In this document: piece by piece, positions 1-64,000 of the stretch
Position numbering within the stretch: position 1 is the first letter of the stretch
Layout of the letters: each line of letters begins with the position of its first letter
IMG/VR virus record: IMGVR_UViG_3300043446_003193
Span: 62,001 to 126,000 of that record
Reading direction: 5' to 3' (one strand)
Length of the DNA: 64,000 nucleotides
Notes under the pieces: generated by a model
The model's input: only the letters and a program-made list of their open reading frames with translations
Databases searched by the model: none
Told to the model about the DNA's origin: nothing
Translations under genes and position numbers: made by a program

Positions 1-22
1 GCCATAACTTATTATTCTTTTA

Positions 23-220
23 TTAAAATTGTGAACCACTTACTTGTAGTACCGTGTATTCGTTTAATTGTTTTCTAAATTCTTTGTTTTTTGTGTAAAG
101 GTCTAATGTTCTATTTACTAATTTTTGAAAATTTATACCACCCTGTATTGATGTTATTTTAAAATCTTCATCATATAACTTTTGTATAACCTTAACAGTT
201 GTTAATTTTAATTCTGCCAT
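23..220 (-). CDS. Small hypothetical protein (65 aa, MAELKLTTVKV...)
   Basis: ATG at 220 preferred over the track start, which overlaps the upstream gene; fits the co-directional operon. Confidence 0.6.
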   Translation of the reverse strand: MAELKLTTVKVIQKLYDEDFKITSIQGGINFQKLVNRTLDLYTKNKEFRKQLNEYTVLQVSGSQF

Positions 221-260
221 AATTGTTGATAATTTATATATACATATATATGATATAAAA

Positions 261-1127
261 TTATTTTCCATTACAATATTTTCCGTAGAACTCACACCAT
301 CCACATAATTTTGACGGTTTTGTTATATATTCAATATCCGTTCTATAATTACCATCTTTATCAAACACAGTTTCTACAAATTCAGTAAATCCTTTCCATG
401 CTTTGTTTATAGACGGTTTACCATTGGCAGGAACATGTCTACTCATTCTATGTGTTGGTATATCTTCAACTACTTCAACTTTTCTTTTTAAGATAATAAA
501 TTCAACATCAATCATATCTTCAGAAATACCAATTAATTCTGCATAAAATTTCTTATACAAAAGTATTTGTGAATTTTTAACAGCATCCGATTTTTGATAT
601 TTACTCCAACCTCTTGTAGATGTTTTAAAATCTATAATTTTATACTTTCCGGTAAATGTATCTCTAATAATTAAATCTATAAAACCCATAAAGTTTACAT
701 TCTCTGCAATCTTTGTGTTTATAGGTTGTTCAATCGCTACTAATTCATCGTGCTTTAACGAAAAGAATTTATTAAAGTTTTTAGGTTTTTGAAACCAATC
801 TAATAGAACATTTCCATCTTCTAAAAACTCTACCATTTCTTCTTTTGTACAAATTGTAGTGTTTCCAATTTCTCCGCCGGATTCTTTTAAGTATGCATCT
901 CTCATTCTTTCTTTTAGATATACTTTTAAGTCAATCATTTTATCCGCTTGGGATTTTGATATTCTTAAACATTTCTCTAAATAGTTTTGTAGAGTTTCGT
1001 GCATTGCTGTTCCGAAAATACTATGGATGTTTGAACTAGATTCGGATAATCCATCTATATAACTTAATTTGTATTGTTGTGGACATGTATGCCACATACT
1101 ATATTGTGAAAATGATACTCTTGCCAT
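261..1127 (-). CDS. Cas4/RecB-like PD-(D/E)XK exonuclease with probable 4Fe-4S cluster
   Basis: GFIDLI...IIDFKTS...QILLY nuclease motifs; N-terminal TCP Cys plus C-terminal CGWC-x6-C. Confidence 0.8.
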   Translation of the reverse strand: MARVSFSQYSMWHTCPQQYKLSYIDGLSESSSNIHSIFGTAMHETLQNYLEKCLRISKSQADKMIDLKVYLKERMRDAYLKESGGEIGNTTICTKEEMVEFLEDGNVLLDWFQKPKNFNKFFSLKHDELVAIEQPINTKIAENVNFMGFIDLIIRDTFTGKYKIIDFKTSTRGWSKYQKSDAVKNSQILLYKKFYAELIGISEDMIDVEFIILKRKVEVVEDIPTHRMSRHVPANGKPSINKAWKGFTEFVETVFDKDGNYRTDIEYITKPSKLCGWCEFYGKYCNGK

Positions 1128-1131
1128 AGAT

Positions 1132-1163
1132 GTAATATAACTAAATTATTTGGATTTACCAAA
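1132..1163 (-). promoter_or_regulatory. Bacteroidota-type promoter TTTG-N20-TATATTAC
   Basis: Read from the sequence; the -7 box ends 4 nt before the ATG at 1127. Confidence 0.65.
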
Positions 1164-1616
1164 TTATATCTTAAGTTTTAATTTAGTTACTTGCTTCTTA
1201 TCTACTGCATATTTTTCACAAACATATTTGATATATTCTCTACCTTCTCTGGTTGAATAAAGAATTTCTATATAATCGTTTGCTTGAACTTCCGAACAAT
1301 CGTATTCCTTTTTAATTAAATCAACTAAAAAAGATTCATACTTATCTTCTGATTTTCCTTTAATATATTTTAAATAATATTTACCTTTTGGTATGACACT
1401 AATATACAACTTATACATTTCCTTTGGTTGTAGTGTTTGCGTTAAAGGAAGTAAAGTTGCAATCAGTTCAACCCATTCAGGTTTCATAGAAAGAAAACGA
1501 TTAATCATAAAATTACTCCATGATTTTAAATCTTCTTCCGTTAGTTTATCAAAGTACTTTGGGTCTTGTTCGGTTGTTACTGCATTAATATGGTCAAATA
1601 ACTTTTTGGCTGCCAT
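1164..1616 (-). CDS. Clamp loader small subunit (T4 gp62-like)
   Basis: LFDHINAVT...WSNFMINRFLSM pattern, size, and position near the gp44-like gene. Confidence 0.65.
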   Translation of the reverse strand: MAAKKLFDHINAVTTEQDPKYFDKLTEEDLKSWSNFMINRFLSMKPEWVELIATLLPLTQTLQPKEMYKLYISVIPKGKYYLKYIKGKSEDKYESFLVDLIKKEYDCSEVQANDYIEILYSTREGREYIKYVCEKYAVDKKQVTKLKLKI

Positions 1617-1858
1617 TATTCAATGATTTTTGTTTCTTGTAATTCTTGTGGTAATAACTCATTTAAAGGTTTACCACAACTCGCACAAAGATATAATTCA
1701 ATTGGCATTACTGAATCTTTTGCTCCACCTGTCAATAGACGTGATATTTTTTTAAATCTATATCCTGGCATAAATACTTTTCCACCACAATCACATTCCA
1801 TGTCTCTTGCATCATTTAAGTTAAAATTAGGTGGTAATTGGTTCATTTGCTCTTGCAT
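1616..1858 (-). CDS. Zn-ribbon hypothetical protein
   Basis: CDCGG...CASCG Cys pairs; TAATG coupling to the next gene. Confidence 0.65.
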   Translation of the reverse strand: MQEQMNQLPPNFNLNDARDMECDCGGKVFMPGYRFKKISRLLTGGAKDSVMPIELYLCASCGKPLNELLPQELQETKIIE

Positions 1859-1864
1859 AATTTT

Positions 1865-2812
1865 TTATTTTATAATGTTTAATATTTGTATAATTGTTGA
1901 AGTGAATACGATTTCTTTATCCACCACTAATGCATCTTTTGATAATCCTTCTGCAATTGTAACTATCACATTTGCTGTATTTCCACTTGCATAATCATCA
2001 ACCTTATCATACAACATTGAATACATTTCTGAATAATCATTTAATTTATTATCCGCAACTGCTTGTCTAATTTTCATAAACACATTTCTCTTATCATCAT
2101 TTGATTTCAAAAGGTCAATCAATTTAGTTTGGAAATTTGATTCAACCATAATCTGATGGTCAACTTTCAATTCACCTTTTGCAGATTGTAATTGACAAGT
2201 ATTAAGTATTCTTCTAATATCTGGATAATAAGAATTGATAATATCCGCCATATTCTTTGGTTCATACTTAATGTTTTCAGCCTCTAAAATTTTAGCTACT
2301 TGAACTGCTACATCCTTTTTTGTAGGTGGAGTAATTGCAAATGATTGACATCTACTTTTGATTGGGTCAATAATCTTTTCGTGATAATTACAAGTTAAGA
2401 TAAAACGGCAATGTTTACTAAATGTTTCCATTAAGTTACGAAGGATTGCCTGTGCTCCAGGTGTCATATAATCAAACTCATCTAAGATAATAATCTTAAA
2501 TCCTGCAAAACCCATTGATGATGCAAAGTTCTTTACTTTGTTACGAACTGTGTCCACATTATTTTCATCTGATGCATTGATAATCATGCTATCACACTTA
2601 ATTGTATTTACTATTAACTTTGCTAATGTGGTCTTACCTGTCCCTGCTTTGCCATACAAAAGTAAATGTGGAATATCGTTATTATCCAAATATTGTTGTA
2701 TTGTTTCTTTTACAGTTTCATTTCCTACATATTCGGAAAGTGTTTGTGGGCGATACTTTTCTACCCATAATGTATGTTCTCTTTTAGAGACATCGTTTGC
2801 GAAAAAACTCAT
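1865..2812 (-). CDS. gp44: Clamp loader large subunit (gp44/RFC-like AAA+ ATPase)
   Basis: WVEKYRP RFC box, GKAGTGKT Walker A, ILDEFD Walker B, SRC motif. Confidence 0.93.
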   Translation of the reverse strand: MSFFANDVSKREHTLWVEKYRPQTLSEYVGNETVKETIQQYLDNNDIPHLLLYGKAGTGKTTLAKLIVNTIKCDSMIINASDENNVDTVRNKVKNFASSMGFAGFKIIILDEFDYMTPGAQAILRNLMETFSKHCRFILTCNYHEKIIDPIKSRCQSFAITPPTKKDVAVQVAKILEAENIKYEPKNMADIINSYYPDIRRILNTCQLQSAKGELKVDHQIMVESNFQTKLIDLLKSNDDKRNVFMKIRQAVADNKLNDYSEMYSMLYDKVDDYASGNTANVIVTIAEGLSKDALVVDKEIVFTSTIIQILNIIK

Positions 2813-2824
2813 ATTATTATTTTT

Positions 2825-3259
2825 TTATTTACCAGTTGAACCGAATCCGCCTTCACCTCTTTCTGAATCAGAAAGTTCATCAACTTCCACAAATTCAATC
2901 GGTGGGTAAGGTATAATTATTATTTGTGCAACTCTATCACCAACCATGTAGATATGCCCACCATCAATTTTATTTACGCCTTTTTTATTAAATGTTGCTT
3001 GTAATTCTCCTCTATAACCACTATCAATCACACCCACCGAATTACTTAATGTTAAATCGGTATTTCTTATTGATGAACGAGGAAATACCAATCCTACAAA
3101 TCCTTCTGGTATTTCTAAAGCAATTCCCAATCCATATGTAATTTGTGTTGAAGTTTCTAATATAATTGACGTTGCTACTAAATCTAATCCCGCATCACTA
3201 TTTTTTGCGTATTTTGGGATTACTGCGTTTTCTTTTAATTTCTTTATGTTTATCTTCAT
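2825..3259 (-). CDS. dut: Trimeric dUTPase
   Basis: AGLDL, PRSS, GVIDSGYRGE, RVAQ and RGEGGFGSTG motifs; start moved to ATG 3259 (MKINIKK). Confidence 0.95.
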   Translation of the reverse strand: MKINIKKLKENAVIPKYAKNSDAGLDLVATSIILETSTQITYGLGIALEIPEGFVGLVFPRSSIRNTDLTLSNSVGVIDSGYRGELQATFNKKGVNKIDGGHIYMVGDRVAQIIIIPYPPIEFVEVDELSDSERGEGGFGSTGK

Positions 3260-3272
3260 TTTTTTATTTTTA

Positions 3273-3303
3273 CTAATATACAAATAATTTTTTAAAATGC
3301 AAA
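3273..3303 (-). promoter_or_regulatory. Bacteroidota-type promoter TTTG-N19-TATATTAG
   Basis: Read from the sequence upstream of dut. Confidence 0.55.
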
Positions 3304-5847
3304 GAATTTCTTTGCAGTTTGTGCACCTTCGGATGCTTTTTCCCATTTAAGAGCGTTATAAAAATCATCTAATTTATTTTCTAATTCCGATTTATATATC
3401 TCATCCCTATCAATGTATGTTTCTATAAATTCCATAACTTCTTTAGGGTCATTATAATCTTTAAATGCTAATCCTTCTAGTCCTAATGGATTTTGTCTTA
3501 GATATACCCATTTTACTTTATCACCATCTCTGATTGGTTCGTGTTTATATGGACAATTGAAGAACTTTAATAATCTATTGTATGCTATTCCGGCTTTAAC
3601 GTGTGCAGGTGTTCCTTTTTCAAATTCTGCAACCGGTTTACCCTTTTCCCATCTTCCATTGTCATACTTACTTAACTCTTTAATTGCACCACCCTTTGCA
3701 ATTGTATTTACAGGAAGTTCTGGTAAACTCTTTTTAAATTTTAATAATGTATCATCAATATATTCATTGTTTTTACCCATTAGAATATCTTTTAACATTG
3801 TAGACATGAACTTCTGAAATGCTTTTGGAAATGAGGAACGAACTACATCCAATCCTTTTACATCCAACTTATCACATGGAATACCATTTTTCAAAATCAT
3901 CCATTGTGCATATCTTTTCTTTGCTACCCAAAATCCGGCTTTACTGATATACTCTTTCTTAATTTCAAATCTATGTTTCTCTTTTGGAATACAGAAAAAT
4001 CTTTCTGCTAATAGGTCATAAAATTTATTAAGGAATGTTTGTGTTTCTTCTGCAATAGTATTTACCTCTTGTGCCATTCTCTTCTCATCAAAGTTCTTAT
4101 AATCAGGGTATCTATGTTTTACCAAAGGTTCTGCCATCATATAGATTGAATCCGTATCAATATACACATTGTAATCTTCTTTCGTACCCAACTCTTTCCA
4201 ATATTTGATGTTAGCCATTTCGGCAGTTTTCTTAATTACTGTTTGACCAGTAATTGTAACCGCTTCCGCATTATCAATATCATAGAAACGAAATGCAGGT
4301 AATCCTAACACACCATACATTGAGTTCAAAAGAATCTTTTGTACCAATTGTCTTTTAGCGTAAAACTCATACTTTTCATTATCACCCGCTTCACCATATT
4401 TCTTTTCTAATTTTCTGAACTCAACCCTTTGTTGAAACCATGTATTAAGAATATCCGCAATCAAACCTGGTTTATCCTGATTATAAAGTACTCCATTTGC
4501 AGCGATACCCAAATTACTATCTTTGATTACATCTGCAAGTTCCTGTTTTGTATATTCATATTCATCACCATCCTTACCGATTATTTTATACATCCTATCT
4601 TCACCTTTAATCCATTGTTCCGGGTCCCAATTTTGTACCTTACCAATCTTTGTTTCTGGACTGATATTTAGGGTCATAATGATTGATGGATATAGAGATG
4701 TTAAATCCAAGTCATAAATCCAATCATACTTTCCAACGATAGGTTCTTTAACATATGCTCCGATGAACTTCTCTTCGTTGTTATCACGAAGTGCCTGCAT
4801 TCTTTCTTTCCTATCTTTTGGTTTATTTGGTGATACTAAATTTTTAGTTTTTAGATATGCCAAACATGCTCCTTCTAAGTACTTTGATGAATAAATGTAA
4901 TCTTCATATGGAACGAATCCGGCGTGACAAATCGCTCTACATAAATCAATGAATTGTAATTTACTATCCATTGCTACAACAAGGTCTACGTCCACAATAT
5001 TATATTCAATGAATTTTTCTAAATCCTCTTCAAATAAGTCATCCAAACTTCCTTCATACTCTACCTTACCTCTACCCAATTCTTTGGTTGCAATGTGGTT
5101 AAGGGTGTATGAACTTTCTAAACCATAGTTATAGTTTTTATAAAGATTGATGTAATCTAAAATTGATACACCACCAAAACTCCATTTCTCTCTATATGGA
5201 GACCAGAAAGTTTGTCCGATTGGAGATAATCTTTTTGCATGACCTTCTCCACATACATTTTTTAAACGATTGTAAAGATATGGAATATCAAAAAAATCTA
5301 TATTCCAACCAGTTAAAATAGTTGGGTTAATTTCCTCGTAATAATTAAGGAAAGCAAGTAAGAGATTTTTCTCGTTGTCGTAAATGTGAATAACAACTTT
5401 TCTCCCATCTTTGCTAAAATTGTTTGCATTATTTTTAACTTTTTTATGTTTATCTAAAACAAATACATCAAAAACACCAGTTGCCCCATCATGAGCAGCA
5501 ATTGCTGTAATTTCATTTTGAGCTTCTCGTGTATTTGGAAGACCTGTAATCATTTCTACCTCAATATCAAATGTCATTACTCTATGTCCATTTGAAGGTA
5601 AATCGGAATCATACATATCAACCAACACTCTCGTTGTTTCTGGTACATCACTTTCAAATAAATCTTCGGATTCTTCTTTTTCCCATTTGCTAATTCTAGT
5701 CAAACGGTCTCCGTTCATTGAAAGATGTTGACCCATAGGGTCTTTTTTGTAGGCATACTTTCGGTATGGTAAGGTGAAGTAACCTTTTTCATCGTCCCAT
5801 AAATGAATTAAGTTTCTTTGCCTTTCGTAGAATATGTTTTGATACAT
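3292..5847 (-). CDS. gp43: Family B DNA polymerase (T4 gp43-like)
   Basis: Exonuclease motifs FDIE and TGWNIDFFD; polymerase motifs DLTSLYPSII, KILLNSMYG, YIDTDS, KKRY. Confidence 0.96.
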   Translation of the reverse strand: MYQNIFYERQRNLIHLWDDEKGYFTLPYRKYAYKKDPMGQHLSMNGDRLTRISKWEKEESEDLFESDVPETTRVLVDMYDSDLPSNGHRVMTFDIEVEMITGLPNTREAQNEITAIAAHDGATGVFDVFVLDKHKKVKNNANNFSKDGRKVVIHIYDNEKNLLLAFLNYYEEINPTILTGWNIDFFDIPYLYNRLKNVCGEGHAKRLSPIGQTFWSPYREKWSFGGVSILDYINLYKNYNYGLESSYTLNHIATKELGRGKVEYEGSLDDLFEEDLEKFIEYNIVDVDLVVAMDSKLQFIDLCRAICHAGFVPYEDYIYSSKYLEGACLAYLKTKNLVSPNKPKDRKERMQALRDNNEEKFIGAYVKEPIVGKYDWIYDLDLTSLYPSIIMTLNISPETKIGKVQNWDPEQWIKGEDRMYKIIGKDGDEYEYTKQELADVIKDSNLGIAANGVLYNQDKPGLIADILNTWFQQRVEFRKLEKKYGEAGDNEKYEFYAKRQLVQKILLNSMYGVLGLPAFRFYDIDNAEAVTITGQTVIKKTAEMANIKYWKELGTKEDYNVYIDTDSIYMMAEPLVKHRYPDYKNFDEKRMAQEVNTIAEETQTFLNKFYDLLAERFFCIPKEKHRFEIKKEYISKAGFWVAKKRYAQWMILKNGIPCDKLDVKGLDVVRSSFPKAFQKFMSTMLKDILMGKNNEYIDDTLLKFKKSLPELPVNTIAKGGAIKELSKYDNGRWEKGKPVAEFEKGTPAHVKAGIAYNRLLKFFNCPYKHEPIRDGDKVKWVYLRQNPLGLEGLAFKDYNDPKEVMEFIETYIDRDEIYKSELENKLDDFYNALKWEKASEGAQTAKKFFAF

Positions 5848-5855
5848 TTTTTATA

Positions 5856-7427
5856 TTATGGTTTGTAAAATATAAAGATTGGTTCGTATTTGTAAAACTG
5901 ACCTTCAATCTTCATACTATTTTTTGCTTTTGATAAATCCATTCCTGTCATCGGACTCATCGTCATTCTTAATTTTCCTCTATACTCCATTCCTAATTCA
6001 ACTAGAATATCAATTGAATCTTGCTCTAATGGGAAAAATTTATCCGTTCCAATTTTTATATCTGCAATATTCCAACAAATGTATCTATCATTTTTAAGAT
6101 ATTCAAATGCAGTTGTTAGTGTAGGTCGTAAGAAACCATCTCTCCAACTTTCATATGAACTAAATTTCTTAAATGATTGTGTATCATCATCGGAATATCT
6201 TTCTCTATCAAAGTATGGTGGAGAAGTAAATACAAAATCTAATTCACCTTTATACTTTTGAAATCTTTCTTCTAAGTGAATAATTTCAGAGCCAGTTGTA
6301 AAAATTTCGTAAGTATTTGCATGTCCCCAAAACGGGTTTGATGCTCCAGGTACTTTATTGTTAAAGAATTCTGCAAGATACTCATATCTAGTTTTTCCGA
6401 TTTCAGGTATTTGATTTTCTGTATTAGGGTCATTTCCTATATAATGTATATTTCTATCATCAACACTCAATGCTCCTAAAATTCTACCACCCCATCCAGC
6501 AGATGGGTCGTAAATATTAATCTTCTTTTGGTCTTTGATGTGGTTTGTAAATCTTTGGTAAAGATATTTTGCAGTTAGTGGTGGAAAATTTACCGCTGCT
6601 TGAGTTCCCATACCAATTCTAAATGCCGCAGTTGCCTCAGGGAATATAGTTTGTCCTAATGGATAAATTTTAATTTGAATTGGTTGTTTTGGAATATCAT
6701 ATAGATTATCAATATTCTCACCCCAATCTGCAGTTTTTAATGAAGATATGTTTTCATACTTCAATATACCCGCTGCATAAAGTTCTTTAACCTCTTGTGC
6801 AGTAATTGGTGGTGATGGAACTTTACTATCTGCTTGAGATAAACAAAATCCATGTCCTTCTAAGCTTTCACCAGATACCCATTTCTCAATCCATTCTTTA
6901 CCACTTTGGATATGTGAGTTATGAAATTCAGGATGATTTAAATGTAAAGTTTTAGAAAAACGATACATACCATCTTGTCTTGTCAATCTATTCATTTGTT
7001 TAATGAACTCTGGAAGATATTCATCATTTGCAAATACATCATATATAGATGGTTTTGGTTTATCATAAGTTGAACCACCAATACCTGTCTTATACATTGC
7101 AGGGAAGAATTGATTAACTGGTGTAGCAAACTTATTAAAGTTAAAGATGACTTCATTTCCTTCATCATCTTTTTCTTCAAACTCATTTACTTTATAAGTT
7201 TGTAGTCTTGAAAACTGCTCAATCATTTCTGATTCATCAACACCAATTCTAGGTGGTGCACCGGTTTCATTCCACTTTCTTACTGCTAATTCACGAAAGA
7301 ATGCCACCCACTCTCCGAACTTAGGGAATGGCATTTTAAGAACATCTTCGTATTTTAAGTTTACTTCTGGAGAGTAAATCCAATCGTTCTTTTCGTAAAA
7401 GTATTTTTTAGGATAATTAAAACTCAT
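5856..7427 (-). CDS. SAM-dependent DNA amino-methyltransferase-like protein, paralogue 1
   Basis: Motif I YDPSAGWGGR, motif IV FTSPPYF; long N-terminal extension. Confidence 0.8.
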   Translation of the reverse strand: MSFNYPKKYFYEKNDWIYSPEVNLKYEDVLKMPFPKFGEWVAFFRELAVRKWNETGAPPRIGVDESEMIEQFSRLQTYKVNEFEEKDDEGNEVIFNFNKFATPVNQFFPAMYKTGIGGSTYDKPKPSIYDVFANDEYLPEFIKQMNRLTRQDGMYRFSKTLHLNHPEFHNSHIQSGKEWIEKWVSGESLEGHGFCLSQADSKVPSPPITAQEVKELYAAGILKYENISSLKTADWGENIDNLYDIPKQPIQIKIYPLGQTIFPEATAAFRIGMGTQAAVNFPPLTAKYLYQRFTNHIKDQKKINIYDPSAGWGGRILGALSVDDRNIHYIGNDPNTENQIPEIGKTRYEYLAEFFNNKVPGASNPFWGHANTYEIFTTGSEIIHLEERFQKYKGELDFVFTSPPYFDRERYSDDDTQSFKKFSSYESWRDGFLRPTLTTAFEYLKNDRYICWNIADIKIGTDKFFPLEQDSIDILVELGMEYRGKLRMTMSPMTGMDLSKAKNSMKIEGQFYKYEPIFIFYKP

Positions 7428-8146
7428 TATGCAGTTAATTGAACTTCTACTAAATAATATTTTGAAGTAAAGTCATCAACTTTAAATTCAGCGTGAGCCA
7501 AACCTGCAGTTGAAACTTTTAAAGTAACTGAAGTTGCCTCTTTGTTTGCTGTAAGGATTTCTTTGAAATACTTTGCAGAGAAAGAGATTGGTTTAATTTG
7601 TTTTGTAAAATCTTTTTGTGCTGTAAATTCAATTCTATTTGAATTAACATTTGAATATCCTAATACAATTTTTAATTGCTCATCTGCTGATAAAATTGTA
7701 AAAGTATCAACATCACTTAATGCGTTTTTCGCTTTGATAAATTTATCAATAAACTTCGCATCAAATCCGATTTCAACATCCCATTCTGGAATACTTTTTA
7801 ATTCAGGAACAGATGGAATAACTGCCAAATCTGCTAATTGGAATTGTAATTTAGTATCACCATTCTTAATGAATAAGTTTACTGCTTTACCTTCAACTTG
7901 TTGAACATCAAATTCAATATCTTCGTCAGCTACTGATAACAATTTTGTTAATTGTGATGTTGTGTATACACCTAATTCTGGTGTTGTTTGTGTGAAATTA
8001 TCTAATTCAACTTCACCTAATACTGTTTTATCATCTGAGATAAAACGAGTAACTAATTTACCATCTGTCGCTTTCCAAGAAACAGATTCTACTAATCCAG
8101 CCAAATTATACTTTTGGATAAATCGTGTAACTCTTACTTTGTTCAT
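7427..8146 (-). CDS. gp45: Sliding clamp (T4 gp45-like)
   Basis: 239 aa, two-domain clamp-like pattern, ends KYYLVEV; lies in a replisome cluster with the clamp loader. Confidence 0.75.
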   Translation of the reverse strand: MNKVRVTRFIQKYNLAGLVESVSWKATDGKLVTRFISDDKTVLGEVELDNFTQTTPELGVYTTSQLTKLLSVADEDIEFDVQQVEGKAVNLFIKNGDTKLQFQLADLAVIPSVPELKSIPEWDVEIGFDAKFIDKFIKAKNALSDVDTFTILSADEQLKIVLGYSNVNSNRIEFTAQKDFTKQIKPISFSAKYFKEILTANKEATSVTLKVSTAGLAHAEFKVDDFTSKYYLVEVQLTA

Positions 8147-8174
8147 ACTTTTTTGTTTTAAATTTTATGTTTGT

Positions 8175-8206
8175 TAAATATAACACTTTTTTTTGATAAT
8201 ACCAAA
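8175..8206 (-). promoter_or_regulatory. Bacteroidota-type promoter TTTG-N20-TATATTTA
   Basis: Read from the sequence upstream of the clamp gene. Confidence 0.65.
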
Positions 8207-9436
8207 TTATATTTTTTTCCATATCCATATAGGTTCGCAGAATGTTTTATCACCTGCTTCTTCTGCTTTTTTGAGTGCTTCTTCGGTGTATCTATCTTCA
8301 TCACCTTCTATAATTGAAGCTGCACCTGCACTACCTGGTCTCTTTGCCATTTCCATACCCAAACATCCTTGATATTCTGCACCCAAAGATTGAATAAAAT
8401 CATTCATTGGATTACATATTTCTTTATATCCTTTACCATCACCTTTAGAACTTGCGTATACATCTGCAATATTGATTGCTAAATATCCACCTTTACGAAT
8501 TGTAGGCCATACATTTGAAATTGTTTTATGTAAAAATAATGTATTCCAATCATCTATATTTTTATATCGTACCCAACTTTGAGTATCATCATATGAATAC
8601 CTTTCTACATTAAAATATGGTGGGGAACTGAATACAATATCAAAGTGTTCTTTATACATTGAAAGGTCTGCATCTTCTGCCGGTGATTCAATAAAATCGG
8701 CTTTCTTTTCAGTTTCAAAAAACCCGTTATTCTTTGTATAAAATTCTGCTTGTTGTCTATAAATTGGATGATTTTCTTTACGAGGATCAATACCTACATA
8801 ATGTTTTCCTTTTTCACTTGCAAAGAAACCACACATTCTATCACCCCATCCTGCTGATATATCCAAAACATTCTCAGCTTCCACGTAATCATACAATGCT
8901 TTGGCAACATTAGGTTTAAATTGAGAACATATGTATTTTCTTAAACTCAAACATACCCTCAAAGCTGCTTTATCTATTTCATCAAATTTAAGAGTATACA
9001 ATCCACCCATAAGAGTGGTCATAAATTCTTTACTTGTCCAAGTTCTCAATGGACCAGGTGAAACTGTACCATCAACACTCCAACGATTTTGTTGTTGGAA
9101 AAAATTAGATGCTTCGTTTCCGGTATTCAATCTTCTAAAGTATTGTGGTTTTCCTTGAAAATCTAAACTATATCTAAAATCGGATGCTTTTCTTGGAAAC
9201 CATTCACCTTCGGTAAGTAGTTCTCTCCAACGAATTCCTTTTAATTTAAGATATTCTTTTCTTGCTTCTTCTTCGGTAATTTCCGCATATGGAAGTGGGT
9301 ACTCCATGCAAATATCTGCAAGAGATTCTTTAACATCTTCTCTATCAAATGTTTTTTGTATATATTCCCACTCTTCTTCATTGATATGAAGATATGGTTC
9401 CATTCCTTTAAATTTATTAAAATATTCTATGAACAT
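8207..9436 (-). CDS. SAM-dependent DNA amino-methyltransferase-like protein, paralogue 2
   Basis: LDISAGWGDR and FSSPPYF motifs; start overlaps the GNAT stop. Confidence 0.8.
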   Translation of the reverse strand: MFIEYFNKFKGMEPYLHINEEEWEYIQKTFDREDVKESLADICMEYPLPYAEITEEEARKEYLKLKGIRWRELLTEGEWFPRKASDFRYSLDFQGKPQYFRRLNTGNEASNFFQQQNRWSVDGTVSPGPLRTWTSKEFMTTLMGGLYTLKFDEIDKAALRVCLSLRKYICSQFKPNVAKALYDYVEAENVLDISAGWGDRMCGFFASEKGKHYVGIDPRKENHPIYRQQAEFYTKNNGFFETEKKADFIESPAEDADLSMYKEHFDIVFSSPPYFNVERYSYDDTQSWVRYKNIDDWNTLFLHKTISNVWPTIRKGGYLAINIADVYASSKGDGKGYKEICNPMNDFIQSLGAEYQGCLGMEMAKRPGSAGAASIIEGDEDRYTEEALKKAEEAGDKTFCEPIWIWKKI

Positions 9437-9948
9437 ACTGTCTCAATATTTTTATCAGCAACTAACCTCAATCTAAAAACAATACCAGGTATTATACCAT
9501 CTTTTTTAGATGTCCAGTATATTTCACTATCCTTTACAAATCCGTTTCTATAATAGAATTCAACTGCTCTCGTATTAAACTCTCTTACGGTTAAGAACAA
9601 ATTTTCTGCATGTTGTGATTTACAATATTCTATAAATTTATTAAGAACTCTAACTGATGCTCCAGTTACTGAGTGATTACTTGCAATCTGATGTAAAATA
9701 TAATCACCTTTCTTTTTATAAGTGGTTGCGTTTCTACTCATCTTACCATTACTACCATATCTACCAAAAGTAACTACAACACCATCTTGCAGTATTATAC
9801 CACCTTTTTCAATATATTTTTCCAACTTAAAACCTTGCTTATGTAGGTGTGGAAATATTTCAGGATACAAATCAATAATAGCAGAAGCCTGATTTACTGC
9901 TTCTGTCATTTCTGTTGTACCTTTTTCTGCTTTTATAAAATTAAGCAT
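9427..9948 (-). CDS. GNAT-family acetyltransferase
   Basis: C-terminal LTVREFNTRAVEFYYRNGF GNAT signature; ATG at 9948 overlaps the AsnB-like stop. Confidence 0.8.
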   Translation of the reverse strand: MLNFIKAEKGTTEMTEAVNQASAIIDLYPEIFPHLHKQGFKLEKYIEKGGIILQDGVVVTFGRYGSNGKMSRNATTYKKKGDYILHQIASNHSVTGASVRVLNKFIEYCKSQHAENLFLTVREFNTRAVEFYYRNGFVKDSEIYWTSKKDGIIPGIVFRLRLVADKNIETVCS

Positions 9949-11398
9949 ATTCAAAAAATTTATTTAAGTTTAATTTGTCTTTATATGAATATAAGGAATT
10001 TAATTGAGATTTCAAAATATCTTTTCTGGCTTCCATCATATCGCCTGTTCTTGCACCTTTTGCAAAAAATACTTTTGGTCTAAAAAGAAGTTCATCTGAT
10101 ATTTCACCTTTAAATGCGGCTCTCAATAGTGGTTTCATATGACCGTTTTCCTTTTGATATAGTGGTGGAATGTTTAATGTATATTCCACAAATGGTCTCC
10201 AACTATATGGTGTACGAACTTCTACCGTCCCACCCCACATAATAGATTGGTTTGTTGTTAAGAAATTGGTTTTATGTACATCCTCTACTAACTTTCTCCT
10301 AGCCTTATCATAATCTTCAGGTTTGTAATGAAACGCTTGAATGTGTCCATAACTACCCCATATCTCATCGGATAGGTCACCACTAAATACTACTTTAAAT
10401 CCCAACTCATTTATCTTTTTACCCAATGCTATTTGAGCAATTGCAGAACCAACATTTTGCCATCTACTTTGTTCTATCACATAAAGTGTTTCATCTATTG
10501 CATCTAATACATCCTGTTCGCTTAATATAATTTCATGTAACTTAACACCAAATTCTTTTGCAGCTATTCTGGCATATTTTATATCATCATTCTTTGTATC
10601 ACCATCTCCCATTGATACTACAAATGCTTCAATATCAGGTTTAATTTTAGAAAGTAAATAGGTTGTAATTACTGAATCAATTCCACCACTAAGGATTGTA
10701 CAAATAGGAACATCTGATACCATTTTAACCCTTACAGCTTCTTCCATCATTGTTCTAATATTCTTAACAATAGTTTCTCTATCATCATTTATTATTTCAT
10801 TTGGAAGTTTATAATAAGTTTGTGTTGAATGTTCTAATGTATTATAATCATATTCTAAATAAGTACCTGGATAAACGGCCTTTACTTGCTTCTCATATAA
10901 TTCTGAAATTGGTAATCCTTTCTTTTCCGAACAAAATACTAATTTACCGTCATTATCAATTGCATACCATAAAGGTAATTCACCAACATAATCTCTAACA
11001 ACAAATATTTTATTAAGTTTTGTATCAACTATTGCAAATGAAAACATACCATCTAATAATTCAAATGATTTTGTTCCAAATTCACAATAAGCGTTTAGGA
11101 TGATTTCAGTATCAGATTTTGTTTTGAACTTTGTTTTTAAACCTTTTTTTAATTCTTTTGTTTCTATACTATCCCAAAGTTCACCATTGTAAACAATACA
11201 TACGGTCTTATCTTCATTCCACATTGGTTGATTTGCAGATGAAGATAAGTCCTGTATTGAAAGACGATTGTGTCCAACATAAACGTTGTCCACTTTATCT
11301 ACTTTAGAAGCATCTCTGCCTCTATGAATTATTTTATTTAATTGGGTATAGGTTTGTTCCTCAGAGGTAAACCAATTACCGCCTATTATTCCACACAT
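9941..11398 (-). CDS. asnB: Asparagine synthetase B-like amidotransferase (Ntn glutaminase plus PP-loop synthetase)
   Basis: MCGI N-terminal Cys, HNRLSI, NQPM, YNGE, SDTE, SGGIDS PP-loop; SGDLSDEIWGSY in place of the usual SGEGxDExFGGY. Confidence 0.88.
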   Translation of the reverse strand: MCGIIGGNWFTSEEQTYTQLNKIIHRGRDASKVDKVDNVYVGHNRLSIQDLSSSANQPMWNEDKTVCIVYNGELWDSIETKELKKGLKTKFKTKSDTEIILNAYCEFGTKSFELLDGMFSFAIVDTKLNKIFVVRDYVGELPLWYAIDNDGKLVFCSEKKGLPISELYEKQVKAVYPGTYLEYDYNTLEHSTQTYYKLPNEIINDDRETIVKNIRTMMEEAVRVKMVSDVPICTILSGGIDSVITTYLLSKIKPDIEAFVVSMGDGDTKNDDIKYARIAAKEFGVKLHEIILSEQDVLDAIDETLYVIEQSRWQNVGSAIAQIALGKKINELGFKVVFSGDLSDEIWGSYGHIQAFHYKPEDYDKARRKLVEDVHKTNFLTTNQSIMWGGTVEVRTPYSWRPFVEYTLNIPPLYQKENGHMKPLLRAAFKGEISDELLFRPKVFFAKGARTGDMMEARKDILKSQLNSLYSYKDKLNLNKFFEYA

Positions 11399-11402
11399 AT
11401 AA

Positions 11403-11434
11403 CTAATTTACGAAAAATAATTGATATTACCAAC
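11403..11434 (-). promoter_or_regulatory. Bacteroidota-type promoter GTTG-N20-TAAATTAG
   Basis: Read from the sequence; same spacer ending (TTTTTCG) as two other copies; 4 nt from the asnB-like ATG. Confidence 0.55.
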
Positions 11435-11697
11435 TATTTTACTGCTTCGTTTATTGCATTAACGTAAGCAATTTTTGATGAAAGACCAGTGAACCTATTT
11501 ATTTCAACTCCATCTTTTACAATTACAACGGTTGGTACTGAGCGTACTCCGTATTTTTCGGTTTCATCACTATATTCATCAATATCAATATCTTCAAATT
11601 TTACATTTGAAAATTGACCTTTGATTTCATTCATTACCGGTGCTAATGCTCTACACGGACCACACCATACTGCTGAGAATTTTTTAACTGTTACCAT
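11434..11697 (-). CDS. trxA: Thioredoxin
   Basis: WCGPC active site, GVRSVPT; adjacent to the RNR. Confidence 0.93.
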   Translation of the reverse strand: MVTVKKFSAVWCGPCRALAPVMNEIKGQFSNVKFEDIDIDEYSDETEKYGVRSVPTVVIVKDGVEINRFTGLSSKIAYVNAINEAVK

Positions 11698-11887
11698 TTT
11701 CTTTTTCTTTTTCTTTTGTATTTGTATTTCCTTTTATACCAATTGGAACATATGGACAATGGCGGCAGCCACTCCCACAGCAATAACCTCTTTCAAGGTG
11801 ATACTTAGGAGTGAACACCACTTTACCATTTTCCAAATAATATAACGATTCATCATTTTTATTTAATTTCACAAGCACCTCCTGCAC
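11684..11887 (-). CDS. Small Cys-rich protein (DUF5522-like)
   Basis: RGYCCGSGCRHCPY motif; GTG start uncertain (11887 or 11878), overlaps the RNR 3' end. Confidence 0.7.
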   Translation of the reverse strand: MQEVLVKLNKNDESLYYLENGKVVFTPKYHLERGYCCGSGCRHCPYVPIGIKGNTNTKEKEKENGNS

Positions 11888-13715
11888 AAGCTAATTCACC
11901 ACTTAAATCTGTATTATCTTCCAATTCTACAACTTTACTTAGGTCAACATCATGTAATGTTTTCATAAGTTCTTCATACTTTTCTTTTGTACAATCTTCA
12001 AATGGGGCTTGAATATAAGTTCCACCATCATAAGGTAATACTGAAAGTCCGTTGTAAGAATCTTTGTTCTCCCACATCCATTCACCAACTGCATCCCACT
12101 CATGTTCTCTAATAGAAATTGTTGCAGATACATTGTGTGAATTGTTTCCTGTTCTATGTCCAGGTTTAATCCATTCTTGATGAACTCTCTTAACTCTTTC
12201 TAATAATTGAATTGGAGATTCAGTACGGAAGATTGCGTTTTCAGGTGCTTTTTGTGGAATACCGATTACTGCCGTATCATGTGGTCTAAAATATTCATCT
12301 TCAATCAATTCTGGATGATTTACTAATAAGTGAGTGTAAATACTTTCGTTCTTACCTACTCTTACTCTACGAATGTAGTAATCATTATGCCAAGCGTGAA
12401 TTCCAGATGATGTACCTAAAGTTAATGATGTTGTTCCGGCAGGCTTAACAGTCGTTGTTCTTGCTGAATGGTTGATACCTAAAATATCTGCTACTCTTAT
12501 ATTTTCTTCTTTAACTGCTTTTGCTGCAGCTTTCATGTCTAATTTTAAAACTGCACCACTACCGATACCTGTCATAGATACACCAATAAGTGCGTCCTTT
12601 TCAGTTGTTCTTTGCCAGATTGGTCTTAGGTAATGGAAATCGGTATAACCCGCTTGTAATGTTCCGATGAATGATGCTGCTTTTACTCTTGCATTCAAAT
12701 CATCCTGGTCAACTACATCACTTACATTTACTTCACATAAGTTACAGAATTGAAAAGGTCTTAATGCAATCTCACAACAAGGATTAGTTCCCCAATCTTT
12801 ATCATTTGATAAGTAGATACCAGGCTCACCTGCACCACTTGCTTCAATTCTTTTCCACAAATCCATAAAATATGTTTTTGTGATTTTATGTCTCATTAAT
12901 ACTGCTGAGTTATTTGCTCTACCTCTTTGTGGATTATTTTCCCACCAAGCACCACTCTTACAACTAATCATCTTATCATCATTTGCAGAGAATAAAGAAA
13001 TAAGTGCTGCTCTACGGATACCACCTGCTAATACTGCATCAGCAATGTGACAAATAATATCATGTACTTCAATTGGTTCTAATTTATCACTATCTTTTTT
13101 GGCATCTAAGATACCTTCAATCTTAATTAAACATTCTTTTAGGGGTTGAGGACCTGGTGCTTTACCACCTGATGTAATCAATCTTGCACCTTTTGGACGG
13201 ATATCTCTAAAATCAAATACTGGTTTACTTCCACCAAAGAAATATGCTTTAATTAAAACAGATATTGCATCTGCCCATCCTTCAATAGAATCACCAATAA
13301 GAAATCTTCTTGTTTTATCTTGATTTGGTTTTCTAATTTCTGGTAATTGATCAACGTGATGTTTTTGTACTGAATATCCTACACCAGTTCCACCTAATAA
13401 TAAGAACATAATTTCGGAGAACACTCTCCAATCATCTGCAGGTGCAAATGCACAATTATAAATTCTATTTGGACTTATTTCAATTGGTTTACCTGCGAAC
13501 TGCATTGAACGCATAGAAGGTAAAACCTTTTTATCATAAACAAATTTGTAGTTATCTCTAATCTCTTGCTCTAATTGTGGATATTTTTTAATATGCATCT
13601 CCATATTACGGGTTACCAACTCTTCCCATGTTTCTCTTCTGTTTAATTCTGGTCTAAACTTTGCGTACTTCATATAGACCGTAATGTCTGATAAAATTCT
13701 TTGTGAAATGTCCAT
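11859..13715 (-). CDS. nrdJ: Class II (adenosylcobalamin-dependent) ribonucleotide reductase, monomeric RTPR type
   Basis: PSMRSMQFAG, TNPCCEI, TVKPAGT, C-terminal ACAGGACE redox pair; no beta-subunit gene nearby. Confidence 0.88.
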   Translation of the reverse strand: MDISQRILSDITVYMKYAKFRPELNRRETWEELVTRNMEMHIKKYPQLEQEIRDNYKFVYDKKVLPSMRSMQFAGKPIEISPNRIYNCAFAPADDWRVFSEIMFLLLGGTGVGYSVQKHHVDQLPEIRKPNQDKTRRFLIGDSIEGWADAISVLIKAYFFGGSKPVFDFRDIRPKGARLITSGGKAPGPQPLKECLIKIEGILDAKKDSDKLEPIEVHDIICHIADAVLAGGIRRAALISLFSANDDKMISCKSGAWWENNPQRGRANNSAVLMRHKITKTYFMDLWKRIEASGAGEPGIYLSNDKDWGTNPCCEIALRPFQFCNLCEVNVSDVVDQDDLNARVKAASFIGTLQAGYTDFHYLRPIWQRTTEKDALIGVSMTGIGSGAVLKLDMKAAAKAVKEENIRVADILGINHSARTTTVKPAGTTSLTLGTSSGIHAWHNDYYIRRVRVGKNESIYTHLLVNHPELIEDEYFRPHDTAVIGIPQKAPENAIFRTESPIQLLERVKRVHQEWIKPGHRTGNNSHNVSATISIREHEWDAVGEWMWENKDSYNGLSVLPYDGGTYIQAPFEDCTKEKYEELMKTLHDVDLSKVVELEDNTDLSGELACAGGACEIK

Positions 13716-13740
13716 TTTGTAATTTTTTTAGTAAATAATT

Positions 13741-13834
13741 TTTTTCAGAAAAACCTGAAATTAAAAAGATATATATGGAGTCTACCCGTCAATAGTCTCG
13801 TTTTCTTTAGTTAATTTTAGGTTTTTTTGAAAAA
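13741..13834. repeat. Long imperfect inverted repeat in the nrdJ leader
   Basis: Arms 13741-13764 and 13811-13834 are complementary at 22 of 24 positions. Confidence 0.8.
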
Positions 13835-13873
13835 TATTTATTAGTTGTTTTTTTATTTTTTTCATACTTATGC

Positions 13874-14929
13874 TTAATTTTTAGTAAACACAAATATTGG
13901 TTCTAATTTAGTTCCGTTTCCAGCTACCGAAGATAATATAAGGTACAAAATGTCAGTTTTTGTAAATCCCAATTCTTCTGCAATTCTAACGGTTTCCGTT
14001 TCAATTTGTTTATATTTTGGAGTGTTTGCAATGTTTATTAACATCTTTCCTCCCACTTTTAAACCAGTATGACAATTTGCCATAGTTTGTTTTAAAAATC
14101 CGTTTAACCAATCGGTTTCATTTGGAAACTTTTTATACGATTGAGTTTCTTCATCTGAATATTTTTCCGTATCAAAATATGGTGGTGAAGTAAAACACAA
14201 ATCCAAACTTTGTTCATCTGGTATAAATTCTTCCGAACCCATTTTATGGAGTATTATCTCCTTATTAAAGAAGTTTAATTCATCTTTTAATCGTATTAAC
14301 CCTTCGTATGTTTTAGTTGAAGGATCAGTTCCTATGTAGGTTTTACACCTACTTGTAAGGAATCCGGTCAATCTACCACCCCATCCACAACTCATGTCCC
14401 AAACGGTTTCTCCACCATAGTTGTTATAAATCCATTTGGCTACCGATGGACGAAAGTTACTTACTGATTGATTTCCTCCATAGATTTTAAAATTCTGTCT
14501 TAATCGGTTTAAAGTAAATGTACCGTTTCCATGTTTCAATTGCCAATCCCAAGTTTTTCTAATAACCTCTTTTAATTTGTTATCATCATTCCAATAATCA
14601 ATTGGTTTCATTGTATTGTTACCACATGCTACTTCAACCCAATGTGGAAAATAACTCCATGCTAATGATAGGCAATGCATGGTTTGTTCTAATTTTCCAT
14701 CTTTATAAATTGTATTTTCATCAAAATTAATCAATGATTTCAATTGGTTTAGTTTTTCATGCTTTGAAACATTATAATGTGGAAATCCTTTTTTTCGGTG
14801 ATAATCAAATATAATTTTTTCAGCATGTTCTCTATCAGTTACCTCAAATATGTTTGTGGTAATTTTATGATATTCTAAATCTAAATCATCAACTTCAATA
14901 AACTTACTAAAACTATTATAATTTATCAT
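13874..14929 (-). CDS. SAM-dependent DNA amino-methyltransferase-like protein, paralogue 3
   Basis: WDMSCGWGGR and FTSPPYF motifs; TAATG-coupled to the helicase. Confidence 0.8.
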   Translation of the reverse strand: MINYNSFSKFIEVDDLDLEYHKITTNIFEVTDREHAEKIIFDYHRKKGFPHYNVSKHEKLNQLKSLINFDENTIYKDGKLEQTMHCLSLAWSYFPHWVEVACGNNTMKPIDYWNDDNKLKEVIRKTWDWQLKHGNGTFTLNRLRQNFKIYGGNQSVSNFRPSVAKWIYNNYGGETVWDMSCGWGGRLTGFLTSRCKTYIGTDPSTKTYEGLIRLKDELNFFNKEIILHKMGSEEFIPDEQSLDLCFTSPPYFDTEKYSDEETQSYKKFPNETDWLNGFLKQTMANCHTGLKVGGKMLINIANTPKYKQIETETVRIAEELGFTKTDILYLILSSVAGNGTKLEPIFVFTKN

Positions 14930-16287
14930 TATCCCATATTCTCTACATACTTTTTGTGTAGTAGTTTCTTTTCAAGTCCTTCACCATTTTTACTTTCTTT
15001 TGTCGCCATCATACCATCAACCGAAGTTGCTGCAAATACATCCATTACACCGTGGAAGGTATCAATCTTTGCAGGGAATGTCATACCATCTGGTCCAAAT
15101 CTATTTTTTACAATATGAATACGACCTGTATTAGATAATTTATCTTTGGTCTTTCTACTCACACTCATAATGAAATCTGCAGTTTGAACTTTCTTATAAG
15201 AATCACCCACACTATCCGCTTGAATAACCTCATGGTCTATCGCTGCTCTATTTGTTTGTGTTGCTGTCCAAACAGGTATTCCCGTTTCACCACTCAAACC
15301 TCTTAGTTCTTCATAAATACCACCCAACTCTGCGTATAAACCATCACTACCCCTATTACCACTCTTTAATAAATCGGCATAATCAATGATAATAAGTTGT
15401 GGATTGAATCCAGTTGTTTTAACTTTTTCAATATGTGCAGATAAGGTTTTTGCTGATGCAAATTGTGGTGGATAGTATTTGATTTTTACCCTACCTTCCG
15501 TTTGTTTAACTTTACGAATGATTTCGGCTTTATTCATTTTTTGGTCTGCAGTAGTGATACCTGTAAGAATTGTGATATATCTTTGTCCTACATAACTTTC
15601 AGATAATTCCAAAGTGTAGTGTAATACATTAACACCTCTTTGTAATGCCGCACATGCTATTTTAGATAAGAACCAACTTTTACCGATACCAGATGGAGCC
15701 ATTACTACACCTAATTCACCAGGTCCTAAACCACCATCCATTAGTTCATCAATAACATCCCATCCGGTCCCAACTGAACTTCTTTTAACATTTTCTAAAA
15801 TAGATTCAAAATCATCAATAAAATCTAAACCCAAATCATTTTCCACACCTACTTTAGATGCGGCCATCATTGTATCTATGATTTTATCATAATTACCTGC
15901 TTTGAGAAGGTCTACCGATTTCAATAGAGCTTCTTTAACTTTCTGATTCTTTGCAAATGTAAGGTATTCTTTTTTTACATATGGTATATCTTCTGCACCA
16001 ACTTGTAGGTATACCGCTTTTAATTGTTCAATTGTGGTTTGTTTAAGAACTTTATCCTCAATTTCACCAACTTTAATCTTGAACACTTCCATTGTCGGAA
16101 TTGCACGATATTCATCAAAGTAGTTTTGTACTTCTTTTACAATCCATTGATTTGCCTGAGATTCAAAGAAATTTGGTTTAGTAATTTCAGTTACCTGTTC
16201 TAAAAACTTAGCATCTGTGATAAGTGAAGCAACAACTTTAGATTGATACGATTGGCCATATTTGACTAGTGTATCTACTGCTTCCAT
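14929..16287 (-). CDS. dnaB: Replicative DnaB-like helicase (T4 gp41-like)
   Basis: APSGIGKS Walker A, IIIDYADLL, TATQTNR, KNRFG. Confidence 0.92.
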   Translation of the reverse strand: MEAVDTLVKYGQSYQSKVVASLITDAKFLEQVTEITKPNFFESQANQWIVKEVQNYFDEYRAIPTMEVFKIKVGEIEDKVLKQTTIEQLKAVYLQVGAEDIPYVKKEYLTFAKNQKVKEALLKSVDLLKAGNYDKIIDTMMAASKVGVENDLGLDFIDDFESILENVKRSSVGTGWDVIDELMDGGLGPGELGVVMAPSGIGKSWFLSKIACAALQRGVNVLHYTLELSESYVGQRYITILTGITTADQKMNKAEIIRKVKQTEGRVKIKYYPPQFASAKTLSAHIEKVKTTGFNPQLIIIDYADLLKSGNRGSDGLYAELGGIYEELRGLSGETGIPVWTATQTNRAAIDHEVIQADSVGDSYKKVQTADFIMSVSRKTKDKLSNTGRIHIVKNRFGPDGMTFPAKIDTFHGVMDVFAATSVDGMMATKESKNGEGLEKKLLHKKYVENMG

Positions 16288-16544
16288 TATCCTTTCATTA
16301 AATAGTTATCAATACCTTCTGCTTCTCTTTGTTTTTCTTTTAGTTTCTTTCTCTTAAGAGCTTTTTCAGAAATTGTTTCTTCTTTCTTTTCAATTTCTTC
16401 TACCTGCTTTTGTGTAGGTTTTGGTCTAGTTGCTTTCCATTCTGATTTTGCAACATACTGCCAAGTGTGGCCTGCCATTTGATAAGCCTGTTTATCATCA
16501 ACTCTGATGATATTTCCTGTTTCTTTGTTTTTAAGACACTTCAT
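16287..16544 (-). CDS. Hypothetical basic protein
   Basis: ORF tightly packed in the operon with TAATG coupling. Confidence 0.6.
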   Translation of the reverse strand: MKCLKNKETGNIIRVDDKQAYQMAGHTWQYVAKSEWKATRPKPTQKQVEEIEKKEETISEKALKRKKLKEKQREAEGIDNYLMKG

Positions 16545-16565
16545 AGTTTACCTCCATGTTTTTTG

Positions 16566-16883
16566 TTATCTAATAACCATTAATAATTCTGATTCTCTTA
16601 ATAAGATGTATTTGTTACCACCTACTTTGATTTCTACTCCTTGATGATATGGTGGTAGAATTACTTCATCGCCTACCTTTACTGTCATTGGGATTGCTAC
16701 ACCGGCTTGAGTATATAATCCATCACCAACTGCTTCTACTTTTGCTCTTTTTACATCTTCTGATTTTGCACTATCTGGAATAATAATTCCACCTGCTGTT
16801 TTTGATTCATCTTTAACATCCAATTCGGTCAATAAAACTCTATCACCTAATGGTTTTGCTAATTTGTCTGCTGCTTTTGCCAT
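16566..16883 (-). CDS. groES: Co-chaperonin GroES
   Basis: KPLGDRVL, GGIIIPD mobile loop, VKVGD, LLRESEL. Confidence 0.93.
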   Translation of the reverse strand: MAKAADKLAKPLGDRVLLTELDVKDESKTAGGIIIPDSAKSEDVKRAKVEAVGDGLYTQAGVAIPMTVKVGDEVILPPYHQGVEIKVGGNKYILLRESELLMVIR

Positions 16884-16887
16884 AACT

Positions 16888-17103
16888 TTATTTTATTATT
16901 TTGTTTACTAAATTATTCCAATCCTGTCTTTCTATTTTATCTGCATTATACATTTCAAATTCATCTTTATCTTTATCGTTTCTAATAGTAATGATATGAT
17001 ACTCATTATTCATATCGGATTTGTATACTATTTCAGAAACATTTCTTTGTTCTGCATCGGTCATTGAATTACGAAATCTCATTACAAATACTGGTTTTGC
17101 CAT
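16888..17103 (-). CDS. Hypothetical protein
   Basis: 71 aa ORF filling the gap between neighbours. Confidence 0.6.
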   Translation of the reverse strand: MAKPVFVMRFRNSMTDAEQRNVSEIVYKSDMNNEYHIITIRNDKDKDEFEMYNADKIERQDWNNLVNKIIK

Positions 17104-17106
17104 AAC

Positions 17107-18159
17107 TTAAAATTTTGCGATGTGACTAAATGTTGATTGTAACCAATCTAATACATTTGGAAATCCTTCAAGCATTCTATGTTTTAATCCTAATTTTAGG
17201 AATGCTTGTTTATCAAATTTTGGAGTTGGTTCATCGTATCTATCCATAATTTTCATACGAAGATTACCACTAAACTCCGGTTCAGATAACTGCATCAATC
17301 TACGATTTCTTTCGCAAATTGCCAAATTATTTAAAAACAATTCATGTGCTTTACTTTGTTTATCCAAAGATTCAACATATTCAATCATACTTTCAGTTGT
17401 ATGATATGTTTCTTCTGTTAGAATTGGAAAACTTTTTATAATTGATTTTATTCCCAAACCATTGATACCGCCTACATTGTCAGATTTATCACCATCAATC
17501 ATTCTGAAATTAATGAAATTGTGTGGATGAATACCAAACTCTTCTAACACCTCGTCAATGTTATAAATTTTCTTTTTAGACGGAGAATAAACACTTACAT
17601 CTTTGTTTACCAATTGTAAGAAATCTTTATCGGTACTCATTAGTATAACTTTCTCACCTTCTTGCTTTAATTGAGTTGAAATGTATGCCATAACATCATC
17701 TGCTTCAATTCCATCATATACCATAACGGTAACAGGTAGACAAGTTAATAGTTCAGCAAGTCCGACCATTTGACGTTTCATAGAAACTTGTTCATCTTCT
17801 TCATTCATCAAATCGGTATATGCCCTATTTAATCTAATTTTGTTTTTACCTCTTTCAGATTTGTAACCCGAATATATTTGTTTTCTGCTGTTTGACCCAC
17901 CTTTACCGTCAAATGTAATAATAACTCTAGTTGGATTAAGAGTACGGATTGCAAAGCCGATACTCTTTAAAGTACCGACTATGCCTCCAATGTGGTCACC
18001 ATTATCGTTTAGATTTGGTGCGGTTGACCAGGAACGGATGAAGGTATTAAGACCATCAATAACCAATGTTTTAGAATTTCTATGTAAATCACCAAACTCA
18101 TTGTGTTCCCTATCTATTTCTTTTAGTATATTTAAATACTTTGCTTTAATCTGACTCAT
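17107..18159 (-). CDS. 5'-3' exonuclease / RNase H (T4 rnh, FEN-like)
   Basis: IDGLN, FDGKGG, YKSER, EADD, STDKDFLQL, GDKSDNVGGI motifs; start moved to ATG 18159. Confidence 0.9.
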   Translation of the reverse strand: MSQIKAKYLNILKEIDREHNEFGDLHRNSKTLVIDGLNTFIRSWSTAPNLNDNGDHIGGIVGTLKSIGFAIRTLNPTRVIITFDGKGGSNSRKQIYSGYKSERGKNKIRLNRAYTDLMNEEDEQVSMKRQMVGLAELLTCLPVTVMVYDGIEADDVMAYISTQLKQEGEKVILMSTDKDFLQLVNKDVSVYSPSKKKIYNIDEVLEEFGIHPHNFINFRMIDGDKSDNVGGINGLGIKSIIKSFPILTEETYHTTESMIEYVESLDKQSKAHELFLNNLAICERNRRLMQLSEPEFSGNLRMKIMDRYDEPTPKFDKQAFLKLGLKHRMLEGFPNVLDWLQSTFSHIAKF

Positions 18160-19249
18160 TTGCTTCGTCCGTTGTAATTTCAACTTCTTCCGATGCGGAA
18201 TTTTTGTATTGTAATATTGTTGCCTCACAAATCCTACGATAGATTTGATCCTTTAATTCTTCGTTTTCTAACATCTTAGGAAAATCCTTAGATTGAAACT
18301 TCATAACTTCACCACTATCAGTATCAATGTATTCATACCATGCACCGGCTTGCTTTACGATTTTACCATCCTTCATAACTGCCAACCAGCCACCATAGTT
18401 ATCAATACCTCTGTCAAAGAAAATGTCAAAGTCTGCATGTCTCAATGGTGGTCCCATTCTGTTTTTAATAACCTGACAACGAACTTTGATACCCACTATT
18501 CTATCACCTTGTTTCAATTGTCCCATATTCTTCAATCTCAATCTAACTGAACTATGAAATGCTAATGCCTTGCCACCCGATGTTGTCCAAGGGTCACCGA
18601 ACATTGCGTTCATCTTTTGTCTCAATTGGTTTGTGAATACTAGAGCGATGGATTGTCTACCAATCATATTGGTAATTTTTCTCATTGCTTTTGAAATGAT
18701 AATAGCTTTATCGGTTGCGTAACCATCTTTATCATAATCAGCTTCCATCTCTTTCTTTGAAGATGCTGCTGCTACTGAGTCAACTACGATTGTAACTAAT
18801 CTATCTTTGTCTCCCGTTCTAACCTTTTCAATAATTGTTTCACATGCTTCAAAGATTCCCTCAACGGTGTCTACTGAAACATACAATAATTTTGAAATAT
18901 CTACTCCGATTGCTTCTAAGTATTCTCTACTTACAGCAGTTTCGGTATCAATTAATACAGCTACTCCACCTTTGCGTTGTGTTTCAGCAAGGAGATGGGC
19001 GGAGAGCAGAGATTTTCCACTCTGCTCTAAACCCGTAATCTCACTAATACGTCCAACAGGGAAGCCGCCATAAGGTCTATTAGAGATTGCAACATCCAAC
19101 ATAGCATTACCAGTTGAAATCCAATCCTTAACATTGGTAGGAGCATCACCACCTTCATCAGTTAGAAAGTAGGCAATCTTACCATCCTTATTTTGTTTGT
19201 TTAATGAATCTGCAAGAATACTTGCTAAATCCTCTTCTCTTTTGGCCAT
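18146..19249 (-). CDS. recA: RecA/UvsX-like recombinase
   Basis: GLEQSGKS Walker A, VVDSVAA, FTNQLR, TSGGKALAFHSSVRL. Confidence 0.95.
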   Translation of the reverse strand: MAKREEDLASILADSLNKQNKDGKIAYFLTDEGGDAPTNVKDWISTGNAMLDVAISNRPYGGFPVGRISEITGLEQSGKSLLSAHLLAETQRKGGVAVLIDTETAVSREYLEAIGVDISKLLYVSVDTVEGIFEACETIIEKVRTGDKDRLVTIVVDSVAAASSKKEMEADYDKDGYATDKAIIISKAMRKITNMIGRQSIALVFTNQLRQKMNAMFGDPWTTSGGKALAFHSSVRLRLKNMGQLKQGDRIVGIKVRCQVIKNRMGPPLRHADFDIFFDRGIDNYGGWLAVMKDGKIVKQAGAWYEYIDTDSGEVMKFQSKDFPKMLENEELKDQIYRRICEATILQYKNSASEEVEITTDEANESD

Positions 19250-19262
19250 TGTAACCTAATTA

Positions 19263-20111
19263 TTAATTGTTAAATAAATCATCAAATGCTGATGCTACAT
19301 CATCCTTTGCTTTAGGAGTTTCATCTTCCCAAGGCAAATCGTTTGGTAAAGAACCAATACCTACACCAGGAATTTCTTTTGCTTCCGATGTTTTTGCAGG
19401 TTGTGCTTTTGGTTTTGGTGCTTCCAATTCCTCAACAATATCATCATCTACTCCAGATGGTGAAGATGGGTTTAACCAATTTTCTAAAATTGTTTTCAAT
19501 TCTGCGTAAGATAACTCCTGATATAATTCAGTAATTTCTTTTTGATTTTCTAATAAAGATTTAATCGTTGCAGGGTCTTCGTGCAATTTAGTTGTTGCAG
19601 GTTTAACTCTGATTGTTGTTGTAGGATAAGATGCGTTAGATTCTTCCGCTGAAGTTACTTCCAATACAATATCTCTACCTGTGATTGGGTCAGTAATATC
19701 ACCGTAATCAGGGTCTGCAATATAACCTAAGATATCTTGGTAAACTGTCTTACCAAATCCCCAAAACTTAACACCTTCGTTTTCTTTACCTCTTACGATA
19801 ACTGGTACGAAAGTTCTTAATTTTGGTTCCATTTTTTTACCTGCTTTCCAATCATCAGTATCACCTGTTCTCTTAAGTTTTTCTGCAAACTCAACGATAG
19901 GGTCAGGTCTACCAAATGACATTGGACTCAAATAAGTCTTGTTGTTAATGTTGTAGTGAAAATAAAGTTCAATAAAAGGAATGTCTTTGTTGAACTTGTA
20001 CGGAACGATTCTAACTTGTGATTTTCCGTTAGCCGGTTTGTAAATTGAATCCGACTTTTTAGTGTTGTTTTGTAAAGAGCTAAATCTCTTTAGTGCCAAT
20101 GAAATGTCCAT
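19263..20111 (-). CDS. gp32: Single-stranded DNA-binding protein (T4 gp32-like)
   Basis: VRIVPY...ELYFHY...DPI, KFWGFGKTVY, DITDP pattern; acidic C-terminus ending FDDLFNN. Confidence 0.8.
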   Translation of the reverse strand: MDISLALKRFSSLQNNTKKSDSIYKPANGKSQVRIVPYKFNKDIPFIELYFHYNINNKTYLSPMSFGRPDPIVEFAEKLKRTGDTDDWKAGKKMEPKLRTFVPVIVRGKENEGVKFWGFGKTVYQDILGYIADPDYGDITDPITGRDIVLEVTSAEESNASYPTTTIRVKPATTKLHEDPATIKSLLENQKEITELYQELSYAELKTILENWLNPSSPSGVDDDIVEELEAPKPKAQPAKTSEAKEIPGVGIGSLPNDLPWEDETPKAKDDVASAFDDLFNN

Positions 20112-20209
20112 TGTTTTGTTGTTTTAGGGTTTAAAAATTTGTTTTAAAGTTTAAGGTTTTATCGCGATTTCCTTATATCTAAATATAACCTTTTTTGCTT
20201 TTATTACTA

Positions 20210-20241
20210 TAAATATACGACTATTTTTTGGATTTTCCAAA
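20210..20241 (-). promoter_or_regulatory. Bacteroidota-type promoter TTTG-N20-TATATTTA
   Basis: Read from the sequence upstream of the SSB gene. Confidence 0.65.
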
Positions 20242-20242
20242 T

Positions 20243-20656
20243 TTATTTTGCCCATTTTCCCCTCTGTACTAATTGGGCAATTATACCATAAACTGATAGG
20301 TCTTGGTAGGTATCTTGGATAGATTCACCCACCTCATCTGGTTGTCCCAAAACTATCAATTGTTTCAATCTTTGGATTTTATCGTTAATTCTAAACCAAA
20401 GGCCTGTAAGTGATAATTTTATATCTTCTTTGGTTTGTAGTGAAGTTCCAACGGAGATATTTCCTGGTCCATAATTTCTTTGTTTTTTACAAAATGTTTC
20501 GTACATTTCGTCTTGAATTTTCTTAAATTCAATCATCATTTCGGGATATTCCCTTTCGCAAAATTCTACTGCTGATTCTTCTTTCATATAACTTGTTTTT
20601 ACTTTTCTTATATCCGATATCGGTGGTGGGTTCGGAATTCTTGGTGAATATAACAT
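20243..20656 (-). CDS. DUF1599 / nucleotide-modification-associated domain 1-like protein
   Basis: KKQRNYG...RINDKIQRL...DTYQDLSVYGII pattern; start uncertain (20656 or 20587). Confidence 0.65.
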   Translation of the reverse strand: MLYSPRIPNPPPISDIRKVKTSYMKEESAVEFCEREYPEMMIEFKKIQDEMYETFCKKQRNYGPGNISVGTSLQTKEDIKLSLTGLWFRINDKIQRLKQLIVLGQPDEVGESIQDTYQDLSVYGIIAQLVQRGKWAK

Positions 20657-20660
20657 AATT

Positions 20661-20963
20661 TTATTTTTTCCAAAATTGATACCATTTTTTCTTTTTAACT
20701 TCTGGCTTTGCAAAGGGTTGCGTATTATCCCAAATGTTTACCATTCCTCCATATCTAACCATCATCATTTGACAAAATAATTGATGATATTGTGGTGGGA
20801 TTTTTTCAAAGTCTGCTAGGATTTTTACATCTAATGTAACACCTTGACCATCTCCTGTCATTAACTTTAGATAATCGTGCATTTCTACGACAGTACTACT
20901 TTTTACTGACAAATGTGCCCCATCTCCAATATGAAATTCACCTTTTTGTTGTTTTGGTGCCAT
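20661..20963 (-). CDS. Hypothetical protein
   Basis: Packed ORF in the operon. Confidence 0.6.
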   Translation of the reverse strand: MAPKQQKGEFHIGDGAHLSVKSSTVVEMHDYLKLMTGDGQGVTLDVKILADFEKIPPQYHQLFCQMMMVRYGGMVNIWDNTQPFAKPEVKKKKWYQFWKK

Positions 20964-20965
20964 AA

Positions 20966-21226
20966 CTATTTTTTACTGTCCCAATACATTTGTCTAACTT
21001 TTGCTCCTAATTCGGCATCGTTAGGTGTATCTAAAATTGTTCTACTATTTACTGTGATTAGGTTTCTATCTTCACCTAAATAACATTCTCTACACAACTG
21101 TCCTGCTCCTTCTACATATCCATGTCGGAAATCAATGTGAGTTGTTTTTAATGTTGTTGTTTTCTTTCCACACATTATACAATCTTCGTAAATGTCTTCA
21201 AATGGTATTTCTAACTGTTTTGACAT
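20966..21226 (-). CDS. Zn-finger hypothetical protein
   Basis: CIMC...CREC Cys pairs. Confidence 0.6.
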   Translation of the reverse strand: MSKQLEIPFEDIYEDCIMCGKKTTTLKTTHIDFRHGYVEGAGQLCRECYLGEDRNLITVNSRTILDTPNDAELGAKVRQMYWDSKK

Positions 21227-21229
21227 AAT

Positions 21230-21544
21230 TTATACTTTTTGTTTATTTAATTTATCTTTAAGTTTCATTACTAATGCGCATGACTCATACTCCTCAAAAT
21301 CAATCAGCGTCTGTAAATTTTCATCTAAAAGGTCTTGAAACTCTCTACTATCAATTGAGAGTGTAATAACAATAATGTTTTTAATTAAGACTTTTGCAAA
21401 ATCAACCCTTTTCTTCTTATATCTAATACCATACTGAATCCCATCAACTATCGCTTTGGAAATCTGCCTTCTATGCATTTCAAAAATATCGGAAGGCTCA
21501 TCGGCATGTATTTCAATAGGAGCGTATTTTTTCATTTTTGTCAT
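21230..21544 (-). CDS. Hypothetical protein with UVR-like C-terminal helix
   Basis: FEEYESCALVMKLKDKL resembles the UVR motif. Confidence 0.55.
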   Translation of the reverse strand: MTKMKKYAPIEIHADEPSDIFEMHRRQISKAIVDGIQYGIRYKKKRVDFAKVLIKNIIVITLSIDSREFQDLLDENLQTLIDFEEYESCALVMKLKDKLNKQKV

Positions 21545-21548
21545 AAAT

Positions 21549-21580
21549 CAAATATAACAAAAATATTTTAATTCTCCAAA
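21549..21580 (-). promoter_or_regulatory. Consensus Bacteroidota promoter TTTG-N20-TATATTTG
   Basis: Exact TTTG / TAnnTTTG match; 4 nt from the ATG at 21544. Confidence 0.75.
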
Positions 21581-21975
21581 TTTTGTGTATTGAAACTTTT
21601 AAAAACTTTTGTAGATATTTTTTTGTATCCTACATTAGATGTAGTAAGAATACAATTTCTGAACTCTTCCCAATCAATCATATATGAATTATCAACCTGT
21701 CCACCTGTTTTTTCCTTAACTACTTCGTTAAGTGCATTAATAGTGTATATTGTATTTGATTGTTTTTTTCTATGTACTAAGATGGTTTTCCATTCGGAAG
21801 GTATTGCATTAGAACCTTTTTCAACATTAAATGTAATAAATGCTTCTTCAGGTCTCAACTTACTTTCTAAGATGAAAACATTTGGGTTAGTTAGTGTATA
21901 GTTACTTAATATAAAATCTACCGATTTATCTAACTCATCCTTTGTCGTAAATAGGCAAAGTAATTGTGTGTTCAT
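21568..21975 (-). CDS. Hypothetical protein
   Basis: 135 aa ORF, TAATG-coupled to the upstream gene. Confidence 0.65.
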   Translation of the reverse strand: MNTQLLCLFTTKDELDKSVDFILSNYTLTNPNVFILESKLRPEEAFITFNVEKGSNAIPSEWKTILVHRKKQSNTIYTINALNEVVKEKTGGQVDNSYMIDWEEFRNCILTTSNVGYKKISTKVFKSFNTQNLEN

Positions 21976-24059
21976 TATCTTTTATTTATTTTAGCATCTA
22001 TTTCTCTACATGCATCTTCAAAATCTTTAGTTGGTTTACATTGTAGTCCTACTACACCATTATATCCAACTCCCTTCTCTCTCATTTCTATACTTGCTAA
22101 TTTAATAGGTTTTTCTGGTTTTTTACCTTTTGCAGAATACACAATTGATGCTACTCCGTTTACAACTTTGATTGATAAAAATTCTTTAATACTATTCCAA
22201 TCATCTGTTCCAAACATTTCTTGCATATGAGCTTGTGTAATATACATACTATCTATCTGCATTGTTTCTACACCTTCAACCATAGTTTTCATAGGAATTG
22301 CTTCTTGTAATTTTCTCAATAACATTCCCTGAAATTCTTTATCAGTTGCCATTTTTTCAGCAGATTCTTTCATAAAATCATAAGTAATCTGTCTGTGTGA
22401 ATCAATCCATTTTCTATCACCACTATATTCTGCTAATACTTTATTGTAAACCAAAACTGCTTTCTTAAATTCTTTTTCACTCATTGTTCCTAAGAATTTT
22501 CTAAACTCATCTACATCTAATGTCTTGGTTTTACTCAAATACTTAGCAACTTTTCTTACCAATTGTTCATCATTTTTATCAATAAACAACGGGTCGTTTT
22601 GACCTTTTTCCCTACAAGCTTTAATTGCTCTACCTAAATCTGAAGATGGGATTTCTCTGGTTTGTAAAAATCCTTTTTCTGCAGATGCCATTTGTTTTTC
22701 TTGTAATTCTGTATTTTTAACAGGTGCTTTTGAAAGAGCTTGTTCTGATAATTGTCTTAATTCTGCATCTTCTGCTTTACCAAAACGAGGGTCTTTAGCA
22801 TCCTTCATATTTTTTAATTCATTAGCTCTCTTTTCTTTTTGAGCACCTAATGTGTAGAACCAGTTTTCAGCATCACCTAAACCGGCATTTAATAAATAAA
22901 TTTGCCAATCCTTCTTACAACTGATTTCAATATTTTGAATTTGTCCTTTTATCTTAACCTGTGCGTTGATATCTGTTGAATCTCCTTTATCATCATAGTT
23001 TGCACCCAATGCTTCTTGTTGTGCTCTAACATCCCAAGTCATACCGGTAACTTCCCAATTTCCTTTACCATATTGTCTATCCATATTTTTGATAAACGCA
23101 TCGTGAGCACCCGCCATTTGTTTAATCCAACTTCTATCTAAAATTGGAACTCCACCTGCCGCTTCAATTGCATCTGCATTTGCTTCCAATGATTTTATAA
23201 ATTCTGCTCTTGCTGCCATTCCAGCTTGAGTTGGTGGGAACGAATATACCGCCTGCATTGCCAATTCGTTAGCTTGAGCAGATACTTGTCCTGCACCATA
23301 TTGGTCAGTAATCATTCCGATTGGTGGTTCAAATGTACCTTGTTTAGACATTTTAAGTAATGAACGAAGGGCATCATATCCAGCCGGTGGTAATTTACTT
23401 TGTAAAAATTTAGCCAATGCAGGAGGATAATCATATTTACTAACTACTTGACCAGGATATGCTTTCTTAAATGCCGCTATTGCCTTTTCTGTTGAAATTC
23501 CAGAAGGAGGTAAAAATTTATTTCTATTAGCCGCTTTCTTTTGGTCTAGAGTTTTTGAACCTTTAGTTCCGTATTTTTGTTTTGGAGCCACTACAACTGC
23601 ACCCTTTTCTACATCTACATTTTTAGGTGTTGTATCTTTTGTTTTTTTCTCTTTTGCCTTTTCAGCATCTGTTGTTGTAATATTTGCTTTAGGTGCTGTT
23701 TGTTGTTTTCCTACTTTTGGAGCAGGTTTTCCTGCAGCAGGTTTTTCTTTTGGTAATTGACCACCATTTGCCTTTTTAGCTTTACTAATTTCAGCAGATG
23801 TTGGTATATCGTGGATTGCAGGGTCCATTTTAGAAACCACATAGATGTTTCCTGATTTTTTGTTCTTAACTACATCCTCTTCGTTTAAATACGAAAAATA
23901 TACTCTTGCTTTCTGTGCCATTTCGTTAGCATCTGAAACCCCATTTTCTTTTAGGATTTGAGCAAGTTTTGTAACCTGTTCCTCTTTTGTCAAGTCTATA
24001 ATACCACTTTCTACTCTGTATTCTAACTCTTTAAGGATTTCTTGAAAATTTATTGACAT
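21975..24059 (-). CDS. Large hypothetical protein, possible restriction-endonuclease-fold domain
   Basis: 694 aa; Lys/Pro/Ala-rich linker; DSTDI-x12-EISCK motif; preceded by the late-type motif. Confidence 0.55.
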   Translation of the reverse strand: MSINFQEILKELEYRVESGIIDLTKEEQVTKLAQILKENGVSDANEMAQKARVYFSYLNEEDVVKNKKSGNIYVVSKMDPAIHDIPTSAEISKAKKANGGQLPKEKPAAGKPAPKVGKQQTAPKANITTTDAEKAKEKKTKDTTPKNVDVEKGAVVVAPKQKYGTKGSKTLDQKKAANRNKFLPPSGISTEKAIAAFKKAYPGQVVSKYDYPPALAKFLQSKLPPAGYDALRSLLKMSKQGTFEPPIGMITDQYGAGQVSAQANELAMQAVYSFPPTQAGMAARAEFIKSLEANADAIEAAGGVPILDRSWIKQMAGAHDAFIKNMDRQYGKGNWEVTGMTWDVRAQQEALGANYDDKGDSTDINAQVKIKGQIQNIEISCKKDWQIYLLNAGLGDAENWFYTLGAQKEKRANELKNMKDAKDPRFGKAEDAELRQLSEQALSKAPVKNTELQEKQMASAEKGFLQTREIPSSDLGRAIKACREKGQNDPLFIDKNDEQLVRKVAKYLSKTKTLDVDEFRKFLGTMSEKEFKKAVLVYNKVLAEYSGDRKWIDSHRQITYDFMKESAEKMATDKEFQGMLLRKLQEAIPMKTMVEGVETMQIDSMYITQAHMQEMFGTDDWNSIKEFLSIKVVNGVASIVYSAKGKKPEKPIKLASIEMREKGVGYNGVVGLQCKPTKDFEDACREIDAKINKR

Positions 24060-24107
24060 ATCTATTCTATTATCTTAAGTATAATTATATGATATAAATA
24101 TAATTTT

Positions 24108-25376
24108 TTAGTCTATTACCACTAAATCGTTGTAATTCTTTCCTTCGTAACTTCGGACCGGAAACCCACCCCTTTCCATTATCTCCTTAACCCCATTCAA
24201 TACCTCTTCTCTTTCAATCGGATGTGTATCTATAAGAAACGCATCATATGTGTATAGAATGAACTTGCTCATCTTACCTTCTAAGAAATCTAATACCTCT
24301 CTAATTTTCATATAATTCACTTCAGTCTCTAAGGCCTGTAACAGGTAACTAAACACCTTTTGTTCGGTTGCGGCTTCAATCCTACTAAAATGTATTTCTC
24401 TTTTATATAAGAGTGTCGTTAGTTTTCCAGAAATGATGAACTTTTGGTGTACTTCTCTTATCCACTCATCTACCTTTTGAAAAAACGGAATCCCTCTCGC
24501 CTTATCATCTAATCCCCCATAAAGATAACGGAAGGTTAATAACTTCGCTTCCTCATACCCAACCCCATAAAGGTCGGCAAGGTGTTGGTGAGCGGTAACC
24601 CCTTTAGGAAATTCGTATCCAACTATTTTCGCAATTAGGCGGATGTGATACGATTCGTAATCAAATTGTATTAGGGTTCCGTTGTGGTGACGGGATATAA
24701 TGGATTCTCTCGTTCCATCTCCTTTATTAAGGGCAGACCAGTTTACGTTTAGATGACGATTGGATGGACGACCGGTGATTGTGTATGGATTGTATTGTGT
24801 GTAAACGATACCACCTCTTTTGATATAAGCGGGATTGAAAGCAAAACTATCAATAAATTTTTCCTCTACGACCTTTACCCCAGCCCCTTCCAGCCTTCCC
24901 AATGTTTGTATTGCTTTGGAATATTTTAAATTCGGTTCTGTTCTTAGGGTTGGTAATGGAATTGTTTTTAGAACTTCGTACCACTTCATTAATGGTATAC
25001 AATCATTGAGTTCTTTATAATCATTTCTATACCCCTTATAAACTGATCCTACGAACTCGCTGAATATAAATGGTTTCCCATACTCTTCAAAGTATAACCA
25101 TTCAAAATCATATCCTAATCCACCAAGATACCTACTATCTAAAACGACAGTATCTTCGTTGATAAATTCCGATACATTAATCATTGGTAGTTTACCAGCA
25201 TCTATATGATGAAAATTAATAATACCGTCTTCCGATTTTGTTCTATAATAAAGAAACGACATAACTGTTCCTAATGGATGTGCTCTATGAGAACTCCAAA
25301 CGGGTATCAATAATTCTACTTTTGGTTTTGTAGATATTAGTTGTTTTAGTGTAGATTTTGTTTCAATTAAGTTCAT
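24108..25376 (-). CDS. Degenerate family A DNA polymerase (polymerase domain only)
   Basis: TITGRPS, motif A FDYESYHIRL, motif B AKLLTFRYLYGG, motif C YTYDAF. Confidence 0.75.
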   Translation of the reverse strand: MNLIETKSTLKQLISTKPKVELLIPVWSSHRAHPLGTVMSFLYYRTKSEDGIINFHHIDAGKLPMINVSEFINEDTVVLDSRYLGGLGYDFEWLYFEEYGKPFIFSEFVGSVYKGYRNDYKELNDCIPLMKWYEVLKTIPLPTLRTEPNLKYSKAIQTLGRLEGAGVKVVEEKFIDSFAFNPAYIKRGGIVYTQYNPYTITGRPSNRHLNVNWSALNKGDGTRESIISRHHNGTLIQFDYESYHIRLIAKIVGYEFPKGVTAHQHLADLYGVGYEEAKLLTFRYLYGGLDDKARGIPFFQKVDEWIREVHQKFIISGKLTTLLYKREIHFSRIEAATEQKVFSYLLQALETEVNYMKIREVLDFLEGKMSKFILYTYDAFLIDTHPIEREEVLNGVKEIMERGGFPVRSYEGKNYNDLVVID

Positions 25377-25382
25377 ACGAAC

Positions 25383-25413
25383 TCAATATACGAAAAATAT
25401 TTGTATTTACAAA
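25383..25413 (-). promoter_or_regulatory. Bacteroidota-type promoter TTTG-N19-TATATTGA
   Basis: Read from the sequence; 6 nt from the ATG of the PolA-like gene. Confidence 0.6.
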
Positions 25414-25414
25414 G

Positions 25415-25789
25415 TTATTTATGAAATTGTAATAGGTTAGGTAAATACAAACCTATGTTTTTTATTTTTGCAGCTGCAATAGAAATTGTTGCTTTGTTTG
25501 AGTTTCTAACACCCATATCATCAATACCACCTTCCACTTTATAAGTAGTATCAATTGGTCCAGATATTCTCCAATACATTTTTATAGCTAACCAAAATGG
25601 GTTTTCTAAATGTTGTGCATATACATTCTGGTCTACTTCGTACACATGTCCGTTTGAATCATTTGCTTTTTGAACAAAATATCTTTGAATGAATCCATTT
25701 GAATAATCATACTTTGTTGGAATTGGTACAATTGTTTTTGGGAATTGTATAGTAAATTGTTCTATATTTTGTGCTACATCTTTATACAT
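25415..25789 (-). CDS. Hypothetical protein (baseplate-adjacent)
   Basis: 124 aa ORF at the end of the structural operon. Confidence 0.6.
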   Translation of the reverse strand: MYKDVAQNIEQFTIQFPKTIVPIPTKYDYSNGFIQRYFVQKANDSNGHVYEVDQNVYAQHLENPFWLAIKMYWRISGPIDTTYKVEGGIDDMGVRNSNKATISIAAAKIKNIGLYLPNLLQFHK

Positions 25790-25799
25790 ACAATTTATT

Positions 25800-28211
25800 T
25801 TATGATATGATTAACCACATCGCTTCTATTTGTGTTGTCCAACCTTGAACATCAATTTGATGGGTAACATTTGTTATTTGAAATACTCCGTTTTGATTAT
25901 ATATTTCAGGTACACCATTTGCTCTAAAATATTCACCGGTACTTAATCCTGATATTCCGTTTATTGTTAAGTTTATAGTTGTATTTGTTAATGTTTTATT
26001 CTCTTTTTCAGGAGATATTTTTAATTCTTTTAAAACATTATTTTTATCATTTAAAATAAGTATTTCTATTTTACCACTACCACCTGTTTCTTTTGGTATT
26101 TTGAATTTTATAACTTTTGAATCAATTATAGAACTTGCAGAAGGTTGTTTTTCTGTTACCTTTTTATCTTTTTTTGCTTCTTTTTTTGCTTCAGCATCAT
26201 CAAATGGTTTTTTATTTTCTGCCTGCTTTAATTCTTCATCTACATATCTTTTTACAATAAATAATTCAACACCATCTACTGAATAATATCCATCTGCATT
26301 GTGGTATCTATTTGCTTTTGCATCATCTGTATCTAAAATTGGAATTGAGTATGCTGTTCCAACTTTTAAATCTTTATCTTTTAATTTTAATTGTTTTAAT
26401 GCATCTTCAACTGCAGTAGCGGTTTGGAATACAGTTTGGCCTGCAACAAGATTTCCTAAATCCATTTGTATTGTACATTCCTTTACAATACTATTGATAC
26501 CATTTGTTTTAAATCTATATACATCATTTGATTTTATCTTATTATTATCTTGATCAGTAAGTTCATAAAACTTTCTATCAATTATAGTCATAGGGCCGCC
26601 ACCACTATCACCATGTATAGGTGCAACAACTAAACTAAATACCCCATATGAATTGTTATTTATCAAAGCCAAAATTGCATTTATAAAATCCGCTTTTGTT
26701 TGTGATTTTTGCCACGTCTCTACAACTTGTTCATAATTAACAAATATATTTAAAGCATTTCCTATATTTTTAGTTGATCCATATTTTTTAAAATCAGATT
26801 CTACTTTTTTAGTTTTAGGATTATATGCCATAGTTGGTATTTCAACATCTCCAGATATTTTAAAATCTAATCCATTTATTCTACAATCTCTAACATTTTT
26901 TTCATCTAATTGTAATTCATCTCTTTTATCTTTATCTGATCCAATTAGTATAGTTGGTAATTTACCTGGAAATAAAATGTCCTGACTTGATGCTATTAAT
27001 TTATTTTTGTAGTTACAAGGTATTCCTTTTACGGTTTTACCCGCTACTTTTATATCCTGTCCTTCTAATATGTAACCTTTTCCAAATATTCCACTATTCT
27101 TAGCACTATGGTTAACAAGGTGCTCAACAATAAAATCAAGTGTAACATATCTTAATTCACTAACATTTGAATCCTTAGCTAAATCTTGTGGTTTTATAAA
27201 ATTAAATGTATGTACTTTTAAATAATCAGATGATATATTTAATTTTGGAATATTTAAATCAATTCTAAGTTGTCTTAAAATAATTTCTTCTTTTGATAAT
27301 ACTCTATCTCCTTCTTTTGCCGTTATTTTAGATACATCGGAAGTAATTGAAGATGGAATCGCCATTGATACAGTATTACCTGCTGATAACTCCAACATAA
27401 CATTATAAGTTCCATTATCTCCCATTTCTATTGTAAAGGTTGTAACCTTACCCGCAAACACATCATAGTTACCTCGTGTATCTATTAGTTTATTATGATA
27501 TACGGCTTGTTCATCTAAATTTAATGAAAAATATTTTGGAAATTCTGTTTGAGCATACTTTTTATAATCATTCTTTGGAACTAATACATTTTCAATTGTA
27601 GGTAAATCTATTGGTTCAATTATTGGACCGAATATGGTATCTTTACCATTTAATCCTCTAGCTTTTTTGTATTCTTTTAATAAACTTTCCTTTAAAGTAA
27701 AGTTATTTCCAAATTCCAATAAAATATTATAGCCAGGTCTACAAAAAAACAATTCAAACATTTCCAATTGTTTTAATGTAAAAAGTGTTAAATTGATTTG
27801 AGCAGTTTTTAATGCGTTATTATCTCCATCAGTATTTATTGAAATAGAACTTATAATAGGACTAGGTCTTCTTGCTCCAGACTCACCATCTAAATCAACT
27901 GTTATAGGTTTTCCATCCAAATCAACTCCAATGTTTGTACCAGTAAACCATTGACCTGTTGGATTGGTATTCATTGCATATATTACATCCGGAGTTATAC
28001 TACTTTGAATTATACAACCATGATAAGTTGTTGTTCCAGATGGATTATCACCTGTTACTGCTGATTCGTATGTTTTTGTTTTTGAAACTGTCGCAGATGA
28101 TGTTAATATAGCAAAAGGAACTTTAAGAGCTTCCATTTCTGGTATCTGCTCTCTTTTTTTAAATTCTTCTACTATCCATTCTTTGATTGGTTGTAAATAC
28201 GGAAACCCCAT
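25800..28211 (-). CDS. Putative baseplate hub / tail-associated protein
   Basis: 803 aa; C-terminal GVFQITNVTHQI...WTTQIEA typical of gp27/gpD-like hubs; position downstream of the tape measure. Confidence 0.55.
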   Translation of the reverse strand: MGFPYLQPIKEWIVEEFKKREQIPEMEALKVPFAILTSSATVSKTKTYESAVTGDNPSGTTTYHGCIIQSSITPDVIYAMNTNPTGQWFTGTNIGVDLDGKPITVDLDGESGARRPSPIISSISINTDGDNNALKTAQINLTLFTLKQLEMFELFFCRPGYNILLEFGNNFTLKESLLKEYKKARGLNGKDTIFGPIIEPIDLPTIENVLVPKNDYKKYAQTEFPKYFSLNLDEQAVYHNKLIDTRGNYDVFAGKVTTFTIEMGDNGTYNVMLELSAGNTVSMAIPSSITSDVSKITAKEGDRVLSKEEIILRQLRIDLNIPKLNISSDYLKVHTFNFIKPQDLAKDSNVSELRYVTLDFIVEHLVNHSAKNSGIFGKGYILEGQDIKVAGKTVKGIPCNYKNKLIASSQDILFPGKLPTILIGSDKDKRDELQLDEKNVRDCRINGLDFKISGDVEIPTMAYNPKTKKVESDFKKYGSTKNIGNALNIFVNYEQVVETWQKSQTKADFINAILALINNNSYGVFSLVVAPIHGDSGGGPMTIIDRKFYELTDQDNNKIKSNDVYRFKTNGINSIVKECTIQMDLGNLVAGQTVFQTATAVEDALKQLKLKDKDLKVGTAYSIPILDTDDAKANRYHNADGYYSVDGVELFIVKRYVDEELKQAENKKPFDDAEAKKEAKKDKKVTEKQPSASSIIDSKVIKFKIPKETGGSGKIEILILNDKNNVLKELKISPEKENKTLTNTTINLTINGISGLSTGEYFRANGVPEIYNQNGVFQITNVTHQIDVQGWTTQIEAMWLIIS

Positions 28212-28504
28212 TATTTATTTATTTTTTGTAAATCAGAAAGTATTTCATTTATGTTTGAAGGTATTCTTAATTGTATTCCTTCTTCTACAAAAAAGTTAGC
28301 ATCATTTAAATTATTAGCAGTTGCAATAACCCACCACATAGCGGGATTATTATAATACTTATTTGCTAATAGATCCAATCTATCACCTGCTTCCGAAATA
28401 ATATATAAATCATTATTATTTGGTTTTATTTTAGGATAAATTGTACTTGCTAAATAATTTTTACCCACATCGGATTTTAATATTTCAGAATTTTTATACC
28501 TCAT
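28211..28504 (-). CDS. LysM-like baseplate protein (gp53/gpX-like)
   Basis: GDRLDLLANKYYNNPAMWWVIATANNL. Confidence 0.75.
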   Translation of the reverse strand: MRYKNSEILKSDVGKNYLASTIYPKIKPNNNDLYIISEAGDRLDLLANKYYNNPAMWWVIATANNLNDANFFVEEGIQLRIPSNINEILSDLQKINK

Positions 28505-28510
28505 TTTTTA

Positions 28511-29959
28511 TTATTTTAATCCAACTTTTCCACCAGATACTGTAATTTCTGCTAAATCTTCTACTTCTTGTAATTTATCTTTTGGAGTAGGTTTTGTTTT
28601 TTCAGATAAAGTATCATTTACAACACTTTGATCATCTAAAGTTCTAAAATTGTAACCAAATACTTTTTTACCTTTGATATCTGTTATATTATAATTATTT
28701 ATACTTTCAATTATTTTCATTCCAAATTGAACATTTATAACATTTGGTAATAATTCTATCGCACCATCTGCAGTTGTTGATGTTGTCCATGCAGTAGTAT
28801 CATCTACTGAAAAAGATAATGTATCTACTATTCCAAGTATATCCGAATATAATGATTTAATACTCAATCTAATAAAATTAGGTGCAAACATAACTTGTCC
28901 ACTATCTAACGATATTGAATTTGAGTATTTGGTTTGAACTAATTCTCTAAATGGATATGCCAATTTTGTTAAATATTCTAATTTTTCAACTAAACTTTGT
29001 TTTGATGCTCTATCGTAATAATATAATTTAAAATCAAAAGTTAAACTTCTTTCAACTCCACCATAAGTGTATACTTTAAAAGGAGAACCTAAAAATTTAT
29101 AATCTTGTATTTCAGGTGATACTGTTTCATTCAATCCACTAATAGTTGCATTAAAAAACATTGCCTTTGGTTCACCTAATACATGTATTTTTATATATGA
29201 TGTTGATGATTCAATTAATTTTGTTTCTGTTTTACTGTCAATTGGGGTTGATGAAATATTACTATTCATTATTAATTCATTCAAATCATCCCAATTATTA
29301 CTGGTTTCATCCCTTTCTTTTAATTTTATTTGAACATATTCTTCTCTACCGGTGTATTTGTTTGTTATTCTATCATATACAGGATAATGTGGTATTGATT
29401 TTCCACCGTTAGTAGCATAAAATGTTTTTGTTTTATCAATTTTTTTACCAAATCTATCTTCTTGATATTTTGCTCCGTATTCTGAGTTTTTTTCTTGACT
29501 TCTTGCTTTTAAATCATCTTTTAAAGTATTCAACCCTTTCTTACTTCCACCTATATTATTAATAGCACTAACTGCCGCTTGTTTTAATAATCCGGCTGGA
29601 TTAGTAGCTCCTTGTTTTAATTTAGAAAATATTGAAGCGGGTGCGGGTGATTTTTTTACAAAATATTCTGTTTCAGCTTCTACTGCGTTTTTTAATCCTT
29701 CTTTGGTTTTAAATAAAGATATTGGTTTTGCTATAAAAGTATCATTCCTAAAAATAGTATCAGATGGTCTATTTGCAGAACCACCCAATGCTCCACCTAT
29801 TTGATTACCTATTAAATCAGCTAATGCATTAGGAGAAGATGCTAATAAAGCGGCTCCTCTTGGTGGATTGATTAACCCCAAACTATTAATACGAACATTT
29901 TCTGATTTTCCGTATAATTCTTTTTGTCTACTTTTAAATAATTCTTTTATAGTCGGCAT
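28511..29959 (-). CDS. Putative tail tube initiator / baseplate protein (gp48/gp54-like C-terminal domain)
   Basis: YTYGGVERSLTFDFKLY...PNFIRLSI tube-fold-like pattern; position after the tape measure. Confidence 0.55.
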   Translation of the reverse strand: MPTIKELFKSRQKELYGKSENVRINSLGLINPPRGAALLASSPNALADLIGNQIGGALGGSANRPSDTIFRNDTFIAKPISLFKTKEGLKNAVEAETEYFVKKSPAPASIFSKLKQGATNPAGLLKQAAVSAINNIGGSKKGLNTLKDDLKARSQEKNSEYGAKYQEDRFGKKIDKTKTFYATNGGKSIPHYPVYDRITNKYTGREEYVQIKLKERDETSNNWDDLNELIMNSNISSTPIDSKTETKLIESSTSYIKIHVLGEPKAMFFNATISGLNETVSPEIQDYKFLGSPFKVYTYGGVERSLTFDFKLYYYDRASKQSLVEKLEYLTKLAYPFRELVQTKYSNSISLDSGQVMFAPNFIRLSIKSLYSDILGIVDTLSFSVDDTTAWTTSTTADGAIELLPNVINVQFGMKIIESINNYNITDIKGKKVFGYNFRTLDDQSVVNDTLSEKTKPTPKDKLQEVEDLAEITVSGGKVGLK

Positions 29960-29964
29960 CGTTA

Positions 29965-32730
29965 TTAAGGTTTAGTTTGTGAATTAGCAGTATATAGTGC
30001 TGCTGCTTTATTATACATTGCACTACTAATTTTCTTACCATCTAAGTATACTTGTGAATTTCCAGTAAAATCACTATCTGCATCAATTGCAAGTATATCT
30101 AATAATCTTGTCATTTCAAGCAACTGTGATATTATTGCTGCTCTAAATTGTTCTTCCGTTCCGTTTGCAATGGTTTCTAATTCGTTTTGTTCTTTTATTA
30201 TTCTTTGGGTTTCTGCATCCTGTTTTTTCTTTTCTTCTGCTGCTTTTAATGCCTCGTCTTGTTTTTTAGCATCTTCACTAAACCAATTATCCCAAATTCC
30301 TTTAATTCCACCTATTACCCCACCAACAGCTCCACCAACTGCAGTTCCAATTCCAGGTATAACACTTCCAATTGCTGCTCCATATCCACCATATTCCAAT
30401 GCAGTTGCACCAACTTTCATTCCTTTACCTTGATTAACTTTACTTCTATCTGCTTCTGCCATACCCTGTGCTTCTCTTTCTCCTCCAAAATAATCACCAG
30501 CCATAGATGCGGCTGTTCCGATTATTCCCGCTACACCTCCCTTTAAAATTCCCTTAGTCAATCCTTTCATAACGCCTTTAACTCCAACTTTACCTGCAGT
30601 TTGTAAACCAGTTTTTGCAACAGCACCAGCCGTTGATTTTCCGGCCTGTTGAAGTGCTAACTCTCTTGCTTCTTTACCCGCAAATCCTGCTAATATTTGT
30701 TTTTGTGAGAATTTTTTAACACCAGTTTCGGCTACTTCACTAGCTGCTTTTTTACCAAATATACTGGCTACTTTAGGTCCTGCTTTTTTAAATATCGTCT
30801 TTCCAATAGTACTTGCAAGAGCTACTCCACCTACTGCAACTAAAATGAATCCTAATGTTCTTAACATTTCACTAAGTTGAGTATTGAATTCAAGTTCTTT
30901 TTTAGCTTGTTCTGCTTTAGCTTGTGCGCTCCACATAGCATTAGCTGCTTCTGCATTTGCAAATTTTACACTTATTTCACCGGTTTTGAATTGTTGTGCA
31001 ATTCCGGTCATTATATTTGCTATATTATTTAATGACCCTAATTGTTTTTGTTGTTCAGTTTCTAATGGCCCACCTTTACCACCTTTTCCAATTTTCATTA
31101 TAGTTTCCATGTCCATTCCAGTTGCTTCTTGTAAAGACTGTCTTTGGAACATATTCAACTTATTTAAATCAATTCCTTTTAATTGCTGTTGTAATGCTTG
31201 AGCCGCTCCTGCTGCATCACCACCTGCAAATTTTTGTCTAACTTGAGAAAGGTCTACTTGTCTACCTAATAATGCCGATAACTGCATTTCTGATTTGATA
31301 CTATCTTTATAATTTAGTACCATTTTTTGTCCAGCTTGTAAAACTTTTTGTGCCGCAACTCCCATTACTCTAAGTGTTGCAACTTGTTTTATTAAACTTT
31401 GCTCATTACCATAATTATTTTGTAATAAAGCTTCAGATGATTCTGCTAAATCTTCGTATAAAGCGTTAATAGGAACACCGGTTGCTTTTGCCATACTCTC
31501 AGCCATTCCTAAAGAATTAACTGCTGCTTTTCCACTTAAATCTCCTACAATTCTAAATGTATTTGCAACACCTCCTAATTGTTCAGATGATACGCCAGTT
31601 CTTGCTGCAATCATCGCTATATCTGCTCCTGCTTCCTGTGCATTCTTTCCAGCTAATCCTAAATTATTAGATGCGAATTTTGTTGCTGCTCCAAAATCTT
31701 GTCCAGATACTCCCAATTTGGCCATTTGGGCCTGTAATGCTCCTGATATTTTTACATTTTGACCAAGATTCATTCCAACCTTTGTCAATTCTACATTAAG
31801 ATCAATAATACTTTCTTGCAACTTTTTGTTCATTTGTAATTGAACTTCAGTTGGCATTCCAAATAAAGATATTCCTTTGGCGTCAAATATAGTTTTCATC
31901 AAAGAACCTAAAGCGGCTCCTAATGCAAAAATACCACCTATCATAGTCATTTTACTAAGACCACTCAATGCATTTACTAATCCAGATGCACCTGATATTC
32001 CACCGGCTGCTTCCGCAGCAACTCCTGCTATTCCTTTTTGTAATTCTTGTACAGCCTTTTTACCCTCTGAAAACGCTTTTACCATTTCATGGGTAGAACC
32101 ACTTACGGATTTCATTTCATTGTATAACTTTTTAGCCTCTTCATTGGTTAAATCCATTGTATCAAGGAAAGAATCCATTTCTTCACCTGCATATTTTATA
32201 CGAGATGCTAATTGTTCTGCATCAATTTTGCCAGTTTTGAATTCTCTCATTGCTTTGGTGACAGTATTACTATAATCACCCATTGCTTTGTTAGCTTCTC
32301 TGGCAGCTGCTGCTCCTTCTTTTGTTTTGAATGCTTGTTTATCTAATTGTAATCCTATTTTTCCAATTAGACCTTCCATTGCGTTGAAAGCCTGTGCGGT
32401 TTTATTACTTTGACTTCTAATTAATGTCTGATTTCTAGACATTTTTTTAGCAATTGATAATGCTTCTTGAGCACCATCAACTTCTTCCTGCACTAAATCT
32501 CTAGCTTCTTTTCTTAGCTTTACTTCCTTCGTATATAGTTTTAATTTTTCAATTAAATCCTTTCTAAGAGCTTCATCTATTTTTTGTCCTTTGGCTTTTT
32601 CTACATTTAACTGTTTTAACGTGGCAAGTGTTTCCCTTTGAACATCTCCCAATGATTCATCGGTTGCATTTCCTGTTTTTGCAAACCCACCCGCTTCGTT
32701 TCTTAAAGTTGTATACTTTGATTTAGCCAT
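29965..32730 (-). CDS. Tape measure protein
   Basis: 921 aa helical Ala/Gly/Lys-rich protein with hydrophobic Gly-rich repeats; follows the tail chaperone. Confidence 0.8.
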   Translation of the reverse strand: MAKSKYTTLRNEAGGFAKTGNATDESLGDVQRETLATLKQLNVEKAKGQKIDEALRKDLIEKLKLYTKEVKLRKEARDLVQEEVDGAQEALSIAKKMSRNQTLIRSQSNKTAQAFNAMEGLIGKIGLQLDKQAFKTKEGAAAAREANKAMGDYSNTVTKAMREFKTGKIDAEQLASRIKYAGEEMDSFLDTMDLTNEEAKKLYNEMKSVSGSTHEMVKAFSEGKKAVQELQKGIAGVAAEAAGGISGASGLVNALSGLSKMTMIGGIFALGAALGSLMKTIFDAKGISLFGMPTEVQLQMNKKLQESIIDLNVELTKVGMNLGQNVKISGALQAQMAKLGVSGQDFGAATKFASNNLGLAGKNAQEAGADIAMIAARTGVSSEQLGGVANTFRIVGDLSGKAAVNSLGMAESMAKATGVPINALYEDLAESSEALLQNNYGNEQSLIKQVATLRVMGVAAQKVLQAGQKMVLNYKDSIKSEMQLSALLGRQVDLSQVRQKFAGGDAAGAAQALQQQLKGIDLNKLNMFQRQSLQEATGMDMETIMKIGKGGKGGPLETEQQKQLGSLNNIANIMTGIAQQFKTGEISVKFANAEAANAMWSAQAKAEQAKKELEFNTQLSEMLRTLGFILVAVGGVALASTIGKTIFKKAGPKVASIFGKKAASEVAETGVKKFSQKQILAGFAGKEARELALQQAGKSTAGAVAKTGLQTAGKVGVKGVMKGLTKGILKGGVAGIIGTAASMAGDYFGGEREAQGMAEADRSKVNQGKGMKVGATALEYGGYGAAIGSVIPGIGTAVGGAVGGVIGGIKGIWDNWFSEDAKKQDEALKAAEEKKKQDAETQRIIKEQNELETIANGTEEQFRAAIISQLLEMTRLLDILAIDADSDFTGNSQVYLDGKKISSAMYNKAAALYTANSQTKP

Positions 32731-32742
32731 TTATAAAAGATA

Positions 32743-32982
32743 TTATTTTATATCATTAACATCTATACCTTTACTTTTTAAATAAGGTTTAGCTGTTTTA
32801 TCAACATCTTTTTCTATATCAGCAATGTGTTGGTCAAATTTTTTCCAAACATTTTTTAATGATGGATATTTTTTGAATGTTCTTTCAATCCAACCATCTT
32901 GTTGATTTTTTGATTTATTTTTATAATAATCAACAAATAAATCTGTAAAATCTTCAAATTCTTTTAATGTAATTTTGGACAT
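32743..32982 (-). CDS. Hypothetical protein
   Basis: 79 aa ORF with its own upstream TATTTATA motif. Confidence 0.6.
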   Translation of the reverse strand: MSKITLKEFEDFTDLFVDYYKNKSKNQQDGWIERTFKKYPSLKNVWKKFDQHIADIEKDVDKTAKPYLKSKGIDVNDIK

Positions 32983-33026
32983 AGTTATAGTTTTCTATTT
33001 CATATAAATATAAAATAAGTAATTAA

Positions 33027-33245
33027 TTATCGCCTTTTCCCTGCTTTGTTATTTGTATTAACCTTTTTAAGAGATTCTGATTCTGATTTTTTAGTTTCTA
33101 ACAACTTATTAAAATAGAATTTTCTAAATTTGACGGGCATATTATACACATCACCCCAACTAAACCCACCATTAGAGTAATATAATAAATCAAAAATCTC
33201 CGTATGAAGTATTACCGAATAATTAGATGGAAGGGTAAAAAAAGT
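33027..33245 (-). CDS. gp51-like / tail chaperone C-terminal extension, probably reached by frameshift
   Basis: LHTEIFDLLYYSNGGFSWGDVYNMP ORF in the +1 frame overlapping the chaperone end; no ATG upstream of this segment. Confidence 0.6.
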   Translation of the reverse strand, partial: TFFTLPSNYSVILHTEIFDLLYYSNGGFSWGDVYNMPVKFRKFYFNKLLETKKSESESLKKVNTNNKAGKRR

Positions 33246-34059
33246 CAAGTCCGAATGGGACTTGGAGAGCCTCCTTCTCACCGGTAATAGGGCTTACATA
33301 ATCAAATGTAAAATCAATATCAGGAGTGATATCTTTAATGTGATTTCTAAATACTCTTGAATCCGATGCTAAAAATTGATTATTAACAAATTTTGCAATT
33401 GTACCCAAATCTCTTTCACCATTAACTGATGTAATGATGTATCTCAATCTGGTTGTAATTTCTGATGTGTTATCTTTGTTAATCTTAGAAATTGCATTTA
33501 AATCTGCATCAATTTTCTTTTCTAAACCATGAGTTAATAATTGATAAGTCAATTTTGTACCATTCTTTAAAGTGAATTCGTACTCATTGTTTCTGTTTAA
33601 TCTACTGAAGTCAATTTCTTTTGTTTTCAATTGACTCATATCAACTGTATAATTAACAACATCTTCCGTAATTGGGTCTGTTATTTGGACTGTATAATCT
33701 GGACCATATGATAGAACTCTACTAGCAATTAAGATAGCATTCTTATCACCAATTAAAAGGTCATCTGCTTTAACACCATCTTCAATTACTACTGCTTCTA
33801 ATAATTTATCTAAAAGAATTCCTTTTTTAATTAAATTAGGAGATGCAAGAATATCTTCTTCTTTTGCAGTCATTAATTTAATTGTAACTTCACCTTTAGA
33901 TAATGGATGACCTTCTGGATAACCCAACCCTTGAGATGGTAAGGTAATTGTTTCGGTTGGGAAATCGTATGATTTTTTAGGTGTAGATGAAACGGATGGG
34001 GTAGTTTGTGTAGTTGCACCCAATCCTCTTGTAACTTGTTGTTCAATATTTTCGCTCAT
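33223..34059 (-). CDS. Tail/baseplate assembly chaperone (T4 gp26-like)
   Basis: LPSQG...MTAKEEDIL...LLIGDKNAILIASR pattern; between tube and tape measure. Confidence 0.7.
   Translation of the reverse strand: MSENIEQQVTRGLGATTQTTPSVSSTPKKSYDFPTETITLPSQGLGYPEGHPLSKGEVTIKLMTAKEEDILASPNLIKKGILLDKLLEAVVIEDGVKADDLLIGDKNAILIASRVLSYGPDYTVQITDPITEDVVNYTVDMSQLKTKEIDFSRLNRNNEYEFTLKNGTKLTYQLLTHGLEKKIDADLNAISKINKDNTSEITTRLRYIITSVNGERDLGTIAKFVNNQFLASDSRVFRNHIKDITPDIDFTFDYVSPITGEKEALQVPFGLDFFYPSI
33237..33264 (-). other. Hairpin (CAAGTCC-CATTC-GGACTTG) followed by a T7 run
   Basis: Perfect 7 bp stem ending 2 nt before TTT TTT T at the junction of two overlapping frames. Confidence 0.7.
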
Positions 34060-34097
34060 AATATAACTTTGTGTTTAATAATATATATACACTTTTT

Positions 34098-34136
34098 AAA
34101 AAAATAAAAGGGGATATCATTTCTGATTCCCCTTTT
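34098..34136 (-). terminator. Intrinsic terminator after the tail tube gene
   Basis: AAAAGGGGAATCA-GAAA-TGATATCCCCTTTT stem (one bulge, GNRA loop) followed by ATTTTTTT. Confidence 0.8.
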
Positions 34137-34159
34137 ACATCTGTATCTCTTTACTAAAA

Positions 34160-34648
34160 TTAGTACTCTAAAATTGCGTAGTCGTATGCCAAAGTTAATT
34201 CAATTGATAACGGGTCGTTAGAAGCCCAATCCAATTCACCAAAGTTTGCTTGAGTGATAAATGCTCCTTTTAATGTCCATTGCTCAATCTTATCACCAAC
34301 TGGTCCTAATAAGTAGAAAGTAACATCTTTCTTATAGAAAGCTGCATAACCATCTCTACCTGTCAAAGATTCATGTGATTGACGAACCCACTCCATAACT
34401 TGCTGTGCTCCTGATGGAACGATTGGGTCATAAAGAGTAATGTTTACATCATCCCAAGTTGATTTTCCTTTAATCTTTCTCTTCACGTTGATGTGGTCTA
34501 ACTCAACTACTTCAGAAGTGAAAGTTGGTCTATTTGCTGTTTTGATAATGTATGATTCAATACCATTGATTTCCATAATGAATCTGTTACCAAGTTTTGG
34601 TTCAAAATTCTTATAAAACATCTTATCAAACTCTAATATTTCTGGCAT
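34160..34648 (-). CDS. gp19: Tail tube protein (T4 gp19-like)
   Basis: NRFIMEI...RPTF...LYDPI...QWTLKGAF...LTLAYDYA; follows the sheath. Confidence 0.9.
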   Translation of the reverse strand: MPEILEFDKMFYKNFEPKLGNRFIMEINGIESYIIKTANRPTFTSEVVELDHINVKRKIKGKSTWDDVNITLYDPIVPSGAQQVMEWVRQSHESLTGRDGYAAFYKKDVTFYLLGPVGDKIEQWTLKGAFITQANFGELDWASNDPLSIELTLAYDYAILEY

Positions 34649-34695
34649 TTTACTTTATTTTTATGTTGTTCTTTTATAAATATCTATTTTTCAAA

Positions 34696-36936
34696 TTATC
34701 CGTTAAAACTTGCACCAGTTGGTAAGATGTTGAAATCAATTTGAATGAATTCAGCTGTCTTAGTTGGTTGTAAGAAGATAGCTCCTTTCATAATGTTTCT
34801 ATCAATTACATCTGGTGTGTTGTTTGTATCATCCATTACAACTCTGAAAGCGTATAAACCTTGTCTTTGTTGGATTGATTCTAAGTAAGGATTAACAATG
34901 TTTAAGAATCTGTTTCTAGTTTCAGAAGTATTTTGTTCAAATACTAAATATCTTGAAGTAGAAGCGATGTACTTTCTAACAGTTAATAATAATCTTCTTA
35001 CATTGATTCTATCTAATGCAGATGGTTTATCTTGTAATGTTTTTTGTCCGAATACTACGATTCCTTGACCAGGGAACTGAACGATTGGGTTTACCTTTCC
35101 TTCGTATAATGTATCTTTTTCAGATTGAGTTAATCTATTCAATACACTTACTGCTCCTGTCAAACCACCTCTATTCAAACCTGCTGGTGCGAACCATTCT
35201 GCTGCTACTCTATCGTTTGCCGCAAATACGCCAGGTAATAATACTGATGGTGGAACTGTGATTAATTTGTTTGTGTTTACATCAATTGTTTTAATCCAAG
35301 GGTAGTAGAAAGCCGCGTAGTTAGAATCAACTTCACCTGCTTTAGTTACAGTTGTACTTAATGAATCGTTTGAACTACCTGCATCTGCAATATAAAATGC
35401 GTCAGCTCTTTCTTCAACCATATCCAAAATATCTGTAAATACTACATTGTGATTATTCTTATTGATACCAGGTGCTACAATCATATTGATATCCCACTCA
35501 TCTGCATTTGATAATGCTGCGATTTGTTTACCATATGCTACTGAACCACTTGCAGTTGATGTAGAACAATCAAGACCTTGTGTGTTGCTTGGTGTGATAT
35601 CAGAACCTTTGTAGATTGGAGTTGCTGGTGATTGACCATCAAATCCTTCTTGGAAACCTACTAAGAATTGTGCTACTGTTGAACCTACTGCCAATGAACC
35701 TCCGTTAGATGCATCCAATCCAAATACTGAATTTGAACCAGTTGTTGCTCCGTTAGGAATTGGTTTTAAGTAGATTTTGTTATCATCTTTAGTTACTGTT
35801 GTATCTAAATCAATACCACCATATTGTGTTGAACTTGCTGCTAAATAAACTACTGAAGGGATATTTGCTACTTGCAATGCCGAACCACTTACTGGTAATT
35901 GGTATGCAGAGTGTGCAAATGGTACTGCTTGAATTGGTGCGTTTTCGTTTAAGTTTGCAACTCTAATATATTTTGAGTTGTTTACCCAATCACCAGTTTC
36001 AGAAATTTTACCACTAGCATCAATTGATAACTTTCTATCACCAATTACTCTACTAATAAAGTTAGGAGAGTTAGGGTCTAAAGTTATATTAGCAAATGTT
36101 TCTAATACATTTTTCTTTTTATTTGTATCAGCAAATGCTCTTACTACTACTGTAAATGTACCATAATCAGTACCATTTACAGAACCTGCTGCTTTAATAT
36201 TTGTGATACCAACTTTTACTTTTGTATTTGCTGCATTACCTGCACCGATTGTTTCAAAATTGAAAAGAGAATGTCTTTCACCACTAATAGTTTGAGATAA
36301 AATAGTTGGAGTAGAAGCTTCTTGAGCATCAAATCCGAAATCTTGATCACCTAATGCTACAACACTTGCAGTTGCATTGCTATCCAAAGTAACACCGTGT
36401 CCTTTGAATAAACCATAAACATATCCACCTTTTGAACCGAATGGAGATGTACCAAATAATGCTTCAACATTATTAGTATCTTCACTATCTAAAGATGATG
36501 TACCAACAAATCCTAATTCAGAACCAGTGATAATAAAATCACCATTACCTAAGTTAGTAATAGTTGTTCCTGTAAATCCAGTTGAATCAGTATCTGTATT
36601 AAAGATGATACCAACTGATGCAGTTACACTACCACTTGCTACTGTAAATAATAAAGGATTTTGTTCAGTATATCCACCGATACCTGCTACTCTACAAATT
36701 GTTGCTGTACCTGCTTCTCTTAAATAGTTTTGAACTGCTAAAGGAGTATAATAAGTGTCATCAACATTTCCGAACAATGTTTCAAATTCTGATTGAGAGT
36801 TTACAATTGTTGGAACTAACGGTCCTTCTTTGAAAGGTCCGATGAATGCTGCACCGATTTCAGCTACACCTTGTTGTAAAAATGATAGGTCGTTTTCCTT
36901 TGTGAATACGCCTGGTGATACTATTTTCTCTGCCAT
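34696..36936 (-). CDS. gp18: Contractile tail sheath protein (T4 gp18-like)
   Basis: SPGVFTKE N-terminus; WFAPAGLNRG, GQKTLQ, DRINVRRLL, PTKTAEFI. Confidence 0.95.
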   Translation of the reverse strand: MAEKIVSPGVFTKENDLSFLQQGVAEIGAAFIGPFKEGPLVPTIVNSQSEFETLFGNVDDTYYTPLAVQNYLREAGTATICRVAGIGGYTEQNPLLFTVASGSVTASVGIIFNTDTDSTGFTGTTITNLGNGDFIITGSELGFVGTSSLDSEDTNNVEALFGTSPFGSKGGYVYGLFKGHGVTLDSNATASVVALGDQDFGFDAQEASTPTILSQTISGERHSLFNFETIGAGNAANTKVKVGITNIKAAGSVNGTDYGTFTVVVRAFADTNKKKNVLETFANITLDPNSPNFISRVIGDRKLSIDASGKISETGDWVNNSKYIRVANLNENAPIQAVPFAHSAYQLPVSGSALQVANIPSVVYLAASSTQYGGIDLDTTVTKDDNKIYLKPIPNGATTGSNSVFGLDASNGGSLAVGSTVAQFLVGFQEGFDGQSPATPIYKGSDITPSNTQGLDCSTSTASGSVAYGKQIAALSNADEWDINMIVAPGINKNNHNVVFTDILDMVEERADAFYIADAGSSNDSLSTTVTKAGEVDSNYAAFYYPWIKTIDVNTNKLITVPPSVLLPGVFAANDRVAAEWFAPAGLNRGGLTGAVSVLNRLTQSEKDTLYEGKVNPIVQFPGQGIVVFGQKTLQDKPSALDRINVRRLLLTVRKYIASTSRYLVFEQNTSETRNRFLNIVNPYLESIQQRQGLYAFRVVMDDTNNTPDVIDRNIMKGAIFLQPTKTAEFIQIDFNILPTGASFNG

Positions 36937-36982
36937 TTTATATGCTTTAATTTAAATTTATTAATTCTCAATATAAATATAA

Positions 36983-37024
36983 ATTAAAAGTTCAAAACAT
37001 TTATTTATGTAATGAACTTTTAAT
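36983..37024. repeat. Perfect 12 bp inverted repeat upstream of the sheath gene
   Basis: ATTAAAAGTTCA-N18-TGAACTTTTAAT. Confidence 0.75.
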
Positions 37025-37054
37025 CTAAAAGGGAATTATATGTGGTGTAAACTA

Positions 37055-37513
37055 CTATTCAGTAGGTGCTTTCACTAATTTGAAGAATACATTTAAGTTT
37101 CCTTCAGTTTCTACATTTGCCAATTCTGATAATTCAAATGGACGGTATTCAATTTCTTTCTCTTCTGATAATAATTTATCGTACTCTTGATTAAATTCAA
37201 TAAAGTTTGAAGTTAATGAACGAGAAATAACATTTCCTTCTTCATCTTTTACTTCGTCGTACATTTTGATGAAAACTTGTCCATCTTCTTCCGTACCTAA
37301 CTTTTTGATTAATTCTTCTCTTAATTTTTCAACGCTTTCTTTTTCAGTTGCAACTTTCTTTCCTAATTCGTTTAACCAGAATTTAGCAACTAATGAAAGT
37401 TTTTCGTTTAATAAACCTTTTGATGTAACTTCTCCTGTTTGTTGATTTTTAACACCGAATAATTCTGCTTCCAATGTTAAGAATTCATGTAACTTAAGAC
37501 TAATTTTTTCCAT
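37055..37513 (-). CDS. Hypothetical acidic protein, possible fibre chaperone
   Basis: 152 aa, Glu/Lys-rich; lies between the fibre array and the sheath. Confidence 0.6.
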   Translation of the reverse strand: MEKISLKLHEFLTLEAELFGVKNQQTGEVTSKGLLNEKLSLVAKFWLNELGKKVATEKESVEKLREELIKKLGTEEDGQVFIKMYDEVKDEEGNVISRSLTSNFIEFNQEYDKLLSEEKEIEYRPFELSELANVETEGNLNVFFKLVKAPTE

Positions 37514-37590
37514 AATTCAATTTTAGTTTTGTTTTGTTTGTATATAAATATATATTGTAATTTTTTTTGAAAAATGTACTTTATTATTTA

Positions 37591-39942
37591 TTATATTATT
37601 CTTTTCAAAAATATTGTTGTTCCCGCGCCTGTATAATTACTGTTATATCCTGCTATCTTAAAACGAATTGTATATGAACCACCCGTACCAATACATGAAG
37701 ATTCTACCGAGCTTTGATACATACATACATTTATTGTTAAATTACCACCACCAGAACCATATAAAGTTCTTGGTTGTGCACTTTCTTGACACCATACTAA
37801 ATAATCTGTTACAGCAGCTCCACTATAACCAGTTCCTATTAGTAATCTTCCATAATAAAAATCATAATAGGTAGCTCCTCCTGCATTTGCATTAGCAACA
37901 AGAGCTACTTCATATAAACCAACTCCATTTCTTGTTATTGTATCAAATATTGCTGTTCCTGTTCCAGAACCTGCGGTAAGTGTACTATATCCTGCTCCAA
38001 AGTAAGCAGGAGAATAAAATCCAGCAGATGAATATACTGTTCCGGATACATCTAATTTATATCCAGGACTACTCGTACCCACACCAAGATTACATTGAAC
38101 TATAAAATGTCCCATACAATTACCATATCCAACCCAATGACCGTTAGAATTATATATACCTCCCCTCCTATCACTTCCTTGGTCACCTGCATATGATATA
38201 AATGTACTATAATTACCAGAAGATGTACATACTCTAAAACCCCAATTGGTATCATTATCATTAGTTACTCCCCAATTATAGGTATTTGACATTCCTATAC
38301 AACCATTTACTGTAAGTGTTTTACTGGGTGAAGTACAATTTATACCTACACTTCCACCATTTGGATTCAATATTAAACAATAATTTGTACCTAAACCATC
38401 TGCATTAGTAGATTGTATCCAAGCATAAGTTGGAGAAACATTCATACCAAAATCCATTGTTTCACCATATAGCCCAACAGCAGGTCTTAATCTTAATATA
38501 CCACATTGAGATGTACCAGTTGTAGATGGTATACCTTGACCTGTACCAGTTGCTCCTTGGTTAACCGTTAATCTTTGGGTTGGAGTAGAAGTGCCAATTC
38601 CCATACAACCTCCTTGTATCCAGCTATCTCCATCTGTTCTTAATCTTATATATCCAGCCGCAAATGTACCACTTTCTGTACATCTACCCATATCTAAAAT
38701 AGAATGTCCTTGTGTACCATTACTGATAAAACTAAATAAATTATTGTTTGTAGTAGATGCAATTCTTGCGGATGTTGCGTTTGCTGCTAATACTTTTACT
38801 TGCAATGCACTTGCTGCATCATCAGTTACAGAATTAACTAATATTTTTGATAAACAAGCTCCTCCAGCTGTACATATTCCAGCATCAAATTTTGCAAATG
38901 CAGTACTACCATCAATAGTCATACCGGATACCCAAACTCCCGTATCATTTACTATACCAATTCTAGCATATCTATCTGTTGTAGCATCGCTTCTTCTTAA
39001 TTGAATACCACCACCATATCCTTCATTCCAAATACAGTATGTTGCTAAATTAGCAGGAAATACTAAATTACCTGATGACCTTATACCACTAGTTCCTGCG
39101 GCAATTCCCAATCCACAGACACTATTAGCAAAACACGCAGTTCCACTTCCTTTCAAATTTGCATTTACACAAACCGTAGTTCCATCATCAATTATGCAAC
39201 TATCATAGAGATGATCACCACCTCCACTCTTTGCAACATAGTTACAAGTTAAAGTGGTTTCGGTTCCTAAAGTTGCTGCTCTTGGACCGCTCATTAATAC
39301 TCCACCAGAATATCCTACTCCACTTGGGTTAGAATATATCCATCTGTTACATGTACTATCCCATAACATACTTCCAGTTACTCCATTTGCACTTCCACTA
39401 TCTTGTACGCTAATTCCGCCATATCTTACAGCGGGATTTGCAGTGTTTAAGTTTACAACATTAGTTCCGATTGAAACGGATGATGCCGAAATGTATTGGA
39501 TAGATGAGCTACCTTGAACTATAAAGTCACCTGCTATCCAAGTTGTACCGGATATAATCTGATTACCATAAAATGTATTTGAACCAGTACTTGCTAAAGA
39601 ACCGGTCTTATTTTCTAGTTCTGTCAGACGAGTATTTGCAGAAGTAGTAAAAGTATTAGTTGTATAAATAGAACTACTAAACGATTCCAATGAGGTTATT
39701 CTTGCAATGTTTGAAGCAGTAACGGTTTCAATTGAACTTACTCTATTATTTACCGAAGAACTAAATGTTGCAGTGTTACCAATGCCAAAAACGGAACCAG
39801 TAAATGATCCAGTAATAGAAGTAGCAACAACACTTCCACTTGTTTGAATTGAAGAGGACGGTGATGATGTTAAACTTACATTATTATTTACGTCGTAAGA
39901 TATTACATTTACTAAACCAGATTGTTGTCTATTTTTTCCCAT
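37591..39942 (-). CDS. Tail fibre-like protein (shared module, Cys-rich)
   Basis: Ser/Thr/Gly-rich, GIGTxTP beta-repeat motifs, shared TGSLASTGSNTF module. Confidence 0.7.
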   Translation of the reverse strand: MGKNRQQSGLVNVISYDVNNNVSLTSSPSSSIQTSGSVVATSITGSFTGSVFGIGNTATFSSSVNNRVSSIETVTASNIARITSLESFSSSIYTTNTFTTSANTRLTELENKTGSLASTGSNTFYGNQIISGTTWIAGDFIVQGSSSIQYISASSVSIGTNVVNLNTANPAVRYGGISVQDSGSANGVTGSMLWDSTCNRWIYSNPSGVGYSGGVLMSGPRAATLGTETTLTCNYVAKSGGGDHLYDSCIIDDGTTVCVNANLKGSGTACFANSVCGLGIAAGTSGIRSSGNLVFPANLATYCIWNEGYGGGIQLRRSDATTDRYARIGIVNDTGVWVSGMTIDGSTAFAKFDAGICTAGGACLSKILVNSVTDDAASALQVKVLAANATSARIASTTNNNLFSFISNGTQGHSILDMGRCTESGTFAAGYIRLRTDGDSWIQGGCMGIGTSTPTQRLTVNQGATGTGQGIPSTTGTSQCGILRLRPAVGLYGETMDFGMNVSPTYAWIQSTNADGLGTNYCLILNPNGGSVGINCTSPSKTLTVNGCIGMSNTYNWGVTNDNDTNWGFRVCTSSGNYSTFISYAGDQGSDRRGGIYNSNGHWVGYGNCMGHFIVQCNLGVGTSSPGYKLDVSGTVYSSAGFYSPAYFGAGYSTLTAGSGTGTAIFDTITRNGVGLYEVALVANANAGGATYYDFYYGRLLIGTGYSGAAVTDYLVWCQESAQPRTLYGSGGGNLTINVCMYQSSVESSCIGTGGSYTIRFKIAGYNSNYTGAGTTIFLKRII

Positions 39943-39954
39943 TTTTGTTTTTTA

Positions 39955-42276
39955 TTATACTCTATTTAATTGCCAAATATATCCCGCTGAACCAGCATAT
40001 GTTGTACCTAATGCTTGGGTTGGTCTAGATGAATCTAACACTTTAATTCTATATGCTTGGAATGGAACATCATTTGTATACCAGAAAGTAAATATTGTAC
40101 CATCCGTACATCCACTTGCATTTCCACCCATATTCTGACAGTTATTACTATTACTACATAGAAATGCCAAAGAAGTCCAAGTACCATTAGTTGCAAATCC
40201 CGATGCATTTCCCGAATTATTTGAACCTTGTAATTCAAAATATCCCCAAGAGTTAGCATGTATCCATACTTTTAATTGATTTACTGCTCTTGCTGCACCT
40301 AAATTAACTGCCCAATAACCAGGAAAATCGGTTATACCACAATGTCCTCCGTGTGTTGCAAATTGATAACTCGTATTAGAAGTAGGCATTGAAGGTGTAG
40401 CGGGTCCATATATAGTAATACATGCTGAACCCTGTCCTTGTAATCCTAATGTTCCAGCTGCTCTATAAACATCATGACACATTGAAAGATTATTAAAACA
40501 AAAGCCGGTTGCCAAATCTCCACTTCCCATTTGTACCCAAGTACTTCCGTTATAAAATTCCATTAAATTATATGATGTATTATATCTCATCATTCCGGTA
40601 CATGCCGATGGTCTTTGAGCAGTTGTTCCATTATTTGGTAAAAATCCTCCAGTACCTCCAAATGAAATATTTCCTGTTGCATTTGCTCCTATTAATTGTA
40701 TATAACAACTACCATCTGAACGATATGAGTCTAGTCTAAAAGTTGGATTTGTACTTGAATTAGGTCCTAATACACCAATTCTCGCACCGCCACTATAATA
40801 ATCTAAGTATACTTCCGATGCTTTTGATGTTTGTGCTGTTCCTGTAACGTGTATAGCTCCATTAACTTCTAATTTATCTATTGGTGATGTTGTGCCTATA
40901 CCAACATATCCACTACAATTAATGTACATTCTTTCAGTACACGTACTTCCTGCAAAAAATCCAATATTATTATTTCCGTTAGGACCACAAGATACCAATG
41001 CCAATTGTCCACTTGAACCGGCACCATAATCAACGGTCATACCAAAGAATTCATTTGCTGTTTTAAATGAATAAATTTTAGCTGCACATGCATATCCTTT
41101 ACTACTATTGAAGAAATCAATACCACCATATCCACAATCGGATGTACGATAATTTGAATAAGGAATTATACTACATGCTATTCTTAAAGTTGTAATAGTT
41201 GAATCCGTAGATATTATATTAGGTGTACATACCTGACAACCAATAGTAATAATACCAGTTTGCCATATTTTCAATCTTTCATTATATGTTCCACCACCTT
41301 CGCCATTATAAAATCCAATAGATTGACCAAGATCAGATTGTATTATTGAATATCCACCAGAACCTTTACAAACCGTTAATCCAAATGTTACTTCATCGGA
41401 TACTCTTAAAGAAGTTGCTGTAAGTGATGGTGAACATATTCTTCCACCAAAACATGCAGTTCCTGTTCCTACCAAATTATTTTTAATACAAGTAGTAGTT
41501 CCATTATCTATAATACATGAATCATATAAATGAAAACCACTTTGTACTTTTGGTATTGAATTTGTTGTTAAACGAGTCTCATTACCAACACTATCGTATG
41601 TTTCTGGACCAGTAATGACCGTTGATGAAGTTACCGCTACATTTCCTTGATGTATGAATATCCATTCATTATCGGTTGAATCAAAATAAAGTGAACCACT
41701 TTTACCACTTGCACTACCACTATCTATTGCCGAAATACCTGCAAATCTTACTGCAGGATTTGCCGTATTTAAGTTTACAACATTTGTCCCAATTGAAACG
41801 GAAGATGCTGAGATATATTGGATTGAAGAACTTCCTTGCACAACCAAATCATTTGCAACAAAAACACTTCCAGAAAATATTTGAGTTCCAATAAAGGTGT
41901 TTGAACCAGTGCTTGCTAATGAGCCAGTTTTATTTTCTAAAGATGATAATCTACTTAAATTTGATGCCGAAACCGTTTCTATTGAATTTAATCTTGCAGA
42001 AGTAGATGATGTAAATGTTTCTATACTACCAATTCTTGCAATGTTTGAAGCAGTAACTTCATGTATACTAACTAAGTCGGACGATATAGATGAAGAAAAA
42101 CTTACAACATTACCAATACCATATACAGATCCAGTAAATGAACCAGTAATAGAAATCGCTTCAATACTACCACTTAATTCCAAAGATGAAGATACAGAAC
42201 TTCCGATAATAAGATTATTATTATTATCAAATTGTATTTGTGTTGCTAATTTACCTGTATTCCTTGTTTTTCCCAT
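39955..42276 (-). CDS. Tail fibre-like protein (shared module, Cys-rich, discoidin-like C-terminus)
   Basis: Shared module; C-terminal WAVNLG...LQGSN...AYRIKV resembles an F5/8-type fold. Confidence 0.7.
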   Translation of the reverse strand: MGKTRNTGKLATQIQFDNNNNLIIGSSVSSSLELSGSIEAISITGSFTGSVYGIGNVVSFSSSISSDLVSIHEVTASNIARIGSIETFTSSTSARLNSIETVSASNLSRLSSLENKTGSLASTGSNTFIGTQIFSGSVFVANDLVVQGSSSIQYISASSVSIGTNVVNLNTANPAVRFAGISAIDSGSASGKSGSLYFDSTDNEWIFIHQGNVAVTSSTVITGPETYDSVGNETRLTTNSIPKVQSGFHLYDSCIIDNGTTTCIKNNLVGTGTACFGGRICSPSLTATSLRVSDEVTFGLTVCKGSGGYSIIQSDLGQSIGFYNGEGGGTYNERLKIWQTGIITIGCQVCTPNIISTDSTITTLRIACSIIPYSNYRTSDCGYGGIDFFNSSKGYACAAKIYSFKTANEFFGMTVDYGAGSSGQLALVSCGPNGNNNIGFFAGSTCTERMYINCSGYVGIGTTSPIDKLEVNGAIHVTGTAQTSKASEVYLDYYSGGARIGVLGPNSSTNPTFRLDSYRSDGSCYIQLIGANATGNISFGGTGGFLPNNGTTAQRPSACTGMMRYNTSYNLMEFYNGSTWVQMGSGDLATGFCFNNLSMCHDVYRAAGTLGLQGQGSACITIYGPATPSMPTSNTSYQFATHGGHCGITDFPGYWAVNLGAARAVNQLKVWIHANSWGYFELQGSNNSGNASGFATNGTWTSLAFLCSNSNNCQNMGGNASGCTDGTIFTFWYTNDVPFQAYRIKVLDSSRPTQALGTTYAGSAGYIWQLNRV

Positions 42277-42291
42277 TTTTTATAAATATTT

Positions 42292-45200
42292 TTATTGTGC
42301 TATCTCCATTATTGTCCAAGTAAAATTTCCAACAGTAGCTGCATCAAATCCTGCAGATGCGTAATACGGATTCCACTCATAATAAGCTCCACTACTTCCG
42401 GTTGTTCCAATTCTAAATATAATTGTTTTTGTTGTTGTTCCCCAAGAATTAGCCGTACCATTTAATGAAATAATACCACCATTTTGTCCATTAGGACCAA
42501 AATTATATAAATATTGACCAGATTTAACCAAAATTGTACCATCAGTATGATTTGCAGCCCATAAATAAAAATGATCAGATACATTTGATCTTTCCCACAT
42601 AACAACACTATTTGTCATTATTAATATTTTTGATGTTGCTGATTTTGGTGTAAATGTTGTTTGTGCTATGTTTAATCCCTGATTATATGCCGGTGTACTA
42701 CCCCCTGCTTCATTTGTTCCCATGCTTGAACCAGTACCTTGTGCTCCGGATGAAACTGTTGCGTTTCCTGTTACAACTTGAATTGGTGTTCCAGGTGCGA
42801 ATATATTACAAGTAAAATTAGCAAAACCACTTTTATCAATAGTAACTACTTTACCGGCTCCAGTATACATTGCAATATACGCACAACTACAATTGGTATA
42901 TGGTACTTGGAATTCATTAATATTATGATTATATGCAATTGCACCCACATTTGTATTATTTCTAGCAAAATTTATTGAACTATATGAACACCCTGCTGCT
43001 ACATCTATTTTAACCTGATTATCATTTAATCCCAAAATATGAAGAGTACTTCCAGGAGTTGTTGTACCAATTCCCACTCTTCCACCACTAGAACCATTTA
43101 AAATCAAACAAGATGCTTCAATTGCTAATTTTTTATATTCATTATCACCATAATTATCTATATAAGAAGCGTTACCCGCTGATTGAAAATATAATCTAGA
43201 GTTACCCACATCATTTGTACCACCTAATCTTATTGAAGCCGTGCAAGATGAACCAGTATTTAATATTTGTAAATCACACATACATACTCTACCATAAAAT
43301 TTAGCAATACCATCATTAAATACCCTAAATAAAGCAGCAGTATCTTCATAATTATTTAATCCCCAAGCTCCACCATTTGCAGTGGTTCCTGCATTATGAA
43401 AAACAATTTGATTATTACCTGCATAAAATAGTCTTGAAAAAGTACTATTGTTAGATTTTACAAATACAGTATCTCTATTACAACCATCTATATAAAGTTG
43501 ACAAGATAGTGTAACTGCTCCAGTATTTGCAATTGATATTCTATTATTATTTGCGGTTTGTAATGCTAATGCTGCCTGGCTATTTATTAATATATTTCCG
43601 GTAGAATTTGATGCTTCCATTCCACCTAATTGAGTAATTCCATTATAAAAATAAACACCAGAATAGCCAGTTGTGCAGCCATTATTTATTGAAATTGCGG
43701 GATATTGTCCTGCTCCAGTACATGCATTGTTATTACATATTTCCAATTGGAATCTAGGAGTACATGTACCCATACCCACTTTACCACTACTACTAATAAA
43801 TAAATCAGGAGTAACACCAGCATCTTGTGTACTAAATTGTAAATTTCTACCAATACCCGATGATGTTGTTGTTGACTTAAATCTATTATAATTTGGTAAC
43901 GAACCATCAAAGAAAAAACTACCACTATCATCCATTACTTGGAATTTTCCAGCTGGTGAATTTGTATTAATACCTACACTTCCACTCATTTCCCAAATAC
44001 AACTATCATATAAATGGTCACCACCTCCAGACTTTGCTACATAATTACAGGTGAGTGTTGTTTCCGTACCAAAAGTTGCTGCTCTTGGTCCGCTCATCAA
44101 CACACCACCACTATAACCAACACCTGAAGGATTAGAATATATCCAACGATTACAAGTACTATCCCATAATAAACTTCCGGTTACACCATTTGCACTTCCG
44201 CTATCTTGTACACTTATACCTGCATATCTAACGGAAGGGTTTGCAGTGTTTAGGTTTACTATGTTTGTTCCAATACTTACTGAACTTGCTGAAATATATT
44301 GAATAGATGAAGAACCTTGTACTATAAAATCTCCAGCTATCCAAGTTGTACCAGATATGATTTGTGTGCCATAGAATGTGTTACTTCCAGTACTTGCTAA
44401 ACTTCCTGTTTTATTTTCTAAAGAATTTAGTCTTGAAGTTGCCGAAGAAGTAAATGTATTAGTAGCCGAATTACTTGCTGTAAATGAATTAAGTGATGAA
44501 AGTATTCCTATTACTTGAGCAGAAGATGAAACTGTGCCTACCGGTAAAGAATTAACTAAATTGATACTTCCACTATTAAGAGTGTCCGTTGTAACTATAC
44601 TTTGTGCAGTAATTGTATTTGTAACTTGTCCTTGTGGGTTTACTAAATAAATTGAACCACTTCCAACATATATGTGTCGGAACGGTTTATCAGTAGTACC
44701 TAAATCATATGCACCACTTACTGCAGGGATAATACTTCCACCAGCAATTATAGATGAACCACTTATAGAAATTACACTACTACCACTAATTCCACTTTGA
44801 GAACTAAAATATGCAAATTGTCCGGCTTCTCCACCACCACCAATACCACTAAACGCACCAATTTGGTTATTATATACAAAAATATCTATCACTTCTCCAC
44901 CAGTCGCAGCTTCTGTTAATATAATTGATGTTCCGTTATTTGCAGTATATTCTTCACTCGCCAAATGAGAACCATTGAAATATACATCAATAAGTCCAGG
45001 TGTATAATCTACTAAAAATGTAGTTTGTGATGCCGATGCTGTAAATGATGTTTTTGTTCTTAATGCGTTTTGTTCAACACCACTAACTGGTCTAAATGTT
45101 ACCAATTCAACAATATCTCCCGTTTGGTTTGAACCAGTTGTTAGAGTTATTGTACTTCCATTGATATCACTAAATTCAGTTGAATCTAATTTTGTACCAT

Positions 45201-45594
45201 TATAATAAACTTGTACTAAACCAGTTAAATATCCGTATGATGAATTGAATACAGTTTGTCCGGCAGTTGCAACAAATCTTTCAGTATTTAAGATTGCATT
45301 ACTTCCACTTATTGCTATTAGTTGTCCACCACTTATCGCAGCAACATAATTTACACCACTCCCACTTAAGTCCGAAACAAATAATGAACCAGTGATTGTA
45401 GTTGTTGTATTAATATTAAATCCACCGGTGCTTGAAATTGATGCTGTATATGAACCTGTACCGATTTGAGATGGGTTCAATCCTTCAATTCTACTAACAA
45501 TTGATGCACTTAATGCGGACAATTCTGATGCTGATATTACATTTTCTCCGTTAATTGAAAGTGAACCAGTGACTCTTAGGTTATGTTGTCTCAT
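42292..45594 (-). CDS. Large tail fibre-like protein
   Basis: Two TAGQTVF/SASQTTF...NG repeats, shared module, GIGTTTP repeats. Confidence 0.7.
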   Translation of the reverse strand: MRQHNLRVTGSLSINGENVISASELSALSASIVSRIEGLNPSQIGTGSYTASISSTGGFNINTTTTITGSLFVSDLSGSGVNYVAAISGGQLIAISGSNAILNTERFVATAGQTVFNSSYGYLTGLVQVYYNGTKLDSTEFSDINGSTITLTTGSNQTGDIVELVTFRPVSGVEQNALRTKTSFTASASQTTFLVDYTPGLIDVYFNGSHLASEEYTANNGTSIILTEAATGGEVIDIFVYNNQIGAFSGIGGGGEAGQFAYFSSQSGISGSSVISISGSSIIAGGSIIPAVSGAYDLGTTDKPFRHIYVGSGSIYLVNPQGQVTNTITAQSIVTTDTLNSGSINLVNSLPVGTVSSSAQVIGILSSLNSFTASNSATNTFTSSATSRLNSLENKTGSLASTGSNTFYGTQIISGTTWIAGDFIVQGSSSIQYISASSVSIGTNIVNLNTANPSVRYAGISVQDSGSANGVTGSLLWDSTCNRWIYSNPSGVGYSGGVLMSGPRAATFGTETTLTCNYVAKSGGGDHLYDSCIWEMSGSVGINTNSPAGKFQVMDDSGSFFFDGSLPNYNRFKSTTTSSGIGRNLQFSTQDAGVTPDLFISSSGKVGMGTCTPRFQLEICNNNACTGAGQYPAISINNGCTTGYSGVYFYNGITQLGGMEASNSTGNILINSQAALALQTANNNRISIANTGAVTLSCQLYIDGCNRDTVFVKSNNSTFSRLFYAGNNQIVFHNAGTTANGGAWGLNNYEDTAALFRVFNDGIAKFYGRVCMCDLQILNTGSSCTASIRLGGTNDVGNSRLYFQSAGNASYIDNYGDNEYKKLAIEASCLILNGSSGGRVGIGTTTPGSTLHILGLNDNQVKIDVAAGCSYSSINFARNNTNVGAIAYNHNINEFQVPYTNCSCAYIAMYTGAGKVVTIDKSGFANFTCNIFAPGTPIQVVTGNATVSSGAQGTGSSMGTNEAGGSTPAYNQGLNIAQTTFTPKSATSKILIMTNSVVMWERSNVSDHFYLWAANHTDGTILVKSGQYLYNFGPNGQNGGIISLNGTANSWGTTTKTIIFRIGTTGSSGAYYEWNPYYASAGFDAATVGNFTWTIMEIAQ

Positions 45595-45655
45595 TCGTAG
45601 TTATTCTCTGTTTAATTAATACTACATATAAGTATTTAATTTCTTCCGAATTGAG

Positions 45656-45817
45656 TTAAGGAATATAAATGTGTGCAGTATCTTCGTTTATATTACTAAA
45701 ATGTATTGGTGAAGATATTTTTACACCATTACTTAAATTTAATATTAGGTATGTCAAAGTAATTGCTGCTAAAATTTTAATCAATTCTAAACTACTTTTG
45801 AATTCTATTGTTTTCAT
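45656..45817 (-). CDS. Small hydrophobic hypothetical protein (53 aa)
   Basis: ATG 11 nt after the upstream stop; one hydrophobic stretch (LIKILAAITLTYLILNL). Confidence 0.4.
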   Translation of the reverse strand: MKTIEFKSSLELIKILAAITLTYLILNLSNGVKISSPIHFSNINEDTAHIYIP

Positions 45818-45827
45818 ATTATTATTT

Positions 45828-46679
45828 TTAATATCCAAATCTTGCTTTTGTTACATTATAATTATTTAATATCTCTGCATCGGATAATGCTCTATTATAT
45901 ATAAAATATGTAGCAATTGCACCATTATTAAATTCACCAGGAGTGTTATCTGCTTTAGTGTGTGCACCAATTAAATATGTTTTATTTGGTTTGTTTTGTA
46001 CTCCCGATTTAGATGTACTTGTATATAGTGAACCATTTATGTACATTTTTTGTGTAGTTCCATCAAATGTTTGTGCCAAATTATACCACGTATTATATGA
46101 ATATGTAGAATGTAAATCACTATTTGATGTACCACCACCTGTTGTAATTCTTGTACTCATATATCCAATTGCAAGTCCGTTTAGATAAATTTCAACACCT
46201 TGATATACTGAACTTTCATATCCAGTACCACCTAATATCATTACTTTTTCAGAATATGTATTATTATTAAACCAAATTTGAGTTGTGGAATAATCCGTTG
46301 CAGGTGAAGAAGATAAACTCATATATCCTCCACCTAAATAAGATGCAGCAGGTGCGTATGTTCCAGTAAATTGATAATATCTAATATTACCGGAAGTTTG
46401 AATTACAGGATTTGATCCACCATTATATGAATTTGGTAATGCATAATATCCAGTATTTAATAAATTATACCAAGCACTATTATTTGCATATGTTGCATTT
46501 TTTGCATCCAAATACCAAGTCATTCCACTAGTTACTACACCGGTACCATAAAATTCACTCATTCCATCAGGTGTTGATTTTCCCATCGTATTACTTAAAG
46601 ACCTCAACGAATATGAAGGACTCCCTAATTCCGAAGCTATTTGACCGATTGATATACATCCGCTACTTTGTAATGCCAT
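45828..46679 (-). CDS. Concanavalin A/LamG-like lectin-domain virion protein
   Basis: LDAKN...WYNLAQTFDG...MYING...YNRALSDAEILNNY LamG pattern. Confidence 0.8.
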   Translation of the reverse strand: MALQSSGCISIGQIASELGSPSYSLRSLSNTMGKSTPDGMSEFYGTGVVTSGMTWYLDAKNATYANNSAWYNLLNTGYYALPNSYNGGSNPVIQTSGNIRYYQFTGTYAPAASYLGGGYMSLSSSPATDYSTTQIWFNNNTYSEKVMILGGTGYESSVYQGVEIYLNGLAIGYMSTRITTGGGTSNSDLHSTYSYNTWYNLAQTFDGTTQKMYINGSLYTSTSKSGVQNKPNKTYLIGAHTKADNTPGEFNNGAIATYFIYNRALSDAEILNNYNVTKARFGY

Positions 46680-49033
46680 TATAATCCTTTTGGTTTTTTA
46701 AGATTTTCTACTTCTATTGTAAGATTATCTATTTTAATTTGTTGTTCTTTAATTGCTTCTACCAATAATGCCGTCATATTTCCATAAGATACTCCATATC
46801 TATCTTGTTCTTTGTTATATGTTACTACTTCTGGAACTACATTTTGAACTTCTTGTGCTATGAAACCAATCTTAGTTGATTTATCTTCCAAATCAGTTCT
46901 ATTATACGAAACACCTCTCAATCTTAATACTTTATCTAATGGGTCGGTTATTGTTACTATATTTTCTTTAATTCTTCTATCGGAATATGCTACAACATCT
47001 CCAGATGCAGTTGCTGTACCACCACTACTTACACTAAATAATACTACCGTCCAAGCGTAGTCCACAACTTCAAAACTTCTAGAAGATGAACTATTACCAC
47101 CCAGTTGAACAGTCATTGTACCTTGGTTTCTATCGGATGCCCTACCTATCCACGCTTCACCTGTATTTGTTGTGCTATTTGGAAAAGTTCCCAAAGTAAT
47201 TTTTCCAGAGAATGATGAATATCCAGCACTTGTAATATTAAAAAATGCCGTATCATCTCTTCCAATTGAGTATTTATCCGTACCTTGTGCATTTGCACCT
47301 ACACCCATATCCCAATAATGATTTGCTGCACCATCCGATGCCATTCTTACTTTTGCTCCCGTATTTGTACCAGTAAATCCATTAACACCATTTGCAACAT
47401 AAGAAATGTGTGGATTTATATGCATTACCCATCTATCTTGATGACTACCATAAAGTGTTGGATATGTCGTACTACCTGCCCAACTGGCTTGAATATTTCC
47501 CAATGTTGCGGTATATGACCCACCATTTATTGCAGTTACTGCTCCAGTTGAAGTTACTGATCCAAATGTTGGACCAGAAGTTGTTAGTAATGCCTGATTG
47601 ATATATGTTCCAAATCCAGATGTAGATGATAATGTAATTTGCCCACTACCACTAACTACCGTTTCTGCATTCAATTTTGTTTTTACTCTTGCATCGGTAT
47701 AATATAAGTTGGTGTTTTCTGATAAATTTGCAGTAGTAAATCCACTTAAAGATATTTGAGATGAACCTGAAACAATTCCAGCAGGTATTGAACTTAATGA
47801 TGAATAAATAACTTGCCCACTACCACTTACAACACCGGAAGGTAATTGAGCACTTCCACTCCATACACCTGCCAAATTTGTTGCAGTTATAGTTGATGAT
47901 ACTTTTAAACTACCAGTTATTTCAGTATTTAATTTTAATCCAATAGTTGTACCATCATCATAAATTGCAGATGAAGAAATATGATCATCACCAACTGCTT
48001 TGACAATATAATTGTTAACTAATCCTAATTCGCTACCTAAAGTTTGTGATTGTGGTCCTGCTATAAATTTTGCAGATGTATATCCACTTCCACTTGGATT
48101 TTGATACAACCAGTTATTATTGGTTGAATCCCAAAGTATTGAACCAGTAAGACCGGTACTACCACTATCTATTACACTTATACCCGCATAACGAACTGCA
48201 GGATTTGCAGTATTTAGAACTACTTTATTTGTTCCAATATTAACCGAACTACCTGTAATATTTTGAATTGATGAACTTCCTTGTACAATTAAATCGGTAG
48301 TAATATATAATGAACCACTAAATACTTGAGTACCAATAAATGTGTTTGAACCCGTTGTTGCTAGCGAACCAGTTTTATTTTCTAAGTTTGTAAGACGAGT
48401 ATTTTGAGTTGTATTTAAATTATCTACCGATGCAGATGTGGTTTCTAATGCACTTAATCTTGCATTTTGAGTAGTATTTGTAGTGTCTACTGATGCCGAT
48501 TTTGTTTCTAATGCATTTATTCTAGCTGTATTTGATGATGTTATAGTTTCAATACTACCTAATCTTGCAGAAGTAGATGAAGTAAATGTATTTATTGCTC
48601 CTACCGAAACATTTACACTTGCTGATGTTGTTTGTAAAGAAGATAATACTGTATTTGTAGAAGATGTATAAGAATTAAATGATGCTGATGTTGCGTAATC
48701 ACTTACTTGTCCTACCGAAGATGATTGTGCAATATTTTGTGTTACTGATCCGGTACTGTCTACAAATGCAATAGAAGATGTGGTAATTACAACACTACCA
48801 ATTTGAATACCACCACCTGGAGCAGAACTTATTGTTGATTTTACACTACCACTATCTACAAAATTAATTGAACCGGTAGATACATAAATTTCTTTAAAGT
48901 ATTTATCAACACTTCCTAAATTACGAATGTTATTAGTATCTGGAATAATGTTACCACTTACTATTATATTTTGAAAAGAAGAACTGGCATTTACCGTTAG
49001 TGATCCGGTTATTTGAGCATCATTTATTAACAT
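46679..49033 (-). CDS. Tail fibre with C-terminal intramolecular chaperone (peptidase S74-like)
   Basis: YSDRRIKENI...GFIAQEV...LLVEAIKEQQ; shared module; no Cys seen. Confidence 0.85.
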   Translation of the reverse strand: MLINDAQITGSLTVNASSSFQNIIVSGNIIPDTNNIRNLGSVDKYFKEIYVSTGSINFVDSGSVKSTISSAPGGGIQIGSVVITTSSIAFVDSTGSVTQNIAQSSSVGQVSDYATSASFNSYTSSTNTVLSSLQTTSASVNVSVGAINTFTSSTSARLGSIETITSSNTARINALETKSASVDTTNTTQNARLSALETTSASVDNLNTTQNTRLTNLENKTGSLATTGSNTFIGTQVFSGSLYITTDLIVQGSSSIQNITGSSVNIGTNKVVLNTANPAVRYAGISVIDSGSTGLTGSILWDSTNNNWLYQNPSGSGYTSAKFIAGPQSQTLGSELGLVNNYIVKAVGDDHISSSAIYDDGTTIGLKLNTEITGSLKVSSTITATNLAGVWSGSAQLPSGVVSGSGQVIYSSLSSIPAGIVSGSSQISLSGFTTANLSENTNLYYTDARVKTKLNAETVVSGSGQITLSSTSGFGTYINQALLTTSGPTFGSVTSTGAVTAINGGSYTATLGNIQASWAGSTTYPTLYGSHQDRWVMHINPHISYVANGVNGFTGTNTGAKVRMASDGAANHYWDMGVGANAQGTDKYSIGRDDTAFFNITSAGYSSFSGKITLGTFPNSTTNTGEAWIGRASDRNQGTMTVQLGGNSSSSRSFEVVDYAWTVVLFSVSSGGTATASGDVVAYSDRRIKENIVTITDPLDKVLRLRGVSYNRTDLEDKSTKIGFIAQEVQNVVPEVVTYNKEQDRYGVSYGNMTALLVEAIKEQQIKIDNLTIEVENLKKPKGL

Positions 49034-49077
49034 CTATATTCTGTTTTTGAATATAAATATCAATTTTTACTATTAAA

Positions 49078-49830
49078 TTACTTCTTATTGTACTGGCTAA
49101 GTATCTGTCTTGCCGAACTTTCATCCATATACGGATAAAGTCTATGATATCCCAATGTACCTAATTCAAATTTTGATTCAACACTAAATTTCTTAGATAC
49201 TTCAATTGGTGCATAATTTCCGATATTATACTTAATTAATCTTAAACAAAAGAATATATCTTCTGCAAAAAATGATGCTGTTGAATATTGTCCCAATTGT
49301 ATTAGTTCTTGTAAATCTGTTTCCCATCCAAAGTTTCTGCACACATATTCCATTATTCTAGGATTTCTAATTGATAATCCACCATTTTGAATTGTTTTAT
49401 CACCAACCCAATTATAACAAGGTGCACCAATATAATCCCAATCTAAGAATTCTTCAATACCTTCTCTTAAAAGACCAGTATCGGTTTGGAATATTAAAAT
49501 TCTTTCGTATTCGTATAAATCAATCCAAAAGTTTCTATCAGTTAAGAATAGACAATAATTTAACAATGGTTTTAAATGAGGATTGTTTTTTAATAATTCA
49601 TCAAATCCTGCAATATTTTGTATTGTTTTTGGAATTGGTAAATTAGACGGATATCTTCGGAAATGAATATTATCTTCTTTTAATAACTTTCTATATTCCT
49701 TTTCAGTGCTTTCTGATGTGTAAATGATTATATCAGTATCTTTTGGTAAATACTTCATATGTTCTTTTACAATCTTATAAAATTCTGCAATCTTTCTATC
49801 TTCAATTATAACTGCTCCTAATTTTTTCAT
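49078..49830 (-). CDS. Glycosyltransferase-like protein (DUF5672-like)
   Basis: ILIFQTD...WDYIGAP...NGGLSIRN...EDIFF; start moved to ATG 49830. Confidence 0.75.
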   Translation of the reverse strand: MKKLGAVIIEDRKIAEFYKIVKEHMKYLPKDTDIIIYTSESTEKEYRKLLKEDNIHFRRYPSNLPIPKTIQNIAGFDELLKNNPHLKPLLNYCLFLTDRNFWIDLYEYERILIFQTDTGLLREGIEEFLDWDYIGAPCYNWVGDKTIQNGGLSIRNPRIMEYVCRNFGWETDLQELIQLGQYSTASFFAEDIFFCLRLIKYNIGNYAPIEVSKKFSVESKFELGTLGYHRLYPYMDESSARQILSQYNKK

Positions 49831-49832
49831 AA

Positions 49833-50540
49833 CTATATTTCGTTTTCCCAATTTGTTAAAGGTGATAACCATTTAGTTTCCCCATGTGTAGAATAGCCAG
49901 GAATAGATGATACCAATCTTCTACCTTTTTTAGTTAGGTCTCCCCACATTTGAAAATCATGTGGATATTCTCCTGCTGTCCATTGTCTTAAAACCGCTTC
50001 ATCTTCTTTTAGAGTTTTTACTTTTGCAGCAAATGTCATTGTAGTTGAATTAGTAATCTTAAAATGTGATAACTCACCACAATAAACTCTCGTAAATTCT
50101 GCTCTACCCTCACAATAAGGATTTCCACCTTCAATTGGATTTAAGTATTTATCTCTATGGTCATAAAGTGTAACATAATCCATTCCTAAATTCAAACCAT
50201 CTTCTAATACTTTTTGGGAACCGTCTTTATGTAAATAATCATCTTCTAAAAAGTAAACAATTTCATCTCCCTCTAAAACAAATACTTCCGTTTGTCCTAA
50301 TGCATGTGATAGTGCTAAATTAAATGTTCCAGCTCCATGTCCTATTTGAACTATTTGTGCTTTACCACTATAAATCTTTTCTATTTCTGATTTAAGATTT
50401 TCCGAAACACCATCCATTATAAGTAAAAAATCTTCTTGTCCGAAATGTTTAAGTGCATTTTTAAGACAATTGATTTTAGTAATATAATCGGGCTTCTCTT
50501 TTTGATATCCACCTTCTGATATTCTATAAATAACTTTCAT
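49833..50540 (-). CDS. GT-A fold (GT2-like) glycosyltransferase
   Basis: YFLEDDYLH DxD-type motif, LYDH, STHG. Confidence 0.7.
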   Translation of the reverse strand: MKVIYRISEGGYQKEKPDYITKINCLKNALKHFGQEDFLLIMDGVSENLKSEIEKIYSGKAQIVQIGHGAGTFNLALSHALGQTEVFVLEGDEIVYFLEDDYLHKDGSQKVLEDGLNLGMDYVTLYDHRDKYLNPIEGGNPYCEGRAEFTRVYCGELSHFKITNSTTMTFAAKVKTLKEDEAVLRQWTAGEYPHDFQMWGDLTKKGRRLVSSIPGYSTHGETKWLSPLTNWENEI

Positions 50541-51052
50541 TAACCTCTTTTTATAACTCTAAAACCATTATTGTTTGTTACAGTTTCACATTCTACCCAA
50601 TGAGGATTTGCTTCCATAAATTCTTCAATTGCTCTATTCATATCATTTGCCCATTCGGTATCATGAAATGCAATATATTTTCTGGCTTTATTTCCATGCA
50701 ATTCTAATTCACCCTTCATTTGGTCGTAGTTGTGTTCGGTATCTATAAACAATAAATCGGTTTCTTCTATTTGAATTTCTAATGTGCTTTTTTCTATGAA
50801 CTGAAAATCTATTCCTAATTGGTTTGTTGTATCGTAAACATCATTAATATTTTCCGATGTTCTAATATCATAACAAATTAATTTTTTAGGATTTGAACCA
50901 ACCCAACCCCAAGTTGAAACAACATCTCTAACTCCAAATTCAGTTATATGTTCACATTCTTTCCCATATTTTAACATAAGGGGAAAGTGTTCACAAATAT
51001 CACAACCGGAATTACTTAGTTCTTCTATTTTTTCAGTTACATTAATTATCAT
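50540..51052 (-). CDS. Small-molecule/glycan SAM methyltransferase (Methyltransf_24-like)
   Basis: EFGVR, DLLFIDTEH, IAFHDT. Confidence 0.75.
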   Translation of the reverse strand: MIINVTEKIEELSNSGCDICEHFPLMLKYGKECEHITEFGVRDVVSTWGWVGSNPKKLICYDIRTSENINDVYDTTNQLGIDFQFIEKSTLEIQIEETDLLFIDTEHNYDQMKGELELHGNKARKYIAFHDTEWANDMNRAIEEFMEANPHWVECETVTNNNGFRVIKRG

Positions 51053-51951
51053 TAGAACTTATTTACTTCATTGATTATTTGTGATACATCAAACATTTCG
51101 TCTTGAGAACCATAAGGACACTCGTGAAATTGTCCGTCTAATGAATAATCAAAATAAAGTGAATCAATTCTCTTTGTATTTCCAATTGGTTCTTTTGCTT
51201 CAATATTTTTGTGTATTTCGTAACCAAACATTTTAGGATGTGTTCCAATCCATAAAACTACTGATGGTAATTTGAATGCCGCTGCTGCGTGTTGTAAACA
51301 AGAATCAATTAGGACTCTTTTTGCTGAAACTTTTAATAGAGAGAACAATTCGGTATTACTCATCTGACGAGTAATTGTTTCTACTGCCGGATGATTTACT
51401 GATTGAGATTCGTGCTTACAAATTTGAATGATATGATATTGTTGTCCAAATTGTTGAACCAATGCTTCTACAACTGTTTTCGGCATGTCTCTTGTCCATG
51501 CATAGATTGGTTGTCCATCCATAATTGGGCCTCCGTTTGTATGCAATAACATAATCGGACGAGAACGCTGCCATTGTAAGTGCATTTGATTTTGTGTCAT
51601 ATTCAAATACAATTCTGGCAAATCTTCTTTCTTATTAAAAGGTAAATCATACATCTTATGCCAAGTTTCCGTTAGAGGAGTTTGTTGCATCATATGTTGT
51701 GATTCAAAATAAGGTTCTCTTCTTAAGACAATAGTATCTTTGCCATTGATATAATCATCCCAAAAATAAGGAGATACACCTAATCTATAAACTCTATGTA
51801 TGTAAGGATTGTTTAAAAATATCTCTGGGAAAGAACATACTACGATTAACTTTCTATCTGGATATTTTTTGTAAATATTTTTAAGGATTGCAGTAGATGC
51901 TACATTTTTACCTAGTCCACCTTCAACGTGGAAAATAACGAATTTGTCCAT
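51052..51951 (-). CDS. GT-B fold (GT9-like) glycosyltransferase
   Basis: GGLGKNV N-terminus; LIDSCLQHAAAAF..PSVVLW pattern of the heptosyltransferase family. Confidence 0.7.
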   Translation of the reverse strand: MDKFVIFHVEGGLGKNVASTAILKNIYKKYPDRKLIVVCSFPEIFLNNPYIHRVYRLGVSPYFWDDYINGKDTIVLRREPYFESQHMMQQTPLTETWHKMYDLPFNKKEDLPELYLNMTQNQMHLQWQRSRPIMLLHTNGGPIMDGQPIYAWTRDMPKTVVEALVQQFGQQYHIIQICKHESQSVNHPAVETITRQMSNTELFSLLKVSAKRVLIDSCLQHAAAAFKLPSVVLWIGTHPKMFGYEIHKNIEAKEPIGNTKRIDSLYFDYSLDGQFHECPYGSQDEMFDVSQIINEVNKF

Positions 51952-51978
51952 TTATAACTTTTTAATGTTTTATAGAAA

Positions 51979-52010
51979 TAAATATACGAAAAATAATTTA
52001 GAATACCAAA
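51979..52010 (-). promoter_or_regulatory. Bacteroidota-type promoter TTTG-N20-TATATTTA
   Basis: The only clear copy found inside the structural region; directly upstream of the glycosyltransferase cassette. Confidence 0.65.
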
Positions 52011-52016
52011 AATAAA

Positions 52017-52706
52017 TTATCCCTTTAAATTAGTAGATACTAAATATGATGTTCCGGTATAATACATACCACTTGACCCATCATTAAATTTAACATCTTC
52101 TAAATTATATCCGTTTGGTAAACCATTTCTATTATTCATATCACCTAACCATGTACCTAATTGATAATCTCCATTTGGTTCGGTATAAACAGTATCTCTC
52201 AACCACCATCTTCCATAATCTTTTACTTGCCAATCGGATGCACCTGTTCCATAAAAATATGGATTTCTCATTATATTACCTGTATAATCACCTGAATTTG
52301 ATGTGGATGTTCTATAAATACCAGGAACTGCTGATAAATAGGTATACCCAGTATCTCCAACTACATTGCTAAGAAAGTTTCTCATTGCTCTCCAATGATA
52401 TTTACTTCTTGGCATAATTAAATCTAATCCCAACGCAGTTCCACTATGTACTGCTGTATATGAATTTACTGATATACCACCTGTTATTACATAAAAATCA
52501 TATCCACCGCCTTCTTCTACCATGTCAACATACATTTGTAATGGATTTGGCATAAATTCAGATTGTATCCAATAATAACCAGAAGATTTGTGTGGATAAT
52601 TTCTTGCTAAATCCATACCACTTCTAGCCGGTCTGCTTGATGATGAACCATCTGCAGGTAAAGCATGTGATGAACTTATTATTAAACCTCCTACATCAAA
52701 TGGCAT
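52017..52706 (-). CDS. Fibrinogen-like (FReD-type) domain protein, paralogue A
   Basis: SGYYWI...PLQMYVDM..EGGGYDFY matches the fibrinogen-domain N-terminal motif. Confidence 0.6.
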   Translation of the reverse strand: MPFDVGGLIISSSHALPADGSSSSRPARSGMDLARNYPHKSSGYYWIQSEFMPNPLQMYVDMVEEGGGYDFYVITGGISVNSYTAVHSGTALGLDLIMPRSKYHWRAMRNFLSNVVGDTGYTYLSAVPGIYRTSTSNSGDYTGNIMRNPYFYGTGASDWQVKDYGRWWLRDTVYTEPNGDYQLGTWLGDMNNRNGLPNGYNLEDVKFNDGSSGMYYTGTSYLVSTNLKG

Positions 52707-52709
52707 ATC

Positions 52710-53456
52710 TTATCCTTTTAAATTTGTAGATAATAAATAGCTTGTACCCGTTGAATATGTACCACCATCATTAAATCCAGTCAAACTTCCATCAGAATTT
52801 AATGCGTATCCTGCTGCATATAATCCTAAAAATCCATAAGCGTATTGGTCACCATTTGGTTCACCAAATGTGGCATCTTTTAACCACCATCTGCCTAAAT
52901 CAGGTACTTTCCAATCTGGTGGTCCTGATGCGTAATAATTTGGATTTCTCATAACATATGAAGTATAGTTACCATTCATATATGCTGGATATGAGCCTGC
53001 TGCAACAGTTGATGATGTTGCGTATAATTTACCAACTATTTGCATATATCCTGATAAATTTCCTAATACATTATTTGCGTATCTATACATAGCTTTAAAA
53101 TGTCCTTGACTTCTTGGATATATTAAATCCAATCCCAGTGCAGTTCCACTATGATTTGCATTTGCATAAGATACAGCAGTTCCACCACTTATTGGATAAA
53201 AATCCCATCCACCACCATCACAATCACTATCCAAATTTACATACATTTGTAATGGATTTGGCATTTTTTCATTTTGTATCCAATAATATCCACTAGTTTT
53301 TGATGGGTAGTTTCTTTTTATATCCAATCCACTTCTAGCAGGATATGAACTAGAACTACCATCTGGTGCTAATTGTTTTGATGAATCAATAATCAATGTT
53401 CCTCCAATATCTATCGGCATAATTTTATATTTTTTTAGGTGTAGCACATTCTGCAC
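52710..53456 (-). CDS. Fibrinogen-like (FReD-type) domain protein, paralogue B
   Basis: SGYYWI...PLQMYVNL...GGGWDFY; colinear with paralogue A; true start probably MPIDIGG. Confidence 0.6.
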   Translation of the reverse strand: MQNVLHLKKYKIMPIDIGGTLIIDSSKQLAPDGSSSSYPARSGLDIKRNYPSKTSGYYWIQNEKMPNPLQMYVNLDSDCDGGGWDFYPISGGTAVSYANANHSGTALGLDLIYPRSQGHFKAMYRYANNVLGNLSGYMQIVGKLYATSSTVAAGSYPAYMNGNYTSYVMRNPNYYASGPPDWKVPDLGRWWLKDATFGEPNGDQYAYGFLGLYAAGYALNSDGSLTGFNDGGTYSTGTSYLLSTNLKG

Positions 53457-55866
53457 AAACTTGCTCTAACATAAATCTGTACACTTTACATTGTTTATTA
53501 TTATATAAGAATAAATCATTTTCTCCTTCTACTATGGTATAATCTCCTATACCATTTGATAAGTCCAAATCGGATGTATATACAGTGCTCCATCTATAAG
53601 AAGAACTTCCTAAATTTTGAGTTCCATTTGCTCCAGGTCTAACAGTACCATCACCTACTATAACTAATTTATTATCATAGTTATAAAACCCAAATGATAA
53701 ATTATTACTTGAACTTTGGTCACCAACATAATTGAAAACCATTTTACCCAAATTATAAGACGCCTCTTGTTTTCCTATATTAAATGATAATCCACCACCA
53801 GTTTGACCGGATGCTAATAATGTAACAAAATCAGCATATCCACTACTTAAAGAATAAGTTGTTGTGAATCTACTTATTTGACTTCCAGATGTACATACAT
53901 GCAATGGTACTGATGGTGTTTGTATACCAATTCCTATATACCCATTTCCAGATACATAAAGAGCATCTATTGCATTTGCTCTTAATTTCATAAACCCACA
54001 TGCAGGTGTTGCGCAATGAATATATTCTACTGCACCTGCAGTTGTACCACCCGTTGGTGCTGAGAAATAAATTCTACCGTATCCAGTATCAGGAGAAAGT
54101 ATGTTTATACCTGTTATAGAAGTACTTTCAATTTGTAAACCACCTGTAAGAGAATATGCACTTGCTCCACTATTACCTTGACAAAGTTTAAGTAAATTAT
54201 TTGTTAATACAAATCTATCAATATTTGAACCAGTGGTTCTATCTACAATAGCAAATTGACAACTATTTCTTGATTGTATAGACCAACCACCACTATTAGT
54301 TGCTCCACCTTTTAAATACATTCCAGCATCCCCACCTGTTGCAACTAAACATAACATATTATATCCATCTGATGATGTATTTAATATCAGATTTGTAGAA
54401 CAGATAGTATTGGAAAAACAAGATATACCAGTAGTTGTTATTTGGAAGCGCGTAGCTGTATCATTTGATAAATCCCAGTTACTTCTTACTTCAAAATTAC
54501 CAGTTGTTGTATTTCTACCAAATGACCAAACTGTTCCAGTTTTACCCGCTGCAAAATAAGCGTTTCCAGAAGTATCTCCACAAACTTCTACTTGAATTAC
54601 TGCTTTATCTGATGAGGTACTACCACAATTATAATGATAAAGTCTATGGTCTCCGAATCCTTGTATAGATAAAGTATAAGTAGGTGCAATATTTATACCA
54701 ACACAACTATATCTATCCGCTCCTAATTTTATATACCCACAAGCGTTTGTATTTGCATCTATACCTGGTGTTAAAAATAAATGATTGCTTGTTCCACCTG
54801 CCGTTCTTATTGATGCGGCTTTATCTGCGGTTATAGCTCCACCTTGTTCACTAATAATTAAACCATTACAAGAATTTGCACCTCTTTGTAAAAATATACT
54901 ACCATTACACGCTACTAGTGAAGGTGCACATATTGTACCAGTAAAACATGCAGTACCTGTTCCTACCAAATTATTTTTAATACAAGTTGTAGTACCATTA
55001 TCAAAAATACAAGAATCAGTAATATGAAAACTATTAGTTGATTTTGGAATTACATTTGTTGTCAAACGGGTTTCATTTCCTACACTATCATATGTTTCAG
55101 GACCAGTAATCACCGTAGAAGATGTTACTGCTACGTTTCCCTGATGTACAAATATCCATTCGTTATCTGTTGAGTCAAAATAAAGTGAACCACTTGTTCC
55201 GGCAGCTGAACCACTATCTATTGCTGAAATACCTGCAAATCTAATTGATGGATTTGATGTATTTAATAATATAGTATTTGTACCAACACTTACTGCTGAA
55301 GCAGTTATATTTTGAAGAGATGATGAACCCTGAACTACTAAGTTGTTTTGAATAAAAAGAGTTCCACTTATTGTTTGATTACCAATAAAGGTATTTGAAC
55401 CCGTTGTTGCCAAACTTCCAGTTTTATTCTCTAAGTTTGTAAGACGAGTGTTTTGTGTGGTATTAAGAGTATCAACACTTGCCGATGTAGTTTCTAATGC
55501 ACTCAATCTTGCATTTTGAGTAGTGTTAGTAGTATCTACTGATGCTGATTTGGTTTCCAATGCTCCTATTCTTGCTAAGTTAGATGCAGTTATAGTTTCA
55601 ATAGACCCTAATCTTGCTAAGTTAGATGCAGTAATGGTTTCAATGCTACCTAATCTTGCGGAAGTAGATGATGTAAATGTTTCAATAGAACTCAATCTAC
55701 CATCTTGTGAACTCGTTGTTGATTGTATTCCAGTAATTACTTGATTAATAGATGAACTAAATATTTGTACATCTACTCCACTAACTGTCCCTATTACTCC
55801 ATTGGTAACTGTTAATGATCCTGTTATGATTAATGATCCTGATACGGTTGGGTTGTATTGTAGCAT
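53425..55866 (-). CDS. Tail fibre-like protein (shared module, Cys-rich)
   Basis: Shared module, 14-aa stalk repeats, C-terminal YTIVEGENDLFLYN domain. Confidence 0.7.
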   Translation of the reverse strand: MLQYNPTVSGSLIITGSLTVTNGVIGTVSGVDVQIFSSSINQVITGIQSTTSSQDGRLSSIETFTSSTSARLGSIETITASNLARLGSIETITASNLARIGALETKSASVDTTNTTQNARLSALETTSASVDTLNTTQNTRLTNLENKTGSLATTGSNTFIGNQTISGTLFIQNNLVVQGSSSLQNITASAVSVGTNTILLNTSNPSIRFAGISAIDSGSAAGTSGSLYFDSTDNEWIFVHQGNVAVTSSTVITGPETYDSVGNETRLTTNVIPKSTNSFHITDSCIFDNGTTTCIKNNLVGTGTACFTGTICAPSLVACNGSIFLQRGANSCNGLIISEQGGAITADKAASIRTAGGTSNHLFLTPGIDANTNACGYIKLGADRYSCVGINIAPTYTLSIQGFGDHRLYHYNCGSTSSDKAVIQVEVCGDTSGNAYFAAGKTGTVWSFGRNTTTGNFEVRSNWDLSNDTATRFQITTTGISCFSNTICSTNLILNTSSDGYNMLCLVATGGDAGMYLKGGATNSGGWSIQSRNSCQFAIVDRTTGSNIDRFVLTNNLLKLCQGNSGASAYSLTGGLQIESTSITGINILSPDTGYGRIYFSAPTGGTTAGAVEYIHCATPACGFMKLRANAIDALYVSGNGYIGIGIQTPSVPLHVCTSGSQISRFTTTYSLSSGYADFVTLLASGQTGGGLSFNIGKQEASYNLGKMVFNYVGDQSSSNNLSFGFYNYDNKLVIVGDGTVRPGANGTQNLGSSSYRWSTVYTSDLDLSNGIGDYTIVEGENDLFLYNNKQCKVYRFMLEQVCAECATPKKI
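55570..55659. repeat. 42-nt tandem duplication in the fibre stalk
   Basis: Units 55570-55611 and 55612-55653 encode the repeated TITASNLARLGSIE unit. Confidence 0.8.
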
Positions 55867-55906
55867 TTAGTTAGTCCGATTTGTTATTTTTTATAAATAT
55901 TATCTA

Positions 55907-56254
55907 TTATGGTTTATTAGGCCAATTTATAATATCAGTTACATTTGTTATAGTTGATATTAAATCTCTTAATTCTTGTCTATAAGTTTGCCACTCCACT
56001 TTTTTTTCTTCACTTAATGGAGAATCAATGTTTTGTGTCCAATCGGATTCTGCTAATCTCTTATCTCTTTCTAATCTTACAAAATTTTTATGATTTTCTA
56101 ATATTATATTTTCTAATTCTTCAGATGTAGCCAAACTAATATCATCTGGAATAGGCATATTTAATATTATTGGATTGGCAACAAGATTATCATAATTTTT
56201 ATTGATATATTCTACTGAACCGTCTTCTTTTTCTATTTTTATAAAATCACTCAT
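55907..56254 (-). CDS. Tail fibre assembly chaperone
   Basis: RLERDKRLAESDWTQ...WQTYRQELRDL...WPNKP. Confidence 0.8.
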   Translation of the reverse strand: MSDFIKIEKEDGSVEYINKNYDNLVANPIILNMPIPDDISLATSEELENIILENHKNFVRLERDKRLAESDWTQNIDSPLSEEKKVEWQTYRQELRDLISTITNVTDIINWPNKP

Positions 56255-56266
56255 AATATTAAAATT

Positions 56267-56725
56267 TTAACTATAATAACTTGTAGCTGATTGATTTTGT
56301 GCATATTCAATTATACCAACGGCACCTAAATCCAAACTATGTGAACCTATAAAAATGTTTATTCTACCTTCACTATACCCATCATTACCACTATCAAATT
56401 TAAAACACATATAATTTGGAGAAGCTATTTTGTAAATATTTGATAATGTAGTTGAACCCGTATTATAAATGTACTTATTTAAGATATCAGTACCACTATA
56501 TAAATAACATCCAGCGTGTCCAAAAATTGTACCTCTATTATATAAATATCCCCAATAATAAAAAGATAACATTGCACTACCTGATATCAAATTTGTTTTT
56601 ACATCTAAGTACCTGTTTCCTGCTCTTAATGTAAATTCACCAATGTGTTGCATCATTGGCATGCCTGATCTAGCCCATGTGTTTGTACTTGTTGCATCAC
56701 TAATTACTCTTTGAAATATTGCCAT
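56267..56725 (-). CDS. Hypothetical virion protein
   Basis: 152 aa beta-rich ORF in the fibre array. Confidence 0.55.
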   Translation of the reverse strand: MAIFQRVISDATSTNTWARSGMPMMQHIGEFTLRAGNRYLDVKTNLISGSAMLSFYYWGYLYNRGTIFGHAGCYLYSGTDILNKYIYNTGSTTLSNIYKIASPNYMCFKFDSGNDGYSEGRINIFIGSHSLDLGAVGIIEYAQNQSATSYYS

Positions 56726-56728
56726 AAT

Positions 56729-59098
56729 TTATATAATTTCTTGTAATTGAATTTTGAATTTTTTATTATTTTTGTTGTTGATGATATATAAGTTTTCAGA
56801 ACCCTCTTGTATTGTCCAATTACCATTTGTACCATCAATATCATTACCACCACATTTACCTTCATTACTTAAATGTAAGTCGTTTGTATATATGTGAGCC
56901 CAAGCACAAGTTGAAGTTCCTAAACAATATGTATTATTAGCAGATGGTGCTAAGTTTACAGATACTTGAATACCATCATCTGCAATGTGTAGTTTTAGAG
57001 TTTGATTTGATAATAATCCACCTGTCCAAAATAAGTGTCCTTTACCTGCTGATAAATTTCCACCATATTGATAATAGTTTGTATAGTCAGCTGCCGTACC
57101 GGCTCTATTACCTCTTATAATAATACTATGATTTGCATCTGCTGCGTATATCCATCCATATCCACTACTATTTACAATTCCAATATCACCACAAGTTTTA
57201 GAACTACTAACAATCAATCCGTTTCCTGCACAAACTGTTGATGAAAAACATGCAATACCAGTTCCATAGAAACTTGCGTATTCGGTTGGTGCACCGTTTA
57301 CAAATGCTATTCTTTGGCCACCAACACTAGCATATTGAACTATATACGTGTTTGATGTATTCCCTAAATATAAACCAGATGCTGATCCATCTGCTCTGTT
57401 AATTCCTATACATCCCCCATTTGTTTGAATTTGGCAACCAAAAGTAGTTATACCGTTTGCTGCAATAGTAAGTCTAGTTTGACCAGTAGTTTGAAATAAT
57501 AATCCACCATATGTCATAGCCGATCTATATGATGTACCTATTTTACCATCACATCCACTAATTCCTACATAAATACCAGCATCATTTCCACCTGCTCCTT
57601 CAAACCAAGCTACATCACAAGATGCTATACCTTTAACTTGTAATGTTTGGTATACTCCTCCTGTTGTGCTCCAAGCTTGTCCAACTCCTATACAATTTAT
57701 TACCGCTTGTGGTGCACAAATTGTATTAGAAAAACAAGAAACACCATTGGTAGTATCTATTTTCAATAAACTAGTAAAAGTAAAAGAACATCCTGCTGCC
57801 TGGCATGCGGCACCTTGAAATAATATATTTTGATTATATCCACTAACAACTATTCCGGCTGATCCGTATGATCCATTTTTAATATAAGATGTACCATTAT
57901 AGTAACCATTTGATGTAATATACATTTCTGGCAATCCAATGTAATTGGCTATATTATTTCCATTTCTACCTTCAATAATAGGTGCTACTGGATTTCCCCA
58001 ACCACTTAAAGTTGAAATACCTGATCCAAATCTATCTCCTAAAACATTACCACAAATTATAGATTGGGATGTACAAATTGTATTAGAAAAACAAGCTACA
58101 CCATTGGTATCTATTTTTAATCTAGAATTTGTATTATTAGAATAAAATACCAAATTTTTATTTGTAGATGTACTAGATGCGTAAACAAAAGTATCATTTG
58201 GATCACTATAAATTGAAAGTGGATTTGAACTTGTACATCCAAAATAATTTGTATTTGCAAATGCGTATATTGATGATCCAGCGATAACCGTACTTCCAAA
58301 ACACGCAGTTCCTGTTCCTACCAAATTATTTTTAATACAAGTTGTAGTCCCGTTATCAATAATACAAGAATCTACAATGTGGAATCCACTTTGTACTTTT
58401 GGAATGATGTTTGTCGTTAATTTAGTTTCATTACCTAAATTATCATATGTTTCAGGACCAGTAATCATTATAGATGAAGTTACTGCCAAATTTCCCTGAT
58501 GAACAAATATCCATTCGTCATCTCTTGAATCAAAATATAATGAGCCACTCTTTCCTGCAGCTGAACCACTATCTACAGCCGATATTCCTGCATATCTTAC
58601 AGATGGATTAGCAGTATTTAATAGAACAGTATTTGTACCTATACTTACCGCAGAAGCAGTAATGTTTTGAAGTGAAGAAGAACCCTGAACTACTAAGTTA
58701 TTTTGAATGTAAACAGTTCCACTTATAATTTGGTCTCCAATAAGTGTATTACTTCCAGTACTTGCCAAACTACCAGTTTTATTTTCTAAATTAGTAAGAC
58801 GAGTATTTTGAGTAGTATTTGTAGTATCTACTGATGCTGATTTGGTTTCTAATGCATTTATTCTAGCTACATTTGAAGCAGTAATTGTTTCAATAGAACT
58901 CAATCTTGCGGAAGTAGAAGATGTAAATGTATTAGTTCCAGATATACTCGCAGTAAATGTATTGGTAGATGACGTAAATGTATTATTTGCATTTATATCA
59001 ATTCCGGCAATAGATCCACTAAATGAACCCGTTAGGGATACATTTGAACCAGTTGCTACCGTTGTTGTTCCTTTTAATTGTGGCGAATATATCTTCAT
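56729..59098 (-). CDS. Tail fibre-like protein (shared module, Cys-rich)
   Basis: Shared module; C-terminal WTIQEGSENLYIIN domain. Confidence 0.7.
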   Translation of the reverse strand: MKIYSPQLKGTTTVATGSNVSLTGSFSGSIAGIDINANNTFTSSTNTFTASISGTNTFTSSTSARLSSIETITASNVARINALETKSASVDTTNTTQNTRLTNLENKTGSLASTGSNTLIGDQIISGTVYIQNNLVVQGSSSLQNITASAVSIGTNTVLLNTANPSVRYAGISAVDSGSAAGKSGSLYFDSRDDEWIFVHQGNLAVTSSIMITGPETYDNLGNETKLTTNIIPKVQSGFHIVDSCIIDNGTTTCIKNNLVGTGTACFGSTVIAGSSIYAFANTNYFGCTSSNPLSIYSDPNDTFVYASSTSTNKNLVFYSNNTNSRLKIDTNGVACFSNTICTSQSIICGNVLGDRFGSGISTLSGWGNPVAPIIEGRNGNNIANYIGLPEMYITSNGYYNGTSYIKNGSYGSAGIVVSGYNQNILFQGAACQAAGCSFTFTSLLKIDTTNGVSCFSNTICAPQAVINCIGVGQAWSTTGGVYQTLQVKGIASCDVAWFEGAGGNDAGIYVGISGCDGKIGTSYRSAMTYGGLLFQTTGQTRLTIAANGITTFGCQIQTNGGCIGINRADGSASGLYLGNTSNTYIVQYASVGGQRIAFVNGAPTEYASFYGTGIACFSSTVCAGNGLIVSSSKTCGDIGIVNSSGYGWIYAADANHSIIIRGNRAGTAADYTNYYQYGGNLSAGKGHLFWTGGLLSNQTLKLHIADDGIQVSVNLAPSANNTYCLGTSTCAWAHIYTNDLHLSNEGKCGGNDIDGTNGNWTIQEGSENLYIINNKNNKKFKIQLQEII

Positions 59099-59123
59099 TC
59101 TTTAATTCTTTTTTATAAATATT

Positions 59124-60728
59124 TTATTTTGTTTTAAGTTCGTCCAATTCTTTTCTTAATTTTTGAACTTCGGACAATAATACAATTGACAATTTTTCAT
59201 AGTCAACATTTCTTACTACTTTATTATCTTCTTCATCTTTCAATATTGCCAATTCTGGATAAACTTCTGCTACATCTTCCGCTATCAAACCTATTTGTGT
59301 TCCTGATTTTAATTCTTTTCCTAAATGACACCATTCATCTTTGTATTGATATGTCACAGGAGTCAATTTCATAAACATACAACTATCGGTATTATATTGA
59401 CAAATAGATTGTTTATATTCACAAGAAGAACCTGCTGCGTAAAATGCTCCGTTTACATATAATTTGTAAGTAGTATTAATATTAGCAGCATTTACAGAAA
59501 CATTACCACATGCTCCCACTAAAAATCTAGGATTACCACTATAATCTTCTCCTTTTATAATTTCATTTGTTGCATTTGAACCCGCTTTAACATATAATCC
59601 TGCAGAATCACCTGTTTTAGTATTATATAATCTAACCAAATAATCACCAATACTACATTGTACATCTAATTTATAAGCAGGACAAACTACACCAATTCCA
59701 ACATGTCCATTATTCATAAAACGAACATTCTCAGTAAATACTGATCCGCAATATTGACCAAAAGTTATGCCACCACACTGTTCACCAGCAGTACCGGTAT
59801 ACATTAAAAATTGACTGTTTCTTATACCAAACCCATATCTATCATTTACCGAACCATTATCATATACAAGAAGTTTACAATCGTTTATTATACTTCCTAA
59901 ACTAACTTGTCCACATGGTGTTATATTGTTTACACCAACATATCCATTACTAGCTAAATGCAATCTTCTTATGCCATTTGATTGAATTGAAAATGGAGTA
60001 GCACCGGTGGTTCCAATTAAACCTTCCGATTCGGTATATGCTCCTAAACTATCAGAACTACTTGCTCTCTGTAGTCTTAATTCAGCATAAGTAGTAGATG
60101 ATCTTTGAAAAAATATAGCCGGTTGATATATACATTGATGGTGTGAATCAAGGTACATAAACATATGTTCACCGGTTGATCTAAAAATTGTTTGGTTTCT
60201 AAGAGTATTTTCAACTGTCAAACCATCTAATGAAGTTGTTGAATATACATGTAGTTTGGATGATGGGGATGTTGTACCCATTCCAATATATCCATTATTT
60301 TTTATACTTAATGCAACACACGCTGTGTTCATTAAAATATTAAAATTATTATCGTACGCTCGTATATAGTGTGAACTTGTAGAATTTTGCAATCTTATTT
60401 CAGGACCAGAACCTCCTGCTTGGCAAATATGCAGCATTTCAGTAGGAGCGTATGTACCAATACCAACATGTCCACCCCAATCAAATGTTACAGCAGCATT
60501 TGCACCATCAACTCCTTCTCTATAAAAAATTAAATTACAATATCCTTGTGAAAAATTTGTACCAGTTGAATATATTGACCAGGTTTGTCCATTAACACTC
60601 GTGTTTTTTAATTGAATTGCCGCATCTCCTACAGCCGAACCTTGTGCTGTAAATCCTAAACCTGGAGTATCCGTTCCTGCTCCTATTTTACCAGAGGCTG
60701 TCCATGTACCATTTACACAATATGCCAT
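59124..60728 (-). CDS. Tail fibre-like protein with degenerate S74-like chaperone
   Basis: GIGTxxP repeats; PVTYQYK...IGLIAEDV...VDYEKLSIVLL; lacks the shared module. Confidence 0.75.
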   Translation of the reverse strand: MAYCVNGTWTASGKIGAGTDTPGLGFTAQGSAVGDAAIQLKNTSVNGQTWSIYSTGTNFSQGYCNLIFYREGVDGANAAVTFDWGGHVGIGTYAPTEMLHICQAGGSGPEIRLQNSTSSHYIRAYDNNFNILMNTACVALSIKNNGYIGMGTTSPSSKLHVYSTTSLDGLTVENTLRNQTIFRSTGEHMFMYLDSHHQCIYQPAIFFQRSSTTYAELRLQRASSSDSLGAYTESEGLIGTTGATPFSIQSNGIRRLHLASNGYVGVNNITPCGQVSLGSIINDCKLLVYDNGSVNDRYGFGIRNSQFLMYTGTAGEQCGGITFGQYCGSVFTENVRFMNNGHVGIGVVCPAYKLDVQCSIGDYLVRLYNTKTGDSAGLYVKAGSNATNEIIKGEDYSGNPRFLVGACGNVSVNAANINTTYKLYVNGAFYAAGSSCEYKQSICQYNTDSCMFMKLTPVTYQYKDEWCHLGKELKSGTQIGLIAEDVAEVYPELAILKDEEDNKVVRNVDYEKLSIVLLSEVQKLRKELDELKTK

Positions 60729-60734
60729 AATCTA

Positions 60735-63700
60735 TTACTTTATTTCTATTAAGTTAAATTTATATTTTTTACAACTTATTTGATTTATAATAAATAAGTC
60801 ATTTTCTCCTTCTTGTATTAACCAACTACCTCTTGTACCATCTACATAATTTGCACATTCATAATTTAAGTTACTCAATCTTAAGTCATTTGTTCCGATT
60901 GTTTTAGCAGTTAAATCACAAGCAAAACAAGCAACACCATTTGATGCTATTCTAAATCTTTCAGTAATAGAACTTGCATTTCCTCCTGTAAAAAATGATA
61001 TTCTTGCGTTTGTTCCTAATGCCGAAACATCCAATTGATCAGCACTTACATTAAATCCATATCTTTGACCATTTGAAGGGCTTTCTCCATAAAGTAATAA
61101 AGAAGGTAAACCAGCAGTACCACTTTGTCCACATATGTGCAATGTAGATAAAGGTAAAGAAGTTCCTATACCAACACAACTCCCACTTTCATAAATTGCA
61201 CTATCATAAAGATGATCACCACCACCTGATTTTGCTATGTAGTTGCAAGTCAAAGTAGTTTCAGTTCCAAAAGTTGCTGCTCTTGGTCCACTCATAATAA
61301 TACCACCACTATATCCTACTCCAGATGGATTTGAGTATAACCAACGATTACATACTGAATCCCAAAGAATTGATCCAGTTACACCTGCAGAACTTCCACT
61401 ATCTTGTACACTTATACCTGCATATCTAACTGCAGGTGTTGAAGTATTTAAAGTTACAATATTTGTTCCAATACTTACTGAACTCGCTGAAATATACTGA
61501 ATAGATGAAGAACCTATTACTATTAAGTCGCCGGTTACATATGTTGAACCACTCATAATAGTAGTTCCTTTGAATGTATTACTTCCGGTTGTTGCTAAAG
61601 AACCAGTTAGTGATTCAATACTATTTAATCTATTTGTTTGTACTAAATCAGTTGTTGCAATAGAAGAACTAAATGTTGAATAGTTATTAGTTAAAGTTAC
61701 ATCAACTTGTGATGAACCAGATACAACACCATTATTTGCGTATATTGAACCACTAAATCCTGTTGAACATATGTTACCGCTAAATTTACCAGTACCTTCA
61801 ACATATAATGTGTATCCGGTATTTGCGTATTCGTTATTAATGTTTACACTTCTGCTGTAAAAATTTGCTATCGTTTGTCCGGCAACAATTGTTCTAATAT
61901 TTGTAGTTTGACTATTATTTGTATCAAAGTATGTATTATTACTCCAACCCAATCCATATCCAGGTTGTATTCTAGCACCTTGTTCTAAATTAGAAAATCC
62001 TCCAATATATAAATCATCCCAAAGATGTGTAGGGTCTCCTAAACTATATGCACTATATGTTACATTAGTTGCAGGTATTACATTTTGATTTAATGAATTT
62101 AAGTAAGATGCAGTTAATGAATTTACTGCGTTTGAAGCAGTTACATATGCTATTGGTGTCCAACTTGCAGTATAAGGTGAACCTGCTGAAACTTGTAAAA
62201 CATATCCTGCATAAGATGAACTAATAGAAGGTAAGTCACCACCTATTGTACCAATTGCCCAACCTGCTGCCGCTTCAGGGAATGTAATTAGAGATGAAGT
62301 GTTATCCGTTAATACAATTGTTTGAGGAATTATTTTCTCGTAATTACTGTCAAATGTTTGGATATTAACAAATCTATCTCCAAAATTATGTTCAAATCTC
62401 CATTCTAAAGAAGATGTAAAACTTTGTTTAACTGTTCTACCATTCACTTCAATTATACCACCAATACCTGCTACCGCGTATCCAGCAACTGGTGTACCAA
62501 ATTCTAAAACTAAAGTATTCACATCAGTTGCAGTAATGGTTTGTGGAAGAACTATTTGTCCGGAATTATTATAAACCGTTACATTTGGATATTGTACATT
62601 TAAATTATGCGTGAATGTCCAAGTTGCTGCAGAGGTAGTTTGTGTATGTATTTTTCCACCTCCAGTTAATCCGGTCAATAGAGAACCATCACCTTTGAAT
62701 GAACCAGTAAATGAACCAGTGAACGGGTCTGTTAAGGTTACAAATTGTGCAGATCCAGATATTAATGTAGGTTTTTCAGTTAATTCAGTAAATGTAATTG
62801 GTGTACCTACTTGTCTATATCTTAAATCTAAAGATGCTGTTGTTTGTTCTGAACCACTAATAATTCCGCCTGGTTTATTTGCAATATTGTCCCAAGTTGT
62901 TTGAGTTATTGAACCGCTTAAAACATATCTATTATCGTATGAAGCGGTCAATTGTGCAGATGAACTTACTAAACCATTTGATGCAGATATTGGGCCCGTT
63001 ACTTGTAAAGTACCATTAACTATTATTTTATTTCCACCCGTTTGAGTAATAATAGAATCGGAAATGTGGTCATCTCCACTTGCTACCGGAAGATATCCAG
63101 TTGTTAAACCAATTTCATTTCCCAAAGAACCCGTATTTTTAGGTCCTGCTATTAATATTGCCGAACTATATGCTGCTCCAGATGGATTTTCGTATATCCA
63201 ATGATTATTTACCGAATCCCACCAAAGAGAACCGGTTCCAGATGTACTTCCAGAATCTTGTACACTTATACCACCAAAACGAACTGCAGGTGTTGCTGTA
63301 TTTAATAAAACCGTATTTGTTCCAATACTTACTGCCGAACCCGTAATATTTTGAATTGATGATGTACCTTGAACAATTAAATTTTCAGTTACATATAAAG
63401 AACCACTCATTATTTGTGTTCCTTTAAATGTATTTGAACCAGTTGTTGCAAATGAAGATTCAATTACATCTAATCTTGTATCAATTGATGCGGATAAAAC
63501 ATTTGTACTTGCTGCACTTGCACTAAATGATGTTGCAACGGAGGAACTAAAGTCTCCAGTAACAGTTGAAACCGAAGCAGATAATGCTGAAATATTTGCA
63601 TTACTTGCACTTATTGATGTTGCAACGGAAGAAGAAAATGATTGTGTAAATGAATTAATAGCAGATAACGAAGTATCAACCGATGCCGATTTTGCTTCCA

Positions 63701-63878
63701 AAGAATTTAATCTCAATGCCTGTGAACCACTATCTGTTGATAATTCATTAAGCCTTTGATTAATTGAAGCGGAAGCAGCTAAAAACGAAGACGATACTGC
63801 TGTATATCTAGGTATTTCTGCTGTTTGTCCGGCTTGCTGTATTAAGGAACCGGTTATAATAGGACTATCTAAAATCAT
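60735..63878 (-). CDS. Large tail fibre-like protein with two copies of the shared module
   Basis: Module at both ends; two WTFTHNL/WRFEHNF repeats; C-terminal WLIQEGENDLFIIN domain. Confidence 0.7.
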   Translation of the reverse strand: MILDSPIITGSLIQQAGQTAEIPRYTAVSSSFLAASASINQRLNELSTDSGSQALRLNSLEAKSASVDTSLSAINSFTQSFSSSVATSISASNANISALSASVSTVTGDFSSSVATSFSASAASTNVLSASIDTRLDVIESSFATTGSNTFKGTQIMSGSLYVTENLIVQGTSSIQNITGSAVSIGTNTVLLNTATPAVRFGGISVQDSGSTSGTGSLWWDSVNNHWIYENPSGAAYSSAILIAGPKNTGSLGNEIGLTTGYLPVASGDDHISDSIITQTGGNKIIVNGTLQVTGPISASNGLVSSSAQLTASYDNRYVLSGSITQTTWDNIANKPGGIISGSEQTTASLDLRYRQVGTPITFTELTEKPTLISGSAQFVTLTDPFTGSFTGSFKGDGSLLTGLTGGGKIHTQTTSAATWTFTHNLNVQYPNVTVYNNSGQIVLPQTITATDVNTLVLEFGTPVAGYAVAGIGGIIEVNGRTVKQSFTSSLEWRFEHNFGDRFVNIQTFDSNYEKIIPQTIVLTDNTSSLITFPEAAAGWAIGTIGGDLPSISSSYAGYVLQVSAGSPYTASWTPIAYVTASNAVNSLTASYLNSLNQNVIPATNVTYSAYSLGDPTHLWDDLYIGGFSNLEQGARIQPGYGLGWSNNTYFDTNNSQTTNIRTIVAGQTIANFYSRSVNINNEYANTGYTLYVEGTGKFSGNICSTGFSGSIYANNGVVSGSSQVDVTLTNNYSTFSSSIATTDLVQTNRLNSIESLTGSLATTGSNTFKGTTIMSGSTYVTGDLIVIGSSSIQYISASSVSIGTNIVTLNTSTPAVRYAGISVQDSGSSAGVTGSILWDSVCNRWLYSNPSGVGYSGGIIMSGPRAATFGTETTLTCNYIAKSGGGDHLYDSAIYESGSCVGIGTSLPLSTLHICGQSGTAGLPSLLLYGESPSNGQRYGFNVSADQLDVSALGTNARISFFTGGNASSITERFRIASNGVACFACDLTAKTIGTNDLRLSNLNYECANYVDGTRGSWLIQEGENDLFIINQISCKKYKFNLIEIK

Positions 63879-63912
63879 TTCTCCGTTTTATTTAAGTATA
63901 AATATCTTTATG

Positions 63913-63999
63913 TTATGGTTTTGGGTATTTTGCTTTTACTTCTAAACATTTTTGTATATAAGCATCAATTTGTTCTTGATCTCCTTTTACAATCCCATC
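63913..63999 (-). CDS. 3' end of a CDS running off the window (...DGIVKGDQEQIDAYIQKCLEVKAKYPKP)
   Basis: Translated by hand; VKAKYPKP endings are typical of small fibre-associated phage proteins. Confidence 0.65.
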   Translation of the reverse strand, partial: DGIVKGDQEQIDAYIQKCLEVKAKYPKP

Positions 64000-64000
64000 T

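What the first reader, a model, noticed from the sequence alone, without database searches (positions are those of the whole stretch)
1132..52010. Eight host-sigma promoters match the Bacteroidota -33/-7 consensus, predicting the host phylum
Seen: TTTG (once GTTG)-N19/20-TAnnTT(T/A/G) at 1132, 3273, 8175, 11403, 20210, 21549, 25383 and 51979. The spacer often ends in TTTTTCG. Starts are preceded by A-rich tracts rather than Shine-Dalgarno sites. Established: Bacteroides/Flavobacterium primary sigma recognises TTTG-N19-21-TAnnTTTG and these hosts largely lack SD use. Inference: a Bacteroidota-infecting large myovirus.
Basis: partly seen in the sequence, partly recalled or inferred. Interest (0 to 1): 0.6.

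Follow-up and report, generated by a model that had tools for sequence, protein, structure and literature searches.

The report
Bacteroidota-type early promoters in jumbo phage
The eight flagged sites are real and belong to a 30-base promoter motif found 31 times in a 209-kb myovirus; it has the layout of Bacteroidota promoters, and independent evidence agrees that the host is a Bacteroidota bacterium, so this is a well-supported but fairly ordinary case of a phage copying its host's promoter.

Summary
All eight sites exist at the stated coordinates, on the minus (coding) strand. The loose pattern is barely above chance. The sites do, however, share a 30-nt motif, tTTGG-N19-TAtaTT ("P1"). P1 occurs 31 times on the coding strand of the 209,443-bp phage and never on the other strand. 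Nine copies lie in the window (one was missed, at 9988).

In 46 related viral contigs P1 occurs 252 times sense and once antisense. The two unscored bases after it are T (82%) and G (64%), giving the canonical Bacteroidota TAnnTTTG.

P1 precedes replication and nucleotide-metabolism genes, a tmRNA, tRNAs and a GOLLD RNA. A second motif, ATATTTATA ("P2"), precedes tail and head genes.

Independent host evidence agrees with Bacteroidota:
- No Shine-Dalgarno signal, and A-rich -13..-11 and -3 positions, as in a cultured Flavobacterium phage relative.
- A phage bS21 gene whose nearest cellular relatives are 55/63 Bacteroidota.
- The same -33/-7 geometry as Bacteroidota rpsU promoters.

Caveats:
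- In this genome the final TG of the -7 box is weak.
- The motif also reads as a 17-bp-spaced sigma-70 promoter.
- The closest cultured relative is recorded on Microcystis.
- No transcription-start data were available.

About a fifth of P1 sites sit exactly 6 nt before ATG, which predicts leaderless mRNAs.

The parts
1134..1163 (-). P1 promoter (TTTGG-N19-TATATT). The ATG of an exonuclease gene (261-1127) starts 6 nt after TATATT, so a leaderless mRNA is predicted.
3275..3303 (-). P1 promoter (N19 variant). It overlaps the 3' end of the DNA polymerase B gene and lies 15 nt upstream of the dUTPase gene (2825-3259).
8177..8206 (-). P1 promoter, 30 nt upstream of ORF 7427-8146 (function unknown).
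9988..10016 (-).
11405..11434 (-). P1 promoter (GTTG variant, TAAATT box). The ATG of an asparagine-synthase-type amidotransferase (9941-11398, N-terminus MCGIIGG) starts 6 nt after the box. This spacing is conserved in most relatives.
20212..20241 (-). P1 promoter, 100 nt upstream of a gp32-like ssDNA-binding protein gene (19263-20111).
21551..21580 (-). P1 promoter. The ATG of ORF 21230-21544 starts 6 nt after the box, so a leaderless mRNA is predicted.
25385..25413 (-). P1 promoter (N19 variant). An ATG lies 8 nt downstream and opens a divergent PolA-like gene (24108-25376), which heads a replication module syntenic with Flavobacterium phage immuto.
51981..52010 (-). P1 promoter inside the structural region, 29 nt upstream of ORF 51052-51951 (function unknown).
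36973..36980 (-). P2 motif ATATTTAT, with no -33 element, 36 nt upstream of the tail sheath gene (34696-36936). It is a putative late promoter.
34676..34683 (-). P2 motif, 27 nt upstream of the gp19-type tail tube gene (34160-34648).
24094..63905 (-). The other in-window P2 motifs, each 8 nt long. Their low coordinates are 24094, 33004, 37544, 42282, 49053, 55893, 59115 and 63898. They lie 5-34 nt upstream of starts, mostly of tail, baseplate or fibre-region genes.
3292..5847 (-). DNA polymerase family B, part of the replication half of the window where P1 sites are concentrated.
34696..36936 (-). Tail sheath gene, which shows the phage is a myovirus.

Best explanation
The eight sites are nine of 31 copies of one promoter class (P1). 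I propose that it is read early or in mid-infection by the host RNA polymerase carrying a Bacteroidota-type primary sigma factor.

The sigma factor would contact TTTG at -36..-33 and TAnnTT(t/a)(g/a) at -12..-5. Transcription would start about 7 nt after the second T of TAnnTT.

What P1 drives. In the window it precedes replication and nucleotide-metabolism genes: exonuclease, dUTPase, an amidotransferase, SSB and a divergent PolA. Elsewhere in the genome it precedes a tmRNA, a tRNA array and a GOLLD RNA.

The conserved A/T-rich spacer and the (C)G at -14/-13 probably make these unusually strong promoters, as in T4 early promoters.

About one P1 site in five is placed so that the predicted start is the A of the ATG, which would give leaderless mRNAs.

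Structural genes use a different motif with no -33 element, ATATTTATA (P2). It is presumably a late promoter that needs a phage factor not yet identified.

Shown: motif, strand bias, position, conservation, gene classes and host-type signals. Inferred: the sigma identity, the transcription start sites and the timing.
For: Motif and significance:
- 31 sense against 0 antisense sites at >18 bits in 209 kb.
- 252 sense against 1 antisense at >14 bits in 842 kb of 46 relatives. In those relatives the two unscored bases after TAtaTT are T (102/125) and G (80/125), giving TAnnTTTG.
- Most sites are intergenic.

Geometry:
- T-12, A-11, T-8 and T-7 are present in 31/31 sites, and TTTG lies 20 nt upstream.
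- In 47 of 54 Bacteroidota rpsU loci aligned on TAHHTTTG, an unselected T-35 (43/47), T-34 (42/47) and G at -33 or -32 appear. This is the same register as P1.
- Literature: the sigma-A box TAnnTTTG spans -12..-5 and the start follows 4-5 nt later (PMC9723704, PMC6847099).

Gene classes:
- P1 precedes an exonuclease, dUTPase, SSB and amidotransferase, and also a tmRNA, tRNAs and GOLLD.
- P2 precedes the sheath, tube and fibre genes.
- P1 and P2 split between genome halves 24/7 against 9/26, Fisher p = 6e-5.

No phage sigma was detected.

The same architecture, TTG-N18-[CT]GTAwATT, occurs in the cultured Flavobacterium phage immuto: 11 on the main strand, 0 on the other, 0.1 expected.

Host evidence:
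- There is no SD signal, and the A-rich -13..-11 and -3 profile is the same as in immuto. It matches F. johnsoniae determinants (PMC6847099).
- The nearest cellular relatives of the phage bS21 are Bacteroidota in 55 of 63 loci.
- 50 of 210 proteins are shared with immuto, and the replication module is syntenic.

Leaderless class:
- Spacing to the ATG peaks sharply at 6 nt: 16 of 134 distinct sites in relatives, at four different genes, with none at 10-14 nt.
- The amidotransferase start is fixed by its Cys2 (MCGIIGG; GATase_6/7 plus Asn_synthase).
Against: - No transcription-start, expression or host-linkage data could be obtained.
- In this genome T-6 is T in only about half of the sites and G-5 is G in about a third (site list). 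In F. johnsoniae these positions are nearly invariant (PMC6847099).
- The motif also fits TTGGTA-N17-TATATT, a sigma-70 layout. The generic sigma-70 scan does flag sites 8177 and 9988.
- The closest cultured relative by protein identity, Mel-JY01, is recorded on Microcystis and carries 24 canonical copies of the motif.
- The strong conservation of the spacer, including a partial TTTG-N7-CAAA dyad, could mean that an additional DNA-binding factor is involved.
- The bS21 scan was seeded with peptide patterns from the phage protein, so the tally is biased towards sequences that share those words.
Confidence: 0.75

Rival explanations
1. P1 is an ordinary sigma-70-type promoter (-35 TTGGTA, 17-bp spacer, -10 TATATT), and the host lies outside Bacteroidota. 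It could for example be a cyanobacterium, as recorded for the closest cultured relative, Mel-JY01.
For: - The spacing TTG-N20-TA is identical in both promoter systems.
- TATATT matches TATAAT at 5 of 6 positions.
- The sigma-70 scan flags two P1 sites.
- Mel-JY01 (host field: Microcystis elabens) shares 62 of 210 proteins at about 41% identity and has the same promoter family.
Against: - Position 5 of the box is T in 31/31 sites, whereas sigma-70 prefers A. The 'ACA' of the -35 is absent, and G follows TTG almost invariably.
- In relatives the box extends to TTTG.
- Sigma-70-type matches in general are not enriched: 77 against 106 expected.
- Translation signals are of the Bacteroidota type, with no SD. 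Mel-JY01 differs here: it has SD-like sites upstream of 29% of starts against 5% in controls.
- The bS21 is of the Bacteroidota type.
- GC is 32%.
Confidence: 0.1
2. P1 is a phage-controlled (middle-type) promoter. The host polymerase would need a phage-encoded activator or sigma-remodelling protein that binds the conserved TTTGG...CAAA region, as MotA/AsiA do at T4 middle promoters.
For: - The 30-nt conservation goes well beyond what sigma contacts would need.
- G-32 is nearly invariant, and a partial dyad TTTG-N7-CAAA occurs in about 14 of 31 sites.
- T-6/G-5 are sub-optimal in this genome.
- The genes served are replication genes, which are middle-class in T4.
Against: - TTTG sits exactly where host promoters have it.
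- Host rpsU promoters also contain TTTGG(T/A)A examples (L019 and L049).
- The CAAA element is absent from the immuto and Mel-JY01 versions.
- No activator has been identified.
- P1 also drives stable RNAs, which are typically expressed from strong constitutive promoters.
Confidence: 0.13
3. The repeats are not promoters. They would be some other dispersed element, such as an operator, a recombination or packaging-related site, or a mobile mini-element.
For: Sequence conservation is high, and four tandem copies lie near the tRNA region.
Against: - The sites have a fixed orientation with the genes.
- They lie directly upstream of starts or of stable-RNA 5' ends.
- The information is bipartite, concentrated at -33 and -7, with a fixed 20-nt gap.
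- The box-to-ATG spacing is precise.
- No target-site duplications or flanking repeats were seen.
Confidence: 0.02

Closest known systems
Bacteroidota primary-sigma (sigma-ABfr / sigma-A) promoters, -33 TTTG / -7 TAnnTTTG (Bacteroides fragilis, B. thetaiotaomicron, Flavobacterium johnsoniae, F. psychrophilum)
   Same: - TA at -12/-11 and TT at -8/-7 are invariant.
- TTTG lies 19-20 nt upstream.
- The spacer is A/T-rich.
- Downstream 5' regions are short, A-rich and SD-free.
- Bacteroidota rpsU promoters examined here show the same register (PMC7366714, PMC6847099, PMC9723704).
   Different: - In this genome T-6 and G-5 are weakly conserved; they are stronger across the clade.
- The -33 element is far stronger than in host promoters and is extended to TTTGG.
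- (C)G at -14/-13 and a CAAA in the spacer are conserved.
- Recognition by the host sigma has not been tested.
Phage T4 early promoters (sigma-70 dependent, conserved well beyond the hexamers) and T4 late promoters (TATAAATA, gp55)
   Same: - There are two promoter classes split between replication/early genes and structural/late genes.
- The early class looks like an over-specified host promoter.
- The late class is a single A/T-only box with no upstream element.
(The T4 comparison rests on established knowledge.)
   Different: - The sequences differ, because the host sigma type differs.
- No gp55, gp33, MotA or AsiA homologue was detected.
- The late box here is ATATTTATA.
Promoter-like motif of Flavobacterium phage vB_FspM_immuto (cultured on Flavobacterium sp. 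LMO8) and of 'Microcystis phage' Mel-JY01
   Same: - All share TTG-N20-(C)GTATATT upstream of genes, plus the ATATTTAT motif.
- The structural and replication modules are shared.
- Sites 5-6 nt before an ATG occur in both phages.
   Different: - immuto lacks TTTGG/CAAA and the terminal TG.
- Mel-JY01 has TTGCA and the full TATATTTG, and it uses SD-like sites.
RpoD promoters of Chlorobaculum tepidum (TTG-N17-23-TA[ATC][ATC][AT]T)
   Same: A Bacteroidota-like layout with a relaxed end to the -7 box (bioRxiv 10.1101/172254).
   Different: It belongs to a different phylum of the same superphylum. This shows that the motif cannot by itself exclude sister phyla such as Chlorobiota or Ignavibacteriota.

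Membership tests
Bacteroidota sigma-A -33/-7 promoter | First six positions of the -7 box, TAnnTT (T-12, A-11, T-8, T-7) | tested here: met
   31/31 sites in the genome and 125/125 distinct sites in relatives.
Bacteroidota sigma-A -33/-7 promoter | T-6 and G-5 of TAnnTTTG, which are nearly invariant in F. johnsoniae (PMC6847099) | tested here: inconclusive
   In this genome T-6 is T in about 15/31 sites and G-5 is G in about 10/31 (one search list). In relatives the figures are T 102/125 and G 80/125 (A 43/125) at positions that were not scored. The cultured Flavobacterium phage immuto also lacks the TG.
Bacteroidota sigma-A -33/-7 promoter | No G at -10/-9 (TAHHTTTG) | tested here: met
   29 of 31 sites comply. 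The two exceptions are TATGTT and TAAGTT.
Bacteroidota sigma-A -33/-7 promoter | TTTG near -33, 19-21 nt upstream of TA | tested here: met
   TTTG(G) lies 20 nt (sometimes 19 nt) upstream. Bacteroidota rpsU promoters show the same register.
Bacteroidota sigma-A -33/-7 promoter | Transcription starts 4-5 nt after the box and is initiated by the host sigma-A holoenzyme | not testable with these tools
The only indirect support is the sharp ATG peak 6 nt after TAnnTT.
Sigma-70 -35/-10 promoter | TTGACA and TATAAT hexamers with a 17 +/- 1 bp spacer | tested here: inconclusive
   The spacer is 17 bp and TATATT matches at 5 of 6 positions. However, the -35 reads TTGGTA with a near-invariant G at position 4, and T at -10 position 5 is invariant. 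Generic sigma-70 matches are not enriched.
T4-type late promoter system (considered for motif P2) | A single A/T box with no -35 element, upstream of late genes | tested here: met
   ATATTTATA has no upstream conserved element. 35 sites lie within 60 nt of a start, and 26 of those are in the structural half of the genome.
T4-type late promoter system (considered for motif P2) | A gp55-family late sigma factor is encoded | tested here: not met
   T4 gp55 protein, phrog_234 and phrog_12791 found nothing in the genome. A very divergent factor cannot be excluded.
Leaderless mRNA | The transcript 5' end is at, or within a few nt of, the A of the start codon | not testable with these tools
   This is predicted from spacing only. 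Six of 31 P1 sites have the ATG 6-8 nt after TAnnTT. The spacing is conserved in relatives at four genes.

The most novel reading that the evidence does not exclude
P1 may be a conserved 'dual-register' strong-promoter cassette. It would satisfy both the Bacteroidota -33/-7 layout and the sigma-70 -35/N17/-10 layout. That could explain why the same promoter family persists in relatives recorded on hosts from two phyla (Flavobacterium and Microcystis).

In addition, a dedicated subclass of P1 is spaced exactly 6 nt from the ATG to produce perfectly leaderless mRNAs. This mode is rare in Bacteroidota (about 4-6% of mRNAs) and might be linked to the phage's own bS21, which lacks the Tyr54 that helps sequester the anti-SD.
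Probability: 0.1. Interest if true: 0.7.

Novelty: new member of a known kind. Interest (0 to 1): 0.38.

Why it matters
The result gives a sequence-only host call at phylum level for an uncultured 209-kb freshwater-type jumbo myovirus, and shows how far such a call can be trusted. The promoter motif is suggestive but ambiguous on its own. It becomes convincing only when combined with translation-initiation signals, the phage bS21 and kinship to a cultured Flavobacterium phage.

The result also supplies a ready-made set of strong, compact promoters, with a candidate late-promoter box, for Flavobacteriia genetics. It flags a testable class of leaderless phage mRNAs in a phylum that lacks Shine-Dalgarno recognition.

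Tried and rejected
- Megablast of 12 kb against the phage collection found no match.
- The phage tmRNA DNA was searched against three Bacteroidota, one Ignavibacteria and one 'Chromatiales' genome. Nothing matched, so the tmRNA gives no host signal.
- A phage sigma factor was sought with Pfam Sigma70_r2, the T4 gp55 protein, phrog_234 and phrog_12791. All were blank. The factor for P2 therefore remains unidentified.
- The canonical TTG-N19-21-TAnnTTTG pattern is not enriched in immuto. That phage uses the TG-less version instead.
- The NCBI protein named 'Flavobacteriaceae bacterium' S21 (88% identical) is not host evidence. Its 5.1-kb contig carries a T4-type prohead protease, so it is a phage fragment binned into a MAG.
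- No paper on Mel-JY01 is in the library. One broad paper search returned nothing relevant.
- One DNA search used the wrong spacer length and is not relied on.

Full report
**Context.** The window is bases 62,001-126,000 of a single 209,443-bp IMG/VR virus record that is estimated to be complete. GC content is 32% and nearly all genes are on the minus strand. The window encodes the following:
- a family-B DNA polymerase and a class-II ribonucleotide reductase;
- a DnaB-type helicase, a 5'-3' exonuclease and a gp32-like SSB;
- a dUTPase and an asparagine-synthase-type amidotransferase;
- a tail sheath, a gp19-type tail tube and tail fibres.

It is therefore a distantly T4-like jumbo myovirus.

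**The observation.** As a loose pattern they are close to chance: 38 matches against 26.5 expected. They are, however, copies of a much longer motif, aTTTGGTAATtTcAAAtATTTTTCGTATATT. A matrix built from it finds 31 sites on the coding strand of the genome and none on the other strand at >18 bits. Nearly all lie in the 5.6% of the genome that is intergenic. I call this class P1.

**Conservation.** 46 IMG/VR contigs encode a 73-96% identical amidotransferase. In their 842 kb, P1 scores >14 bits 252 times in sense and once in antisense. The two bases after TAtaTT were not part of the scoring matrix. In 125 distinct sites they are T (102) and G (80) or A (43). The clade consensus is therefore tTTGG-N19-TAtaTTTG, which is the canonical Bacteroidota -7 box. 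In this particular genome those two positions are weaker: about half T and about a third G.

**Comparison with real Bacteroidota promoters.**
- The literature places TAnnTTTG at -12..-5, with the start 4-5 nt later. T-12, A-11, T-8, T-7, T-6 and G-5 are nearly invariant, G is avoided at -10/-9, and TTTG lies near -33 (PMC6847099, PMC9723704, PMC7366714).
- In P1, T-12, A-11, T-8 and T-7 are present in 31/31 sites. G occurs at -9 only twice. TTTG occupies -36..-33.
- As a control, I aligned the upstream regions of rpsU in 54 Bacteroidota genomes on the nearest TAHHTTTG. 47 had such a box. The unselected columns showed T-35 (43/47), T-34 (42/47) and G at -33 or -32, which is the same register as P1. 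Some even read TTTGG(T/A)A.

**Ambiguity of the motif.** TTG-N20-TA is also the geometry of TTGACA-N17-TATAAT. P1 can be read as TTGGTA-N17-TATATT, and a generic sigma-70 scan flags two P1 sites. That scan is not enriched overall: 77 matches against 106 expected. Three features favour the Bacteroidota reading:
- T is invariant at the fifth box position.
- The 'ACA' of a -35 hexamer is absent.
- The box extends to TG across the clade.

Chlorobaculum has a similar relaxed box (bioRxiv 10.1101/172254). The motif alone therefore does not fix the phylum.

**What the promoters serve.** In the window, P1 precedes an exonuclease, dUTPase, an acetyltransferase-like ORF, the amidotransferase, SSB, a small ORF, a divergent PolA-like gene and one unknown gene in the tail region. 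Elsewhere it lies 42 nt before a tmRNA, inside a 19-tRNA array, and in four tandem copies just upstream of a GOLLD RNA.

**A second motif.** ATATTTATA (P2) has no upstream element. It occurs 39 times in sense and 3 times in antisense in intergenic DNA. In most sites it sits 12-36 nt before a start codon (range 4-57 nt), including those of the sheath, tube and fibre genes, often just after terminator-like hairpins.

**P1 and P2 occupy different halves of the genome.** Below 88 kb (the replication/tRNA half) against above it, the counts are 24/7 for P1 and 9/26 for P2, Fisher p = 6e-5. This resembles the T4 early/late division. No Sigma70_r2 domain or gp55-type factor was found.

**Leaderless subclass.** With the box at -12..-7, the start falls 7 nt after TAnnTT. 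Six of the 31 P1 sites have an ATG 6-8 nt after the box, five of them at exactly 6 nt. One is the amidotransferase. Its start is fixed by the catalytic Cys2 (MCGIIGG; GATase_6/7 plus Asn_synthase), and its 6-nt spacing is kept in most relatives. Across relatives the box-to-ATG distance peaks at 6 nt: 16 of 134 distinct sites, at four different genes. No site falls at 10-14 nt. Leaderless mRNAs make up only about 4-6% in Bacteroides and Flavobacterium (PMC7366714, PMC9723704). This is a prediction from spacing, not a measurement.

**Independent host evidence.**
1. Translation signals. SD-like 4-mers occur upstream of 8% of starts against 9% of coding-region controls. A reaches 63-73% at -13..-11 and 60% at -3. 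The cultured Flavobacterium phage immuto has the same profile. These are the positive determinants described for F. johnsoniae and called characteristic of the phylum (PMC6847099).
2. The phage encodes bS21. A scan of one genome per species found 63 relatives. 55 of them, including all of the best-scoring ones, are Bacteroidota; the rest are Ignavibacteriota or MAGs labelled 'Chromatiales'. The phage protein shares the FTKPSIKKR motif. The scan was seeded with phage peptide words, so the tally is biased. bS21-encoding freshwater myoviruses have been assigned to Bacteroidetes before (PMC9723584), although those genomes differ in size and in the orientation of the gene.
3. Kinship. 50 of 210 proteins match immuto, including a syntenic module of divergent PolA, SSB, RecA and DnaB (PMC11348598). 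immuto carries the same TTG-N20-(C)GTATATT motif, also without the terminal TG.

**Evidence against.**
- The closest cultured relative by identity, Mel-JY01 (46-49% for polymerase and sheath; 62 of 210 proteins), is recorded on Microcystis elabens. It has 24 canonical TTG-N20-TAnnTTTG copies against 3.2 expected.
- Unlike this phage and immuto, Mel-JY01 shows a clear SD-like signal: 29% against 5%, with a G peak at -11..-8. Either the promoter family works in more than one phylum or that host record needs checking. In both cases the motif by itself is not decisive.
- No start-site data could be obtained.
- The tmRNA gave no host signal.

**Verdict.** I put the mechanism at about 0.75 and the host phylum at about 0.8-0.85. 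This is a new member of a known kind, in which a phage's early promoters mimic the host consensus. The moderately interesting extras are the leaderless spacing class, the unassigned late box and the cross-phylum question raised by Mel-JY01.

Noticed in passing
G000 19053-19467 (minus strand; outside the window, locus L128): A full-length match to GOLLD RNA (RF02032, 267 bits against a 150-bit threshold). It lies next to the tRNA array, just downstream of four tandem P1 promoters at G000 19959, 20062, 20202 and 20313. The RNA probably starts near 19952.
   Followed up: partly
G000 13965-20832 (outside the window): 19 tRNA genes and a tmRNA (RF00023, 79.6 bits; the tag ends ...GADYAVAA). A P1 promoter lies 42 nt upstream of the tmRNA (box ends at 20881) and another lies inside the tRNA array (17087). 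The tmRNA has no BLAST-level similarity to five test genomes.
   Followed up: partly
G000 152522-152677 (locus L010 1486-1665, minus strand): The phage-encoded ribosomal protein bS21 (59 aa) has the Bacteroidota-type FTKPSIKKR motif. It has Arg at the position where Bacteroidota bS21 has Tyr54, the residue that stacks on the 16S 3' tail. Proteins 80-93% identical occur on many metagenome contigs of up to 240 kb.
   Followed up: partly
window 24094-63905 and genome-wide: A second upstream motif, ATATTTATA (P2), has no -33 element and precedes structural genes. It is shared with immuto and Mel-JY01. No gp55-like factor was found that could read it.
   Followed up: partly
PP395634.1 (loci L002-L009): 'Microcystis phage' Mel-JY01 combines 24 canonical Bacteroidota-style TTG-N20-TAnnTTTG sites and an S21 gene with a clear Shine-Dalgarno-like signal, which this phage and immuto lack. 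Its host record and its signals therefore point in different directions.
   Followed up: partly
P1 sites, e.g. window 1134-1163 and 20212-20241: The -33 TTTG(G) and a spacer (C)CAAA form a short dyad, TTTGG-N5-CCAAA. Some form of it occurs in about 14 of 31 sites. It is absent from the immuto and Mel-JY01 versions and remains unexplained; it could be an operator.
   Followed up: no
locus L137 (GCA_009923175.1 contig RFUC01000128.1): A 5.1-kb contig in a MAG labelled Flavobacteriaceae carries an 88%-identical S21 next to a T4-type prohead protease (Peptidase_S77). It is a fragment of a related phage binned with a bacterium, not a bacterial rpsU gene.
   Followed up: yes
window 24108-25376 (minus strand): A 422-aa protein with only weak PolA similarity heads a module syntenic with the 'divPolA1' replication module of the immuto group (PMC11348598). 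The phage also has a regular PolB at 3292-5847.
   Followed up: partly
window 5856-7427, 8207-9436, 13874-14929 (minus strand): Three ORFs have weak, sub-threshold N6/N4 DNA-methylase similarity and lie among the replication genes.
   Followed up: no

What the first reader, a model, noticed from the sequence alone, without database searches (positions are those of the whole stretch)
8207..11434. Promoter-bounded AsnB-like amidotransferase / GNAT / methyltransferase unit inside the replisome: candidate new DNA hypermodification pathway
Seen: the three genes overlap (asnB-like stop over the GNAT ATG, GNAT stop over the MTase ATG). A promoter lies directly before asnB-like and another directly after the MTase, so they form a discrete unit between thioredoxin/RNR and the sliding clamp. 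The AsnB-like protein keeps the Ntn Cys and PP-loop but has SGDLSDEIWGSY instead of SGEGxDExFGGY. Established: AsnB-family enzymes amidate carboxylates using Gln and ATP; phage Mu Mom is a GNAT-fold enzyme making carbamoylmethyl-adenine; Rossmann MTase folds can transfer carboxymethyl or aminocarboxypropyl groups. Inference: a stepwise base modification (group transfer, amidation, acylation) on DNA or a nucleotide precursor for anti-restriction, rather than asparagine supply.
Basis: partly seen in the sequence, partly recalled or inferred. Interest (0 to 1): 0.85.

Follow-up and report, generated by a model that had tools for sequence, protein, structure and literature searches.

The report
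Phage DNA-base tailoring gene cassette
Three overlapping genes in the replication region of an uncultured freshwater jumbo phage most likely add to a DNA base and then chemically "cap" a group, extending a phage DNA-modification strategy first described in 2025, but no chemistry has been tested.

Summary
Three overlapping minus-strand genes lie between thioredoxin/RNR and the sliding clamp: an AsnB-like amidotransferase (9941-11398), a GNAT (9427-9948) and an SPPY-motif N6/N4-type methyltransferase-like gene (8207-9436). They are flanked by two copies of a promoter motif that occurs seven times in the window (0.19 expected).

The linkage is conserved. AsnB-GNAT are adjacent in 60 of 61 distinct relatives at 60% identity or more, with an MTase-like gene within 5 kb in 31 of 31. 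Relatives at 43-45% identity swap the GNAT for a PLP enzyme plus a 2-hydroxyacid dehydrogenase.

The AsnB-like protein falls in a well-supported clade of short phage proteins. That clade includes Streptomyces phage TurkishDelight gp124 (A0A7T0Q3R0), the predicted glutamine-dependent "CmoY" of the published CmoA/CmoX/CmoY pathway, in which an AsnB homologue amidates carboxymethyl-cytosine in DNA.

This locus has no CmoA and no C5-methyltransferase. The transferase is of the amino-MTase type instead, and a GNAT is added. Best reading: a new variant of the handle-plus-amide DNA hypermodification logic, possibly an aminocarboxypropyl group that is acetylated and amidated. All chemistry is inferred. 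A plain methyltransferase next to an unrelated AsnB-GNAT pair is not excluded.

The parts
11405..11433 (-). Promoter-like motif directly upstream of the AsnB-like gene. -35 is TTGGTA and -10 is TAAATT with a 17-nt spacer. The -10 ends 6 nt before the ATG, so the transcript would be leaderless.
   Evidence: Conserved at the same position in the closest relatives.
9941..11398 (-). AsnB-family glutamine-dependent amidotransferase, 485 aa. It has an Ntn-Cys glutaminase domain and a PP-loop adenylating domain. It belongs to a phage clade that includes the predicted CmoY-Gln.
9988..10016 (-). Seventh copy of the promoter motif, inside the 3' end of the AsnB-like gene and 39 nt upstream of the GNAT ATG. 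Possible internal promoter.
9427..9948 (-). GNAT N-acetyltransferase, 173 aa from the ATG at 9948 (an alternative TTG lies at 9954). Its start overlaps the AsnB-like stop.
8207..9436 (-). SPPY-motif N6/N4 amino-methyltransferase-like protein 'MT409', 409 aa. Class I MTase fold plus a family-specific N-terminal domain. Its start overlaps the GNAT stop.
8177..8205 (-). Promoter-like motif after the MTase-like gene, serving the sliding-clamp gene. -35 is TTGGTA and -10 is TATATT.
5856..7427 (-). Paralogous SPPYF MTase-like gene 'MT523'. Same family as MT409. Whether it belongs to the pathway is unknown.
13874..14929 (-). Paralogous SPPYF MTase-like gene 'MT351'. Same family as MT409. Whether it belongs to the pathway is unknown.

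Best explanation
The cassette is a nucleic-acid base hypermodification module built on the 'install a handle, then make an amide' logic of the phage CmoX/CmoY system.

Shown by sequence analysis:
- The AsnB-like enzyme keeps everything needed to hydrolyse glutamine and to adenylate a carboxylate.
- It has lost AsnB-specific segments and several pocket residues.
- It belongs to a phage-only clade with the predicted glutamine-dependent CmoY.
- It is translationally coupled to a GNAT and linked to an amino-MTase-like gene across diverged genomes.

Inferred:
1. An SPPY MTase-fold enzyme (MT409 or a paralogue) flips a base in phage DNA and transfers a SAM-derived group that carries a carboxylate to its exocyclic amine.
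2. The AsnB-like enzyme adenylates that carboxylate and converts it to a carboxamide with ammonia from glutamine.
3. The GNAT acetylates a primary amine on the same appendage.

The one handle that gives work to all three enzymes without a Cx-SAM synthase is 3-amino-3-carboxypropyl (acp) from SAM. The product would be a neutral N-acetyl-acp-amide adduct, similar in logic to diphthamide. I put about 0.2 on that specific step. The likely purpose is protection of phage DNA from host nucleases.
For: - Conserved linkage. Among 82 distinct AsnB-like sequences, the GNAT is adjacent in 40/40 at >70% identity and 20/21 at 60-70%. An MTase-like gene lies within 5 kb in 28/28 and 3/3 loci with enough flank. 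Adjacency survives rearranged flanks (L007 group, L040). Where it is interrupted, the insert is an HNH endonuclease.
- Independent contexts. L057 has GNAT-AsnB next to an SPPYF MTase-like gene. A bacterial integrative element (L058) has ParB-like, SPAYF MTase-like, two weakly MprF-C-like acyltransferase paralogues, AsnB-like and a Dam-like MTase. L062 has AsnB and an MTase-like gene 0.7 kb away.
- Type B operons at 43-45% identity read MTase-like, PALP enzyme, 2-hydroxyacid dehydrogenase, (MTase-like), AsnB. One TARA contig carries an AsnB-dehydrogenase fusion. Both alternative partner sets would act on the amine side of an alpha-amino-acid moiety.
- Homology. The best GenBank phage hit is TurkishDelight gp124, which is UniRef A0A7T0Q3R0. 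It sits in a ParB/C5-MTase/AsnB-like/CmoA-like cluster. hhalign gives probability 100 and E 4e-40 over 431 columns. In the tree, a 34-sequence clade with support 1.0 holds both, apart from 114 longer AsnB types.
- Other clade members sit beside a thymidylate-synthase homologue, or beside HhH-GPD, guanylate kinase and MazG.
- Catalytic residues are kept and pocket residues are changed.
- Published precedents: SpCmoY amidates 5cxmC in DNA (PMC12783734). PaMx11 gp48, a GNAT, acetylates a DNA-borne amine (PMC8989533).
- No CmoA, C5-MTase or thymidylate-synthase homologue in the window or in about 210 fetched loci.
- No cellular relative above 35% identity.
Against: - There is no biochemical or sequencing-signal evidence. 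Only assembled DNA contigs were available.
- The AsnB-like protein passes the broad TIGR01536 'asparagine synthase' cut-off (290 against 267 bits).
- The CmoY-Gln cluster itself is only a prediction. The authors could not obtain soluble enzyme.
- Similarity to the assayed SpCmoY is marginal (hhalign probability 56).
- The SPPYF MTase-like family is widespread in phages and giant viruses. It is usually annotated as an N4-C methylase, and 74 of 80 family loci show no AsnB within 8 kb. The adjacent gene may therefore be a plain methyltransferase.
- These phages carry 3-4 paralogues in the replication module, so any gene there lies near one.
- No solved structure resembles MT409 closely enough to judge which group it transfers.
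- A PALP-type enzyme has no obvious clean reaction on an acp group.
- The tree was midpoint-rooted and built only from the query's nearest 150 cluster representatives.
Confidence: 0.45

Rival explanations
1. The logic is the same, but the handle is carboxymethyl from host-made carboxy-SAM. MT409 would be an N6-adenine or N4-cytosine carboxymethyltransferase, and the AsnB-like enzyme would produce N-carbamoylmethyl-A or -C (for adenine, the Mom product reached by another route). The GNAT would then have a separate or accessory role.
For: This is the closest analogy to CmoX/CmoY, whose glutamine-domain cluster was predicted to use ammonia. CmoB with Cx-SAM appears among the many generic Foldseek hits. 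The CmoX authors note that N6/N4 carboxymethyltransferases are conceivable.
Against: No CmoA was found in the 64-kb window or within 8 kb in about 125 related loci, whereas CmoA usually accompanies CmoX. The model gives no role to the strictly coupled GNAT, nor to the PLP and dehydrogenase partners. The CmoB hits have rmsd around 15 A and are not specific. The remaining 145 kb of the contig were not inspected.
Confidence: 0.13
2. MT409 is an ordinary orphan DNA methyltransferase (m6A or m4C). The AsnB-GNAT pair works on something else connected with nucleotides, such as a handle installed by an enzyme encoded elsewhere or a free nucleotide precursor. Proximity would reflect a shared early/replication module.
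For: The MTase family is far wider than the AsnB association. There are three paralogues in the same module. MT409-like orthologues sit beside PolB without a visible AsnB (L171-L178). AsnB and GNAT are much more tightly coupled to each other than to the MTase. Other clade members sit next to a thymidylate-synthase homologue or nucleotide-metabolism genes rather than an amino-MTase.
Against: An MTase-like gene is adjacent in unrelated contexts, including a bacterial island and the type B operons. No alternative installer (thymidylate-synthase homologue, DpdA, kinase/aGPT) was seen in the window's replication module.
Confidence: 0.22
3. The pair is an auxiliary metabolic function. The AsnB-like enzyme would supply asparagine or, with the GNAT, make a small N-acetylated amino-acid amide (compare the AsnO-Ngg pathway for N-acetylglutaminylglutamine amide).
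For: The protein passes TIGR01536. The sources name it asparagine synthase. Other phages carry AsnB homologues in metabolic or glycan clusters, such as S-SCSM1. AsnB+GNAT pairing is known from NAGGN synthesis (my own knowledge).
Against: It fails the AsnB equivalog (283 against 499 bits) and the NAGGN amidotransferase model (183 against 570 bits). Pocket residues are changed and two AsnB segments are missing. The clade is phage-only. The gene is embedded in the replisome and is more conserved than PolB in some lineages (about 90% against 59%). A dehydrogenase fusion and MTase-like partners also occur.
Confidence: 0.1
4. The pair modifies a protein or peptide, for example by amidating a carboxylate and acetylating an N-terminus of a phage or host protein.
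For: The top structural neighbours of the GNAT include RimI and N-terminal acetyltransferases. AsnB homologues act on peptides in lasso-peptide biosynthesis (weak model hit).
Against: No conserved precursor peptide or partner protein gene is present. The lasso cyclase model scores 112 against 525 bits. The glutaminase domain is intact, which cyclases do not need. The phylogenetic neighbours sit in nucleic-acid contexts.
Confidence: 0.05

Closest known systems
CmoA/CmoX/CmoY 5-carboxymethylcytosine hypermodification of Synechococcus phage S-B43, with its predicted glutamine-dependent CmoY cluster represented by Streptomyces phage TurkishDelight gp124, A0A7T0Q3R0 (Yang et al., Nat Commun 2025, PMC12783734)
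   Same: A phage replication-region cassette of overlapping genes that pairs an MTase-fold enzyme with an asparagine-synthetase homologue. The window protein aligns end to end with gp124 at 32% identity and shares a well-supported clade with it. Both keep the glutaminase domain and are about 70 residues shorter than AsnB.
   Different: The transferase here is an SPPY amino-MTase type (PF01555-like), not a C5-MTase with SPPC and R350. No CmoA was found. A GNAT is translationally coupled, or a PLP enzyme plus dehydrogenase in distant relatives. Similarity to the assayed SpCmoY is marginal. The authors report finding no N6/N4 candidates associated with CmoA.
E. coli asparagine synthetase B (PDB 1ct9)
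   Same: Two-domain architecture, Cys1 nucleophile, R49/N74/G75/E76/D98, PP-loop, D351, E352, K429 and K449. Passes TIGR01536.
   Different: 29% identity. Lacks the insertion near residues 250-263 and the C-terminal ~70 residues. R325 is G, T322/T323 are Q/N, E348 is D, G349 is L, D384 is N and R387 is T. Fails NF006949 (283 against 499 bits).
PaMx11 gp48, the 5-aminomethyl-dU N-acetyltransferase of thymidine hypermodification (PMC8989533)
   Same: A small GNAT in a phage DNA-modification cluster that acetylates a primary amine on a base appendage. This is the functional role proposed here.
   Different: No sequence comparison was made. That pathway depends on 5-hmdU, a DNA kinase and an amino-acid:DNA transferase, none of which were seen here.
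Phage Mu Mom (GNAT, Gly-tRNA-dependent N6-carbamoylmethyl-adenine; PMC13219725)
   Same: A GNAT fold used for adenine hypermodification. A carbamoylmethyl product is one possible outcome of the rival Cx-SAM route.
   Different: No Mom match at E<=1 by sequence, and Mom is not among the top 50 Foldseek hits. Mom needs no AsnB-like or MTase-like partner.
Diphthamide biosynthesis (acp transfer from SAM, modification of the amine, ATP-dependent amidation of the carboxylate by a PP-loop enzyme)
   Same: The same three-step chemical logic as the acp hypothesis (my own knowledge; analogy only).
   Different: The target is a protein histidine. The enzymes are unrelated (radical-SAM Dph2, Dph5, Dph6). 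Nothing was tested here.

Membership tests
Asparagine synthetase B (glutamine-hydrolysing) | N-terminal Cys nucleophile and glutamine-site residues (R49, N74, G75, E76, D98) | tested here: met
   Alignment with E. coli AsnB. These residues are invariant across the window family.
Asparagine synthetase B (glutamine-hydrolysing) | PP-loop SGGxDS and adenylation residues (E348, D351, E352, K429, K449) | tested here: met
   SGGIDS, D351, E352, K429 and K449 are kept. E348 is Asp in the window's subclade.
Asparagine synthetase B (glutamine-hydrolysing) | Aspartate and intermediate-binding residues (T322, T323, R325, D384, R387; roles recalled from the literature, not verified here) | tested here: not met
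   The residues at these positions are Q, N, G, N and T. A paper search to confirm the roles found nothing.
Asparagine synthetase B (glutamine-hydrolysing) | Curated family score | tested here: inconclusive
   TIGR01536 scores 290 against 267.1 and passes. NF006949 'asparagine synthase B' scores 283 against 499 and fails.
CmoA/CmoX/CmoY DNA hypermodification | AsnB-homologous amide ligase of the CmoY type | tested here: inconclusive
   Shares a clade (support 1.0) and a 32% full-length alignment with A0A7T0Q3R0. That cluster is unassayed, and the match to the assayed SpCmoY is weak.
CmoA/CmoX/CmoY DNA hypermodification | C5-cytosine MTase homologue with SPPC motif and the Cx-SAM-binding Arg | tested here: not met
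   The MTase-like genes are PF01555/SPPY type. There is no tblastn hit to S-B43 or TurkishDelight CmoX in the window or the fetched loci.
CmoA/CmoX/CmoY DNA hypermodification | [quoted passage not shown] | tested here: not met
   No hit in the 64-kb window or in the flanks of related loci. The remaining 145 kb of the contig were not inspected.
CmoA/CmoX/CmoY DNA hypermodification | The substrate is a carboxylate on a base in DNA | not testable with these tools
   Needs LC-MS or enzymology.
GNAT acetyltransferases | GNAT fold with the beta4-alpha3 and alpha4 motifs | tested here: met
   PF00583 scores 26.9 against 20.7. AF2 pLDDT is 90.6 and the top Foldseek hits are PaiA, RimI and phosphinothricin acetyltransferase. 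LTVRxFNxxAxxFYxxxGF is conserved.
N6/N4 DNA amino-methyltransferases | Motif I (GxG) and motif IV (D/N/S)PPY on a class I MTase fold | tested here: met
   DISAGWGDR and SSPPYF are invariant across paralogues. The fold is confirmed. PADLOC MTase_II gives E 9e-9.
N6/N4 DNA amino-methyltransferases | Pfam PF01555 gathering score | tested here: not met
   19.6, 26.3 and 24.2 bits for the three paralogues against a cut-off of 26.7.
N6/N4 DNA amino-methyltransferases | Transfers methyl to adenine N6 or cytosine N4 | not testable with these tools
   The nature of the transferred group cannot be read from the sequence or from the model.
Mom-type tRNA-dependent GNAT | Sequence or structural similarity to Mom | tested here: not met
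   No Mom chain at E<=1. Mom is not among the top 50 Foldseek PDB hits.
NAGGN pathway amidotransferase (AsnO) | TIGR03104 score | tested here: not met
   183 bits against a cut-off of 570.

The most novel reading that the evidence does not exclude
These phages (and a related bacterial mobile element) decorate an exocyclic amine of a DNA base with a SAM-derived 3-amino-3-carboxypropyl group installed by an SPPY amino-MTase-fold enzyme. They then neutralise it by N-acetylation (GNAT), or by conversion of the amine to a hydroxyl (PLP enzyme plus dehydrogenase), together with glutamine-dependent amidation (AsnB-like). This would be a diphthamide-like DNA hypermodification that has never been observed, and it would imply that part of a large viral 'N4-methylase' family does not transfer methyl.
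Probability: 0.15. Interest if true: 0.9.

Novelty: new variant of a known kind. Interest (0 to 1): 0.62.

Why it matters
If the reading is right, it widens the 'carboxylate handle plus amide ligase' route to DNA hypermodification, published in 2025, beyond C5 of cytosine.

- The installer would be an amino-methyltransferase-type enzyme, the class that paper's authors looked for and did not find associated with CmoA.
- It would add two new tailoring modules: GNAT, or PLP enzyme plus dehydrogenase.
- It would give the first testable member of the glutamine-dependent branch, which resisted expression.
- The family is abundant in freshwater and marine viromes, with thousands of metagenomic sequences. 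Such a modification would therefore affect restriction evasion, sequencing and assembly biases, and host-range inference for a large group of uncultured jumbo phages.
- It could also supply new enzymes for site-specific DNA functionalisation.

If the rival is right, the locus is an ordinary orphan methylase beside a still-unexplained AsnB-GNAT pair.

Tried and rejected
- DNA similarity to GenBank phages: none. No cultured phage carries the module; the best AsnB hit is 29% and the best MT409 hits are about 30% in Bacteroides and Vibrio phages.
- Species-genome scan: only relatives at 35% identity or less.
- The first homologue search was saturated by relatives at 73% or more. The 50%-cluster search and profile-based locus scans were needed to reach further.
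- PDB sequence search for MT409: nothing significant. Foldseek against the PDB gave only generic class I MTases at TM 0.35 or less, so nothing can be inferred about the transferred group.
- Charge and pI of the synthetase domain as a proxy for DNA binding: uninformative, because the assayed DNA enzyme SpCmoY is itself acidic.
- The S-SCSM1 AsnB homologue lies in a glycosyltransferase cluster and was rejected as a model.
- The exact 13-mer flanking motif with up to 2 mismatches is not enriched. The longer spaced motif is. A first mis-spaced pattern gave no hits.
- A literature check of AsnB residue roles found no open paper.
- The reverse association test is weak because many flanks are short.
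- Read laying was not used, because every run found held only assembled DNA contigs, which carry no modification signal.
- The 145 kb of the source contig outside the window were not inspected for CmoA or other installers.

Full report
**What is there.** The window is part of IMG/VR contig IMGVR_UViG_3300043446_003193 (209 kb; the window corresponds to contig positions 62001-126000), an uncultured freshwater phage. Every ORF of 90 aa or more that fits the gene map lies on the minus strand.

In the direction of transcription the neighbourhood reads:
- DnaB-like helicase
- SPPYF MTase-like gene 'MT351' (13874-14929)
- class II RNR
- DUF5522
- thioredoxin
- AsnB-like gene (9941-11398)
- GNAT (9427-9948)
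- SPPYF MTase-like gene 'MT409' (8207-9436)
- PCNA-like clamp
- SPPYF MTase-like gene 'MT523' (5856-7427)
- family B DNA polymerase

**Promoters.** Six intergenic gaps share a motif: TTKG, 19 nt, TAWATT, with further fixed positions. A pattern derived from them matches seven times, always on the coding strand, against 0.19 expected.
- One copy fills the 35-nt gap before the AsnB-like gene. Its -10 ends 6 nt before the ATG, so the mRNA would be leaderless.
- One copy lies directly after MT409.
- The seventh, which was not used to build the pattern, lies inside the 3' end of the AsnB-like gene, 39 nt before the GNAT start.

The unit is therefore promoter-flanked as claimed, but it may also have an internal promoter. 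No terminators separate it from its neighbours. The upstream promoter is conserved in the closest relatives only.

**The three proteins.**

The AsnB-like protein aligns over its whole length with E. coli AsnB (E 1.2e-48, 29% identity).
- It keeps Cys1, R49, N74-G75-E76, D98, the PP-loop, D351, E352, K429 and K449.
- It lacks the E. coli insertion near residues 250-263 and the last ~70 residues.
- It has G at R325, Q/N at T322/T323, D at E348, L at G349, N at D384 and T at R387. The roles of those residues in binding aspartate and the adenylate are from my memory of the AsnB literature. A search for an open paper to confirm them failed.
- It passes the broad TIGR01536 model but fails the AsnB equivalog.
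- SGDLSDE is peculiar to the window's subclade. Relatives at 30-50% identity keep SGEGSDE.

The GNAT is a confident GNAT fold (pLDDT 90.6). It is nearest to acetyl-CoA enzymes that acetylate primary amines of amino acids, polyamines and peptide N-termini, and it is unlike Mom.

MT409 has a class I MTase core with motif I and an invariant SPPYF motif IV, followed by a family-specific ExYSxxxTQS segment, plus its own N-terminal domain.
- It belongs to a large virus-specific family, often labelled N4-cytosine methylase.
- It sits just below the Pfam PF01555 threshold.
- No solved structure is close enough to say which group it transfers.

**Is the linkage conserved?** Yes. I collected about 125 loci carrying relatives of the AsnB-like gene. 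After removing duplicates, 82 distinct sequences remained.
- Above 70% identity, the GNAT is adjacent in 40 of 40, and an MTase-like gene lies within 5 kb in 28 of 28 loci with enough flank.
- At 60-70% identity, the GNAT is adjacent in 20 of 21. The MTase-like gene is separated by 2-4 kb that contain an HNH homing endonuclease and small ORFs.
- The trio stays together where the flanks are rearranged. In the L007 group the AsnB-like gene is about 90% identical while PolB is 59% and the GNAT 50%, which suggests strong constraint or modular exchange.

At 43-45% identity a second architecture appears ('type B'): MTase-like (about 480 aa), a PALP-family PLP enzyme, a D-2-hydroxyacid dehydrogenase, often a second MTase-like gene, then AsnB-like. 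It has no GNAT. A TARA contig encodes an AsnB-dehydrogenase fusion followed by the PLP enzyme.

Two further contexts are independent of this phage lineage:
- L057 has a GNAT and the AsnB-like gene overlapping in the opposite order, beside an SPPYF MTase-like gene.
- An integrase-bearing element in a bacterial genome has a ParB-like gene, an SPAYF MTase-like gene, two paralogues with a weak match to the aminoacyl-tRNA-dependent MprF C-domain, the AsnB-like gene and a Dam-like methylase.

**Caveat on the methyltransferase.** The SPPYF family is much wider than the AsnB association. Of 80 loci fetched with a family profile, 74 show no AsnB-like gene within 8 kb, although many flanks are short. 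These phages also carry three or four conserved paralogues in the replication module. The tight pair is AsnB-GNAT. The link to the MTase-like gene is recurrent but looser.

**Relation to known systems.** A literature search led to Yang et al. 2025 (PMC12783734).
- In Synechococcus phage S-B43, CmoA makes carboxy-SAM.
- The C5-MTase homologue CmoX puts carboxymethyl on cytosine.
- CmoY, an asparagine-synthetase homologue without the glutaminase domain, ligates glycine to that carboxylate in DNA.
- The second-largest CmoY cluster, represented by A0A7T0Q3R0, keeps the glutaminase domain and was predicted to use ammonia, but it could not be expressed in soluble form.

The best GenBank phage hit of the window protein is Streptomyces phage TurkishDelight gp124, and an exact look-up shows that this is A0A7T0Q3R0. 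Its neighbours are two ParB-like genes, a C5-MTase and a CmoA-like gene. A profile comparison gives probability 100 and E 4e-40 over 431 columns.

I built a tree of 148 sequences from the query's nearest 50%-identity cluster representatives plus references. A clade of 34 short proteins (support 1.0) contains the window family and the gp124 subclade as sisters, and 114 mostly longer AsnB types lie outside. The tree is midpoint-rooted FastTree, so the branching order is indicative only.

Other members of the clade sit beside a thymidylate-synthase homologue and a glutathionylspermidine-synthase-like ligase, or beside HhH-GPD, guanylate kinase and MazG genes. Species genomes hold nothing closer than 35% identity.

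The window locus differs from the published system in three ways.
- It has no C5-MTase.
- It has no CmoA, either in the window or in any fetched flank.
- It has a coupled GNAT.

The authors state that they found no N6/N4 carboxymethyltransferase candidates associated with CmoA.

**Mechanism.**

Shown by sequence analysis: a glutamine-hydrolysing, carboxylate-adenylating enzyme of a phage clade allied to DNA-modifying CmoY; translational coupling to an acetyl-CoA-type GNAT; and recurrent linkage to amino-MTase-like genes.

Inferred: the enzymes tailor a group appended to a base in phage DNA. The partners that alternate with one another (a GNAT, or a PLP enzyme plus a 2-hydroxyacid dehydrogenase, or aminoacyl-transferase-like proteins) all make sense if the appendage carries both an amine and a carboxylate, that is, an alpha-amino-acid moiety.

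A SAM-dependent MTase-fold enzyme can deliver such a moiety without any extra cofactor synthase by transferring 3-amino-3-carboxypropyl. This reaction is known for RNA- and protein-modifying enzymes (my own knowledge). The GNAT would then cap the amine and the AsnB-like enzyme the carboxylate.

I rate the general reading (nucleic-acid base tailoring) at about 0.5 and the acp detail at about 0.15-0.2. A carboxymethyl handle from host Cx-SAM is the main chemical alternative, but it leaves the GNAT idle. A plain methylase beside an AsnB-GNAT pair that acts on another nucleotide-linked substrate is the main biological alternative.

**A further lead.** The viral structure search returned a 699-aa Satyrvirus protein named 'glutathione synthase' that aligns with the MT409 model over 426 columns (TM 0.60). 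If it is a fusion of this MTase-like fold with an ATP-grasp ligase, it would independently tie the family to carboxylate-amine ligation. I could not fetch the sequence to check.

**Limits.** There is no experimental or read-level evidence. The rest of the contig was not examined.

**Verdict.** The locus is a new variant of a known kind and is worth an LC-MS test.

Noticed in passing
window 1134-1162, 8177-8205, 9988-10016, 11405-11433, 20212-20240, 25385-25413, 51981-52009 (all - strand): A shared 29-nt promoter-like motif (TTKG, 19 nt, TAWATT; often TTTGG..CCAAA with partial dyad symmetry) occurs 7 times against 0.19 expected. Three copies end 6-8 nt before an ATG, which implies leaderless mRNAs. 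The TTTG / TAnnTTT spacing resembles Bacteroidota promoters (my own knowledge), which hints at the host.
   Followed up: partly
window 5856-7427, 8207-9436, 13874-14929: Three diverged paralogues (24-26% identity) of one SPPYF MTase-like family lie within 9 kb of the replication module. Each is conserved as an orthologue across related phages, and some relatives have a fourth copy (for example L115 5829-7064).
   Followed up: partly
L116-L129 (for example L119 4885-9434); L061 8001-11044: 'Type B' operon: MTase-like, PALP-type PLP enzyme (ACC-deaminase-like KRDDL...GK motif), D-2-hydroxyacid dehydrogenase, (MTase-like), AsnB-like. One TARA Oceans contig carries a 761-aa AsnB-dehydrogenase fusion.
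   Followed up: partly
L058 391-11262 (NCBI GCA_054685795.1 contig BAAFTP010000021.1): A bacterial integrative element (integrase at 391-1491) carries a ParB-like gene, an SPAYF MTase-like gene, two 270-aa paralogues with a weak LPG_synthase_C match, an AsnB-like gene (about 45% identity to the window protein), a 194-aa unknown and a Dam-like D12 methylase. It may be a cellular version of the same modification system.
   Followed up: partly
L214 4574-8186: A more distant member of the short AsnB clade (P0172) sits between a glutathionylspermidine-synthase-like ligase and a thymidylate-synthase homologue. This is a classic pyrimidine-hypermodification context.
   Followed up: no
BFVD hit A0A3G5AD75 (Satyrvirus): A 699-aa giant-virus protein named 'glutathione synthase' aligns structurally with the whole MT409 model (TM 0.60). 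It may be a fusion of the MTase-like fold with an ATP-grasp ligase. The family is also present in pithoviruses and salmon gill poxvirus.
   Followed up: no
L007, L011-L015, L025, L035-L036, L046 against the window: Mosaic conservation: the AsnB-like gene is 82-90% identical and MT409 74-75%, but the GNAT between them is only 49-50% and PolB/clamp 57-59%. This suggests exchange of modules or very uneven constraint.
   Followed up: no
L101 10154-11692: An HNH homing endonuclease (512 aa) is inserted between the GNAT and the MT409 orthologue in the group at about 66% identity.
   Followed up: yes
window 11684-11887: A small Cys-rich DUF5522 protein (E 2e-18) overlaps both the RNR stop and the thioredoxin start. 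It is conserved in that position in most relatives.
   Followed up: no
window 20243-20713: A 156-aa ORF has a borderline match to DUF1599, 'nucleotide modification associated domain 1' (24 bits against a cut-off of 25).
   Followed up: no
window 16566-16883: A phage-encoded GroES/Cpn10 homologue (E 1.7e-24) lies in the replication region.
   Followed up: no
window 1617-1864, 16288-16565, 16884-17106, 20964-21229: 'Intergenic' stretches of 220-280 nt read as small minus-strand ORFs starting with ATG, some with paired Cys motifs. They are probably unlisted small genes rather than non-coding DNA.
   Followed up: no
Erwinia and Dickeya jumbo phages (for example MH460463.1 12263-14467): A CmoA-like gene and a weak AsnB-synthetase-domain match lie about 1-2 kb apart in many cultured Erwinia/Dickeya jumbo phages. 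These are likely CmoA/X/Y carriers that could serve as experimental comparators.
   Followed up: no

What the first reader, a model, noticed from the sequence alone, without database searches (positions are those of the whole stretch)
24093..63904. Late-gene motif TATTTATA is the reverse complement of the T4 late promoter and resembles a -7-only host box
Seen: 10 exact copies plus one variant, each just upstream of structural or late-looking genes and mostly without a TTTG -33 element. T4 gp55 reads TATAAATA on the coding strand; here the coding strand has TATTTATA, usually as ATATTTATA, which overlaps the TATATTTA form of the host-type -7 box. Inference: a phage late sigma factor that evolved to read only a Bacteroidota-like -7 element, paralleling T4 logic with a different sequence.
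Basis: partly seen in the sequence, partly recalled or inferred. Interest (0 to 1): 0.6.

Follow-up and report, generated by a model that had tools for sequence, protein, structure and literature searches.

The report
Phage late promoter ATATTTATA with gp55-like sigma
A strict 9-base signal, ATATTTATA, sits just upstream of the tail, head and lysis genes of this 209-kb T4-related phage, and it is most likely the late promoter read by a distant relative of the T4 late sigma factor gp55 that the phage encodes outside the window.

Summary
The raw window count of TATTTATA (19) is no more than chance; the signal lies in strand and placement. Genome-wide, 32 copies lie within 60 nt upstream of gene starts on the coding strand, against 3.6±1.9 in shuffles. 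The T4 form TATAAATA is not enriched. The element is a strict 9-mer, ATATTTATA, with no conserved -33 partner. It is concentrated in the morphogenesis block and also precedes the endolysin. It is invariant in 47 of 51 variants of one intergenic spacer. The 8-mer core recurs before structural genes of Flavobacterium phage immuto and phage Mel-JY01.

A second, bipartite class (TTTGGTAat…TATATT) fits the Bacteroidota host consensus. It drives tRNAs, replication genes and the operon ending in gene g12. g12 is a remote gp55 homologue: its best structural match is T4 gp55, and the reciprocal profile hit in the T4 genome is gene 55.

Its "reverse complement" and "host -7 box" readings are not. The motif is better read as a same-orientation variant of the T4 box (TAT-TT-ATA against TAT-AA-ATA). 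This is a new variant of a known kind. No transcript data were available.

The parts
63897..63905 (-). ATATTTATA late-promoter candidate, 18 nt before the ATG of the 1047-aa gene (window 60735-63878)
59114..59122 (-). ATATTTATA, 15 nt before the ATG of the 789-aa gene (56729-59098)
55892..55900 (-). ATATTTATA, 25 nt before the ATG of the 813-aa gene (53425-55866)
49052..49060 (-). ATATTTATA, 18 nt before the ATG of the 784-aa gene (46679-49033)
42281..42289 (-). ATATTTATA, 4 nt before the ATG of the 773-aa gene (39955-42276). The mRNA would be leaderless, or the true start codon lies downstream
37543..37551 (-). ATATTTATA, 29 nt before the ATG of a 152-aa gene (37055-37513)
36972..36980 (-). 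ATATTTATA, 35 nt before the ATG of the tail sheath gene (34696-36936; phrog_23, E 7e-70)
34675..34683 (-). ATATTTATA, 26 nt before the ATG of the tail tube gene (34160-34648; phrog_4542, E 4e-32). The 9-mer is exact in 47 of 51 distinct IMG/VR variants of this spacer
33003..33011 (-). ATATTTATA, 20 nt before the ATG of a 79-aa ORF that heads the 921-aa gene (29965-32730)
24093..24101 (-). ATATTTATA, 33 nt before the ATG of the 694-aa gene (21975-24059)
20208..20241 (-). Composite promoter before the gp32-like SSB gene (19263-20111): TTTGGAAAATCC…CGTATATTTATA, a host-type -33/-7 pair overlapping an exact ATATTTATA
51981..52010 (-). Host-type bipartite (early) promoter TTTGGTAT…CGTATATT before the 299-aa gene (51052-51951)
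25385..25413 (-). Host-type bipartite promoter before the 422-aa gene (24108-25376)
21551..21580 (-). Host-type bipartite promoter before the 104-aa gene (21230-21544)
8177..8206 (-). Host-type bipartite promoter before the 239-aa candidate sliding clamp (7427-8146; weak PCNA_C match, E 0.0017, below the Pfam cut-off)
1134..1163 (-). Host-type bipartite promoter before the 288-aa exonuclease gene (261-1127)

Best explanation
ATATTTATA (core TATTTATA) is the late promoter of a T4-superfamily myovirus that probably infects a Bacteroidota host. Host RNA polymerase with the host primary sigma first uses about 25 bipartite promoters (aaATTTGGTAat - spacer - ttTcg TATATT). These drive tRNAs, a tmRNA, metabolic and replication genes, and an operon whose last gene, g12, encodes a 230-aa gp55-like sigma factor. 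g12 then replaces the host sigma on the core enzyme by binding the beta-prime clamp helices through its sigma-2-like domain. It directs transcription from about 35 sites that carry only the 9-mer at about -10, upstream of head, tail, baseplate, fibre and lysis genes.

By analogy with the solved T4 complex, the motif aligns as T-13 A-12 T-11 T-10 T-9 A-8 T-7 A-6. The two deep pockets that take A-12 and A-8 in T4 are conserved in g12. The shallow pocket that reads A-9 is changed, and this fits the AA-to-TT change in the box.

Shown: motif statistics, placement, conservation, gene classes, and the homology and fold of g12. Inferred: that g12 reads this motif, the register, the timing, the transcription start sites and the pocket logic.
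For: Motif.
- 32 copies against 3.6±1.9 expected upstream of genes; the T4 form is not enriched.
- It is a strict 9-mer, and single-mismatch forms are not enriched.
- No conserved position lies between -45 and -3.
- No strong upstream k-mer was found.
- 23 of 84 genes in the morphogenesis block carry it, against 9 of 128 elsewhere (odds ratio 5, p = 1.2e-4). The bipartite class shows the reverse pattern.
- Downstream genes include sheath, tube, the terminase operon, portal-region genes and a head-tail adaptor, and the endolysin and a spanin-like gene.
- Footprint: the 9-mer is exact in 47 of 51 distinct tube-upstream variants, while the flanks vary.
- TATTTATA is the top intergenic 8-mer in the structural modules of immuto and Mel-JY01, whose major capsid proteins are 53-55% identical to this phage's.

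Sigma factor g12.
- The T4 gp55 family model phrog_234 hits an immuto ORF (E 0.008). The homologue of that ORF in this genome is g12 (E 2.4e-39).
- A profile of 84 family members has T4 gp55 (7d7c_F) as its best PDB sequence hit (E 0.13, residues 9-157 against 5-159).
- hhalign against T4 gp55 gives E 2.7e-4.
- 9 of 84 members hit phrog_234, best E 6.4e-6.
- The same profile run over the whole T4 genome picks gene 55 as its best hit (E 0.0035). It finds homologues in immuto, Mel-JY01 and RM378.
- The AlphaFold model has pLDDT 93. Its top structural match is 7d7c_F (Z 10.4, rmsd 4.8 Å, 117 residues), and all other top matches are sigma factors.
- Pocket residues: T4 Y97, T99 and F86 correspond to the conserved Y92, T94 and Y82. 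H95 and N13 correspond to F90 and T13, which are changed (functions from PMC7892883).
- Complex prediction of g12 residues 1-125 with Flavobacterium johnsoniae RpoC residues 200-400: ipSAE 0.68, best control 0.00. This mark was reached by 51 of 78 solved complexes and by 2 of 108 mismatched pairs. The three runs agree in at least 75% of contacts, and partner pLDDT is at least 72. The interface is beta-prime 288-319 against g12 helices 29-41 and 61-77, the canonical sigma-2/clamp-helix contact. The pass may reflect memory of solved sigma complexes.

Other points.
- g12 closes an operon headed by a bipartite promoter.
- No phage RNA polymerase was found with Pfam models.
- The T4-like replication genes include gp43-, gp44/62-, gp32- and UvsX-like proteins.
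Against: - No transcript 5' ends or timing data exist: no RNA run was listed.
- g12 itself hits no Pfam or PHROG model. The homology rests on profiles with weak E-values and on a helical fold, where Z of about 10 is not decisive on its own.
- g12 lacks the C-terminal clamp-binding tail of T4 gp55 and has an extra 100-aa helical domain instead.
- No gp33 homologue was found, and the clamp candidate is weak. The T4 activation mechanism may therefore not apply.
- Three sites lie only 3-6 nt before the called ATG. A T4-like start-site spacing would put the 5' end inside or past the start codon there.
- Nine sites precede genes outside the morphogenesis block, for example a NifU-like gene and an HNH endonuclease.
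- Only 3 of 35 sites follow a terminator-like hairpin.
Confidence: 0.72

Rival explanations
1. The motif is a -33-independent promoter read by the host primary sigma (sigma-A of Bacteroidota). It would act as a strong or extended -7 box, switched on late by some other phage factor such as an anti-sigma-4 appropriator, as in Thermus phage P23-45 or T4 AsiA. On this reading g12 has another role.
For: In 23 of 36 sites the motif reads TATATTTA, a 7-of-8 match to TAnnTTTG (consensus from PMC7366714). The early -7 box of this phage is TATATT, which overlaps it. Three promoters combine a -33 TTTG with ATATTTATA, before the SSB gene, g144 and g176.
Against: The bases that are strictly kept (…TATA at the 3' end) lie outside the host box. 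The T needed for the host register is only 64% conserved, and the G of TAnnTTTG never occurs. In immuto the flank is AC, so the host register is lost while the core is kept. A gp55-type sigma is encoded, is conserved across the clade, and co-occurs with the motif.
Confidence: 0.12
2. The motif acts at the RNA level as UAUUUAUA in the 5' leader, for example as an endonuclease processing site or a translation or stability element for late mRNAs.
For: It is strand-specific and lies 3-35 nt before start codons, often within tiny intergenic gaps of long co-oriented gene strings. Bacteroidota lack Shine-Dalgarno-based initiation and use A-rich leaders (PMC6847099, listed).
Against: The distance to the ATG varies tenfold, which does not fit a position-dependent translation signal. 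The motif's length, strictness, AT-rich TATA-like form and lack of a partner element match T4-type late promoters (PMC2988020). The genome encodes the matching class of sigma factor.
Confidence: 0.08
3. The factor reads the canonical T4 box TATAAATA on the opposite strand, so the sites are antisense promoters firing against the genes.
For: TATTTATA is the exact reverse complement of TATAAATA, and g12 is a gp55 homologue.
Against: No ORF of 150 aa or more lies on that strand anywhere in 209 kb. The sites keep a preferred distance to the downstream ATG (mostly 11-35 nt) rather than to the upstream stop codon (2-75 nt). The residues of the A-9 pocket differ from T4, as expected for a changed box.
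Confidence: 0.03
4. The pattern is a chance by-product of AT-rich intergenic DNA.
For: The whole-window count (19) equals the shuffle expectation. The genome is 68% A+T.
Against: The excess in dinucleotide-matched upstream windows is about 15 standard deviations. The equally AT-rich complement is not enriched. The motif is conserved across relatives.
Confidence: 0.01

Closest known systems
Bacteriophage T4 late promoters (TATAAATA, centred near -10) read by gp55 with gp33 and the gp45 sliding clamp
   Same: A single strict 8-9 bp AT-only box with no -35 or -33 element sits directly upstream of morphogenesis and lysis genes. There are dozens of copies per genome (T4: 50 sites, 32 perfect; PMC2988020). 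The phage encodes a sigma-2-type factor homologous to gp55, with the A-12 and A-8 pocket residues conserved. The replication genes are T4-type (gp43, gp44/62, gp32, UvsX).
   Different: The box differs at two central positions (TT instead of AA at -10/-9) and has an extra conserved 5' A. The factor is 230 aa, has a roughly 100-aa helical C-terminal domain, and lacks the acidic-hydrophobic clamp-binding tail. No gp33 homologue was found. The clamp candidate is weak. The inferred host is a Bacteroidota species rather than a proteobacterium or cyanobacterium.
Late-promoter variants in other T4-related phages (KVP40, 44RR, S-PM2: near-identical consensus; Aeh1: a/gC at -13/-12), as reviewed in PMC2988020
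   Same: These are in-silico consensus variants of the same box in the same phage superfamily.
   Different: The known variants change the 5' edge or keep the AAA core. Here the core itself is changed. The clade (immuto, Mel-JY01 and many uncultured relatives) is much more distant, with a DNA polymerase about 30% identical to T4-type polymerases.
Bacteroidota primary-sigma promoters (-33 TTTG / -7 TAnnTTTG)
   Same: The second motif class of this phage (TTTGGTAat, about 20 nt, TATATT) fits this consensus. The late motif partly overlaps the -7 box in two thirds of its sites.
   Different: The late motif has no -33 element and never has the G. Its conserved 3' TA lies outside the host box, and the overlap register is lost in phage immuto.
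-35-less middle and late promoters of Thermus phage P23-45, used by host holoenzyme after phage gp39/gp76 remodelling
   Same: Late genes use a promoter with only a -10-type element.
   Different: In P23-45 the host sigma is kept and remodelled. Here a dedicated gp55-type sigma is encoded, and no gp39-like factor was looked for.

Membership tests
T4-type (gp55-dependent) late promoter | A single short AT-rich box at about -10, with no conserved -35/-33 element | tested here: met
   No position from -45 to -3 exceeds 0.4 bit. The upstream k-mer test finds nothing strong.
T4-type (gp55-dependent) late promoter | Box sequence TATAAATA | tested here: not met
   The coding strand carries TATTTATA, a 6-of-8 match in the same orientation. 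TATAAATA is at the chance level upstream of genes, 5 against 5.3.
T4-type (gp55-dependent) late promoter | Located upstream of late (morphogenesis, lysis) genes | tested here: met
   (odds ratio 5, p = 1.2e-4). A minority of sites precede other genes.
T4-type (gp55-dependent) late promoter | Transcripts start a few nucleotides downstream of the box, late in infection | not testable with these tools
   No RNA run was listed for this sequence.
T4-type (gp55-dependent) late promoter | Activation by the sliding clamp (gp45) through the clamp-binding tails of gp55 and gp33 | tested here: inconclusive
   A clamp loader is present. The clamp candidate has only a weak PCNA_C match, and phrog_223 gives no hit. 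g12 has no T4-like C-terminal tail. The C-terminal domain is unrelated to gp33.
gp55 late sigma family (PHROG 234) | Sequence homology to gp55 | tested here: met
   The homology is remote but reciprocal. g12 alone is below threshold.
gp55 late sigma family (PHROG 234) | Sigma region-2-like fold as in PDB 7D7C chain F | tested here: met
   The top VIA-align match is 7d7c_F (Z 10.4, rmsd 4.8 Å, 117 aligned residues), and the other top hits are sigma-2 domains. The helical-fold caveat applies.
gp55 late sigma family (PHROG 234) | Base-flipping pocket residues (T4 Y97, T99, F86, L54; N13, H95) | tested here: inconclusive
   Y92, T94, Y82 and V51 are conserved, while F90 and T13 differ. The comparison rests on a profile alignment only.
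gp55 late sigma family (PHROG 234) | Binds the RNA polymerase core at the beta-prime clamp helices | tested here: met
   This is a prediction only: ipSAE 0.68 against a best control of 0.00. The mark was reached by 51 of 78 solved complexes and 2 of 108 mismatched pairs. The interface is beta-prime 288-319. The result may reflect memory of solved sigma complexes.
Bacteroidota sigma-A promoter (-33 TTTG / -7 TAnnTTTG) | TTTG about 19-20 nt upstream of the -7 box | tested here: not met
   5 of 36 late sites have it, against a 5.8% background. The 25 early-class sites do meet this feature.
Bacteroidota sigma-A promoter (-33 TTTG / -7 TAnnTTTG) | -7 box TAnnTTTG | tested here: not met
   The G never occurs, and the leading T is present in 23 of 36 sites. 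The register is absent in immuto.
Canonical sigma-70 family (Pfam Sigma70_r2 / r4_2) | Match to the Pfam region 2 or region 4 models | tested here: not met
   There is no match anywhere in the genome at E ≤ 1, and no Pfam hit for g12.

The most novel reading that the evidence does not exclude
A very large, environmentally abundant clade of far-T4 phages of Bacteroidota uses a re-specified late box, TATTTATA. It is read by a gp55 descendant with two changes. Its A-9 pocket has been rebuilt (His to Phe/Tyr, Asn to Thr/Gly). The clamp-binding tail has been replaced by a sigma-4-like or HTH-like domain that stands in for gp33. This would give a clamp-independent, two-domain 'minimal sigma' that links T4 gp55 to ordinary sigma factors. 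The clade is large: there are 1310 representatives at 50% identity and 3308 clusters at 90% identity of the sigma gene.
Probability: 0.3. Interest if true: 0.7.

Novelty: new variant of a known kind. Interest (0 to 1): 0.55.

Why it matters
T4 late transcription is the textbook case of a minimal sigma factor that reads only a -10-type box and is activated by the replication clamp. A distant branch of the same phage superfamily appears to have changed two bases of the box and the matching pocket residues of the factor. It has also replaced the clamp-binding tail with a folded domain. That makes it a natural experiment on how sigma-2 pockets encode base specificity, and on whether clamp coupling is ancestral.

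There are practical uses too. The 9-mer and the bipartite early motif give a ready way to annotate early and late genes in a very abundant group of uncultured phages, many of whose proteins have no known function. They also offer candidate parts for gene expression in Bacteroidota, where few promoters are characterised. A cultured relative, Flavobacterium phage immuto, makes the hypothesis directly testable.

Tried and rejected
- Canonical sigma domains: Pfam Sigma70_r2 and r4_2 gave no hit in the genome.
- Direct six-frame searches of the genome with phrog_234, phrog_12791 (gp55) and phrog_223 (gp45) gave no hit. The first-look filter misses remote homologues. g12 was reached only through the immuto ORF.
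- Pairwise phmmer of T4 gp55, T4 gp45 and the annotated RM378 sigma (p144) against all ORFs gave nothing significant. g12 was merely the top gp55 hit, at E 0.21. RM378 p144 is unrelated to the g12 family.
- g12 alone against PHROGs and Pfam gave no family.
- C-terminal domain of g12: structural matches reach only Z 5-6. Sigma region 3/4 domains recur among many unrelated helical proteins, so the result is inconclusive. Sequence hits are only to TrpR-like HTH proteins, at E 0.2-0.4. There is no relation to T4 gp33.
- Phage-encoded RNA polymerase: Pfam RNA_pol, Rpb2_6 and Rpb1_2 models gave no hit. The T7-type model had no positive control, and divergent virion polymerases would be missed.
- Terminator-then-promoter arrangement as independent evidence for promoters: only 3 of 35 sites show it.
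- Avoidance of the 9-mer inside genes: 7 observed against 9.6±2.9 expected, not significant.
- Public RNA data: none was listed.
- The tail-fibre-like 1100-aa protein and 20 kb of window DNA had no match in the phage collection.
- Literature search for the motif, or for promoter work on immuto or Mel-JY01, found nothing relevant.

Full report
**1. What the window is**

The window is bases 62001-126000 of a single 209,443-bp viral contig with 31.8% G+C. IMG/VR and CheckV rate it complete. Every ORF of 150 aa or more lies on the minus strand, across the whole genome.

PHROG scans identify a T4-superfamily myovirus:
- gp23-like major head protein, portal, large terminase, gp21-type prohead protease and baseplate wedge proteins;
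- tail sheath and tail tube;
- gp43-type DNA polymerase, gp44/62 clamp loader, gp32-like SSB, UvsX, DnaB-like helicase, SbcCD and ribonucleotide reductase.

The closest deposited phages are Microcystis phage Mel-JY01 and Flavobacterium phage vB_FspM_immuto, whose capsid proteins are 55% and 53% identical. Rhodothermus phage RM378 follows at 39%. Very close relatives are abundant in metagenomes: 595 viral contigs encode the tube protein, and the best 80 are 90% or more identical.

**2. The observation**

The window holds 19 copies of TATTTATA, which is what shuffles give (16.4±3.8). Abundance is therefore not the signal. Strand and placement are.
- 17 of the 19 copies are on the coding strand.
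They end 4-35 nt before an ATG, and all are preceded by A.
- Genome-wide, 34 of the 53 coding-strand copies fall in the 5.4% of the sequence that is intergenic.
- 32 copies lie in the -60..-1 windows of 212 ORF starts. One thousand dinucleotide shuffles of those same windows give 3.59±1.87, with a maximum of 11.
- The equally AT-rich complement TATAAATA is at expectation, 5 against 5.27.

An unbiased k-mer screen returns ATATTTAT, TATTTATA and TATATTTA as the most enriched intergenic 8-mers, and ATATTTATA as the top 9-mer, with 31 of its 38 copies intergenic. The element is strict. Almost no single-mismatch version of positions 2-10 of TATATTTATA is found upstream of genes, and only the first base is free. 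No position from -45 to -3 relative to the motif is conserved. An upstream k-mer comparison finds nothing beyond a weak TTGGA signal, which comes from a few composite promoters.

**3. A second promoter class**

The same screen revealed TTTTTCGTATATT and TTTGGTAAT. These belong to one bipartite element, aaATTTGGTAat - spacer - ttTcg TATATT, with about 20 nt between TTTG and TATATT. There are 25 intergenic copies.

This fits the Bacteroidota primary-sigma consensus of TTTG at -33 and TAnnTTTG at -7 (PMC7366714). Together with the Flavobacterium-phage relatives, it points to a Bacteroidota host.

These sites precede:
- the cluster of 19 tRNA genes and a tmRNA gene;
- CobS/CobT-like genes and a phosphohydrolase;
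- an endonuclease;
- the candidate sliding clamp;
- an exonuclease;
- the SSB gene.

They are depleted in the morphogenesis block (3 of 84 genes against 16 of 128, p = 0.03). ATATTTATA is enriched there (23 of 84 against 9 of 128, odds ratio 5, p = 1.2e-4). Outside that block the 9-mer precedes the GH19-type endolysin and a spanin-like gene. The two classes thus behave as early and late promoters.

**4. Conservation**

In 78 IMG/VR relatives, the spacer between the sheath stop codon and the tube start codon occurs in 51 distinct versions. 47 of them keep ATATTTATA exactly, while the flanking intergenic bases vary.

At greater distance, TATTTATA is the top intergenic 8-mer in the 41-kb structural modules of immuto (all 10 copies intergenic) and of Mel-JY01 (6 of 9). 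In both it sits 15-40 nt before terminase, portal, sheath or tube genes. The flank differs: ACTATTTATAA in immuto, ATATTTATAT in Mel-JY01 and here. The conserved unit is therefore the 8-mer core.

**5. The factor**

Direct searches for sigma-70 domains and for the gp55 and gp45 PHROG families found nothing in the genome. The gp55 family model did touch an ORF in immuto (E 0.008). The homologue of that ORF here is g12 (E 2.4e-39). g12 is 230 aa and lies at genome 202295-202984 on the minus strand (L010:14996-15685), outside the window.

g12 is the last gene of a six-gene operon headed by a bipartite promoter. Its family is very large: 3308 clusters at 90% identity and 1310 representatives at 50% identity.

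The evidence that g12 is a gp55 homologue is as follows.
- A profile of 84 diverse members has T4 gp55 as its best hit among all PDB sequences (E 0.13, nearly end to end over the sigma-2 part).
- hhalign against T4 gp55 gives E 2.7e-4.
- 9 of the 84 members hit phrog_234 directly (best 6.4e-6), and 7 hit another phage sigma family.
- Run over the whole T4 genome in six frames, the profile's best hit is gene 55 (E 0.0035). It also finds homologues in immuto, Mel-JY01 and RM378.
- The AlphaFold model is confident (pLDDT 93).
- After re-alignment of Foldseek's candidates, the best match is gp55 in the T4 open complex (7d7c_F; Z 10.4, rmsd 4.8 Å, 117 residues). Every other high match is a sigma factor.
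- A complex prediction of g12 residues 1-125 with residues 200-400 of Flavobacterium johnsoniae RpoC scored 0.68, with a best control of 0.00. That mark was reached by 51 of 78 solved complexes and by 2 of 108 mismatched pairs. The runs agree in at least 75% of contacts, and partner pLDDT is at least 72.
- In that model beta-prime 288-319 (the clamp helices) packs against g12 helices 29-41 and 61-77. This is the canonical sigma-2/core interface. It may be recalled from solved complexes, so it shows likeness, not binding.

No phage RNA polymerase was detected.

**6. How the box may be read**

The T4 structure paper reports that gp55 flips the non-template bases at -12, -9 and -8 into pockets. 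Y97 stacks on A-12 and T99 bonds A-8, both in deep pockets. N13 and H95 line the shallow pocket for A-9 (PMC7892883).

T4 late promoters are an 8-bp TATA-type box with no -35 conservation. There are 50 sites, 32 of them perfect (PMC2988020).

Placed in the same orientation, TATTTATA differs from TATAAATA only at -10 and -9, and it keeps A-12 and A-8. In a profile alignment:
- T4 Y97, T99, F86 and L54 correspond to g12 Y92 (Y in 79 of 84 members), T94 (S/T in 56 of 84), Y82 (Y/F in 81 of 84) and V51 (I/L/V);
- H95 corresponds to F90 (F/Y in all 84 members), and N13 to T13 (T/G/S/D).

The parts of the box that stay the same thus face conserved residues, and the part that changed faces changed residues. 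This is an inference from alignment, not a demonstration.

**7. Where it departs from T4**

- g12 lacks the acidic-hydrophobic C-terminal clamp-binding tail of gp55.
- It carries instead a confident four-helix domain at residues 124-230. The structural neighbours of this domain include sigma regions 3/4, but only at Z 5-6, which is not distinctive for helical domains. Its sequence neighbours are TrpR-like HTH proteins at E 0.2-0.4.
- The domain is unrelated to gp33, and no gp33 homologue was found.
- The clamp candidate has only a sub-threshold PCNA_C match.

Whether late transcription here is coupled to the clamp is open.

**8.

The late-promoter reading and the prediction of a gp55-like factor elsewhere in the genome are borne out in silico.

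The 'reverse complement' point is literally true but follows from the near-palindromy of the T4 box. The motif is co-oriented with the genes and matches the T4 box at 6 of 8 positions directly.

The 'host -7-only box' idea is not supported, for three reasons:
- the host register needs a leading T that is present in only 23 of 36 sites, and a G that never occurs;
- the strictly kept 3' TA lies outside the host box;
- the register is lost in immuto.

**9. Limits**

- Gene starts come from a simple longest-ATG ORF caller.
- There are no transcript data.
- The host is inferred.
- The homology of g12 to gp55 is remote.
- Three sites lie 3-6 nt from the called ATG. This implies either leaderless mRNAs or miscalled start codons.

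The rivals (host sigma with another factor, an RNA-level signal, antisense promoters, chance) are weighed in their own sections. Together I give them about a quarter of the probability.

Noticed in passing
whole genome (G000:C1:1-209443), including window 1-64000: All of roughly 212 ORFs lie on one strand, with no ORF of 150 aa or more on the other strand across 209 kb. GC skew is uniformly negative across the window. Such complete unidirectionality is unusual for a T4-superfamily phage, where late genes run in both directions.
   Followed up: partly
window 1134-1163, 8177-8206, 20212-20241, 20647-20674, 21551-21580, 25385-25413, 51981-52010 (minus strand), plus 18 more outside the window: A second promoter class, aaATTTGGTAat - spacer - ttTcgTATATT (25 intergenic copies), matches the Bacteroidota -33/-7 consensus. 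It has an extra conserved GTAAT after TTTG and T-rich/CG bases before the -7 box. It probably marks the early and replication-gene promoters.
   Followed up: yes
L002:13965-19046 and L003:1015-1496 (genome about 14.0-20.8 kb): There is a cluster of 19 tRNA genes (one with an odd 2-base anticodon call) and a tmRNA gene with tag peptide ending …GADYAVAA. Several are preceded by the bipartite promoters.
   Followed up: partly
L005:9548-11116, 11899-13125, 17566-18618 (minus strand; window about 5860-7430, 8207-9436, 13874-14929) and L005:1042-3694: Three paralogous methyltransferase-like proteins (phrog_12517/498) and two glycosyltransferase-like proteins sit inside the replication module. This hints at DNA hypermodification. 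A citing paper lists immuto among phages with 7-deazaguanine modifications (PMC10516641; title and listing only).
   Followed up: no
L015:981-1580 and L100 (RM378 17107-17817): Rhodothermus phage RM378 has both an annotated 'RNA polymerase sigma factor' (p144), unrelated to the g12 family, and a separate g12-family homologue (E 1.7e-16). Its upstream regions show ATTTAAA-like strings rather than TATTTATA.
   Followed up: partly
proteins P0138, P0140, P0142, P0144, P0151 (g12 family): Some family members extend past the end of g12 with short tails ending in FF/F-x-F plus acidic residues. These are reminiscent of the clamp-binding epitope of T4 gp55. g12 itself ends right after the folded domain.
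   Followed up: no
L014 (PP395634, Microcystis phage Mel-JY01): The closest deposited relative is recorded as a cyanobacterial (Microcystis) phage. Yet it shares the capsid protein, polymerase, g12-type sigma and TATTTATA box with a Flavobacterium phage and with this genome. I did not check its host assignment or its early promoters.
   Followed up: no
L009:4943-11035, L009:157-4950, L010:203-5233, L008:11653-15735 (minus strand): Four giant ORFs of 2031, 1598, 1677 and 1361 aa lie near the structural genes and are mostly without family matches. Only a tail-fibre C-terminus and an N-terminal cytidylyltransferase domain were recognised.
   Followed up: partly
window 16566-16883 (minus); L010:15951-16583; L004:8733-9140; L002:5480-9236: Auxiliary genes are present: a GroES-like co-chaperonin, a peptide deformylase, a NifU-like Fe-S scaffold (behind a late-type motif) and CobS/CobT-like proteins.
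   Followed up: no
window 42506-42514 and 56541-56549 (minus strand): Two exact ATATTTATA copies lie inside ORFs, 229 nt before the 773-aa gene and inside the 152-aa gene. They could be internal promoters or chance copies; 7 such in-ORF copies occur genome-wide, against 9.6 expected.
   Followed up: partly
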